Shown here: positions 1-41,936 of the stretch, one piece after another
Layout of the letters: each line of letters opens with the position of its first letter
How positions within the stretch are numbered: position 1 is the first letter of the stretch
Assembly: GCA_009103225.1 (NCBI GenBank)
Contig: RHPI01002949.1
Coordinates: 1 to 41,936 of the forward strand
Length of the DNA: 41,936 nt
Reading direction: 5' to 3'
DNA from: Chlorokybus atmophyticus
Taxonomy: Eukaryota; Plantae; Mesostigma and Chlorokybus algae
The notes under the pieces: generated by a model
What the model was told of the DNA's origin: nothing
The model's database searches: none
Seen by the model: the letters and a program-made list of their open reading frames with translations, nothing else
Translations under genes and position numbers: made by a program

Positions 1-2477
1 GTTGCAACTTAATCAAGGGGCATGAGAAGCATACGTTGGTGGAGGATGTTGGTCCACTCGATGGTCAGTACCCTAGAGAACTGTTTTGTCAACATGCCTT
101 CAGATCGCAAGCAGTGCCTCCAGATCTGGAGACCATTGTTCAAGATATCATTGAGGCTTGTGAGGGCCTGCCGCTTGCACTGGAGGTCGTGGGCTCCTTT
201 CTCCACACGCGCAGAAAGGGTGATGTGCAGGCTTGGAAAGACGCACTGTGGCGACTGCAGCAGGCAACCGCAGTGGCAGGTACAGCTGACAACAAGCTCT
301 GGGACAAGCTCAAGCTCAGCTACGACTACCTACAACCCGAGACGCAGCAAGTGTTTTTGGATATCTGCTGCTTTGCGTTGGGGAAGAGCAAGGACATGCT
401 GCTCCCAGCGTGGGGCGGGTCAGATGCGCTGAATTGCCTGGTGGAATGGTCCCTCGTTCGCTTAAGTGGAGCCCTGGATGATTGGTCCGAAGATCACCGA
501 GTCTTTGCGTTTGGTTTTATGACTCTGCGTCATGGCAAAAGTTCAATCCTTTCGGTGCATGACCAACTTCGGGACATGGGGCGAATGATTGCCAATTGTG
601 CCAACCCGCCTAGGCACATTTGGTCGCCAATGGCATTGAGCGCCAAATCCATGAAGGTGCTTGCAATGCCCACGTTCCGTCATGGTTCCTTCACCTCATG
701 TCCCGTTCTACTGGCCTGTCAAGGATTGCTGCTTGCATGCATCCAATGAGAACTTGCAATCCACGGTGTTCTAGGAGTGTGTTACAACACACTGGTGGAG
801 TGAACACGTGTGTATTGCTGTTCATTGCATTGTTGTTGCATGCAGGGCTTTGACAACGCCGAGACTATGTCCTGGACTGGTGTCAACAGGAGCCCACCAT
901 TGCGAGGCATGGCCTTCATGCCCCGCCTCCACATGCTGGACCTTGGCACGATTGATTGGGATGGCGAAGTTTACACTCACACTCTTGCGTGCCAACAACA
1001 AAGAGAAACAAGGAAGAAAGAAGGCTGCTGCGTGCGACTCTTGCGTGCAACTACTGCGTGCGACTCTTTCGTGCAACCAATCAGAAAAGCATTTTTCGTG
1101 ACCAAGTGGGTTTTAAAAGACCTGGTATATCTGGAGTGGAAAAGTGCGAGCTGTTCAGCCTTGAACAATTTCTTATGTAATGCCGCTGCACACACAACAT
1201 TGGTCGTCCTCATCGTACATGTGACCATCACCAGATTCAATGTCAAAAGGCTGCGGACTGAGTTCTTAGGAAACCTCAAGGAGCTGCAAGTCCTGGAGCT
1301 GCGGGTTTACCCCACTGGCAATTACAGACAGAACCGTCTAGTTCTAAAGGAGGTGCCTGTGCTTGGCGAGCTTACTAGGCTACAGGCTCTGCATCTCACT
1401 GCATGGCGTTTGAGCATGCTCCCCGAGTCTGTCAGCAAACTCGCCGAGTTGCAAGCGCTAGACCTGAGTATGTGCGAAAGCTTGGCGGCGTTGCCAGACT
1501 CCTTTGGTGAACTCTCTGAGTTGCAAGTTCTGGACCTGAGTTGGTGCAAAAGCTTGGCGGCGCTGCCGGAATCCTTCGGTGAACTCGCTGAGCTGCAAGT
1601 GCTGGACCTGAGTGGGTGCAAAAGCTTGGCGGCGTTGCCGGAGTCCTTTGGCAAGCTCGCTGCTCTGCAATGGTTGGACCTGAAGTTTTGCGACAGCTTG
1701 GCGTCACTGCCGGAGTCTTTTGGCAAGCTCGCTGCTCTGCAGGAGCTGGACCTGGAATTTTGCGACAGCTTGGCGTCGCTGCCGGAGTCCTTCGGCAACC
1801 TCGCTGCGCTGCAAGGGTTGGACCTGCGGGTGTGCGTAAGCTTGGCGTCGCTGCCGGAGTCCTTCGGCAACCTTGCTGCTCTGCAAAAATTGGACCTAAG
1901 CGGGTGCGTCAACTTGGCGTTGCTGCCGGAGTCTTTTGGCAACCTCGCTGCTCTGCAATGGTTGAACCTAAACTTCTGCCACAGCTTGGGGTTGCTTCCG
2001 GAGTCCTTCAGCAACCTCGCTGCTCTGCAAAGATTGGACCTACGCGCGTGCGTCAACTTGGCGTTGCTGCCGGAGTCTTTTGGCAACCTCGCTGCTCTGC
2101 AATGGTTAAACCTGAACTCCTGCCACAGCTTGGGGTTGCTGCCGGAGTCCTTCAGCAACCTCGCTGCTCTGCAATGGTTGGACCTGAACTCGTGCGTAGG
2201 CATGCCGTCGCTGCCGGAGTCCTTTGGAAACCTCGCTGCTCTGCAACAGTTGGACCTAACCGGGTGCATCAGCTTAGCATCGCTGCCGGAGTCCTTCGGC
2301 AACCTCGCTGCTCTGCAACAGTTGGACCTAACCGGGTGCGAAGACTTGACATTGCTGCCGGAATCTGTCAGTAGGTTGGCTCCTGCTGTTGTGGCTGTGC
2401 TGCAGCAGCACCAGCGGGAGGCGGCGGAAGAGGAGGAGGACGGAAGCAAGTCTGCTTCAAAGTCAGCTATTTATTGA
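1..2477 (+). CDS. NB-ARC-LRR (NLR) immune receptor with TIR-NLR-like NB-ARC motifs; 5'-partial. Exons <3..656 and 846..2477
   Basis: The frame is open from base 3. Motifs: RNBS-C (ELFCQHAF), GLPL (CEGLPLALEVVGS), KLSYDYL, RNBS-D (VFLDICCF), MHD (VHDQLRDMGR). A phase-0 GT-AG intron at 657-845 (AAG|GTGC...TGCAG|GGC) joins to the LRR exon, which ends at TGA 2475-2477. The N-terminal domain lies outside the window. Confidence 0.9.
1410..2378 (+). repeat. 13 complete plus 1 partial 72-bp (24-aa) LRR tandem repeats within the NLR
   Basis: The unit LxxLPESFGNLAALQxLDLxxCxS repeats, with the DNA core CTGCCGGAGTCCTTCGGCAACCTCGCTGCTCTGCAA nearly invariant. Confidence 0.95.
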
Positions 2478-2639
2478 TATATCAGTGCAATCGCAGCACT
2501 GCAGGAGCAGGACGGCAGCAAGTACAGCGATTGGGCGGCCTTGCCAGAATCCGTATGTGCTCGCTGGTATGTGCGCAAAGTATGTAGGCGGGTGAGGCAA
2601 TCGGCGCTGCAGGGTATGGTTGCCCCTCACCTTACCAGG
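2478..2639 (+). pseudogene. Degenerate LRR-like continuation in frame after the NLR stop codon
   Basis: The same frame after TGA reads YISAIAALQEQDGSKYSDWAALPESV, resembling the LAALQELDL...LAALPES unit. It ends at a canonical phase-0 donor AGG|GTAAGA at 2640. Confidence 0.45.
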
Positions 2640-2984
2640 GTAAGAGCGGCCGCACACACATGCTCATTTTGCACAGTTGCTCACATTTGTGTACACACAT
2701 ATGCTTACAGCAACACACGTCTTACAGACTGACTGGAAACTTGTGCGTTATGGCACAGGAACCAGCATGCACATGCGTACGCAGACCAATGCAAGCACGC
2801 GCATGTGCACATACCTTCTCCAACAAGGCTGACACGCGCTCACGCACGCAGCCACTTTGGTAGGTCGACCTACACGTACGAGTATGCATGCTGACTTGAA
2901 TACCTGCATGCACATCAAGATTCACAAACAACACTCAACGCAAGCACACCCACTCTAAGACACCGACCTACACATGTTGCTGAC

Positions 2985-5410
2985 ACTGCAGGCGATGGTT
3001 ATGGTGTTGAGCACCTGCTGCTGGTGTACTGGCTGTGATGGCTATTTGTCATGGGACCCACCCAATCGCTGAATACACCACCGGTGGCAAGGGTTGGTGC
3101 TCTGACTACAATGGCAGTCGCATCTCTTGGTCACCAATGGGTGGTCGAGGACTGTGTAGCCTTCCCACGCTGCAAGGAGCAGAGCAATCTGCGCAGAGGC
3201 GAACACATTTTGCAGCATCGCCAATGCTCGTCATGTTTGCTACGCTTTTGAGATTTGCATAGCAGTTGCTATTGATCAGGATCACGACTACGGCAAGGCC
3301 ACAGTCCTGCATCGATGGGCGCTGGCGAGTTCCAAAGCAAAGCTGGGGCTCATTGGCCCCGACACTGGCGCAAAGGCAGAGCATGTACGACGAGGTGAAC
3401 GCCCTTTCAGACAGACAGGAGTGATAGGCGCTGCCAGCCGCTTACCATGCCTGGCTGTTATTATTTACAATGTAAACGGTCATAGGCTCTAAGAGCTGTG
3501 CTGTTGCACGGCACCTGTAAGTACGGCAAATATGTGCCTGTTGCCATTCTGTCTGCTCATATCAAAGCAGACTAGGCAAAGAGGGTATGGAGAGTTATGT
3601 CAGGTTGACGGCACTTGCAATGATGCATTGTATGCTGATCGTGCTCGAAAACGTTGTGTCCAAAGGTTGCGCATGGAGTGACTAACATGCCCGGGCTGGT
3701 TATAGTATGAAACTACAACGAGTTGGTCGATTAATTCCGCTCGTTCACCCTTAGTGCCACTACCCAACAATGCTTGTTACCCGATGGGATCTGCTTTGTT
3801 GGGTAAGGCTATGTGACAAGCCATGCATCATTGGCTGACTATATAGTCGCTGCTAGGCGAGGCTATGCGCACTAGCCTGTCCTCTTGGTGCAGGCAGTGT
3901 GCCCAGCGAAGAAATGAAATAAATAACAAGCGTTTCGCGGAGCGGACGAGACAGCGCCGAGAAGCGCTGTTGCAGTCGATGGTGGATGCTGCAAATTATG
4001 TATTATTGCGTCGTATATCACTGCGGCTCTCTCCGCGCTGCCCTGTCAAGAAAATGATGGTTGGGTGGCTTCCTAAGCATGCTGCATCCATGCGAGCAAG
4101 CAAATTGGGTACATTGCTGAGACAGGCTACACTCGCAATTACAACACTGAGCATGATACAATTTTCAGGGATGCTGTCAGCTGCATGCGGATCTGGTGTT
4201 GCAGCGGAAGGCCAACAGCATGACACCCGTGCATTATGCATGTGTTGAAAAAACGCTGCATCCTACAACTTAACGTATACACATCCACTGCATCAATCAA
4301 AATTGAGCGCACCACTCATCCACACATGCAGTCCCCCACATACAATTCCACATGCATATGCTCTTCAGCCACACAGTCACAGACATGTACTCTCTCTCGC
4401 ACTGACACTCGCACACACTTCTATTCGTTGATACTCGCAGACTTGCACGCGATGACATATTCTCAATACACTCACCTCACACGCCCATTTGTGCAATCAC
4501 CCACCCCATGAACATGTCTTCTTAATCACACAAACCTGATCAGACCGCTGGGTGCATGCAAGTGTGGCCATGAGAGCATCAGAAGCGGCGGAGTGAGTGC
4601 CAACCTATGCTGCAGCGGTGGTGGTATGCCCACTGGCCAGGCGGCAAGAATGACGCCTACTTCATCCCACGGCGACGACCACAAGGCTGCCGCCGCCCCC
4701 GCCCACAAGGACAAGCCGATGATTATTGTCACCGGCAGCGCGACAAGATTTGGCGGCGACGGAGGCAGTGGGTTGAGGCGGGGTGACTAGCAACTACTGC
4801 TGTTTCCTTGGTAAATAGCAGAAGTCCACCTGCCGTCTTGCCATCTCTCTCTCGTTCATTCTTCCCCCCTTCTAACCTTTCTCTTCTCGCCCCCTTTTCA
4901 CCTTTGCCTTCTCCCCATGCTTTGTTGCTTTCTCGTGCATGCACGCCGCTGCACCCTGATTCACTGCTGGCTCTTCTGGTACGTCTACGCACACACCCAT
5001 TGTACACCACAGCACTTACACGCACACTCATGCACTTGGCTGCATGCGCGTGGCATGGCAGCCCAAGTGTCAAGCAGACAATCAAATCCGAGTTTCACCA
5101 CCTCAAGATCTTACAGATGCAATTCTGCAATGCAACCCATGCTTGCTCTAGGCGCCCATCGCTTGTCCCAAAGTGGTTGTCAATTGTCACTTGTCAATCA
5201 TCTGGATACATACAATGCACTTGAACGCACAACCTCCAGACATTGTGCCGCTTGTACTGTTTAGAAGTTTCCTATACCCACCGCATCAGTACACACTGTG
5301 CGTGCGCGTACTCGTGTGTGCGTTATGTACACAACTTAACTTGTATGCTTGGGAAACAAGAGCGATTGTACTGACTTGCACTTCACTTGTGAATGTTTAG
5401 AGGGGGCGCC
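2985..5410 (+). repeat. Diverged ~2.4-kb segmental duplication, copy 1 (copy 2 at ~18970-21280)
   Basis: Colinear matching blocks at an offset of ~15.8-16.0 kb. Examples: GGCTGACTA(TA)TAGTCGCTGCT 3834 vs 19738, CATGTGTTG(A/G)AAAAC 4239 vs 20040, CCGCCCACAAGGACAAGC 4699 vs 20589, TGTCAAGCAGACA 5067 vs 20953. Boundaries are approximate. Confidence 0.75.
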
Positions 5411-5451
5411 TTGACAAGTGTGTGTTGTGTGTTGTGCATTTGACCTTTCAG

Positions 5452-6637
5452 GTGATTGTTGCCTGTGATGAGCATTACGAACGGTTTTCACTGAAAGTAC
5501 CAACCGAGGATGACAAGATGGGAGCGGGAACGCACGACGAGTACACCAACATAGCGAACAAGGTTTACGAGGAGCAGAATCGCTCCGGCTGGTTGGTTCC
5601 GGTCATCTTCAAACCGCCCGGAGTGAGAAAGCATTTACCCGACGGGATTAGGAAGTTCAGCTACTTCACCCTTGGCGATCAGCAGGCAAGTTCACAAAAG
5701 AGTGGGTGTAGCATTTGCTCCAAGCTGTACACTTCTGTTTGGGAGACATGCGCTTGCAACATGCGCACAGTCACCTTGCATTGCTTGACAACTGCGCATC
5801 AGCAATCAGAGTGGTTTATTGTTTCCATCTTCGTGCACCAGGAACCCTGGGTTGGATATGACACCCTCGTGAATCACTTGGGCACTCTCCAAGCCTTCGT
5901 GCAGCCCATGCCATCACAACATAGGTTCGCATTGCGGCCTGGTTTGCATGTGTTGGCTTACCACATAACGCACGTAGTCTGAGTTCACTTGACTTTGCAG
6001 CGCTTCCGAGTCACCGCGAGTGGGCGTGCTTAGTGTTCCCGAGCTGCGGAAAAATGAGACAGAGCTTACTGACAAGTGGCGCAATGAGGTGCAAGACGCC
6101 ATGGACACAATACAAGCCTTCATGCAGACCTCGCCAGACTACTACGCCGACTTCAGAGCATATCGCGCTAGCGATGATAGCCAGCAAGAAGGGCCCTTGA
6201 AAAGAGTGGAGCAAGCACGCAGGTCAGACAACCTATGATGCATTGCAATATGAAGCCTTCACCTGATGGCCAAGTACTGATATGACCTCCGCACCAACAC
6301 GACATGACATGACAGGGTTCTGCGGGACTTCTGGCGTTCAGCATACAAATGGTACATGGATGGCATGTTGCCTCCTGACTTTTTCAGCAAGTCCAATGTC
6401 TGGTGTGCAAGAGGCAACACTTTCCGGCTGATGGTTGAGCCGATTGACATTGCCAACTACTATCGGCTCGAGCTGTGGAAGCAGTGGCCTGTTGGCAATC
6501 GACATTACCTTGAGGCAGACAGTCGGCCAGAGTACTACACGTTCTTGGAGCTGCAGTACGAGAAATATAACAAGACTGCTCCGCCGTCGTCAACACAGCG
6601 CGCATTGGACGAAATGGATGCCATCGAAGCAAAGTGA
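5452..6637 (+). CDS. SEFIR (TIR-fold) domain fused to an EDS1-type EP domain; 5'-partial. Exons 5452-5685, 5842-5924, 6001-6222, 6316-6637 (286 aa + stop)
   Basis: The SEFIR C-terminal half reads VIVACDEHYERF...GAGTHDEYTNIANKVY...LVPVIF...HLPDGIR..YFTL...GYDTLVNHL. The EP domain reads DYYADF...RRVLRDFW...MLPPDFF...W...GNTFRLMVEPIDIANYYR...HYLEADSRPEYY, matching the EDS1/PAD4 pattern GYYDSF..FWD..LP.DF..W..Y..LVEPLDIANY.R..Y...RP.RY. Intron phases 0, 2, 2 all match and the exon sum of 861 is divisible by 3. The upstream exon(s) were not identified. Confidence 0.85.
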
Positions 6638-6703
6638 TGAGTTGCAGTGCTTTGCTCTCATCTCGTTACAAAGTGTACTCCAACTTGTCCAGCGTAAATA
6701 ATG

Positions 6704-6929
6704 CGTGTGTGTGTGTGTGTGTGTGTGTGTTTATGTGGTTGCTGGATGTGCTCAGACTCAAGATCCGCATATATTTGCATGTGTGTGATTGCGTTTCTCC
6801 GTGTGCGCGCGCGCGCACACGCATGCCGCATACATGATCACCGGGCTAATGACACCCTACCTCTACGCCTACTGCCCCCCTGTTCATTATTCACCGTGCA
6901 TACAGCATGCTCAAGCACGCGCGCGCGCG

Positions 6930-7000
<71 letters not shown>
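6704..7000. repeat. Microsatellites: (GT)n at ~6704-6731 and a (GC)n(AC)n(AG)n run at ~6921-7000 abutting the gap
   Basis: Seen directly in the sequence. Confidence 0.95.
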
Positions 7001-7317
7001 NNNNNNNNNNNNNNNNNNNNNNNNNNNNNNNNNNNNNNNNNNNNNNNNNNNNNNNNNNNNNNNNNNNNNNNNNNNNNNNNNNNNNNNNNNNNNNNNNNNN
7101 NNNNNNNNNNNNNNNNNNNNNNNNNNNNNNNNNNNNNNNNNNNNNNNNNNNNNNNNNNNNNNNNNNNNNNNNNNNNNNNNNNNNNNNNNNNNNNNNNNNN
7201 NNNNNNNNNNNNNNNNNNNNNNNNNNNNNNNNNNNNNNNNNNNNNNNNNNNNNNNNNNNNNNNNNNNNNNNNNNNNNNNNNNNNNNNNNNNNNNNNNNNN
7301 NNNNNNNNNNNNNNNNN
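7001..7317. other. Assembly gap (317 N)
   Basis: Run of N. Confidence 1.
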
Positions 7318-10300
7318 GGGGTAAAGGCCGACTGCGCTGACACCATCAAGGGCTGTTGTTGTGGTGTGTTAGGGCTACAAGACTCTTGCAGCCACAACCC
7401 ATGCAAGAGAGCGGGTGCGGCACACTATAAGATGGGCTATTACAAACCAATTCACAATGATAACTTATACACATCTTCAAGACTACTGAATTGTCCAACA
7501 ACTAAGGCGCATCGTATCAATCAAATGTGTCAATATACCGGTAAGCCAAATCAATCCTCGGTTGGGTGATGAACTTGCAACTTGGGCAACACATCGTTCA
7601 AACAATCCAATAACCCTTCAGAACCTGGATCACATTCAGAATCGGGGTCGATCTGATGATATGTCCACGATTGTAGCAATTCGGGGAGGCGGGTTTCCCG
7701 GTTACCGCCCTGCACATTCCAAGAGAGAAGCTCACAGGGTTGCAGGCAATGCGATGGCAGCAGTACCACCTATAGCATTCAACGGCGTCTGCGCGATTGC
7801 CTTGGCGCTCGCATAGTTATTACACAAGCGCAACTGTTGTGACCATTCATGTGTAAGGAAACGAACCTTCAAGAACACTGGTACAAGCAGCGTTGCCTGC
7901 GTTGTGCTGGTTGAAAATCCTTGTGGATATCTGCAGCCATTCCACTGATACTCCGTGCCCATCATCATACGTGCTCGTGTTGTCCCGTTTGGCAATCTGC
8001 ACATAATCTGGATCTCCCACCACGAGAACCTGCACTGCATTTAGATGACCACAGAGCCGACATCACATACAATAAGTTTTCATGTTCGAATAAGGGACGT
8101 GTGCGCAAACCTTGGTGCCTTCCGCAAAACCCTGCGCAATAAACTGGGCCCATGCCATGGAATAAGGTTTTATCTGATCGATGACTACCTCAAATCCACA
8201 AGCATGTATCCTCCACGCAAGCTGAGACACCTGCACGTTTATGCAACCAGGAGGTGAGCTGATTGCATATATCAAGAGGACAATGCAGTTTTGTTCTCAC
8301 GGTTGGCGACCAGATCACAGAGGTGTGGCCTGCATTCAGTCAACCGTCAACAGTGACACCTTTTGCACGTGCGTCACGGCGCGTTGGCAATAAGACAAGA
8401 AGACCCGTTTATTCTCCAACCCGCCAGGAAGCTTGTAAATTCCGATTGAGATGTGTCCGAGTCGGGATCTATTTAGTAGCATCTGAATTCCCGTAGCCTC
8501 TCGGGAATATGCATTCGTGGGATAGCACCCTGCGCACCAAATACAATTAATGATACAATTGCGGGGCACTGAACGCCTTGAGTCTGAAAACAACTGTTTG
8601 CCCAATGGCAGTGACAGCAAGGGGTGTATGTGCGAGCGAACCAAGAACCAAGAAGACGATTAGTACGAGCCACCTGCCTTGATTGTGCATTTGGTTCAGC
8701 AGACATGTCAGCAGCTGCCACTGCCGCGCAACGGCATTCGCAACTGCATGTCCTTCCGCAGTTTGCTTGACGACATCAACACATTCAAATTTCCCACCGC
8801 CACTACCTGCAGTTCCACTAGCTGAGTCACGACAGTATCAACAAGCTTGCAATCGCAGGGGCCCCCCCTGGGGGGCCTTTGCAAGCAGTGTTTGTGCTGA
8901 GCAACTGCGTGATGCCTAGCGTGCACCACGCATTGGTGCGTTGAGTATTGGTTGGTCACGAGCATGACAGTTACAGGTGCAAAGATCTTGTAGCCTGCAG
9001 TCCCATATTTACTGGTTCAAGTCTCCAATGTGTCCTTATGCGGTTCCCAGTCCAAAAGCACTTGAAGATTGTACTTATCGCGCAGTGTTGCAAGCCAGTT
9101 GACTTGAATGGATTACGATGACAGACCGGTCAATCAGTCGCAAGCCAGCTACTCCTGTCTGGGTGCGGGAGAGATGGTAAGGTCCTCCTCGAGACGGCAT
9201 AATTGGCAATTGCAATGGCAATACCTGTTGAGCGTGTTCTGGACACGCTTAACAATGCGATAGGTATACAGTGCGTCCCAACACGGTGCTGTTGCTGTTG
9301 CTGTTGCTGCTGGCAGCATTGTTGCTATGTGCGGTTGTACCTGTTGTGTCTGTGCTAGTTTCTGCAAAGCAACACGTGGGCTATTGAGTGAACATGAGGT
9401 GCTCCAGGTAATCGGGGCGCAGGCATGGCATGGGCTCACAGGTGTGCATGATGCTGGCACACGCACTTAACCAATACAGTGCCAATTAGGTAGTGTGCGC
9501 ACTGACGTTGTGGTGCACAGTACCTTGGTAAACAAGGCAATGTGCACAACAAAAAAGGCAGTGCAGCATTGAGTTCTAGAAGACATGCCAAAAAGTTTGT
9601 GCACAGCATATGCAACAGCATGCCATACTGTTTGGTAAGCTGTGCTTACATGCTTGTATGTAGCCAATGCACTTGGTGTAGATTGTGTGCAGTCCGACTG
9701 AGCTCACTGCGGTTCAATGAAGACAAAGGACTGCTTTTATGCGTAGCAGATCTAACTAATGCATGTCTTGAAGGAATACACAAAGAACGACAGCATCTGT
9801 ATATAGCACGTGTATGCAGCAATATGCACACATTGGTATGCTGTGAGTCTGCAGGTGTGTACATGTGCAAACACCTGCAGCCTGATTGTTCGATTGGGCT
9901 CCTGACGCTGCTTTGGATATGGCCGCCAGTTCTGGCCCGCTGTGACTGTCATTCCCTGCCGTGGAGCTGATTATACATCGCAAGTCCACCATGGTGACGG
10001 TCCCAACAGCGGCCGCAACAGCGACGACCACAGGGTGTAGCATCATGACGGATGCGGCAAACGCCGCATCAAAGGCAACGCATTGACTGACCATGAACGC
10101 ATTGCGCACCGTATCCTGCTTATTGTGCCTTGACTTGTAGTGCCTGTGCGCGCACAAATGCATCAGAGCACTCAACGCGTGACAGCCATTCGTCACCACT
10201 TTGAGGGTGATCCCACATCAGCAAGCAACTTACACAACAGGTGCATCATCGAAAGCAGCTGCCGCCTCTTCTTTCATAATGAGGCTGGCAACAGCTCCAA

Positions 10301-11381
10301 CAGCAGCTGCCGCAACAATCGCTGGTGTACAGAAGACAGCAAACGAGGGTATGGCAATGGCCCGCAGCACATTGAACAAAGGGCAGTCTTGCTGGGATAT
10401 ACTCTGCAAAAGCAACACCATGAGCGAACGGTCCATTGGCAGAGTCACAACCGGTTGTTGCCGGATGCGCAACAGACACAGCCAGGCATAGTTGTACAGC
10501 TAGCTAGCTCTCCTTGTTTCACAAGTGAATCTGCCACAGAATGAGAACCTCAACCGAGCTCACCTGTTCCGTTGGCTCAATGTCGGATAGGTTTACTCCA
10601 GGGACGGTTGCTTTAGAAGCAAGCTAGCGCTTGGTGAAGGTGCGGTGCGGCCTGCTGGAGGACCGGACGGCAGCTCCCCGCAGCGACTCTCCAAAAAAGG
10701 AAGAGCCAGAACCACGCAAGACTGGCACAATTTTGTGCTTGTCGAAGAATTCGGCCCGCCATTGACGCTCGCCGCAAGAAAACGCCGACACCTCGAGCCT
10801 TACCAACGACACAGCCGGCAGTGCCGTCGCCCCCACCGTCACCATCGCCATAAACAACAGCCAAGCTCAACAGCGACAGCACGCCCACGCCATATCTTAG
10901 GCAGAGGCGGAAAGCCAGCCAGCAACAGCCGCAAGGCGGTCGACCTGGCTAGCCACCCGTGGTTAGCTGCCAGACCTTGACAGCCTGATCGCGCAATTAC
11001 CCTCACCCTAACCCTTATGCTTCCTTTGTATGTGCCACCTCCTCCCCAAGCTTTCGCACGTCACAGCAACAGACCACGCCAACAATGCCGCCACCCTGCT
11101 GCCTCACGCCTGCACCAACGCCAAGGCAACAACCTACCCCTCTGAATGTCCACGTGGATGCCACTCCGCAAACACGTCGGAGTAGCTTCAGGCTGATGAT
11201 GATGACAGTGGCGGAAAGTTGCCGGAAGAACCGCTTGATTGAGCGGGGCTTTGTGCCTCCACAGCACACGCGCCGCTAGAAAGTCCTGCTGACGGTCCCT
11301 CATACAGTATTGATTTGTTGTAATCTACAGGTTGATATCTAATCAATCAGATAAATGAGTAGATCAATCAGTGCTAATCAG

Positions 11382-11870
11382 TAGGGCTGGCCGAACCTAG
11401 GTTCGGGCATGACCGCACGAACAAAGAACAAGAACCTGAACAATATTGTTATCATTAAGTTTAAGGTTCATATAACCTTGCTTTGTTTTTGCAGAACACA
11501 GCACATACACACACAACACAAAGCAAGCGACATTAATGAGTGACATCGAACGAATCAACAATATTGAACAAAAATTCGAATAAAATCTTTGATTGATTGT
11601 ACATAAAATTCATCAAAAGGCGTATATTGATTAGCACAATCACATGCATCATTTGACACGAAGCATTGCATCATCAGTGGCATATATTATGGTAAACAAC
11701 ACATATATGAAACCGTGTATTAGCTAATAGTGTGACGTCTAGTCACGCTGCGTCACGTGTTGCATACAGTCACGCCGCAATGCAGCGTGACTGTGCGTAA
11801 TATTGCGTGACTGCAAAAGGCTCATTCCCTATATGCGTCATGCATAGAGAACGAACAAAGAACGTTCTGG
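11382..11870. mobile_element. Possible end of a hAT-like DNA transposon or MITE
   Basis: An AT-rich block begins TAGGGCTGG and carries a repeated CGAACAAAGAAC motif (~11416, ~11852). No matching opposite TIR was found. Confidence 0.25.
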
Positions 11871-11899
11871 CGATTATGACATTTCTACTCACTTACTTG

Positions 11900-13426
11900 C
11901 TAGTAGCCACCGCACACTTATGCACAAAACAAAGGACTTACAACTCCAGCTAGGAGGAAGTCTAGCAACACAACTTGTGTGCTAAGTACCACTTGGTACA
12001 ACGGCAAGACACCACGGGAGCAGCCCAGCAGCTCCGCACCAAGGAGGAAGAGGATGACCACACGCCCCTCCACTCAGCTCCAATCCCAGACACACACATG
12101 CACCTAAGGTGGCGCACACATACACAACATCACACCCCACAAGGGATGTGAGGGAGAGCCCCTCTAACAGCTCCAAAGCAGGCACCCCCCACACAAGTTA
12201 GTTCTCGTAGGGCACCTCACATGATGATGCAAATCGTCAGCTTACACAAGCTTATATACTTCACTTGTTGCTCTCCGACCTGATACACAATGTCTAAGGC
12301 CAACAAGGCCTTGTCATTGTGCGCTAACCTATACACATGACAATTCCCTACATAGGGATCGTTAAACTCCACCTCGGGAGTATCAATGAGATTATCGCGG
12401 AAACATCAATATATACAGGGTACTGTTCTTGAGCTAACAAGTCCAACATTGGACTTGTCCCATCACAGGATTGGGGTACCTAGGCTTATTCGGAATGTCC
12501 CACACAGGACACTGTGTGACACGATATGCCATTAGCAGCTTACTACTGTGTGTAGCGGACACGCAATGGCAGACATCGTCAAACAAACGTGAACCACGAT
12601 TAACAGCTCACAACTGTCTCAGGGTCACCATGATTGGCAATCATTGTTACACGGTGGTGTGACATCATGATACAAGGCTCACATGGCCAGGGTAGACAGT
12701 AATCAGCTATGTGCTACCACATATTAATGCCTTGTGTACTACTATGTCCGAGCGATCTAAGGAGGCAAGGACGTGTCCGTGTGGTTCAACCTGCTAAGCA
12801 CTACACAGCTTGATAAGCGATAAGTCCATATGAACCACATAGTCCACATGTGTCACAACATTGACCTCTCAACTTACCTGCTGAGAGGGTCACAAACTTC
12901 TGCACAAGCAGCTGTACTTTACCACACACCTTGCTACCAGCAACAACCCACAAGGGAGTAGATGGGAGAGCACCCTTCAAAAGCTTCAGCCAGGCACCCT
13001 ACGAACGAGTAGTCTTGCAAGGCCAGTAACTCCCCCTTACCATCACAAGATGGTAGCCATGCCTTAATACTACCCGCTGCTCTCCGACCAGACACATAGA
13101 ATATCCGAGGCCAACACAACCTCGCCACCTATGCGCTGACCTGTCAGCACAGGCTGACTCTGTCCACCCTCGGACACATCAACACAAGCAACACCCTTGG
13201 TGCCTTAGCGACTCTGTTTGACACTGACCAGTCCTGTATTTACTGGTAGACAATGCCTTATGTAGTAGCTAGGTCCTCATACACCAAGTGCATAGAACTG
13301 ACTTCATGAGCACGTATGCCAGGTGCTACATTCACCATGACTATACGAGATCCTCATTTAGTCCTTCTTACTTACCACATAAGTAAGAAATTGAGAGTGA
13401 CTTAAGCCAGTCCTTTGGGCGTGACA
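11900..13426 (-). mobile_element. 3' LTR-like region of the adjacent chromovirus, with degenerate internal repeats; left boundary uncertain
   Basis: The minus strand reads a polypurine tract GGGGAGGAA followed by TGTCACG starting at 13426. The block CCCCACAAGGGA..GGGAGAGC...AGGCACCC recurs at ~12135 and ~12947. Confidence 0.45.
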
Positions 13427-13572
13427 TTCCTCCCCACTTGCCTTGCAACTTCCACGTTGCAAACTGATGGAGCACAAGCCCCGCACGACAATTGCCAGCA
13501 AGGGTGGCCAACCCTTCTGAATCATCGCACACTACGCGTAGAACATGTGCAAGCCACGGGAGTGACAACCAA

Positions 13573-14880
13573 CTAAAATACTAAGTAACAGTGCGCGCAT
13601 GTTGGCATGTCACAGAAGAAATGTTGCACATTACAACTGAGCACAAGCTCCAGAGCACAAGCTCCTTCAAGTGGCACCTGTGGATTCGAGCTCACTCTTA
13701 AACTCTTCCAACTTAGCAGTACAGTTTTCCAAGTTAAAATTTGGCTCTCAGAGGTTATGCTCTTCATCATAACCCAGCCACTTTACAAGGTACTCTGTTT
13801 GGAAGCCCTTGATAAATCTCCCGAACCGCTTGCCAACAATGGCTTCCGATCTCATACTCAAGGTCGCCCTCCACCTCAACAGGAGGTGGAGGTGGCTGCA
13901 TTCTACCATTACTCTTGTATGGTTTGAGCAGCGCCTCATGAAACACATTGTGGACACGCATGCTCTTTGGCAATTCAAGCCTAAAGGCTCGTGTTCCCAC
14001 AGCTGCAGAGACAGTGAACGGCCCAAGCCACCTGGGCAGGAGCTTACGTACACCACTAGTTTTGAGCCCAATGTTTCTGGTGCTGAACAAGACCTTGTCC
14101 CCAACCTTCAAACCCTCTCCAGGGCTGCGCTGCCGATCAGCATACATCTTATGCCGATCTTGAGCTGCTCTCAGGCAGACTTTGGCACTAGCCAATGCAC
14201 CGTGTATCTGCTCTGTCAAGTCTCTAGCTGTAGGCACTTTGCAAAACGGCTGAACTTGCAGAGACATAGGCGTCACATGATGCCTAACATAGTTCAAACA
14301 GAACGGAGTGCTATGCAGTGATCCTTGCCATGCATTGTTCACCGCAAACCAAGCTAATGCCAGGTGCAAATGCCTGTCATTAAACCTGGGTGAAGTGTAG
14401 TGTCGCAACACGTCTTCCAACACCTGGTTTGCACTGTCGTGCCTTCCCTCATCATGGCATGAACTCGTCGTAAACCACCTACAAGTTGTCATGCATGTCC
14501 GCATGCTATTGTACACCATGAGACCATGTCATGCTGTCTCACGCACTATCTCTCGACATATGGTAGACACACATATGAAAGATGCGTGTCACCACCCCCT
14601 GCAGCTGAGCGCCAACGCCCTCGTGCGCCTGCAGCTGACTCACACGCTCATCGCGTAGTCCTCGTACACGCCGGACAGTACCATGCTCCATCAGGGATCT
14701 CCTCAAGTGGTGGACGAAGGCACTCCATGTGCTAACCGGCAACACACCTGTCGCATAGTAGCATGGTGTCCCAACCCTCTGAAAGAAGCGTGTCCCCTTG
14801 CAAAAGGTAGGCAAGACGATCACAACTTGACTTGCAATCAACTGTTCACTCGTGTAGAGCAGTCCAAACTCAATCCTCAC
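13573..14880 (-). mobile_element. Decayed Ty3/Gypsy chromovirus: integrase C-terminus and chromodomain, with frameshifts
   Basis: KLLPRWLGPF...AFRLELPKSMRVHNVFHEALLKPY (GPF motif) is followed in another frame by EAIVGKR...TEYLVKWLGYDEEHN (chromodomain). Confidence 0.85.
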
Positions 14881-17800
14881 TCAATGTACATGCTAAGGCA
14901 GCCCATACGGTGCATCAAAGTCGCAACAGTGACACACCCCTTCATGCACAGCAACGCACAGCAGCAAACACGTGCACACACCATACATGCAAGCATGTGC
15001 GCAAGCATCCGCTCAGCCAAGAACCTCTTCCCAAAGTTGTTGCTTGCACTCCAGTAGGCCAACTTGCATCCAACCAAACTAGGAAACAAGCTAGCAAAGC
15101 CTTATATACCACCGTTGAGCCCAAGCCCAACCAACTCTCCAACTAACCTAACTGTCAGTCTGCACCAGCATAGTAACAGTCATGATGGCGCTGATAAGTA
15201 ACGGTAGACGGTTAGGAAAGGCTTATTCAAGCTCATCCTCTTCAAGTACACTTCAAGGCGCATCTTTTTACGCCCACGGCCAAACCGCCACTCCAACTGT
15301 AAATTGTGGCTTCTAAAAGTCACAACTCCAAAACAGCTGCGCGGGATACCATAATGACTTAAATATGCTGTCAGCTTGGTATCTGACTGTAGATCCGCCT
15401 TGAACACACCTCCCTCACGTCCAAGAGGACCCAAACATGAGTTCCCAACAAAAACCCAACACATAAACCTTGGGCACCGATCTCTGGCCAGGTACCTCAT
15501 CTCATAGCAGGTTGTCATATTGCAGGGTGCGTGCTGTTGAATTACTACAAGTAGTAAGATCAGTATTAAGTTTTGGCACAAGGTCGTGTTAATTAAGGTT
15601 AAGCAAGCATGCTTTGGTGGTTTTCCATGCTCTCGTGTGTGGGGCTGTCAGATTGTTTTGGCAATGTGACTATACTCGCCTGTATGTATGTTACTTGCAA
15701 CATCTGTAAATACTTGCGACAAATCAGTTTGCATGAAATGTGATTGTGGTTTGTGATTAGAGCGGAGCCAACAAGCGCTACACGTAACAGCCATGTGTGC
15801 AGCAATGATGATGCATATGTTAAACTTCTGCTTGGTCGTTTGTGGGATGTTGCGAGACCATTGCTAAGGCGTTTGCAGCAGCGGCACGAACTACATGTAA
15901 CAATGGACATCCCACTTGCACGGGACTTGCGTGTGACATGCATCAGCACATGACATGCGTTCGTTATGTGCTTTTGCAATTTATAATCGTGTGTTAGGTG
16001 GGCAGCTGATGACTACCACAGAAGTTGAAATCTTCCCTTGTCGATGGATTTTAAGGGACTTGGTGGAGGAGTTCAAACAACATGTTGGCTTTATAGCATA
16101 GCAGTCCATGCCCTCAGTAGTACTGTTGCTACAGTATAAGCGATTCTGTGCAAGCGCCAGCGACCTGCACATTACGTATTCTAATTTTGCATTGAATGTC
16201 GTTGTTTTGGGTCACCACACTGTGTGCTTCAGCCTTAGAGCTGGCCCAGGCGGTTGCCCACCGCTTTCGTAGGCAGTTGACAAAGATGACTTGAATGACA
16301 CTCAGTTATTGCGCAAGCCACGATGGCAGCTGTTCAAGAATCTGATCCTGGTAATTGATTTCAGACCTAGCCATGTTCTTGCCTTCCGCTCACTTCTGCT
16401 GCTGCTGCTGCTGCGTGATTAGCGCATGCGCATGGTTGCAACGTATGCGCTTGCACCAACCACACATATTTTCGTCACCCATTTCACTTGCTGGTACCAC
16501 TGCACACGCGCATGAACGCACGCGCCTGTGTGCATGGCCATACAATCATGCATAGACATTGTGTCTGCCTGCAGTAAAACTATGGTGTCCAGTGCTGAAC
16601 TTCTCCTTTTGCAGGTCTGTATCTGGTCTGAACGCACGGCATCCTCAGCACTCTCCTCGGTGACCTTGCTCGTCCTCGGGGGGTCCTTGTTGTTGCGCTG
16701 CTGTGCTTGCGATAACAGCAAAGAAGACACAACAGGGCAACACTGATAACAACCGCAACAACCAGGAAGTTTGTGGCACATTAGGACCCTGGCAGCAAGC
16801 CCAATGCGTCTGTGACAATTTTGCAGCCAAGGTGTGTACGTAGTATGTTGCAATTGTAGCAGAACATGCCACTTCACTGAATGTACTCACAGCTGCATGA
16901 ACACCTTTCTACTTGTAGGTGGATGCTATTGAGTACATGCGTTAGCGCTCCTCGTAGCTGCCCAGTTCCTACATTCGTGCATTGCGCCCCCACTTGCAGC
17001 AATGCACTGAACTGCCATTGGGGCAGGTGGCACCTACTTGAGTCAGGAGCTGTCAAGTTCCACACCCGAGCACAAGCACAGTCCAATACATTATACATGG
17101 GTAGATGACAAGTAAACGGTAGCATGCCATGAACATGATTTCAACATGTATATTGCTGTATGGTATCCATGGCTTTCTTGCACTGTCAACATGCATGTAC
17201 AAAAACATTCACATTGATCGCGCATGGTAAATTTTGGACGTTTGCGTTGATCTAGGAGATGCAACTGTTTGTTACATCAGCTTGATTATTGCTAATATCA
17301 AATTGTATGTTGACGCTCATCAAGGCGGTGCTCTCGACATTCGTGTTGATACGATCAACATTGGATGTTGATAGTATCAGCGTAAATATTGATATTTTAG
17401 ATAGTTGAAAGGCCACTGGGCGATTTGTAGTGGTGTGCTTCACTGCACCTGCGGGCTGCCGGCAGCACACTCTATATGATACGCAGCTTCATGGCCGTCT
17501 CAGCATGCCAATCCATTATCTTGAGGCCCGAGTCGGGCAGCGTGCGGGCGGCATAGCTCGCACGTCTGTCACTTGCACGCACGGAGCACAAAGCTTGTAC
17601 CGTCACACCATGATGGTCATGCGCGACCACATCATCGTCCCATGTGAGCGACAAGAGGCATTATAGGTTCTCTCACCTCCGGCACATTCTCCGTCAGCCA
17701 TCCGAGCTTGATTGCGCTGAAGTACGTGCTGACGGGCAAGGCAGCGACCTCCCGGAAAGACGATGGCATTGTGCAAGGGGCTTCCCAGTAACCTCAGCAT

Positions 17801-18221
17801 TGTCATTGCTTGTTGTCACGAAGCAGCTTGCCTGAACACATCGTGCTGTGTCGTAATGACAGCAGCATCAGTGTTGTGTTGCTACTACCATACCACCATC
17901 ACACTGATGTGTTGTTATGCAAACCAACATCTGTATGTGTGTCTCAACAAAGGTCAAACACAACACACATGCTTAGCTGCTGACACAAGGGCGTTATATA
18001 TACCGCCTGCAGCCTACCGTGCAGGTGAAACAACTCGCCATGCAGAGGGATGTTCACCTCATCCCACACAACAGGGGGTCTCCCTCTCGTTCGCAATGCC
18101 CACCGCTCGACGTCTTTTTGCAGCTGAAGCAGAGTACTCTGAACTCGAACAACAGAGTACTCATGAGTTTTCCAAGAGGAGGAGCTGAAGCAGGGAGGCC
18201 CGCACAACGGCGGCATGCTGA

Positions 18222-18374
18222 TGGATAGCCGCATGCGCGCCCCGTGCCGGCGAGCTCATCCGCATGCATATGCCCAAGCTGGCTGAGACCTTCCGCACGC
18301 TTGTGCAGGAAGAGGGCAAACACGGCTTCCATAAAGGCATGATGAGAGACAGCTTCGTTGGCGTGCACGCGTGA
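18222..18374 (+). other. Short isolated frame weakly resembling one mitochondrial-carrier repeat signature
   Basis: It reads ETFRTLVQEEGKHGFHKG against the consensus FRxIxxEEGxxGxYKG. It is only 50 codons between stops and has no partner exons. Confidence 0.2.
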
Positions 18375-18768
18375 AGCGGTCATGCACCCTTCCTTTGTCA
18401 CAATGTGTAGTACACATGTACATGTGTGCTACACATGTGTGCGTGCAGGTGTCACACCATGTATGCACAGGTGTAGTACACCTGTGCATGCATGTATGCA
18501 CACATGTGCACAAAGAACCTCCCATGCGTGCGCATATGCGTGTATATGGGCATGCGCACGCCTGTTCCTAAGCTGGATGTGTGCTTTGGGCAAGTAATGC
18601 GCACATATGGTAGTATGTGCGCCCATATTGCTCCCTCTCCCTCATGAAGTTGCGTGGCGCGGAGCTGCGTGATGGAGCTGTCGGACCATGCGGAGCATAC
18701 CACTGAGATTGGGCAACCCATCTGCACACGCTACAGAGGTATGTGTGTGTGCGCGTGTGCGTGTGCGC

Positions 18769-18801
<33 letters not shown>

Positions 18802-18969
18802 CATGGATTCATGGTCATGAGTTGGTAACGCAGCTGGACATATGGGAGGTGCTGCCTCCCACACGTGCACGCAGGGGCTGGCCGCTCGCTTGATACCAGC
18901 TTGCTGCTCAGCACCCTTGGCATACTGCATGAGTCATGCAGTATGCCAAGGGTGACCTAAACCTAGACC

Positions 18970-21280
18970 CTTGCAAGACGACATGTATATACTGGAGCAC
19001 CCGGTTGCAAAACGCCCTTCTATGTGGTGTGAAGAAACTTGGTACGCGACCGTCTGTTCGCAGTTGTTTGATTGCGCACATAATCTAACACCAGCTGACT
19101 TTTGTGCAGATCGTATTATCATACAAGAGCGACAAATGCAACAAGGCCTATGTGGAGTTTTGTGCTGCTGTAGACCAGGCGCATGGTGATGTCTTCAAAG
19201 AGATAGACCTTGAGATTTAGATGCATGTTGAAGGGAGCTTCTGGTACCAATACCAACTTGACGAAGCTGTAGTAATACCTGTTACGCCCTTCTGAGCCAG
19301 TTTGCATAAGGCAGTTCTGCGAGTTTCCGAGCCCGAACGCTTAAGAGTTGTTCGCAGTACTAGACCGTGCACGTCCAGCCACTGATCCATGATTAGATCT
19401 CTTAATGACACACAATTTCTATCCCGCATGCCTCGACAAGGTTGAGCGCAGACTGCTACACCCATAGGAGCGCAATTATACAGCCTAACAAGTGCTGTGA
19501 CAAACGTTACACAGCCCCAATGTGGCTTTCACATTCTGCCAGTTGCTCTCTGGCTGTGCGTTCACACAGTCCAAACAACGCTCTTCACGGCGTGTACACT
19601 AGGTGTATATCGCGGGCCGCATGGTGACGACCAAAATAATTGGTGTGCATGCAACCGCATCACCCCTGTCACAGGCTACCAACATTTTGCACAGCTACTC
19701 TCAGTTCGTTGAGGCTATCCAAAAGCGAAGCAACACTGGCTGACTACAGTCGCTGCTGCGGCTATGCACATAAGCCAGTCCTGTTGCTGTAGGCTTGGTG
19801 TAGGCTTGTTGGTGTAGGCAGAGTGGCCAGCGCAAGAACTATTCACAAGGCACGAAACACACGCTGGGAATGCTGGTCGAGTCTGTCACTTGAACATTTA
19901 CTGTACTTGGCATGCTGCATCCTTGGGAGCATGACGCAAGCACACAATGCAAACACAGCATTGAGCATGGTAGACGTAACGGTGCTGTCAACTGCATGCG
20001 CAAATGGTTGGCCTGGGGAAGAGCAACATCAAATACTAGCATGTGTTGGAAAACGCACCCTTCACATACTACATACATAGCATAGACAAAACCACTAACT
20101 TAAGACTCAAGCGCTACACGCTACCACTGAACATTCACACATGCAGTTATGCACACACAGCTCTACGCGCAAGTTCTCCAACCACACTCTCACAGACGTG
20201 TATACGCTCTCTCACTGGCACGCTCATGCACTCTCACTTTTACTGGCTCATATTCACAAATTTGCAGGCATTCTCTTCAACACACGCCCAGCAAGCAGAA
20301 TCCGCCAACAATGTTTTGCGACAAGACATGCATGTCCGCTCAAACGTACTCTTTTAACAGACAATGATGACTATAATAAGGAGAACTTTGAGGAGTGCAG
20401 ACCAGCTGTTTGCGTGCAAGTGGGGTTGAGAGAATGAGACGCAGGAGAGGGAAGGCGGAAGCAGCGGAGTGGGAGCCAAACTGAGCTGCATCAATGCTGG
20501 TAAGGTGGAGGTGGAGGAAGCCACCGGCCCGGCGGCGAGAATAACGCATGTTTACTCCACGGCGATGACAAAAAAGCTGCCGCCGCTCCCGCCCACAAGG
20601 ACAAGCTGATGATGAGCCTAGTGGCTTAGTTATCATCAGCGAGACAGGGTTTGTTGGCGGCGGCGACGGCGGCGCATGAGAAGGAGGCAGTGGGTTTACG
20701 CTAGGTGTGTGGCAATTACTGCTGATTTTCATGGTATGTAGCAGACTCAACCTGCCGTCTTTCCATCTCTCTCTCCCGCCCCCAATCCTGTCTATTGCTT
20801 TCTCGTGCATGCGCATTGCTGAACCTTCATGTGTGCTGCTGTCTCTCTTAGTACACACATACACACGGTACACCACCACAGCCCTTTTGCAAGCATACGC
20901 ATGCGCGCTCTTAAACACACGCACCTGCCTGCATGCGCACTGGCAGTTGTAATGTCAAGCAGACAGCAAATCTAAGTCGCCGACTCTCAAGAAAACAAAT
21001 TCAATCCCATGCTTTCTCTGGGCCCCATTGCTTGTGGTAAGTCTAACCGTCACTGATTACTAATCTGGACTGGGTACCTTCGCACTTGTACGCACTACCG
21101 CCAAACATTGTGCTGATTGTACTGTGTGGGAGTCTCTTCTACCCGCATTAGTACACATTGTGCACGTGCGAGTACAGTGCGTGTTGCCTACATGACATAT
21201 TATGTGTACTTGGGTAGCAGCATTCATTCACAGCATTCACCAACAACTGCACATCACGTGTGCACGACAAAGGGGGTTGA
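18970..21280 (+). repeat. Diverged segmental duplication, copy 2 (copy 1 at ~2985-5410)
   Basis: Same colinear blocks as copy 1. Both copies show a donor-like site at the equivalent position (TTCCTTG|GTAAAT 4811 vs TTTCATG|GTATGT 20734). Confidence 0.75.
19110..19295 (+). pseudogene. Possible decayed TIR/SEFIR N-terminal exon
   Basis: After a TTTTGTGCAG acceptor it reads IVLSYKSD...YVEF...DVFKEID..*..GSFWYQYQLDEAVVIPV, loosely like VFISYS.D...V...DV.LD...W...QL.EA..VI.V. It has one in-frame TAG. The match is weak. Confidence 0.25.
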
Positions 21281-24099
21281 AGCTACATGCCTCACACGCT
21301 GGTTTATGCGTGATGAGGCAGATGCGAGTGGGCGTGCGGGTGGGCGTCGGACGGGGTCGTGGCAGCCCAGGTATATGGTGGCGCAATGTTGGTGACAAGA
21401 GTGATGAGGTGGGTTGACGGCTAGCGGAATGCGTGATTCTGTCATTGTCGTTGTCGCTGTGCTGTTACGTACATTGAGACTCTACTTCAGCCAGCGCTGC
21501 ATTGTGACATGTACTAGACGTTGTTGTTGTTGGTGGTGTTTATAGCAGGTTTACAGCCTGTGGATTTGCATAAGCTTCACATGTGGACAATACTTGTCTC
21601 AATGGTCTCAATTCGCACCCACCAACAGTTGACTCGCAGGTAATTGTTCTGATACATACGTGGACATATGACTAATGTGTGCAATTGCACTTGGAGTGGC
21701 TGTTAGTGGAGTATTTGAATGTTTCACAAGTGTAGCAACCATCGCATCATCCTCAATTACTAGCTCAGATTGCCACGCTTTCAATAACTTACTCAATAAA
21801 TTACTGACTATTACAGGTGGTGAGTTGTAGAGTTGACTGATGGTTTCTGGATGTGTTCATGGGACGCTCACCCAAATGTCTGTTTTAACCACCCAACAAT
21901 GACAACGTGCATGCTTGATAATGACCCACTTTGTTGGAATGCAGAGTTGGAAAACGTCACTGCACTCTGATCCAACAACTTGTATTTGTCCAGGATTGAT
22001 ATAACTGGTACGAGTGCTACTAATCTGCTGATCTGTTACATTCATAACTAACATCAAGCCAACGGTACATGTACTTGGTCACACAATTGCTACAACAAAT
22101 GTTGATGCAATGGTGGAAGGCGACCTGCAGTGTCGGCTGCTGTTGTTGTTGTTGTCGTTGTGTAGTCCACGTGCATGTACATTGACACGCTCATGCGCAC
22201 ACGCGCACACACATTATGAGAAATCAACTCACATTTCAAGGCGTTTTATATCACCATTTTGTGACCATTTCCAAGCTGCTTACAACTGAACTTTCAACAT
22301 CTAAATCCAGCCTCATACCTGTGGCAAAAGCTTTTGCACGAAAACTATAAACCATAGATGTTGAGCAAGTAGTGACAGACGCAAGGCAGTTGCCAGCCAG
22401 CACCTACCAGTCACCTGCAATAGGACATGTTGTAGATGCCCGTACGCAGCATAACATGCACGCGAAAGTGTATGGTGGCCGCGGAACGCAGGGTTGCCAT
22501 AATTGTATTAGAGACATCATCATTGGTGATGGAGAATACGACAGCAACGAGGTGGCTGCTGTCATGCTGTCAGCAGCATGTCTGCAAGCAGTGATGTGAC
22601 AGCTTTCATGCAGAACTCAAATCACGAGGACCAATCACTACTTGGTGCGTCAATGCCTACTTCTATCTACTGCTATCTTCAATTGTCAAGCCACTCGTAC
22701 CTGCAGACACCTCGCAGCGTCACAAGGATTGATGACTTTGACAACCTTGTCTGCAGGAGCATGGCTCAGTGACACTTATGTCAGCAAACACGCGCAGCCC
22801 AATCCAAACAGCAGAAGGTATAGCGCACCGTGTTTGCAGCCAACGCTAGCTTTTGCGCTGCGCAGCCGGCTGGCGGGGCGGAGGGCGTAGCTGCTCCAAC
22901 AGTTAGCGGCTTGCACCACTCATCTCCAGCAACAGACAGCTCCAGCTGCATGACGGCTCAGCTCCGCCCCACTCACTCCGCCGCCAATCTCTAGCACACA
23001 GTGTACGGGCATTCAGGGCTCCTCTGTCGCATAGCGTCTTAACGGCTCGCTTATTCAAACCCAAACACCAGAGCCCATACTGCAAGTTGTAACAAAGACT
23101 TTGTCAGAAGACGACACTATTCTGTAACCTACCGGTATCTCGTTCTTTTGGACCCGGAGACATGTTTCAAGTCGCATGCAGCCGATGAGACGAAGTCAAA
23201 TGCTTGCCGCAAGACTTTCTCCTACCTCTCATAAACGGAATGCTCGCGTTAAGGTGAGCCAGCTTGTTGACGCTGTGGGCGGGAGGGAGGAGGGGGCGGG
23301 CGGCGACGCTGCCGTTCCGCTGAAGGGGTAAGGGTATGGGCAACTTGCGCCTGTAGGAAGGGGCGCTGCGGTAGGTTGACGAGGTTGCTGGCTGGCTGGG
23401 TCAGCAAGGAGGCGCTGTCATTGCTCCGGAGTTGGTGTCTGTCTCAAGCTATAGAGCTTGTTGCTGGAGCAGGGAAGCCTGAAGCCTAAGCCTGGTAAGA
23501 GGTTGTTGTGACCTGCTAGCCAGAAGGTGCAAGACGCCATCAGTGCTGCCTGTTTATGAACAGGCAGCACTGATACATAATTATGTACCGACCAGTGCAA
23601 CAGCTTGCTCAAGCTGGCTTACATGCATGCACATATACCGGCGTAGCACTGTACTGCTTGGGTTTCTTGCTCCACCCTGGCCGCTGCAGCAAGTAGTTAG
23701 CTTTTAAAATTTGTAATGTTGTTGCTGTTGCTTAATGTGAGCGCTCACGTTTAGCCATGCTGTAAACATGTCCGTAAGCAGTCGCTGCCATCATGCTCGC
23801 CAGCTGAACTGACTCGTGCCAGTCCGAGTCACCACAGCTTGGCTGGGCTGGTGCTTGGTTTGGGGCAGCTTAGCTAACACACATTGAGTAAGTCTGCATT
23901 CAATTTTAGTTGCAGGAGCGTTTGCACTGCTGCGGGGTGTTGCAACATATCCGCTCTAAGCAATGGGGATCAATTGAACAGTGAACTGAACATCAATGCT
24001 AATACCCTCTGGCATGCGCAGTGCCCAAGTCCGCTGTACAAAGGGGAAGGAGCAAGAGCAAGAGCGCATGCATGCGTGGGGCTTATTACAACCAAACAG

Positions 24100-24815
24100 A
24101 TGGCTGAACCAGTGCCTCCCTGGCCCAGCATCCTCGCCTATCTGGTCGGCTTGCTCGGGTTCTTGTTTGGACTGTATGCTTCTGTGCGCAACAGGGAAGA
24201 TGCTCGAAACAGGCAGGCAGCAGAGCTGTCTATGAAGTACAATGGTCTTGATGACGCGATGGATGTTAGCAAGCAGTACCAGGACGAACAGGACTACTAT
24301 GTTGGCTTAAAAAGAACCGGCCACCACAGATTGAGAGAGCTCGGGGTAAAGTGAAAAACTTTTGGGATCGGGTTACAACGCAGTACGAGCGCGGTTCCAG
24401 CCCAGAGGACATTCTTTCTTCAACAAGCGACTGGCTCGCAAGAGGCAACAACTATCGGTTGCTGGTGGAGCTCATCGACATTGCCAGCTGGTATTCTCCA
24501 AAGGGTGCAAATTTTTATGCCTCCACCGGCAAGCATTACCTTCGTCTCTCGGTTGCTGAGGCTGTTGTGCGGCCGCGGCGTTATTACCTGCTGGAGCAGG
24601 CATACCGCAATGCGTACCCTGAGAACACTAAGAGCTCAGTCGACTACGCACTGAAGGAGCTCGTCATTGCTGGGGTGAGAGGGGCCCGGAAACCTGATGA
24701 TGACCTCAGGCAGGAGGCTCATCGGCTCTCCGATGAGAAAGCGGGAACATCAACGTCACTTTGCAAGCTGTCAAGGAGGATGAGGCTCATTTGGGTAGTA
24801 ATCCTATCTCTCTGA
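24100..24815 (+). CDS. Intronless single-transmembrane + EP-domain gene with one frameshift at ~24345-24354 (pseudogene or assembly error)
   Basis: The N-terminus has a hydrophobic helix (PSILAYLVGLLGFLFGLYASV), then DDAMD...QDYY. After the shift it reads VKNFWDRV...SPEDIL...DWLARGNNYRLLVELIDIASWY...KHYL...RPRRYYLLEQAY, colinear with the EP domain at 6001-6637. CAG|ATG at 24100 could also be a splice acceptor. Confidence 0.75.
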
Positions 24816-26929
24816 CTGTTGAATCCACCTCGCACTTGCCAATCTGCGAGGCAGTGAGGACACATAGTAGCCTTTGTGCGAACAGTTTCAACACGTAGAT
24901 ACTTATATGAGATGCACATCGACTGCTCGTGTGCATGCATATAATGCAACCCAATATGCGTGTACAGCATGATGGTCATTGGCATCCAAATAACATGCCA
25001 TTTAACGGTGTATGGATAAGGGTGGGGCAAACGTCAGAGCTGAGGTAGTTAATAGATTGGTGTGAAATGTGTTCCAGCTTAGTGATTGCGACAATGATAG
25101 CTGAAGATGATCTGCCATGTCATGCCTTGGCAACAAGTATATGCAAAGCATATTGCAGCAAGCAGTCATTTGGTGAGCAGGTGCACAGCAGGTGCACCTG
25201 CTGACCAAGTGCTGCCCGTTGTTTTGCACATAAGTCCAAGGATGCCTGACAAAACTTTCTCGTACTTAATGCACCACGTGTTGGTAGTGAGCGTGTCCGT
25301 GACCATGTGGGTGTAAGAGTGCGTGTCCTAGAGTCTTGTGCTGATGGCTGTGCGTGTGCTTGCTGTGCTGGTGTGATGTTGCTTTGCTTGCAAAAACCAC
25401 TGGAAAGCCTATAGTTGAGCATGACGCGCTACACAACCGGTGTACATATGTCTAGAGTGGTAGGCAAGTCTGCACGTGTAGAAGCATTTGTTTACAAAAC
25501 ATGACAACTAGAACCAACTACCTCAACTTCTCATAAACCATGTTAAGTACGTTGTGTAGTCGTGCGTCCCCGCCCCCAGTGCATCAGCTGCGGTCGGCTC
25601 CTGAATGAAAATCGCTCATAATGCTCATCACACAACCACGATCACCTAAACCATAATGAGAACAGCTGCGATTTGCAAATCACAGCATGCATTGCTATCA
25701 TGCAGACGTGCCTGCTTACTACATAAAATGCCAGAAGTTGGGGTTTGTTGATGACAGCGACTATGCGCAAGGTGTTCACCACCAGTAATAATGTGACAAG
25801 TGCTACCTTTGTGCCGGCAGCATTCAGCATTTGTAATGAAAGCCGGCCATGACTTGTACTGGTTCTTGAAGTCCACAATGACGTCTATGTTGTCTTGTTG
25901 CAGTTGCTCGGCAAGTCCCCGCGCTCTTTGTGTTGGTTGTCGAACTGGCAGCAGCTGATGATTGCTGTCAATGTTGCCGCTGGCGTCGCGGACAGTGCCC
26001 TTGTTGCCTCTCGTCCCTGCCCGCTACTTGCCACAGCACATGCGAAATGTAACAAGCATGGAACAGCGTTTGTTGCAACAGGAATGCTCTGCAAGCTTTA
26101 CAAGAAAATCGTAGTCGTAGTTGAACTTACACAGAAGCAGCATTGTAGGAGCGGCCAGTTGAAATATGTGTGGTTCCAGTAGCCGGCGCCAGTGACAATG
26201 GATGCTGCCGCAATTAGCACTGCAGGCAGCCTTTGAAATACTTGTCTACGCATCTCAAGCAAGCGCTTCTGCTTCTGCTGCTAAGCCAAGCGCGGTGCAG
26301 GCCAGCCTTACAATGGGTGCAATGCGCCCAACTCTTGTCAAGGTTTCAGTTCAGCGATAGCCATGTCAGCACCAACCGAGTGTATAGCTGCGGAATAACA
26401 CAGCACACTGTCGACTGGTGGTAAGACGCTGTGTACCATGACAACTGACATGGCAAGCTTCCAAAGTAGTACTAGTAGTTATAGCATGTCAAGTTGTAAA
26501 CTTCTACTCTCAAAAGTGCACATAAGCTCGCAGAACTGAGCAGTGCATGTGCATTTGTGGCGGCAGCGGTCAAGTTCATGTCCATGTCGTCGTCATTGTC
26601 GTCATTGTCGTACTGCTAGTGACGGAGTTAACACGACGGCGGCACTGCAGGTACTGCGTCACATTAGCGTCAGCGTCAACCTGCGTGTGCTGCTGTGTCG
26701 TCAGTCGGTCAACGCCTCTGCCGCCGCTGCTTGCGCCTAGCTTGCATTAGGCCCCTACCTGATTAGCCCTCTTGCGTACATAGGTTGATAATGATGTTTC
26801 TTTGCTGGCTTGGCTGGAGTGTTTGCATCCGCATGTTGCGCATGCGTGGCACAGCCTATTGATGCTCCGCATTGGAAGCAAAGGAAGGAATATTGCTGCA
26901 CAAGAAGTTACCTTTGCTATTGGGTCCTG

Positions 26930-27031
26930 TGTACTCCAATGTGCGGGCCGTATAATATTTTGAACAGACGCTGGTTCCCAACTGGAGTTTTGCGAACAAT
27001 ATCCCACGCGATAAAAGTCAGTTTGGTCCAA
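26930..27031 (-). mobile_element. Degenerate chromodomain-like remnant
   Basis: FYRVGYCSQNSSWEPASVQN resembles the chromodomain pattern YxVKWxGY...SWEP..N. It is short and isolated. Confidence 0.3.
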
Positions 27032-27230
27032 ATGTCAACATAGCGTAAGGATTACACAAGTGGTTCGCCATGCAGCGTGGTGATGGCGATTGCATTGGCA
27101 CACACCGCGCAGAACGTCTGAACCACTTTTGCACTTTTTGGTTGTTGTTGTTGTTGCTGTTGTGTCGGTGCTGTTGTCGCTGTCGCTGTCGCTGTCGTTG
27201 TCGTTGTCGTTGTCGTTTGTTGTTGCTGTT

Positions 27231-27842
27231 TGTTACGACAAGGGTCCGGCCATCTTAGCCATAAAAGACCATGGTGGGAATTATGGCTATATCAATTCTT
27301 ATGTATTACGCCCTAGCCCTCTGGCTACCGTAACACACCTCCCCATTAGAACCTTAGCACGCCCTCGTGCTAATTCTTATAGGGTTCTCACAGCCCTCTG
27401 CCCGACGGGGACCGAGCTGTTACGACCAACGCTTCTCTGGCCGGCGCCTTGCGCGCCGCAACGCGACTTGCCCAGCCCGCGTTGTCGTGCTTCGTTCGCA
27501 ATCCAGCAAACGTTCTTCGTGCGCAATCCAGCGAACGTTCTTGCGACCGGCGCACCGCGTCGCATTTCTCACCGTCCCCCCGTGTTCCTTCCAACCGCGA
27601 CTTTCCCAAGGTCGCGGGTCCAACCGCGGCTTGCCAGGCCGCGGGTCCCAGAATCTTTGCCAACCGAAAAAGTCACAGCTCTATCCCCCTTGGGAGTCGA
27701 GCCTGCGACCTTTAGGTTGTCAGCTCACGATACCAATTGTTACGACAAGGGTCCGGCCATCTTAGCCATAAAAGACCATGGTGGGAATTATGGCTATATC
27801 AATTCTTATGTATTACGCCCTAGCCCTCTGGCTACCGTAACA
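27231..27842 (-). mobile_element. Complete TRIM (non-autonomous miniature LTR retrotransposon), 612 bp
   Basis: Two 105-bp LTRs (27231-27335 and 27738-27842) appear identical by eye, with termini TGTTACG...CGTAACA. The 5-bp TSD is CTGTT on both sides. The minus-strand PBS TGGTATCGTGAGC is iMet-like and the PPT is GGGGAGGTG. There is no internal coding capacity. It is inserted in a GTT/GTC microsatellite. Confidence 0.93.
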
Positions 27843-28489
27843 CTGTTGTTGTCAGTGCTGTTGTTGTCAATTGTAGTGATTGACGCACACTGCCACGCAC
27901 GCAAGCAGAAAAGTGTCCACCGCATGTCCATTGGAAAGGTTACAACCGTTTTTACTATCTGAAGCAACAACCGAGTGTTTCATAGAAGCTTGCTTGTGCC
28001 TCACAATCTTCATCGTGTAGATTGCAGCAGTGATTCGACATGCATTGCAACTGAATATTTCGTCTATGGAAGCGGGTCTTGAAAGTGATCATGTATAGCA
28101 AACATTGCGCGTCGCACTCTCCATCCCCAATACCAGTTCTACACGCCATCAAACCACCTCTCAAGACATCATCCCACTCAATAGGGAAGATGCTAACAAC
28201 TAAATTACCTGAACTGGATATAACGCACTTCCGTTGTCATCAATCTACTTCATAGCGAAACACTTGTAGCGAAACACAGGGGCAAAACCCCAACTGTGCA
28301 TACAAACAAGTCAAACCTCCACAACCATCTCACCCACCCCCACAACAATGTGGGTGTGCGCTTTACACTAAGGCTACATACAGATGCACTCTCTGCATCA
28401 TACCAAAATGTGGTAAATTGAAGCTAAATGCCCACCTGAACGAGTGCATCACACACTCGTGACTGTGCGTGTGTAAGTGTGTGTCGTGC

Positions 28490-29199
28490 TCAAGGTGTGG
28501 CAATGTTCTCCTTAGCGCGCGGGCCCACCTCGTCCTTGTCTAGCCCCACCTGCTCTGCGTGCTTCTGCGGCGGGTGCAGCATGTCCAGCAGAGTCTGCTC
28601 CCAATCCTTGGCAGGACCCTGGACAACACCACAAACACACAACTCAGTACAGCTCTGCATATTAGGAAACCAACACGCGTGCACACGCGCACACAGGTAC
28701 ACACATGCGCATATGTGTCTGTAAGCGTGCATGCTCACACACACTCACACGCGCATGAAGGGGAGGGGGGGGGGGGGGGGGGGNCACACGCACGCGATTG
28801 TGCACACACGCATGATCGCGTGCGCATATGCAGCTTGCAAGCATGTGTGTGCACACATGTACACACACGCCTGCGCACGCAAACCGCGCGTTAGTACACA
28901 TACCTTCCATGACAGGTCCTGATTCATGCACGCGTATCTCATCCTTTCAAACTGCGTCGTGCCGAACACGGACAGCAGCGCGCGTTTTGTGGCTTTGACG
29001 ACAGCATCAACATCAGCAGGATGCACGGTCTCGCAATCCACGTCGAAGCAACCCATCTGGAAACCGGTCACGCCCTCGCGCACCGTGTCGGCGAGGCCGC
29101 CAGTTGTCACCACCATGGGGATGGTGCCGTAACGCATGGCGTGGAGCTGGATGAGACCGCACGGCTCGAAACGCGATGGCACGAGCATGTAATCGGCAC
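28490..29199 (-). CDS. GBSS: Granule-bound starch synthase, last two exons only (29199-28904 and 28618-28490)
   Basis: It reads [26 protein letters not shown]...[18 protein letters not shown]...QDLSWK|[11 protein letters not shown]...AKENIATP*. The intron between the two exons has GT-AG ends, and the upstream exon has an AG acceptor at 29200. Upstream exons were not found; there is a single-N join at 29817. Confidence 0.9.
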
Positions 29200-29328
29200 C
29201 TGCGAGGGAGGGGTCAGTGATAAGCACACATGAGCGTGTGTGCATGTGTGCGTGTTGTGCGACCACATGCGTGCGTCCGCCAGCGTCCGCGCATCTGTAT
29301 ATGTGCGCATACATGCATGTTTGTGCGG

Positions 29329-29516
29329 GTGGGTTTGCGGGTGGGCGTGTGCATGTGTATGTGTGTTCACATGCATCCGCAGACACACGTGTGTGCGTGC
29401 GTGCGTGTGCATGCAGATGGCTGTGGGTTTGCGGGTGGGCGTGTGCATGTGTATGTGTGTTCACATGCATCCGCAGACACACGTGTGTGCGTGCGTGCGT
29501 GTGCATGCAGATGGCT
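29329..29516. repeat. 2 x 94-bp tandem duplication in the TG-rich intron upstream of the GBSS exons
   Basis: GTGGGTTTGCGGGTGGGC...GCAGATGGCT is repeated at 29329 and 29423. Confidence 0.9.
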
Positions 29517-32010
29517 GCACGTGTGGGTGGGTGCATGCATGCGCGTGCGCCACAATCAGGGCAAGAGCTCGCAGACAAAACAGTTGCCCAAACATGAGAC
29601 GGGAGTGGTAAGTTTGTGTATAGATGTTTTGGATGAAACATAGAGAACCTGGTCAGCAAGGAGAGTGTAATCACATACTGCGTCAACTCTGCTGAGCACT
29701 GTTCCTGTTATTGCTGTTGAACTCTACTGTGCAAGATCGTCGTCACATGCAGGGGGGCTGTGTCGTATGCATAACCTGACTACAGCTGATATCCCCCCCC
29801 TCCGGGGAGGGGGGGGNTAAGGTTGAGTTTATTACAACAGAAGCGGACTGTACATGACTATTAAGTTCATCAGTTACAACTTGCGCGACAGTTTTTGCAC
29901 TGCAACTGCACCAATGTTGAAGTAACCACTACTGTTTCTGCCCGCTGTAACAATATTGACGTTGACAGCAGAAAAATTGCACATGCTCAGATACCATAGC
30001 AGGCTTGCCGTAAGTCGCTGCTGCACGCAACGAGCTGAAGTACTGACTGGCTGCAAGCAGCACGCATGTCAAAGAGTTGTATGTGAAGATGTGTTTGTAT
30101 GTATGTGTACACGCGCGTGCACATGTGTGTGTGCATGCATGCGTCTGTGCACGTAGACGCATGCATGCACGAACACGCACGGGCGCTTATCAGCCTGTGT
30201 GCGGTACAAATGCTGATTTACGAGCTGTGAAGTTGGTTCAGCTAGACAAGCTTTGTGGAGCAGGCAGCAATGGCGAGGCATTGCAGAGCACCTGCAGAAG
30301 GCCGAAGCTGTGCTTGCAGCTGTAGCCATCTGCGTCAGAAGGTCGACGTTATTCCTCCAGCTGGCAAGTGCAAACCAGCGCCGCCCAGCAGTGCTGAGCG
30401 GCGCTGTCCGCTGTCAGCGCCATGACGAAGCTGGCGCCTGCTGCGCTGCGCTTCACACCACCCGCCCGGACACCCCTTCCAACCCGGCGGCGGACAAACA
30501 CTGCAGCCCGCCCGCCACCGCCTCACCGCACCGCTCCGTGCCGTGCCGCCGGCAAATCAAGCAAACAAGCTGCTTGTTACAAGCATGAGCATGTGAATTG
30601 ACAAGATGTGCGCCAGAATCCTCCGGCCCAGGGTGGAGCCCGGGGCTGGCGCAGTAGGCGTGAGCTTGCTTGATGCATGTGCAGGCATGACGTAACTTGA
30701 AACCACATCATGCACATGACACTAATCCGGGAATTGATACCGGTATTATGGTAGGCCTTAAAGGGTTCGGGAGACCTACCATACTACATGACCAGCTATA
30801 CGACGCGGTTTTCATGACAACTTTGTATAAGCCTACCGGTAGCACTGTTACCGATCAGGGTGGGTAGGCTGTATTTGGCGCCTGATTCATGGATGATGTC
30901 ATGACATTGTTGATGCGTGACAGGTTCGACTCCGTTCGTCTTGTTCACTGATCTGGATTTGCACGCTGCGGCACTTTGTCACGGTACCTGGCTCCGCGAG
31001 GCCTCAGCGGGCGGCATGGACACGACCAGAGCAAGCGCTGAGCAGCGGCGGAAGGCGCGAGGGGCGACGACGACGCCCGACACAAGCTGGAGGCGGACAA
31101 GCACGTTGGAAGGAAGGAAGCAAAGCGCAGCTGAAGCCTGACTTGGACCGCACGGGGCGAAGGTGCGTTGCCGTTTCTGGTCGTTTGCTCGCCGCTGGCT
31201 GTGGCAAGCAAACATGCCAGAACAGCATGAATGCCAGCTAGCTAGCCACATGCAGGTAAGCGATGCAATGCTTGACAGACATGCATGTCACGGTTGTGCA
31301 AGCTAGCGGTGCTGGCGCTGGACGGCAGCGCCATGGCAGGAAATAAACTTGGTTACATATTGTCGAAGCGCATGCGCAAGCGAGAGCACTATACTGATAT
31401 GAGTCTGTCATCGCGCTCGGCCGCAGCCTCATTACAAATACCCGTTTGAGGCGTTGCGTGGAGAGAGTCAAACTCACGTGCAGCCGTGTTTGGTTGTTAG
31501 TGCACTTACTTTTGTGCTTGCTTGGTGCATTGTCAAGACTTGAGTATGGAGCATTTGCGGCTAGCGACTTACGCTTCACCAACACACGCATCATAGCTTT
31601 CTATCACAAGTCTGCAATTAGTGCATTGCTATTCCGCTGGCAAGCCGCACCGCGCAGTTGTGCTAACTCAGCAGCAGCATATACATGTGCGTGTCTGGTG
31701 CGCACAGGCGTTACAAGCTCGTGACAATTCTTGTCTCACTGCAGGCTAGCGAGGGGGAGCCGGCTTTAAGGTGGTAATGGCCGCAGTCGCCGTTGAAGAG
31801 CTCAAAGGTAAGCTGGCGAACAACACATGCAGTGCTTCTCAAGATGTGCTTGACATGCAATTGTGGGTCGCCAGTAGTGGTCAGTGCCAATGCTGCACCA
31901 CTTGTACCGTGTACAAGCCAGCCAAAAAGGTTGTATACTCTGAATGTCATGTATTCCATGAGTCGCACTCACCTCGAACCTGCTTAAATATGCGCATGTT
32001 GCACAGTGTA

Positions 32011-32553
32011 GATGAGTCAATGACGTCAAACACCTTGCTTTGCCCTGGCTGTGACAATTTGCTGAGCCATAGAGGGGACGTTGAGAAGAGCTTCGTTTAT
32101 TATCTGAATGACTTACTCAACCGAGCAGAATTGACCTGCTTCGTGGATGAGCTCAACTTGCAGCCCGGGGAAGAAGGCTGGTTTGTGATTACCGCCAATG
32201 TACGGTCCGCTCGCATCAAAATGCCTGTTTTGTCGCGTGGCTACGGGGACTCCTAGTACTGCCTGGAAGAGCTGCGCATCATGATGGAGAATTCAACAAA
32301 CATCGTCATGCCTATCTTCTTTGACAACAAATTTAACAAGCTGAAGGCCACAATTTAGAAAAGTATTAGCAGGTGAGTAGATTCTCCCTGGACCGTCATT
32401 TATCTTCCAAGTAGCCATGTTCCTGGTTACAAACATGTTTTGTGTCTTTAGGGCATGCCTGAGTGGTAAGCAGGAATATGTTGAAAAGGAATCTGCATAC
32501 CGTGGTGCGCTTGATAAAGCATTTAAAAACACAAGCCTGAAGCTCGAGAATAA
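32011..32553 (+). pseudogene. Plant-type TIR domain gene with two in-frame TAG stops (exons ~32011-32372 and 32452-32553)
   Basis: It reads LLSHRGDVEKSFVYYL...CFVDELNLQPGE...VLSRGYGDS*YCLEELRIM...VMPIFFD...TI*KSISR|ACL...SAYRGALDKA. The stops are at 32254 and 32356. There is a phase-2 intron GTGAGT(32373)...TTTAG(32451) and a further donor GTAAGT at 32554. The 5' boundary is approximate. Confidence 0.8.
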
Positions 32554-32675
32554 GTAAGTTGAGCTGTCGCTTGAATCTCTGCTAAGCCTGTCAAGTGTGG
32601 CTTTTTGATGTTGTCCTTTGGTTGTCAGTGACCCGGTTGCTTTAGCAAAAAGAGTGGTGGACGACGCGCTGAAGA

Positions 32676-33600
32676 TGTCATGCCTATCGCCCAAGCATGC
32701 CAGTCGTCATCGGGCATGCCTACAGCGAGACCCTCGCCCGGCTTACCAGCATGGCAACCCGCGCGCGTCTCTGACCACTAGCTAGGTCATGTCTCTAGAG
32801 TAGCTCATGATCAGCCTACATAGGCACCGCGCGTAGCTGTTCAGTTGTGAGTTCAGTTACAAGTCGGTTTCTATATCGAGTGGGGACTTCCTGTAAAAAT
32901 AGCCTCGGTATGACCGTTAGCTTATGCTCTGGACAGTCATGAGTTGACTTGTATAAGTAGGCACAGTGTTCATCGGATCAGCTGATGACACTGTAAGTCA
33001 ACAAGCCACTACTATAGGTAGTGCTGTTTACACAATTCTTTGCATGAGTGGAAGAGAACTTACATTGTTACGTGAGGTGAATGAGCAAGCAACACGTGGA
33101 TGCTATGCCCTGACTGATGCCAACAAGCACACCGCGACCAAGTACACAAAGCTCATAGCAAGGACGAGCACAGTGCACAAGAACATGCACAGGCTCTCAC
33201 ACGGTGAGGGGATCCTTGGGAACCGGGACGGTGTGTTTCGAAATTCAAGTCGCTTCACACGCTCTTAGCTTTCTCACTTACAGTGTCACCAGCTGATCCA
33301 GTGAACACTGTGCCTACTTATACAAGTCAACTCATGACTGTCCAGAACATAAGCTAACGGTCATACCGAGGCTATTTCCACGGGAAATCCCCACTCGATA
33401 TAAAACCCGACTTATAACTGAACTCACAACTGAACAGCTACGCGCGGTGCCTATGTAGGCTATGGTCATGAGCTACTTTAGAGACATGACCTAGCTACTG
33501 GTCAGAGACGCGCGCGGGTTGCCATGCTGGTAAGCCGGGCGAGGGTCTCGCTGTAGGCATGCCCGATAACGACTGGCATGCTTGGGCGATAGGCATGACA
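32676..33600. repeat. Long fold-back: ~323-bp inverted arms (32676-32998 / 33276-33600) around a 277-bp spacer
   Basis: The left arm TGTCATGCCTATCGCCCAAGCATGCC...GACACTGTAAGT is the reverse complement of ACTTACAGTGTC...GGGCGATAGGCATGACA with few mismatches. The spacer recurs at 35315-35587. Confidence 0.95.
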
Positions 33601-35314
33601 GCTGTCGCGTCGAGGGGAGTCGAGGGTCACGCTGTCTCGGACAGCTGCATGGACAGCCATGCTGTGCTGGACATGCTGCTGCGCCACCTGTGTAACGCGC
33701 AGCAAGAACAGAAAGTTGACCCCAACCCTCATGGTGACAAGTGCTTCGTGCCGCTGGTGTGCTGCTGCTGGGTAGTACGGGCAGGTGGAGTCGGTGTTCT
33801 CCCTAGTGTACATGCTGTGCTGTAGCACACAAGTTAACAAGCCACCCCCCCTGAGCTCTGGGGGAGGTTCCAGCTCCAGAGCTCAGCTGCGAGCGCAAGT
33901 GAGGAGGGCCGTTGGTACGGCAATTGTCGCACCAATAATCCTCCATAGGTATCGTGTCCAAAGGTGGCTCCAGGCAGTAGCAATGCAGGCCCTTATTGCA
34001 GCCATCGCAGAGCATCATGAGTGCGTCGTCGCTGGCGCTGCCGCAGCGTTCACAGCGTGTGCTGCGCGCGGGACGAGGGTGTTGGATACGCCCGAAGCCG
34101 GCTACGTAAGGAAGGTGACATGGCGCACAGTTCACCATGTTGTCCTTCAACCTCTCTCCGTTTTGACCAAGGAGGTCCAGCACCCCTGTGGGGTACACTC
34201 TGAGTACCTTGTAGACGATGCGGCCTACGGAGGTGTCAAGCGTATCTTTGGTGGCTGCCATGCGATAGGCAAAGTCCCCCGCTTGGAACCGCCGTTGGCG
34301 CTCCTTGTAGAAGCCGCTGCGTACGCGCTCGTAGCGCAGCGTGTCGCGATGCGCAGGTTGTTGAAGGCCATGGGGACGGAGCGCTCGAAAAGCGCGGCGC
34401 GCGTGGTGATGTCGTGGTGCATCCAGTCAGGGTCGTCGAGGTTGTTCACGACGCGATCCACCTCCTGCTGCGCACGGAAGGGGAGCAATGATGGTCGCCC
34501 GAACAGCAGGTAGTATGGGCTGTACTCCCGCAGAGCCGCCTGCTTTGACAATCGATATCCAAGGGCCACCCACGGGAGGTGGTCATCCCAAGTGTTCTTC
34601 TCGTACTCCAGCACGTATTTGCGGAGTGCCTTCATGATGGTCTGTACTGTACGCTCGGCGAGGCCGTCGGCTTGAGGGTGATCACGCGAGGTACGGCGGT
34701 GGTCGATGTAACATTTGTCCAAGAGGGTGTCGAATTCCCCGCTGAACTCAGTACCTTGGTCAGTGATGACCTCGGCGCAGCTGCCAAATCGGTTGAGAAA
34801 GTGACAGAGGAAGGCTTGAGACACCCCCCTACTGCTCTTGTCGGGTAATGGTACCAGCTCCACCCATTTGGAGAAGTGCTCGATTATGACCAGGATGTAA
34901 CGGTTGCCACGCGCTGAGGGTGCCAAGTCCCCCAAGATGTCGAGTCCCCATCGGTAAAAGAGACCGGAGATGGGGAGTGGGTGCAAGGTGGCGCTACGCG
35001 TGTTGAGGCTGGCGCGCACCATGTCACACTGCTGGCAGTGGCTAACGAACCCCTGCACCTGTTTTGTTAACCCATACCACCAATATTGTGCCCGCACTAG
35101 GCTGACTGTACGCTTGACACCAAAGTATCCAAGCTCAGTGTGGAGGGAAGTGATGATGCCCTCGCGCGTGATCGGTGTCGACACTTCCTGGTCTTCGTCG
35201 TGGAAGCGGCGATACAGCTTGTCACATGCCATCGATAGTGACGGGTGCGGTGGGTGACTCGGTCCTTCTCTCGGGCGCTCATGCCGGTGGGAAGCTGGCC
35301 ACTTTGAAGAAAGG
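33601..35314 (-). mobile_element. Ty3/Gypsy remnant: integrase (HHCC + DDE) plus C-terminal PHD finger, PPT and start of the 3' LTR; 5'-truncated and frameshifted
   Basis: The integrase reads HTELGYFG...CQQC, WGLDILG, VITDQGTEF, HPQADGLAERTVQT, SPYYLLFGR. The PHD reads CERC...MMLCDGCNKGLHCYCLEPPL...YWCDNC. The minus-strand PPT GGGGGGG is followed by TGTTAAC starting at 33839. Confidence 0.9.
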
Positions 35315-35676
35315 AAGCCACTACTATAGGTAGTGCTGTTTACACAGTTCTTTGCATGAGTGGAAGAGAAATTACACTGTTAAGTGAGGTGAATGAGCAA
35401 GCAACACGTGGATGCTATGCCCTGACTGATGCCAACAAGCACACCGCGACCAAGTACACAAAGCTCACAGCAAGGACGAGCACAGTGTACAAGAACATGC
35501 ACAGGCTCTCACACGGTGAGGGGATTCTTGGGAACCGGGACGGTGTGTTTCGTAGTTCAAGTCGCTTCACAAGCTCTTAGCTTTCTCACTTACAGTGTAA
35601 TTTCTCTTCTACTCATGCAAAGAACTGTGTAAACAGCACTACCTATAGTAGTGGCTTGTTGCCTTACAGTGTCACC
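35315..35676. repeat. Second fold-back unit: ~70-bp inverted arms (35315-35385 / 35588-35661) around the same 200-bp core as in 33073-33275
   Basis: AAGCCACTACTATAGGTAGTGCTGTTTACACAG...TTACACTGT pairs with ACTTACAGTGTAA...CCTATAGTAGTGGCTTGTTG, followed by CTTACAGTGTCACC. Confidence 0.9.
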
Positions 35677-35875
35677 CTCTTTGCTCAAGTGAGTGTAGTT
35701 GCAGGCTGTACATTAGCATCGCAATCTGTAGTTGTACACATCACAGTGCAGTGTTGTCACCGTCATCGCATAGCGCGCACAAGCGCTAGTGTGTTGGGTG
35801 ATAGCAGCACTGGAGATCCCATTGTAGAGCACAAACACTCTACCCTTCATCCACTTTCACCATCGCATCAGCTGT

Positions 35876-37348
35876 ATGAGCAGGCCCACCCCTTTCTCGC
35901 CAATAGAAGAAGGGGACCTCAACAGCTGGAGCCCAACCTCCAACCTTACCTACGAGCGCGCAAGTGAAGGGAGCGATTACCGTAGCAGCAGAGGCTCACG
36001 CCCCATCTCCGGCTTCACCTCCTCTCACTCCACTCCTCGACAACGAGCATCTCCACCACCGTCGGACGGTGACGACGAAGAGATGGAGCCCTCCAGCTCA
36101 ACCAACTCCCTAAGCTTCTCCGGACGCCCTGGCACCACCTCACTTGACGAGTTCATTATCATGTTCCACTCCAAGATGCGGCAGCAAGCCCTCAAGAGCA
36201 AGGACTGGACAGATGAGGTATCGTTTCATGTGTCCGCTCAATACCTTGATCACGAAGCACATGATGTGTGGAAGTCCGTCGCTGAGTTGCACAAGATTGA
36301 TGGCTATGGCGAGTTGGCCAGCACAATAGCCGCCACGTCACTGCATAGCCCATCGGTTACTATCCCTGTAGCAGCGGCCCCGCCCGCCTCAGTCACGGGT
36401 CTCACTCTAGCTGCAGCCATGGAGAAGGCAGAGAATGAAGAAGTTGAGGTGGTAGTGGCCTCATTGACTCCTGCAGAGATCGAAAGCAAGAAGGCCGAGC
36501 GCCGCATCAGGATACTCAACCGCACCGCTGCCATCATCAGGGAGCAACAAGAGGAGCAGCAAGCTGCAGCGTTGGAGATGGGTACGCCCCTGCTACCAAC
36601 ACCGAACTCGCGTGCTCCAGCGGGAGGCAGTGTTTTCACCCTCGGTTCAGTGGCATTGCGTGCACCCGCGCTTACGGTGGGCGCGGCCATGTCGGACTCC
36701 CCGTTGAAGGACCTCTACGCCGCACTCCGGAGCACCTTCCCACCGCAAACCAACAGCAAGGTGGAGGAGTTGAGGCGTTTTCGACGGAAGCCCCACGAGG
36801 ACCCTGTCCGACTGTATTCACGGTTGGAAGGGTTGCCAAAAGACACTGACTACAAGATCGTCAGTGAGGAGGCGGCAGCAGTGGTGTATGTGGCCGAGTT
36901 GGATCCCACCCTGAGTGAGTCAACGCGCCTGACGCTGAACTACAGCAGGCCCCTCGGCTACACCCTCAAGGAAGCTTTCGAGACTGCACAAGCCATCCAT
37001 AAGCGTGCAGTGTATGAGAAAGCGGTGCTGGACACCAACCGCAGTGCCTCACGGCCTATGGCAGGCACAAGTGCAGAGCCTCTTCGGCGGGACCGCAGCC
37101 GAGAGCCGCAAGGCATCCACAACAAGGATAAACGGTCAGCTAACGCTGCCCTTGTGTCTCCAGTGCTGTGCCACCGGTGCGGTCGACATGGCCACTACCA
37201 AAAGGAGTGCACCGAAGATTACGGCAACCTTGTGTGCGATTACTGCCACAAGACGGGACACTTGAAGACAGCATGCTGGCTCAAGTTCCCTGAGCTGCGG
37301 CCCTCTATCGGCTACAACAACGGCAACAACGCTGTTGGCTACCGCGGC

Positions 37349-37380
<32 letters not shown>

Positions 37381-38522
37381 CGGGGGCTACAACAACAGCA
37401 ACCACGCTGGCGGCTACAACAACAGCAACAACGCTGGTGGTCGCAACAACGGCAACAAAGCTGGTGGCCACAACCCCAACAACAACAGCAACGCTGAGGC
37501 CCGCAAGGAAGAAGCTGGCTACAGAGGGAAAAACCGCCCTCCACAGCACAAAGGATCTGAGGGACGTCCTCGTGCTGGAGCTGCTGTTGTAAAGGCACCA
37601 ACCAATCCACCGGCTATTGACCAAGTGGCAGCCGTGATGGCGCGCGTGGCACAGCTGGAGGAGAACGAGGAGCAGGACTATCAAGCCTGCTATGCTGCTA
37701 GGTGGGCACTGATGGCACCAAAACGGGATAGGGACTCTCCCACGCCGTCACGCGTACAACCATCAAGACGTGCGCGCAGGGAAGCTGGCGCATCGTCAAC
37801 AGCGGCATCGTCGGACGCCACAAGTGGTGCTGCCTCGGCAGCCACAACCACCGCTGGGACGACGCCGTCGACGACACCGTCGGCGTCCACACCGTCCACG
37901 ACAGCAGGTGTCAGCACTCTTGGCACCACGCTGTCCCCGGTGATGGAGAGCACCCACGCCGCAACAACCATGGTCGTTGGGTTCGTAAGTGGTGAATCCA
38001 TCACTCCTGCCTCCATTGAAGCGACCACATCGGCCGCAACTGCTGCCACCCTCACGGCCGCCACCTCAGTGACGACGACTGCTGCAGGTGCCACCACCAT
38101 CGCCTCCAGTAGTGCTGCCGCACCCACTGCACCACTTCCTGAGTTTTGAGCGGCACCGCCACCAGAGTTGGACGTCACACAGCAAGTGCCACGCGGGCCA
38201 CAAGCAGAACGCGCCTGGGCGTCGGTCCTACGCAACGTAGAGCCCACCACCATTGCGTACGGACCAGGGGGGCAACGCACCACGCGCGTGGCACGCGATG
38301 ATCGCATCTTGCCCCTACCACCTCCAGAGTACCACACGCTGCCGGAACCCACACAACAGCAGCTAGAGGATAAAATTCTCGCCAGCACTGCACCAGAGAT
38401 GAGGGATCGTCTCTTCGGGGTCACCTATCGGCGACCTGCAGTATTGGAGCTGGCCATCCAGTTGTTCCTGGCATTACACGCACGATTGCAGGGCGCACCC
38501 AGTCAAACGCAACAACCCATGC
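35876..38522 (+). mobile_element. Retrotransposon gag-like ORF (757 aa) with two CCHC knuckles; the frame continues past a TGA until cut by an LTR insertion
   Basis: The knuckles are CHRCGRHGHYQKEC and CDYCHKTGHLKTAC. There is a gag-like LRRFRRKPHEDP segment and an (AAC)n Asn tract. ORF 38168-38527 is in the same frame as 35876-38149. Confidence 0.75.
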
Positions 38523-39164
38523 TGTAACGATGCTCGTGCTCACATACACAGCACACAAGTTATACAACACATGTGTGCAGCTGAGCACAATCTTCACACC
38601 GGAACCTTGCTTTCACTCGCGCACGCACGCACGCGTCGAGCGCGGCCACGCACACGAACACTACTACTTCTCACGCCAAGCAAGAACGCAGCAGTGTGCC
38701 TTGGACCACAACTCCCTCAAGCATGCACCAGCATACTCACAGCAGAGAGCAGAAAACAAAGTTGGTTGCATTACACAGGGTTTTTCTATTTATACAAGCA
38801 CTAGGAAGAAATAGCCTAATTAACAGGCATTTCATTATTCACTACCAAATCTAAAGGCAGGTCCAAGTGCAGGCTCCCCGCCACGCGCGTTGGGCCTTTG
38901 GCGGCTGTGTGACTGTGCAGTCCGCGTCACCTGGCACTGCACAGCGCGTGTCCAGTCAGCGGCTGTGTCACAACCGCGTGGCAGGTGGGTCACGTCGCCG
39001 AATTAACTGCTGTCGAGCAGGTCGCAGGCGAGTCGCGCGCGGCAGCAGGGGCAGGCGCCACATGGGCTTAATAAAGCTCATAAAAGCCCTCATCAAGCCA
39101 GCAAAAAAGGCAAAATAAGTACTTTATGTACAATAAAATACAAAGAATGCCCCAGGCTGTTACA
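38523..39164 (-). mobile_element. 3' LTR (642 bp) of the downstream chromovirus
   Basis: The termini are TGTAAC...GTTACA. The minus-strand PPT GGGGGGGAAGGGG directly precedes TGTAACA at 39164. Confidence 0.8.
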
Positions 39165-41181
39165 CCCCTTCCCCCCCGGGGGAGCTTCGTCCTTGAAGCT
39201 GACGACTGCCTCCTCTGGCCTTGTGGTCTTGCAAGACCTGTTTGGCATTGGTAAAGCTCTCCTCGGGCTCGTATGTCGCCTCGTGCATTGGATAGCCACG
39301 CCACTTCACCAAATACTTGCGCACGCCTCGGATCAGCTTGTCCGGGACAACTACTTCCACTTCCCACTCAGCTTCACCTTCACGAACCACATCTGGAGGC
39401 GGACGAGCTGGTGGCTCCCCTCGATAACCTCTAAGAAGCGAGACATGAAAAACAGGGTGCACATGCATGGTATTGGGCAGCTCCAGCTTGTAGGCCACCT
39501 TCGAGATGACCTTGATCACTTTAAAGGGCCCAAACCATCGCTCACTCAGCTTGCGCACCCCCTTGACCAGCTGCACATGCTTGGTTGAAAGCATTACAAG
39601 GTCACCCTCCTCGAACACAACATCCTTGCGACGCGCATCTGCGTATTGCTTTTGCCGGTTTTGCGCCACAAGCAGAGCCTCTCGAGCTGCCTTGGTAATG
39701 TCGGCACACCTTTCAAGAAAGCCGTCCACGGCCTCCACATCTGAACTTTGCATGCTAGGCACCCACGCCGTCAATGGCGTCAATGGATGTTGCCCATAGT
39801 TCATAAGGAAAGGTGTCACGCCCGTGCTTGCACTCTTGTGGTTGTTAATGGTGAACTCAATCAGCTCCAGCATGTCTCCCCAATTGTCTTGGCGGCTGTT
39901 CACATAGCACCGTAGCATGTCTTCGATGACGCGGTTGGCGCGCTCCGTTTGGCCGTCCGTTTCAGGGTGGTACGCGGTGCTGAACTTCAAGCTTGTGCCT
40001 AGAGTTGCGTGGAGAGCTCTCCAAAAGTTGCCAGTAAACCGTGGGTCTTTATCACTGATAATGCTTCTTGGAAGGCCATGAGAGCGCACCACATGCTTGA
40101 TGAACAACTTGGCAGCCTCGGGAGCTGTGCAAGTCGCCGTACATGGCGCCAATCGCACCATTTTGCTAGTCTTGTCCACAAACACCAAGATAGCATCATG
40201 CCCTTTACGTGTCCGTGGCAGCCCCGTGATGAAGTCAAGAGTAACTTGCTCCCACCTCGTCAAAGGTATCGGCAATGGTTGGAGCAGCCCACTGGCGCGT
40301 TGATTGCTCGCCTTCACCCTTTGACAAGTGTCGTACAATGCCACATAGTCCTTAACGTCACGATGCATCTCCGACCAGAAAAATTTCTGTTTCAACAAGG
40401 CTAGTGTCCGTTCCAGCCCTTGATGACCAGCCATTGGCACATCATGCGCTTCCTTCATCAATGCCACGCGCATGTGCGCAATGTTGGGTATGTACATGCG
40501 ATCGCCATGCCATAGCAGCCCGTCCTTCAATGCCCAAAGGCCGCTATGTTCAGTCCCATTCTCCAACGCCTCAATGGTCTTCTCCCCCACCGCGTCCTCA
40601 TGCAATAAGGCACGGATCTGGTCAAGCCACTTGGGCTGCACTTGCACCACCGTTTCAAGCGCGTTGAGTTGACGGCTTAATGCGTCCGCAACCTTATTTG
40701 AAGAGCCCGGCTTGTACTTCACTTCAAAGTCGAAGAGTTGGAAGAACTCGAGCCAACGAGCTTGCCGCCGTGAGAGGTGAGGCTGCGTTTGAAGGTACCT
40801 TAATGGCGAGTGGTCCGTCTCAAGTGTGAACCGCTTGCCTTCAAGGAAACAACGCCATTGCCGTAGCGCTAGCACCTGCGCCAGCAATTCCTTCTCATGA
40901 ACGGGGTAGTTGAGCTCAGCCCCGCTCATTTTCTTGCTGAAATAGGCCACCGGTTGCAAGCCGTTGCCGTGATCCTGCTGCAAAACAGCCCCAATAGCCT
41001 TGTCGGACGCATCACACGCCACCACAAAGGGCAATTGCATGTTGGGATGCAGCAGCACGGGAGCCGATGTCAGGGCCTCTTTCAAGTCGGAAAATGCCTT
41101 TGTTGCAGCCTCCGACCAGCTCCAAGCCACCCCCTTCCTCAACAATATTGTTGAGGACACCGGTAATTCTGGACCCCCCAA
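39160..41181 (-). mobile_element. Chromovirus pol remnant: RNase H, integrase and chromodomain in one open frame; RT and gag missing
   Basis: Motifs: CDASDKAIGAVL, NYPVHEKELLA, HDVPMAGH, LDFITGLP, SDKDPRF, QTERANR, GPFKV, YLVKWRGY...TYEPE. The first Cys of HHCC appears replaced (ALYDTC). Confidence 0.95.
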
Positions 41182-41189
41182 ATTTCTGA

Positions 41190-41840
41190 AAATTCAGCGC
41201 ATTTGCCCTGAATACTCATCTGTTTTATGTGTGAACTCGCCACTTGCGTGGCTGCAGAGGTCGCTGTTACGGTTGCTGATTATTCAGGCCAAATGCCCTG
41301 AATACAAGCAATGGATATTCACACGTTTTGGGCATGAATAATAATTGTAATTGTCCATCTCGCACACAACCTCCTACATGTGAGTAGTTATTCACTCGCA
41401 ACAGAACTGCATATTCAGTCTTAGGTATACATGGTCCTAGACTTGTACCATGGCACCAAGTGATTATTCATACTTTGTGTGCGTGAATGTTTACAGCGCC
41501 TGCTCTCACACTAGGTCCTATTTATTAGTAATTATTCACACGCATATTGGCTTAATGTTTACACATACTAAAGCTGTTTCAACAGCACATGTACCATACT
41601 AGCAAGTGATTATTCATATGATTTGTGATTGAATAATACAGCATATCTGCTCTCACACATAGTCCTATATATGAGTGGTTATTCACCCATAGTATGGTTG
41701 AACAATCACTGCTGCCTTTGGTCGATTTTTCACGCGAATGATAATTGAATCATACAGCACTTCTGCTCACACACAGTAGTCCTACATATAATACATATAA
41801 TAAAGGTTATTCACTCACAGTTTGGTTGAATAATCACTGC
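41190..41840. repeat. AT-rich degenerate repeats, probably subterminal repeats of a DNA transposon that truncates the chromovirus
   Basis: TGCCCTGAATAC occurs twice. CTCACAC...GTCCTA...TTATTCAC recurs roughly every 130-140 bp. Confidence 0.5.
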
Positions 41841-41936
41841 ATCTTGCTATTGTCAACAGCTGTGACATAGCATAGCTGTGACATAGCACATAGCAATCAG
41901 TCCAGCCGGTGAATCTGGACAGCAATGTCAGCTGAA

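Follow-up and report, generated by a model that had tools for sequence, protein, structure and literature searches.

A partly decayed NLR, SEFIR and EP gene cluster in Chlorokybus and its possible bearing on EDS1-family origins

Genes and remnants at the locus

The window, the whole 41,936-nucleotide stretch of DNA analysed here, carries on its plus strand an NLR gene, a SEFIR-EP gene, a TM-EP gene and the remnant of a plant-type TIR gene, all four where a preliminary description had placed them. The encoded proteins are 89–97% identical to those of Chlorokybus atmophyticus (Chlat1); judged by this identity, the source alga is Chlorokybus itself or a strain near the published Chlat1 genome, in agreement with the non-seed streptophyte that had been proposed. 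An assembly gap (N) at 7001..7317, within a (CA)n(GA)n microsatellite 3' of the SEFIR-EP gene, has the NLR and SEFIR-EP genes on its left and the TM-EP gene and the TIR remnant on its right. From the SEFIR-EP stop codon to the gap is 364 nt, the last RNA-type contig end (6693) also lies before it, and no coding feature spans it. The co-location of the cluster over 33 kb therefore hinges on whether a scaffold join is correct. The intergenic stretches of the cluster are taken up by retrotransposon remains, and at least three of six immune-type units are pseudogenes; an earlier caveat that the region is rich in transposable elements and fast-evolving is borne out.

The window holds the 3' part of the NLR gene, whose start and N-terminal domain lie upstream of base 1. 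Its first exon here (3..656, plus strand) encodes the C-terminal part of an NB-ARC domain with the RNBS-D and MHD region, and residues read from 3–746 score 39.7 bits on NB-ARC (Pfam; cut-off 23.5). From the donor GT at 657, a GT..AG intron (657–845) leads to an exon at 846..968 (plus strand; GFDNAETMSW...MAFMPRLHMLDLGTIDWDGE) that is in frame, has RNA-type contig depth, is linked to the first exon by an RNA-type contig and is collinear with the N-terminus of the Chlat1 protein P0004. The LRR exon (1107..2477, plus strand) consists of ~24-residue repeats, with internal 72-nt periodicity in self-BLAST, and closes with a stop codon at 2475–2477 through which an RNA-type contig passes. Residues from 804–2474 score 151.9 bits on LRR_14 and match other NLR-type LRR models, including LRR_13 (RPS4B-like) within the LRR exon (Pfam); together with the exons being in frame, this gives an NB-ARC then LRR architecture. 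The mRNA continues past the stop in a transcribed tail without a long ORF (2478..3537, plus strand), from which two introns (2639–2757 and 2859–2990) are spliced out at GT..AG joints in contigs X1 and X2; contig X4, which behaves like DNA, is unspliced over 2443–2788. The nearest solved structure to the NB-ARC piece is the TNL Roq1 (2.5e-12, vs 3e-4 for CNLs), and its nearest relatives in local BLAST are moss TNLs (87–90 bits, vs 25–43 bits for CNLs). TIR-NB-ARC-LRR receptors (Roq1, RPP1 and the moss TNLs) are closest to the window NLR in both the C-terminal part of NB-ARC and LRR type; the NB-ARC likeness indirectly favours a putative N-terminal TIR.

The SEFIR-EP gene begins 3 kb downstream of the NLR and is read from four plus-strand exons. 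The first (5451..5685; VIVACDEHYERF...) encodes the C-terminal half of a SEFIR domain, identified by homology to the paralogue P0003: positions 5452–5685 are 86% identical to P0003 residues 123–200, within the P0003 Pfam SEFIR envelope of 68–200. A GC-AG intron (5686–5841) separates it from a short exon at 5842..5924, where loose ends of contigs X1 and X2 fit a junction between CAGCAG and GAACCC and which is collinear with P0003 and P0004; neither 5452–5685 nor 5842–5922 has a Pfam match at E up to 10. The third exon (6001..6222; DAMDTIQAF...DYYADFRAY), with GT..AG joints in X1, X2 and X3, encodes the first EP helices, is 97% identical to the Chlat1 protein P0002 and is homologous to the TM-EP segment DAMDVSKQY..DYYVG. 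The last exon (6316..6637; stop codon 6635–6637), whose spliced joint is reported as 6219>6313 (cut +3), encodes the EP core (FW...WCARGN..RLMVEPIDIANYYR...RPEYY). Positions 6308–6634 score 38.6 bits on EDS1_EP (PF18117; cut-off 23.1) over profile positions 37–115 of 211, and PDB sequence matches to this exon are EDS1 (6e-5) and PAD4 (1e-4).

We searched the window for an upstream exon encoding the N-terminal SEFIR half and did not find one. The expected SEFIR-EP gene thus stands as regards EP, by its Pfam score, and holds the C-terminal half of SEFIR rather than a whole domain. GT..AG and GC-AG joints are seen in contigs drawn from as many as three runs belonging to two studies, and an RNA contig adds 163 letters at the 5' side (...VGQMFKDGTK) that are located nowhere in the window. 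Because the N-terminal SEFIR exon is absent from the window, we take the RNA to reflect expression of a sister-strain copy or close paralogue and not of the window copy. The letter differences between the RNA contigs and the window agree with P0002, so the RNA comes from a Chlat1-type strain.

On the right side of the gap, the TM-EP gene (24100..24815, plus strand), recognized by Pfam EDS1_EP and homology to the Chlat1 protein P0001, has an ATG, a hydrophobic helix (about 24118–24186), the first EP helices and an EP core. The ORF at 24270–24812 scores 40.3 bits on EDS1_EP (Pfam; cut-off 23.1), and its best PDB match is SAG101 (1.7e-4). The predicted pairing of a TM helix with EP is present but not as a single intact frame: the TM/helix portion is read in one frame and EP in another, one base being short at an A5 run (24309–24313), and the 164-codon frame downstream remains open. 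P0001 (Chrsp114S01653, 89% identical) reads ...YYVGFKKNRPPQIERARGK... uninterrupted across this point. The TIR remnant (32062..32355, plus strand; LSHRGDVEKSFV...SRGYGDS-stop-YCLEEL...; Pfam TIR and frame reading) reaches 21.6 bits on PF01582 (cut-off 21.3) over its first 64 residues (32062–32253) and 25.6 bits on TIR_2 against a cut-off of 28. It has in-frame stops at 32254–32256 and 32356–32358, lacks the C-terminal third of the domain, and matches PDB entries weakly and only among flax L6-type plant TIRs.

Three further kinds of element occupy the stretch. A broken TM-SEFIR gene fragment missing from the preliminary description lies on the minus strand at 25541..26232, found by tblastn of P0003 and P0004 and by ORF pieces; it matches P0003 residues 8–158, has one stop and frame changes, and is without an EP part. 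An isolated granule-bound starch synthase (GBSS)-type exon (28913..29230, minus strand) matches rice GBSS1 residues 399–495 (7e-30; Pfam Glycos_transf_1); visual inspection of that strand revealed no other starch-synthase exons, and it is a neighbour outside the immune cluster. Remains of Ty3-type LTR retrotransposons bound the cluster at 32676..41193 (Pfam; self-BLAST), comprising integrase-PHD (33806–35379, minus), gag (35828–38146, plus) and RNaseH-integrase-chromo (39163–41193, minus) segments by Pfam, with repeats at 32676–33286 that reappear at 33276–33600 and 35315–35598 in self-BLAST. Another integrase fragment (Pfam) lies at 13770–14528 on the minus strand.

The sensor-signal-receptor set that had been envisaged is not intact in the window: the TIR is dead, TM-EP is frameshifted, SEFIR is without its N-terminal half and the extra SEFIR gene is broken. 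Because most of its members are broken, the locus itself cannot be a working pathway.

A short EP domain without a lipase-like partner

The EP domains themselves, assigned earlier by reading alone, proved real, both window EP exons lying above the Pfam cut-off and a Foldseek search with a paralogue model agreeing. The fold was computed on full-length P0003, which shares 90% identity with the window in its EP exon and whose AlphaFold model has a pLDDT of ~95 over the EP part (residues 240–415). All of the best 23 matches in the PDB were EDS1, PAD4 or SAG101 chains, 15 of them domain-level alignments of ~150–175 columns at an rmsd of 2.6–3.3 Å, and down to E = 0.03 only EDS1-family chains appeared. 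The core motifs FW, LP.DF, W..G..YR.LVEP.DIANYYR, GHYL and RP.RY align with seed-plant EDS1-family sequences, and a profile built from algal EP sequences recovers full-length EDS1/PAD4-type proteins from about 4e-14. In core motifs and helical fold the algal EP is thus like that of EDS1, PAD4 and SAG101, with which it also shares a genetic association with TIR-type NLRs.

By sequence the algal EP reaches no further than the N-terminal half of the Pfam profile (about 27–122 of 211, single matches running over 31–115 or 27–122); the C-terminal half (positions of about 125–211) is unmatched, and the proteins end ~30–60 residues later. No lipase Pfam match was found in the window exons or in P0001–P0005. 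Unlike EDS1, PAD4 and SAG101, the algal EP proteins are without a lipase-like domain, and hence without the LLIF-helix dimer interface; EP is instead attached to a TM helix, SEFIR, TIR or NLR LRR, which form the N-termini in the window exons and P0001–P0005. The hosts differ as well, seed plants in the one case and a streptophyte alga in the other. AtEDS1 R493 and AtPAD4 R314 are basic residues needed for small-molecule binding. In an approximate mapping, drawn from HMMER ranges together with the way gaps fall in a related chain, the TM-EP type retains an Arg aligned with R493 (RPRRY), whereas the SEFIR-EP type has a Tyr there (RPEYY).

Of the attached domains, SEFIR (PF08357) is known from IL-17 receptor/Act1-type and bacterial proteins. 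P0003 scores 41 bits on it against a cut-off of 23 and matches TIR_2 at 37.7 bits, also over the Pfam cut-off, whereas the window copy is a C-terminal half only. For the SEFIR part of P0003, the single fold neighbour bearing a name is a bacterial SEFIR cluster, and the match is weak (TM 0.49 by match).

Fusions in Chlat1 and neighbours in other genomes

The tie of EP to TIR, SEFIR and NLR genes that had been suspected extends beyond this locus, both as fusions in Chlat1 (P0003, P0004 and P0005) and as neighbours in other genomes. P0004 (Chrsp114S01646) unites LRR, SEFIR and EP in one protein. Its start (MAFMPRLRMLDLGTTDWDG) and LRR end (PAVVAVLQQHQQEA) correspond to window NLR sequence immediately ahead of the stop codon, and the window frame stops (2475) right behind a motif that P0004 has in its interior. 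The window NLR and SEFIR-EP genes thus look like two halves of a formerly single fused gene, not separate pathway steps. P0001, the TM-EP homologue, shares Chlat1 scaffold 114 with P0004, ~six gene models apart. Given the LRR-SEFIR-EP fusion and the TM-EP gene on the same scaffold, the window locus is therefore read as a split, decaying copy of this module. Other fusions are P0003 and P0160 (both SEFIR-EP) and P0005 (TM-EP-TIR-EP). We found no description of the LRR-SEFIR-EP architecture or of a SEFIR-EP fusion in the literature searched.

Outside Chlorokybus, we examined EP loci on contigs from non-seed plants. At six of nine informative loci the EP gene has a TIR, NB-ARC or NLR-type LRR gene no more than 10 kb away, and the EP genes with such neighbours are lipase-less. 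The arrangements comprise a TIR gene at 4 kb (L001), a divergent TIR and NB-ARC at 1.3 kb (L002), a divergent TIR-NB-ARC at ~0.7 kb (L004), two TNLs and a TIR-only gene (L005), a TIR and NLR-type LRR (L011), and an NLR-type LRR (L030). The remaining three, including that of Myrmecia bisecta, have no TIR/NLR neighbour. The foreign EP proteins are less than 50% identical to one another. Across 185,579 prokaryote genomes, a search by motif returned chance matches only.

A recurring module and its possible role

We favour, at a probability of roughly 0.6, the reading that an immune-type gene module occurs repeatedly in Chlorokybus and that the locus is one copy of it, now partly decayed, with the short EP serving as a signalling partner of TIR/SEFIR-type NLRs. 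The module would comprise an NLR whose LRR end is fused to, or followed by, SEFIR and a short lipase-less EP, plus a gene for a membrane-anchored EP; in intact copies, producer, reader and membrane-anchored EP would be co-inherited as one block. In EDS1 dimers, EP domains bind both nucleotides produced by TIRs and the helper-NLR LRR (PMC12856790; 10.64898/2025.12.10.692544). By analogy, the short EP, a probable partner in TIR/SEFIR-type NLR signalling, might bind the nucleotide product of a TIR/SEFIR enzyme, as in the EDS1-PAD4 EP pocket, or might dock on an NLR LRR, as the EP of EDS1 heterodimers does on ADR1 and NRG1. The functional link from TIR to EP is one we infer.

The cluster could instead be a by-product of a TE-rich, fast-duplicating region in which NLR, TIR, SEFIR and EP families accumulate and decay with no coupling of EP to TIR or NLR. 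The retrotransposon remains at 13.8–14.5 and 32.7–41.2 kb, the pseudogenes among the immune-type units and the GBSS exon fragment embedded in the same stretch all suit this account, as do Chlat1 scaffolds 103 and 231, where EP genes adjoin each other in a way that fits tandem duplication. Nevertheless, we consider it unlikely, if still the most serious competitor: EP is covalently fused to SEFIR, TIR or LRR in several paralogues, it is also found beside TIR, NB-ARC or NLR-type LRR genes elsewhere, in organisms whose EP proteins share under 50% identity with each other, and duplication alone leaves the same pairing in unrelated genomes unexplained. Less probable again is that the co-location is partly a product of assembly, the left block (1–7000) having been joined to the right at the microsatellite gap and the TM-EP frameshift being a homopolymer error. 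The gap does fall within (GA)n repeats, the two blocks have their Chlat1 counterparts on separate scaffolds (P0002 on Chrsp258, P0001 on Chrsp114), and the frameshift lies in an A5 run with an open frame beyond it. However, each block alone has an EP gene beside NLR, SEFIR or TIR material, Chlat1 scaffold 114 bears both an LRR-SEFIR-EP and a TM-EP gene, and the odd gap length of 317 N, marked as estimated, may reflect spanning links.

We give very little credence to the idea that the EP similarity is too short and partial for EDS1-family homology, the algal proteins being unrelated helical proteins with one motif in common. About half of the Pfam EP profile is matched, the lipase-like domain is missing, and a preprint describes green algae as having 'short EP-like sequences' and robust EP homology as confined to seed plants (10.64898/2026.05.20.726525). 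Against this stand the two Pfam scores above the cut-off, the retrieval of EDS1/PAD4-type proteins by the algal profile, the restriction of Foldseek matches to EDS1-family chains, and the automatic UniRef name 'EDS1 EP domain-containing protein' on the Myrmecia bisecta homologue.

TIR-domain receptors range from algae to flowering plants, and to our knowledge the only known plant readers of TIR signals are EDS1-family dimers, whose descriptions all come from seed plants. Recent papers call the mode of TIR-NLR signalling in seed-free lineages unclear (10.64898/2026.05.20.726525; PMC11218826). We tentatively propose, at somewhat less than even odds, that EP originated not in seed plants but in green algae, where it was a small, lipase-less partner of TIR/SEFIR-type NLRs, either part of the same protein or the product of an adjacent gene and in many cases anchored in a membrane, and that seed-plant EDS1, PAD4 and SAG101 emerged later when such an EP was joined to a lipase-like domain. 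If so, the algal EP proteins would be the long-sought TIR-signal readers of lineages 'without EDS1', and the recurring short module a possible route to the origin of EDS1. The repeated fusion and adjacency of EP supply concrete candidate proteins for binding a TIR-made nucleotide or an NLR LRR, and the intact paralogues (P0003, P0004, P0005 and P0001) are better experimental material than the window locus, whose value lies in showing that the arrangement of NLR-SEFIR-EP with TM-EP exists in more than one copy, and how a copy decays.

In Thoeris, the gene for a TIR producer adjoins that for a nucleotide-sensing effector. The algal loci may resemble such bacterial operons in the physical linkage of a TIR-type enzyme gene to a candidate signal reader, but differ in that no EP homology to bacterial sensor domains was seen. 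Among plant receptors, TNLs differ from P0004, which carries SEFIR-EP behind its LRR, while the window NLR frame ends before such a tail. Flowering-plant NLRs with integrated domains likewise have extra domains fused behind the LRR, and those flowering-plant NLR loci that are clustered or paired share the head-to-head or tandem clustering, high pseudogene turnover and TE-rich surroundings. The appended domain differs: here it is EP, a homologue of a signalling hub, and apparently not a decoy for a pathogen target.

Host strain and the apparently split NLR and SEFIR-EP genes

The window is eukaryotic, with about 50% G+C and many retroelement remains. Its preliminary assignment to a non-seed streptophyte alga was borne out, as TM-EP shares 89% identity over its reading frame with P0001, a TM-EP homologue of Chlorokybus atmophyticus (jgi/Chlat1 Chrsp114S01653), and the SEFIR-EP exons share 96-98% with P0002 (Chrsp258S03871). 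RNA-type contigs of the public runs mismatch the window at exactly those letters where P0002 differs too, including T>C at 6566, which turns Tyr into His, and G>T at 6629, which turns Ala into Ser. The runs thus represent a Chlat1-type strain and the window a close relative.

The NLR gene comprises three + strand exons (3-656, 846-968 and 1107-2477), all open, delimited by splice sites, frame and collinearity with the LRR-SEFIR-EP fusion protein P0004. In Pfam, the translation of 3-746 matches positions 163-247 of the NB-ARC profile (39.7 bits), and that of 804-2474 fits LRR models of the NLR type (LRR_14, 151.9 bits; LRR_13, RPS4B-like). Roq1, a TNL, is the nearest solved structure to the NB-ARC piece (2.5e-12), followed by RPW8-NLRs (3e-11 to 3e-6), with CNLs far behind (3e-4); local BLAST gave 87-90 bits for moss TNLs versus 25-43 bits for CNLs. 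The N-terminal domain sits upstream of base 1, beyond the window.

The NLR mRNA continues past the stop codon (2475) to about 3537, with two GT..AG introns spliced out of 2478-3537, while a contig of X4, a run behaving as DNA, stays unspliced over 2443-2788. No long frame follows the stop codon. Introns spliced downstream of a stop codon usually mark a transcript for nonsense-mediated decay, and the layout of the tail (2478-3537) is consistent with a reading frame that formerly continued. Further downstream, RNA-type contigs from three runs cover a 247-nt segment (3798-4044) at very high depth, reaching about 2460 in X1, and their flanks have no match to the window. The segment may belong, as an exon or element, to a family that is multi-copy or strongly expressed. 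The overlapping ORF 3865-4248 has no Pfam match.

The SEFIR-EP gene has four + strand exons (5451-5685, 5842-5924, 6001-6222 and 6316-6637), supported by contig joints and loose ends (two studies, up to three runs). All four keep the frame and run collinear with P0002, P0003 and P0004. Contigs of two runs reveal a GC-AG intron at 5686-5841 with donor GCAAGT; the same string recurs at 2448-2453, 27 nt before the NLR stop codon, with no splice seen from there. The exons were searched singly, the public proteins P0002 and P0003 standing in for the joined product. The last exon matches EDS1_EP at 38.6 bits (Pfam cut-off 23.1) and, in a sequence search of the PDB, finds chains of EDS1 and PAD4. The first exon alone has no Pfam family match and shares 86% identity with residues 123-200 of P0003 (Chlat1, 415 residues), a protein that passes SEFIR (41 bits over residues 68-200), TIR_2 and EDS1_EP. 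Of SEFIR, then, just the C-terminal half is present in the window.

An RNA contig extends this exon by 163 letters in the 5' direction, ending ...VGQMFKDGTK, where the N-terminal half of SEFIR ends. This extension is absent everywhere in the window, and a search of the + strand from 2475 to 5460 for the N-terminal SEFIR exon gave nothing convincing, the best being a 7-residue match (E = 0.22). Either the exon was lost in the window's strain, or the contig derives from the sister-strain copy or a near-identical paralogue. Just upstream of SEFIR-EP, 4617-4853 is 81% identical to a segment of the spacer before TM-EP (20510-20775).

P0004 (Chlat1 Chrsp114S01646, 680 residues) carries LRR, SEFIR and EP in a single protein. 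Its first residues (MAFMPRLRMLDLGTTDWDG) match the NLR exon 846-968, and the end of its LRR (LHPAVVAVLQQHQQEA) matches LAPAVVAVLQQHQREA in the window, 17 codons ahead of the window's stop codon. From there the frame of P0004 continues into SEFIR-EP, whereas the window has a stop and then 3 kb of non-coding sequence, transcribed to about 3537. P0001 lies on the same Chlat1 scaffold as P0004, about six gene models off. These matches and the shared scaffold indicate that the window repeats, split and decayed, an NLR-SEFIR-EP plus TM-EP arrangement found elsewhere in the genus. A word search with P0004 returned mostly LRR proteins and one new relative, P0160.

TM-EP, gene relics and the assembly gap

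The TM-EP gene starts on the + strand with an ATG at 24100; about 22 hydrophobic residues (WPSILAYLVGLLGFLFGLYASV) come next, then a helix homologous to SEFIR-EP exon 3 (DAMD...DYY). The EP core (EDS1_EP, 40.3 bits in Pfam) stands in another frame: where P0001 reads ...YYVGFKKNRPPQIERARGK..., the window reads TTAAAAAGAAC, one A short of in-frame. The break reflects either a recent frameshift or a homopolymer error; the 164 codons beyond it remain open.

Two gene relics accompany TM-EP. On the minus strand, 26232 to 25541 encodes a SEFIR fragment matching P0003 residues 8-158 (the TM helix and most of SEFIR), with a stop, frame changes and no EP part. The TIR remnant (32062-32355, + strand) retains the plant-type motifs LSHRGxDxxxxF..., SRGYGDS and, after a stop, YCLEEL; its first 64 residues score barely above the PF01582 cut-off, and it has two in-frame stops. 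The TIR gene may have been truncated by retroelement insertion. An LTR-type repeat begins about 320 nt past the remnant, and an integrase-PHD fragment lies between LTR-like repeats at 32676-33600 and 35315-35598 (94.8% inverted; 96.5% direct).

The co-location of NLR, SEFIR-EP, TM-EP and TIR remnant that had first drawn attention to the locus is confirmed. A run of N (7001-7317), immediately preceded by a (CA)n(GA)n microsatellite, splits the NLR and SEFIR-EP genes from TM-EP, the SEFIR fragment and the TIR remnant, and co-location within 33 kb depends on the scaffold join across it. The SEFIR-EP stop codon (6635-6637) precedes the gap by 364 nt, the last RNA-type contig ends at 6693, and close to the right edge there is no family-matching ORF. 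The gap is thus crossed by no coding feature, and the question of frame does not arise.

Elsewhere, an isolated GBSS-type exon (28913-29230, minus strand) matches rice GBSS1 residues 399-495 (7e-30). It is surrounded by low-complexity CA/TG-rich sequence, with single N positions at 28784 and 29817. Since no other starch-synthase exons were seen on that strand, the exon may represent a gene fragment and not the working GBSS of the host. A perfect 107-bp direct repeat (27230-27336 and 27737-27843, 507 bp apart), each copy encoding ...YDKGPAILAIKDHGGNYGYINSYVLRPSPLATVT..., probably marks the ends of a small mobile element. Ten of the largest ORFs in 9.5-20.9 kb and 32.3-32.7 kb have no Pfam match.

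Identity of the algal EP domain

The EDS1 family and robust EP homology have been described as confined to seed plants in papers up to 2026 (10.64898/2026.05.20.726525). EP-like sequences in green algae are themselves not new, a Myrmecia homologue bearing the automatic UniRef name 'EDS1 EP domain-containing protein'. Our literature search found no paper on EP fusions to SEFIR, TIR or NLR, nor on gene clustering.

A search of 1.84 billion representatives with a profile built from the window exons and P0001 retrieved 193 proteins (E up to 1e-3), with full-length EDS1/PAD4-type proteins (600-690 residues) appearing from about 4e-14, and the algal EP core motifs align column by column with the EDS1 family. 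In the AlphaFold model of P0003, pLDDT is about 95 across residues 240-415. A Foldseek search of this model against the PDB placed EDS1, PAD4 and SAG101 chains in all of the first 23 positions, with domain-level alignments of about 150-175 columns and rmsd of 2.6-3.3 Å. The ESM Atlas yielded no usable match by features, and in its shape search the N-terminal half, which is poorly modelled, governed the matches.

Unlike the seed-plant EDS1 family, the algal EP proteins have no lipase-like domain, and sequence matching to the Pfam EP profile is confined to its N-terminal half. At the position of AtEDS1 R493, which is required for small-molecule binding (10.64898/2025.12.10.692544), our alignment places Tyr in SEFIR-EP and Arg in TM-EP. 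Complex prediction for the EP domains of P0003 and P0001 scored 0.00 and counts neither for nor against pairing.

Linkage of EP to TIR and NLR genes beyond the window

Chlat1 encodes EP in several fusions: SEFIR-EP (P0003, P0160), LRR-SEFIR-EP (P0004) and TM-EP-TIR-SEFIR half-EP (P0005). A word search with the TIR region of P0005 found no protein but P0005. Foreign EP loci were found partly through a degenerate DNA motif scan, which gave 66 loci in metagenomes, mostly seed-plant EDS1/PAD4 from host DNA and eight of non-seed-plant type; in prokaryote genomes it gave 8 matches, none with EP context, which by our own estimate is about chance expectation.

Among nine informative foreign loci, six have TIR, NB-ARC or NLR-type LRR genes within 10 kb of a lipase-less EP gene: L001 (NCBI GCA_030012885.1), L002 and L004 (ENA assemblies), L005 (JGI metagenome; two TNLs and a TIR-only gene), L011 and L030. 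The other three, L003 (Myrmecia bisecta), L032 and L054, have none within that distance. The nine EP proteins fall into different 50%-identity clusters, and L011, L030 and L054 may come from one organism. With TIR and NB-ARC genes usually scarce, six of nine would by rough judgement lie far beyond what is expected, subject to the background rate in those genomes.

The Chlat1 fusions, the arrangement on scaffold 114 and the foreign contigs argue for a real link between EP and TIR/NLR genes. The preliminary description had proposed an ancestral TIR-to-EP immune module; this is partly supported, standing as a link in gene architecture and neighbourhood, but not as a working pathway at the window locus itself, since that copy is decaying. 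As the mechanism behind the link, we infer TIR-to-EP signalling.

L005 (3300060285, contig Ga0590115_0004548) would offer a cleaner test case than the window: at 569-17099, within 17 kb and at a G+C of 0.56, it holds a 1019-residue TIR-NB-ARC-LRR, a 170-residue EP protein, a 210-residue TIR-only protein and a second TNL. In L004 (ENA ERZ19610909 ptg000923l, 6091-10924), about 0.7 kb separates a TIR-NB-ARC gene from a divergent TM-EP-type gene of 307 residues, suggesting a shared promoter region. The representative library also contains a seed-plant-type protein of 2011 residues (P0034) with two lipase-EP units followed by TIR-NB-ARC-LRR in one chain, an EDS1-family/TNL fusion if the gene model is real.

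Follow-up and report, generated by a model that had tools for sequence, protein, structure and literature searches.

Our analysis shows that Chlorokybus atmophyticus, a green alga that branched off early, carries a small family of proteins in which a SEFIR domain of the bacterial-defence type immediately precedes a short EP domain without a lipase part, of the type known from the plant immunity hub EDS1, and that the gene Chrsp249S03837 is a member of this family. Judged from its exons and the DNA around them, Chrsp249S03837 is a truncated member: the exon or exons that encode the N-terminal half of its SEFIR domain are gone, and the part from strand C onward remains together with the EP core. 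The reading that we prefer, and to which we assign a probability of about 65%, is that of a truncated SEFIR-EP family member whose EP-only product may be functional. At best, the gene would encode an EP-only protein and at worst it would be a remnant.

The domain architectures differ among the members of the family. The proteins P0002 (Chrsp103S01043) and P0077 (Chrsp235S03603) consist of a hydrophobic N-terminal helix, a complete SEFIR domain and an EP domain, in that order. Protein P0003 (Chrsp114S01646) has the architecture LRR-SEFIR-EP, and protein P0004 (Chrsp5S06985) has the architecture EP-TIR-SEFIR'-EP. The full-length paralogues are 62-88% identical to Chrsp249S03837 over the C-terminal half of the SEFIR domain, the linker and the EP domain, and they differ from it in that their SEFIR domain is complete, whereas that of Chrsp249S03837 is present from strand C onward. 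An earlier note on this DNA had proposed a Rosetta-stone fusion of a TIR-type enzyme with the EP domain in a single protein. This proposal holds for the family, as represented by P0002, P0077, P0003 and P0004, but not for Chrsp249S03837 itself, since strands A-B are absent upstream of it. The genes of the family were observed to be clustered with NLR, TIR and EP-only genes.

The window, by which we mean the whole stretch of DNA that was analysed (41,936 nucleotides), is of eukaryotic character, with approximately 50% G+C, microsatellites, short introns and one assembly gap. A word-indexed search identified, as an additional member of the family, the 381 aa protein P0078, which represents Chrsp249S03837 of C. 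atmophyticus in the Chlat1 annotation in EukProt and matches the window exons residue for residue. Because P0078 matches all four exons, the window carries Chrsp249S03837, or more precisely its 3' part. Spliced together, the four exons amount to 861 nt and 286 codons, with the phase kept throughout. The four in-phase exons and the 286-aa peptide of the earlier note were thus reproduced when the frame was recomputed, and all splice sites were found to be usable.

The exons and introns are all located on the plus strand. Exon 1 (5452-5685) encodes the C-terminal part of a SEFIR domain of the bSEFIR type, as indicated by the in-frame ORF, the PADLOC bSEFIR profile and the alignment to P0002 and P0077, and it contains strand C (VIVACDEHY), the GAGTHDEY motif and strands D-E, in that order. 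The acceptor of this exon at 5450/5451 is also the point at which the RNA contigs start, and the frame that spans exons 1-4 has its first ATG at 5518-5520, from which a protein of 264 aa would be translated. Intron 1 (5686-5841) is of the GC..AG type and is delimited by loose ends of RNA contigs at 5686 and 5839, which give GDQQ|EPWVGYD as the joined form of exons 1 and 2; the public model P0078 reads through this intron, which is retained. Exon 2 (5842-5924) encodes the linker between the SEFIR and EP domains, based on the alignment to P0078 and on the RNA joint 5922>5999, which corresponds to intron 2 (5925-6000, GT..AG). Exon 3 (6001-6222), also supported by RNA joints, encodes the initial long helices of the EP domain, with the EDS1_EP match on P0078 starting at residue 247. 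After intron 3 (6223-6315, GT..AG), which was likewise seen as an RNA joint, exon 4 (6316-6637) encodes the EP core and ends with the stop codon at 6635-6637. This exon was identified by Pfam EDS1_EP, phmmer and tblastn, and contains the motifs FW, LPPDF, VEPIDIANYYR, HYL and RPEYY.

Each of the three junctions was present in contigs from public RNA runs, those between exons 2/3 and 3/4 as joints and that between exons 1/2 as matching loose ends. Comparison of the RNA with the window at 95% likeness revealed differences at fixed sites, and at 100% likeness the matching contigs end at these sites. The diagnostic bases of Chrsp249S03837 are 5585C, 6183A, 6566T and 6629G, and the residues change from the window to the RNA from Ser to Phe, Gln to Pro, Tyr to His and Ala to Ser, respectively. 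As the states in the RNA are those of P0001 (Chrsp258S03871), the junctions are shown through the transcripts of this near-identical paralogue, which is 96% identical in the EP domain, likewise begins at strand C and is the copy actually seen in the RNA. At site 5585 in exon 1, all RNA contigs have T, which is the P0001 state. No contigs with the diagnostic bases of Chrsp249S03837 were found among the contigs of the public RNA runs, but since Logan contigs lose rare variants the missing copy-specific RNA is weak evidence. A total of 14 differences separate the window copy from the paralogue-type RNA (9 synonymous and 5 nonsynonymous), and the same comparison for the EP exons gave 8 synonymous and 3 nonsynonymous differences. 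These splits, which are based on small numbers, suggest that the EP part has been under coding constraint in at least one of the lineages.

The identification of exons 3-4 as an EDS1-type EP domain is robust, since profile, sequence and fold matches all point to it. Exon 4 alone matched Pfam EDS1_EP (PF18117) with an E-value of 3.1e-9 and 37 bits, as compared to a cutoff of 23.1, and P0078 matched the same profile with an E-value of 2.2e-10 and 41 bits at profile positions 16-115; overall, the coverage is restricted to profile positions 16-122 of 211, corresponding approximately to the first half. Searches of the window by tblastn with the EP parts of plant EDS1-family proteins recovered exon 4 at E-values of 1e-9 to 1e-10. 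In a phmmer search with the EP part against the PDB sequences, AtPAD4 (7xey_B, E 2.3e-5) and OsEDS1 (E 1e-4) were identified, and SAG101 and Arabidopsis EDS1 were also matched.

The structure model was obtained for P0002, a full-length paralogue that is 88% identical in exon 4, using an alignment of 78 rows. Residues 241-415 of the model, including the helices at 246-322, form a seven-helix bundle with pLDDT >90. A Foldseek search of this model against the PDB returned EDS1, PAD4 or SAG101 chains as all of the top 15 matches. By VIA-align, the model was superposed on OsEDS1 396-560 with a Z-score of 19.2 and an rmsd of 1.6 Å over 157 residues, and on AtPAD4 292-464 with a Z-score of 16-17, as compared to a Z-score of 10 for the next unrelated match. 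The helical-bundle core is common to the EP domains of seed-plant EDS1, PAD4 and SAG101 (4nfu, 7xey, 7xjp and 8zf0), with Z-scores of 15-19 and rmsd values of 1.6-2.4 Å over approximately 155 residues. The motifs FW, LPxDF, VEP(I/L)DIANYYR, HYL and RPxxY are shared between these proteins and the algal EP domain, and the structural alignment to PAD4 shows 26-28% identity. The EP domain claimed in the earlier note was thus confirmed by the Pfam profile and by the fit of the paralogue model to rice EDS1, although it is a short EP domain. It stops at the equivalent of EDS1 residue 560, such that approximately 60 C-terminal EP residues are absent; the full-length EP domain of EDS1 spans residues 385-623 of the 623-residue protein, of which the structural alignment covers only 396-560.

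The residues of the ligand pocket were compared in the sequence alignment only. By this comparison, the EDS1 residues K478 and R490 are kept in the algal EP domain, whereas H476 is replaced by Leu and R493 by Tyr. In the PAD4 pocket, K379 and K380, which we take to be ligand contacts, are replaced by Asn and Val, respectively, and F387 is replaced by Thr. The PAD4 ligand residues named in the paper on the plant complex are R314, Q318 and F387. A check of the PAD4 numbering confirmed that F387 does fall on a Phe, and R314 is located outside of the aligned stretch.

The proteins of the EDS1 family have a lipase-like N-terminal domain of the alpha/beta-hydrolase type, on which the heterodimer helix is located, whereas the Chlorokybus family is without it and has a SEFIR domain joined to the EP domain instead. 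No credible match to a lipase-like domain was obtained in the 42-kb window in tblastn searches with three plant lipase-like domains, and no match to Pfam Lipase_3 was obtained in P0078, P0002 or P0077. The observation in the earlier note that no lipase domain is seen is in agreement with these results, and the upstream lipase exon that, according to that note, would have refuted its reading was not found in the tblastn searches across the window.

The SEFIR domain of exon 1 had been recognized by eye. Exon 1 alone had no match in Pfam and this call therefore required further support; P0078 had no match to Pfam SEFIR at E-values of up to 1. Residues 40-122 of P0078 matched the PADLOC bSEFIR profile with an E-value of 5.4e-4 at profile positions 93-168, which are the only positions of the profile that Chrsp249S03837 retains. 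The E-values for the same profile were 3.6e-21 for P0002, 1.6e-22 for P0077 and 6.6e-17 for P0003. From strand C (VIVACDEHY) on, exon 1 is approximately 85% identical to P0002 and P0077, both of which matched Pfam SEFIR (PF08357; 41 and 38 bits, respectively) and also passed TIR_2. The PADLOC bSEFIR profile, which represents the bacterial defence system made up of a single SEFIR protein (Bacillus SEFIR, PDB 5y8e/5y8f), matches the SEFIR domain of the family (E ~1e-21) far better than do Pfam SEFIR and TIR_2. The family profile also matched the Bacillus cereus SEFIR structure 5y8e with an E-value of 8e-5, with VFISY, ViVaCD..Y and GxGT aligned, and both the phmmer and the family profile alignments to 5y8e extend only up to the GxGT motif. 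The nearest clusters in the ESM Atlas were bacterial SEFIR/TIR_2 proteins, with a score of 0.95. By these profile and alignment criteria, we assign exon 1 to the C-terminal portion of a SEFIR domain of the bacterial-defence type, within the TIR superfamily, consistent with the proposal in the earlier note. When the P0002 SEFIR region was used as the query in a word-indexed search, only the Chlorokybus family was retrieved.

The model of the SEFIR domain in P0002 was poor, with pLDDT values of 30-80, and displayed an order of elements (b-a-b-a-b-a-b-b-a) that fits the fold. The matches of this model to the SPARTA TIR, 5y8e, RRS1, SARM1 and the IL-17R/Act1 SEFIR domains had Z-scores of 8-9 and were inseparable from matches to CheY-like folds, and hence the SEFIR call rests on the sequence profiles. 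The Glu of THDEY in the GTHDEY motif, which the earlier note put forward as a candidate for the catalytic Glu of TIR domains, is invariant in five members of the family. It is positioned in the P0002 model at the start of the helix at 150-164, after strand C, where the pLDDT is below 50. Alignment of the family to three TIR domains by hhalign included strands A-B only, with a probability of 0.4%, and in the alignment to 5y8e the Glu of the bacterial GTE sits 2-4 residues upstream of the Glu of GTHDEY.

A kinship between the EP domain and the C-terminal half of bacterial bSEFIR was suspected since the match envelope of P0002 reached residue 367. It was rejected because the algal and plant EP parts alone gave no PADLOC match at E-values of up to 10, and because the SEFIR part alone retained the entire PADLOC score. 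The likeness to bacterial bSEFIR is confined to the SEFIR domain.

We analyzed the region upstream of exon 1 for the missing part of the SEFIR domain, which in P0002, P0077 and P0003 begins approximately 55 residues ahead of strand C. The spacer at 2478-5451 on the plus strand is partly transcribed and spliced, with RNA joints at 2638>2758 and 2858>2991. The N-terminal half of the SEFIR domain (strands A-B and helices A-B) was not found in this spacer by tblastn with cut-offs of E 1e-2 and E 50, as no match had an E-value below 0.1. An upstream exon on the plus strand at 4604-4810, the 5' end of which is approximate, is likely to be non-coding. It was identified from an RNA contig of run X2, in which 58 nt that resemble 4753-4810 are placed directly ahead of exon 1. 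The exon has a good donor, TTG|GTAAAT, at 4810/4811, but in the frame of exon 1 it is interrupted by a TGA at 4784-4786, and the version in X2 has an in-frame TAG. A 68%-identical copy of the exon and its donor is located at 20458-20775. The N-terminus of the public model P0078 consists of 43 residues from two small exons (~2615-2638 and ~3280-3384), the sequence of which is unrelated. With either start, at the ATG at 5518 (264 aa) or as in the 381-aa model, the product is without strands A-B and helices A-B.

Another RNA contig, from run X1, contains 163 nt ending with codons for VGQMFKDGTK, the stretch with which helix B ends in P0003 as well, joined to exon-1-like sequence of at least 95% identity. 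This junction indicates that the missing part of SEFIR is a separate exon in the relatives. The exon boundary of the relative, GTK|VIVAC, is at the same place as the start of exon 1, as seen in one transcript. A 30-mer derived from X1 was absent from the entire window with up to 3 mismatches allowed.

Upstream, the 3' portion of an NLR gene is located on the plus strand (36-2477), in which Pfam identified the C-terminus of the NB-ARC domain at 36-749 (E 4e-10) and LRRs at 810-2477 (LRR_14, E 3e-44), with the stop codon at 2475-2477. Over 64 residues, the last LRR and the tail of this protein share 44% identity with the LRR-linker of P0003 (E 9e-10). Downstream of Chrsp249S03837, a second lipase-less EP gene was identified at 24100-24815 (EDS1_EP, E 4.6e-9), with a frameshifted SEFIR pseudogene on the minus strand at 25541-26232 (tblastn) converging on it. 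A TIR exon was found near 32050-32253, and retrotransposon ORFs at 34-41 kb. The coexistence of truncated, pseudogenised and NLR-adjacent copies in one window suggests a family in flux, in which EP-only derivatives come about through exon loss.

The location of an NLR gene 3 kb upstream on the same strand, with a tail homologous to the LRR-linker of P0003, makes a broken unit the simplest origin of Chrsp249S03837. The unit would have been of the NLR-SEFIR-EP or SEFIR-EP type, and the linker and the first SEFIR exon would have been lost or replaced. In the full-length members, the SEFIR domain may act on NAD+ or oligomerise, coupled to the EP module; bacterial SEFIR has been found to deplete NAD+ (bioRxiv 10.1101/2024.02.11.579819). 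With half of the SEFIR fold missing, cleavage of NAD+ by Chrsp249S03837 is not expected, and the loss of half of the flavodoxin-like fold, which when complete has five strands (A-E), would make both binding and cleavage of NAD+ impossible, such that the protein would not be a producer of the signal. If translated, it may serve as an EP-only partner or damper by pairing with the EP domain of full-length SEFIR-EP or NLR-SEFIR-EP relatives. The EP core of EDS1-PAD4 and EDS1-SAG101 is a seven-helix bundle, which pairs to hold TIR-made, ADP-ribose-derived nucleotides. Pairing between EP domains without the lipase-like domains that drive heterodimer formation is pure conjecture. The altered EDS1 and PAD4 ligand residues and the missing part of approximately 60 EP residues would, as far as can be judged from the alignments, count against an EP-only function.

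It is possible, albeit less likely, that Chrsp249S03837 is a dead remnant, that is, a pseudogene piece of an NLR-SEFIR-EP or SEFIR-EP gene from which no protein is made and which may be transcribed perhaps only as the 3' tail of the NLR transcript. The absence of the N-terminal half of SEFIR, the in-frame stop in the upstream exon and the RNA contigs without the copy-specific diagnostic bases are consistent with such a remnant, and the frameshifted SEFIR copy at 25541-26232 and the retrotransposon ORFs across 34-41 kb suggest that Chrsp249S03837 could be dead too. However, the four-exon frame is open over its 286 codons and the splice sites are intact, and the comparison with the nearest paralogue, with a ratio of 9:5 synonymous to nonsynonymous differences, is suggestive of constraint. 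Moreover, P0001 is expressed although it is truncated in a like manner, and the loss of rare variants from Logan contigs reduces the weight of the missing diagnostic bases.

It is improbable that the NB-ARC-LRR and SEFIR'-EP parts form one gene as in P0003, the product of which would be an NLR with an EP tail. The two parts share the strand at a spacing of 3 kb, spliced RNA extends beyond the NLR stop codon through the two joints in the spacer, and the tail of the NLR shows homology to the P0003 LRR-linker, all of which would fit a single gene. However, the stop codon at 2475-2477 is located within an RNA contig that covers 2462-2638, no open frame links the NLR gene at 2477 to exon 1 at 5452, and no RNA joint was seen from the exons at 2400-4100 to 5452. 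Improbable as well is a complete SEFIR-EP gene with a first SEFIR exon that is located far upstream, mis-assembled or trans-located, such that the fusion holds also for this copy, because the X1 junction that favours it may be a bridge between paralogues in contigs built from 31-mers, the X1 30-mer is not in the window, the upstream 5.4 kb are gap-free and taken up by the NLR gene, and all exon 1 RNA carries 5585T, the base of the paralogue.

Returning to the preferred reading of a truncated family member, the match of the EP core (Z 16-19), the covalent SEFIR domain in the sister genes and the clustering with NLR and TIR genes make the algal proteins a testable candidate for an old link between TIR/SEFIR and EP domains. 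It is conceivable, although we regard it as doubtful, that Chlorokybus has a pathway without lipase domains that preceded, or runs parallel to, the TIR-to-EDS1 pathway of seed plants. In this algal pathway, bSEFIR or TIR domains would make NAD+-derived nucleotides, short EP domains paired by EP-EP contacts would read them, and truncated copies would be kept as EP-only partners or regulators for the SEFIR-EP and NLR-SEFIR-EP receptors of full length. The truncated copies would then resemble PAD4 and SAG101, which partner EDS1. In plants, pairs of EP domains bind TIR-made nucleotides (bioRxiv 10.64898/2026.05.20.726525). The EP domain has been regarded as an invention of seed plants, with EDS1 absent from non-seed plants and, in green algae, no more than 'short EP-like sequences' (bioRxiv 10.64898/2026.05.20.726525; PMC9806590; PMC10834447), a view that provides no account of how TIR signals would be read outside of seed plants. 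No report of the SEFIR-EP architecture was found in the literature searched.

The occurrence of the EP domain outside of seed plants, as suggested in the earlier note, is evident from the host, which is Chlorokybus. When 1.84 billion representatives were searched by phmmer with exon 4 as the query, 76 matches were obtained, the best of which were proteins of C. atmophyticus. An EP domain was found in 75 of 78 scanned sequences, the majority of which are short EP-only proteins, and SEFIR/TIR_2 was found among these 78 sequences in the Chlorokybus members only. Most of the other EP-only matches derive from metagenome or Logan contigs. The EP-only proteins of chlorophytes, such as KAK9825429.1 of Elliptochloris bilobata, differ from Chrsp249S03837 in being without a SEFIR remnant. 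An Elliptochloris protein carries the automatic UniRef name 'EDS1 EP domain-containing'.

The window contains a second lipase-less EP gene, located at 24100-24815 on the plus strand and identified by a match to EDS1_EP (E 4.6e-9). The frame starting at the ATG at 24101 encodes a hydrophobic helix, PWPSILAYLVGLLGFLFGLYA, whereas the EP part is read in a different frame from approximately 24351, past a TGA codon at 24352-24354. The change of frame and the TGA imply that the gene is interrupted either by a very short intron or by a frameshift. As in EDS1, an arginine is retained at the position equivalent to the plant ligand-pocket residue R493 (RPRRY).

The probable 5' non-coding exon preceding the truncated SEFIR-EP gene (4582-4853, plus strand) is present twice, donor site included. 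Its other copy lies at 20458-20775 on the same strand, and the second EP gene follows approximately 3.3 kb downstream of that copy. The two copies are 68% identical and differ by indels with lengths that are not multiples of three. The duplicated segment looks like a leader exon or a promoter module common to the family.

Convergent with the second EP gene is a SEFIR pseudogene at 25541-26232 on the minus strand. A hydrophobic helix at the N terminus and strands A-C of SEFIR are still present, of the type found in P0002, a full-length Chlorokybus paralogue (45-60% identity). The sequence is nevertheless disrupted by at least two frameshifts and by internal stops, and its version of the motif, GAGTHD-Y, has no Glu.

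A TIR exon is located at 31771-32256 on the plus strand (TIR_2, E 1.4e-4, ORF residues 98-161), and the TIR part follows a Cys-rich stretch of the same ORF that weakly matches zf-4CXXC_R1. In the NCBI assembly GCA_030012885.1, the gene for an EP-only protein, P0021, lies approximately 4 kb from a TIR-domain gene with an SxWCLxEL motif (the pair at 1469-1972, minus strand, and 6001-6732, plus strand, of L003), and thus the EP-TIR gene neighbourhood may extend outside Chlorokybus.

Between the NB-ARC-LRR gene and the truncated SEFIR-EP gene, an RNA contig from the public run X1 covers 3798-4044 and 4605-4670, with position 4041 joined to 4604. The CT..AC ends correspond to a minus-strand intron of the GT..AG type, and the RNA depth is very high across 3786-4093. 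This spliced RNA may be transcribed antisense or originate from a repeat. Approximately 60 bp downstream of the stop codon of the truncated SEFIR-EP gene, a stretch of (GT)n, (CG)n, (CA)n and (GA)n microsatellites starts a tract (6700-7318) that ends in an assembly gap of 318 N at 7001-7318, and thus the 3' UTR and terminator are incompletely assembled.

Visual inspection of other long ORFs suggested LTR-retrotransposon parts at 13767-14519, 34225-35232 and 39160-41181 (minus strand) and at 35876-38149 (plus strand), including an integrase with a chromodomain-like tail, an RNase H-integrase and a gag-like protein that combines a CCHC knuckle with repeats rich in Asn and Gly. In the ORF at 28745-29686 (minus strand), also read by eye, one stretch resembles the motif-bearing C-terminal region of starch or glycogen synthases; around it, (CA)n-like DNA is translated into low-complexity sequence rich in His, Thr and Ala.

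Follow-up and report, generated by a model that had tools for sequence, protein, structure and literature searches.

The locus at 24100-24815 carries, on the forward strand of the window (the whole stretch of 41,936 nucleotides of Chlorokybus atmophyticus DNA analysed here), a single transmembrane (TM) helix followed by the core of an EP domain, and the two are read in different frames (Table 1). The window is eukaryotic; long ORFs are scarce in it, and it contains microsatellites, N gaps and retroelement-like ORFs. The frame-1 ORF opened by ATG 24100 reads MAEPVPPWP, PSILAYLVGLLGFLFGLYASV, RNREDARNR...DAMD...DYYVGLK and ends at a stop codon at 24352-24354. Its helix, residues 9-29, holds a GxxxG motif (GFLFG), and the 19-residue Kyte-Doolittle maximum of 2.12 (residues 11-29) lies above the usual threshold of 1.6. 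There is no K or R ahead of the helix and there are four R within the 10 residues past it, a charge pattern that predicts an N-out, C-in membrane anchor.

The EP core lies in the frame-0 ORF 24351-24815, which holds FW..W.ARGN.YRLLVELIDIASWY..HYL..RPRRY. This ORF matches the EP exon of a paralogous gene near the start of the window (6320-6616; tblastn E 9e-14), the Pfam family EDS1_EP (PF18117; E 4.6e-9, 36.7 bits, curated cut-off 23.1) and, among solved structures, EDS1, SAG101 and PAD4 (E 2e-4 to 6e-4). The region upstream of the EP core contributes a TM helix only. The earlier note had described a hydrophobic helix of about 21 residues, followed by sequence colinear with the EP domain of the first EP gene, and this description is borne out: the helix counts 21 residues, belongs to the ORF opened by ATG 24100 and agrees with both the hydropathy and the charge distribution, and the EDS1_EP score is far above chance. 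The change of motif that the note had pointed to is likewise present, with ELIDIASWY at this locus against EPIDIANYY in the first gene.

Table 1. Features of the locus, its neighbours in the window and related loci on metagenome contigs.
Feature	Position	Strand	Remarks
Probable non-coding 5' exon	23280-23494	+	donor CTG/GTAAGA at 23494/23495; start undefined
Inferred 5' leader intron	23495-24021	+	acceptor gcgcag/TGCCC; by homology, from contigs of relatives
Coding part 1	24100-24308	+	frame 1; start codon, TM helix 24124-24186, first EP helices (DAMD..DYY)
Frame break	24309-24313	+	A5 run; window one base fewer than all contigs of relatives
Coding part 2	24312-24779	+	frame 0; EP-domain core, motif ELIDIASWY 24468-24494, RPRRY
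C-terminal extension	24780-24815	+	11 residues (MRLIWVVILSL) and stop; window two bases shorter past 24778
Convergent SEFIR-EP front half	25541-26232	-	tblastn with P0008 residues 8-158; frame changes near 25920 and 25600
Paralogous SEFIR (back half)-EP gene	5449-6634	+	EP exons 5993-6223 and 6317-6634; motif EPIDIANYY
Head-to-head TM-EP/TIR locus, L001	4862-6690		TM-EP gene intronless
Head-to-head TM-EP/TIR locus, L002	4440-6225		TM-EP gene intronless
Head-to-head TM-EP/TIR locus, L003	2-1787		TM-EP gene intronless
Head-to-head TM-EP/TIR locus, L006	1378-3917		TM-EP gene intronless

Gene structure and genomic surroundings

To place the locus within a transcript, Logan contigs of four public runs (X1-X4) were compared over 23000-26000. 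X1 is the only DNA run; X2-X4 are presumed to be RNA, which is the guess of the tool and is supported by spliced joints, and their contigs are 3-10% diverged from the window. Contigs of the relatives join 23426, 23494 or 23558 to 24019-24031, which gives the leader exon and intron listed in Table 1. We considered a coding upstream exon and rejected it. An in-frame stop codon is found four codons ahead of the donor at 23494 and no ATG comes after it, which makes ATG 24100 the likely start codon. Two further ATGs, at 24068 and 24072, lie out of frame between the acceptor at 24022 and ATG 24100, and the one at 24068 is also found in a contig of one relative.

Two pieces of SEFIR-EP genes accompany the TM-EP copy. 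The first gene has a 93-base intron between VEQARR and VLRDFW (donor CAG/GTCAGA, acceptor ACAG/G) and corresponds to residues 122-412 of the SEFIR-EP relative P0008, and the convergent piece downstream of the TM-EP copy corresponds to residues 8-158. The two are roughly complementary halves, 20 kb apart and on opposite strands, and their separation may reflect a rearrangement. In the convergent piece, contigs of the relatives have an additional CGCA behind 25919 and an additional G or T at 25599 or 25603.

Several other features were observed in the window. A perfect direct repeat of 107 bases (27230-27336 and 27737-27843, spacing 507 bases) lies inside an ORF with the repeating peptide CYDKGPAILAIKDHGGNYGYINSYVLRPSPLATVT; a small mobile element or a duplication introduced in assembly could explain it. 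Four long ORFs, at 13767-14519 (-), 34225-35232 (-), 35876-38149 (+) and 39160-41181 (-), are retrotransposon-like and, judged by their translations only, read as integrase, reverse transcriptase/RNase H and gag (with a CCHC zinc knuckle and a chromodomain-like tail). A TIR-like ORF at 31771-32325 (+) scores 22.8 bits against TIR_2, below the Pfam cut-off of 28, with a weak zf-4CXXC_R1 match ahead of it; it also matches the TIR exon of the TNL gene on the metagenome contig L001 (E 7e-5).

An intact relative and the EP fold

A word-based protein search gave one match, P0001, and returned no gene model for the window copy. P0001 is JGI Chlat1 1191 (Chrsp114S01653), a protein of 258 residues from Chlorokybus atmophyticus that is already present in the public gene set with PF18117 precomputed. 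With 89% identity to the window copy, it shares the arrangement of leader, TM helix and EP core but is unbroken, which makes it the intact TM-EP homolog that the earlier note had proposed to look for. In frame 1 of the window, 86 of the first 98 aligned residues equal residues 2-99 of P0001, with frame 1 unmatched beyond this point; coding part 2 takes over with 89% identity to P0001 residues 100-257. The EP motif is VEPIDIANWYS in P0001 and VELIDIASWYS in the window. The annotated start of P0001 lies 30 residues further out (MYRQ...), at a position that reads TGG in the window, and these extra N-terminal residues are disordered in the structural model. No Pfam match to Lipase_3 or to any other hydrolase was found in the window pieces or in P0001.

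P0001 matches EDS1_EP with E 7e-15 (55.6 bits), and in a phmmer search against the sequences of solved structures its best 13 matches are all PAD4, EDS1 or SAG101. A HMMER search of 1.84 billion representatives recovered 107 relatives at E ≤1e-3. The AlphaFold2 model of P0001, computed from an alignment of 55 relatives (A1), reached a pLDDT of 82.9 and a pTM of 0.72. When compared with the PDB by Foldseek, the best 24 matches of the model are all EDS1-family chains (E down to 2e-5). In VIA-align, Z was 13.5-16.3 against the EP domains of EDS1 and PAD4 (156-174 aligned residues), with other folds at 6.0 or below; model residues 59-242 align to AtEDS1 361-580 or AtPAD4 291-497. The post-break piece of the window, modelled alone, gave a pLDDT of 87, and its best four solved-structure matches are EDS1 or PAD4 (Z 7.2-8.2; next 4.7). 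The models thus support an EP fold for most of the domain, and not merely for a short motif, in line with the EP domain named in the earlier note.

We have also considered that the EP likeness could be due to chance or to the composition of a helical protein, in a family unrelated to EDS1. The Pfam alignment spans only positions ~10-120 of the 211-position model, and helical bundles often score middling structural Z values, both of which speak for such a match. However, three independent tests agree, namely Pfam, phmmer against solved structures, and the structural comparison, with its fall in Z from EDS1/PAD4 to the next unrelated fold. The signature residues (FW, W, EPxDIAxxY, Y and RP) are moreover near-invariant across algal and seed-plant sequences, and we therefore regard a chance match as extremely improbable. 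EDS1_EP scores above its curated cut-off were obtained for the window piece and for 20 scanned relatives.

Frame break, lost stop codon and paralogy

The helix and the EP core do not form one ORF. From about 24312 the colinear reading is in frame 0, with KNRPPQIERARGKVKNFW aligning to VEQARRVLRDFW of the first gene. The switch out of frame 1 falls between DYYVG and IERAR, and we therefore place the break at the run of five A residues. Translation of the sequence as assembled, starting from ATG 24100, gives 84 residues comprising the TM helix, the first EP helices and an out-of-frame tail, without the EP core. Rescue of the frame by splicing was examined and rejected: the intron of the first gene sits at the homologous RR/V position, but in the window copy the frame-0 reading (IERARGKVKNFW) is colinear without an intron even ahead of the donor-like site GGTAAAG, and a frame-restoring intron would remove the near-invariant FW.

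All contigs of X2, X3 and X4 that cover 24308 carry an extra A or C, which restores an intact frame; the coverage of the DNA run X1 excludes 24111-24413. A second difference lies at the other end of the gene, where contigs of X2 and X4 have GA behind 24778. These two bases create a stop codon (..LLRRR*) that is absent from the window, where the reading continues for 11 residues past the stop of the relatives, to a stop codon at 24813-24815. Two residues of the EP motif have also changed. A Pro is replaced by Leu at 24471-24473, in a column that is Pro in 54 of the 56 family members, and an Asn is replaced by Ser at 24486-24488, the equivalent of EDS1 N472. Relative to P0001, one base is missing from the window copy at 24309 and two past 24778, its motif shows EL where P0001 has EP and S where P0001 has N, and it reads TGG for the upstream in-frame ATG, with a layout that is otherwise common to both and to the sister proteins P0002-P0004 and P0007. 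Among the best-supported of the listed differences, which come from a mix of relatives, 17 are nonsynonymous and 6 synonymous, a ratio close to the ~3:1 expected without constraint. The substitutions fall across both halves of the copy. Apart from these changes neither half contains a stop codon, and any decay must therefore be recent.

The contigs also bear on the number of loci. Those of X2-X4 over the coding region carry the extra base of the relatives and the letters of the relatives at nearly every listed site. Their substitutions match residues of P0001 (V5A, Y14C, S59N and others), which assigns the expressed contigs to the P0001 type. The window-type form, without the extra base, was not found among the contigs of the three probable RNA runs, an absence that weighs lightly given that Logan contigs lose rare variants. 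In X1, a P0001-type contig covers 24510-24703 with 11 differences from the window, and window-type contigs, for example over 24811-24981, show no differences from the window where P0001-type contigs differ. The presence of both types in one DNA run suggests two paralogous loci in a single genome.

We consider it likely that 24100-24815 is a decayed paralog from a genuine TM-EP family of Chlorokybus, already a pseudogene or about to become one. This reading is based on the frame break, the lost stop, the lost motif residues, the near-neutral ratio, the missing window-type RNA contig, the evidence for two loci and the broken SEFIR-EP neighbour. The second EP architecture described in the earlier note is not a working one in this copy, beside the SEFIR-EP gene, given that the copy is out of frame, lacks the stop of its relatives, has lost two conserved motif residues and is unseen in RNA contigs.

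An intact and functional gene would be the main alternative to decay. The frame break could be an assembly error in the A run, and the locus would then encode a TM-EP protein of ~240 residues with the motif ELIDIASWY. A homopolymer is a classic site of assembly errors, both frame halves are open without internal stops, the DNA contigs of X1 leave the critical stretch uncovered, and the metagenomic relative P0063 also has EL in place of EP. However, the second indel, of two bases, is not in a homopolymer and takes away the stop of the relatives, and the SEFIR-EP neighbour has a 4-base and a 1-base frame break within the same 2.3 kb. Other long ORFs of the window, of 555, 673 and 757 residues, are intact, which makes a general problem of indel errors in the assembly unlikely. 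Together with the lost motif residues, the near-neutral substitutions, the lack of window-type contigs in the probable RNA runs and the lack of a gene model in the protein search, these observations lead us to regard an intact gene as unlikely, albeit worth keeping in mind.

It is also conceivable that the truncated product of 84 residues is produced and serves as a small decoy at the membrane or as a dominant-negative partner of an intact TM-EP protein. Immune gene clusters often retain truncated paralogs, and the start codon, the TM helix and the splice donor and acceptor are all kept in the window copy. In contrast, no such transcript is found among the contigs, and with near-neutral substitutions over both halves there is no sign of selection on the short product. 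We judge a decoy or dominant-negative role to be very improbable.

TM-EP proteins and TIR-type enzymes

At the level of the family, the view of EP as a portable module, which the earlier note had put forward, is upheld by Pfam and by fold comparison. In at least 18 representatives a TM segment stands at the N-terminus, ahead of the EP domain, among them P0001-P0005 and P0007 of Chlorokybus and the metagenomic proteins P0016, P0027, P0063, P0085, P0097 and P0106. Nearly all of these representatives are richer in K and R past the helix than ahead of it, and all except P0011 contain small-xxx-small motifs. EP follows a TM helix in P0001-P0004 and P0007, SEFIR in P0008 and LRR-SEFIR in P0009. The Chlorokybus protein P0005 (640 residues) has two EP domains, the first after a TM helix and the second after a TIR domain and a SEFIR-like stretch.

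The EP domains of this family are linked to TIR-type enzymes. In addition to the fusions, TM-EP genes are paired head-to-head with TIR-NB-ARC(-LRR) or TIR genes at three loci, on L001, L002/L003 and L006, which are eukaryotic, intron-containing metagenome contigs. The G+C content of the head-to-head contigs is 52-57%. No such TIR or NLR partner was found in L004 or L005, and no TIR or NB-ARC match was found upstream of 24100 in the window, where the nearest NLR lies at 36-2477 and the nearest TIR candidate is the TIR-like ORF described above. In another relative, P0022 (307 residues), a weak MLKL_N match (E 8e-4) and a CotH match precede the EP motif EPVDIANWY, and an executioner-type N-terminus could be fused to EP in this protein.

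TM-EP proteins share with EDS1, PAD4 and SAG101 a homologous EP domain (FW..W..G..YR.LVEPxDIANYY..HYL..RPxRY). They differ in lacking the lipase-like domain, and hence the LLIF dimer interface, and in having an N-terminal TM helix instead; they are also shorter (~190-350 residues, compared to 540-620 for the EDS1 family) and come from a streptophyte alga rather than from seed plants. In EDS1, residues D469, N472 and Y473 recognise the phosphoribosyl moiety of pRib-ADP (bioRxiv 10.1101/2022.04.01.486681). The equivalents of the EDS1 ligand contacts D469, Y473 and R493 are mostly kept in the TM-EP family: D in 45 of 56 members, an aromatic residue at the Y position in 52 of 56 and R in 40 of 56, with N at the remaining EDS1-side contact in 35 of 56. 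In the window copy D and R are kept, N is changed to S, and Y to W. The equivalents of the PAD4-side contacts K380, Y383 and F387 are not conserved in the family. From this partial conservation of the EDS1 side, we infer that the TM-EP family may sense TIR products.

How such proteins would work can be outlined from their sequences. Intact members would be small single-pass membrane proteins with a short N-terminus, one Gly-rich TM helix and an EP domain without a lipase-like domain, and their charge distribution would place the EP domain on the cytosolic side. TM helices with small-xxx-small or GxxxG motifs could stand in for the lipase-like domain as a dimerisation device, and a dimerised pair of EP domains could form a ligand pocket for the products of neighbouring TIR or SEFIR enzymes. 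Both this TM-driven dimerisation and a role as membrane effector are hypotheses. Taken together, we tentatively propose that intact TM-EP proteins are receivers, and perhaps executors, of nucleotide signals made by TIR or SEFIR enzymes in algae, that lipase-less EP domains paired via GxxxG would form an EDS1-like pocket at the membrane without RPW8-type helper NLRs, and that the window copy would have belonged to this system until its recent inactivation. As a whole, this scheme is speculative, and we would sooner expect it to be revised than to hold in full.

Bacterial nucleotide sensors, such as SAVED and STING, are fused to TIR or transmembrane effectors in systems of the CBASS/Thoeris type. 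TM-EP proteins would be analogous in design, given that a putative nucleotide sensor is tethered to the membrane beside TIR-type enzymes; however, they have no sequence or fold relationship to SAVED-TM or STING-TM proteins (no PADLOC match; Atlas fold TM ≤0.37). We also examined and rejected a bacterial origin via DUF4760/Abi-like proteins, for which E values were 0.04-0.09, at 13-14 bits against a Pfam cut-off of 25. Atlas feature matches to DUF4760/Abi-like proteins had a score of 0.92 with fewer than 170 shared features, and the link was confirmed neither by the same fold search nor by PADLOC.

Full-text searches of the literature gave no description of the TM-EP architecture. In the papers examined, EP proteins are placed only in seed plants (PMC10834447; PMC9806590; bioRxiv 10.1101/572826), with one remark about short EP-like sequences in green algae (bioRxiv 10.64898/2026.05.20.726525). 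The locus at 24100-24815 itself adds little to this, namely an instance of birth-and-death turnover of the family inside an NLR/EP cluster, and Chlat1 1191 is a better example of a working TM-EP gene than the window copy. A distribution of EP proteins in seed plants alone, as given in those papers, offers no account of how algae, mosses and ferns read TIR signals. The putatively membrane-anchored, lipase-less EP family of Chlorokybus makes this question testable, given that its members sit among and beside TIR, SEFIR and NLR genes.
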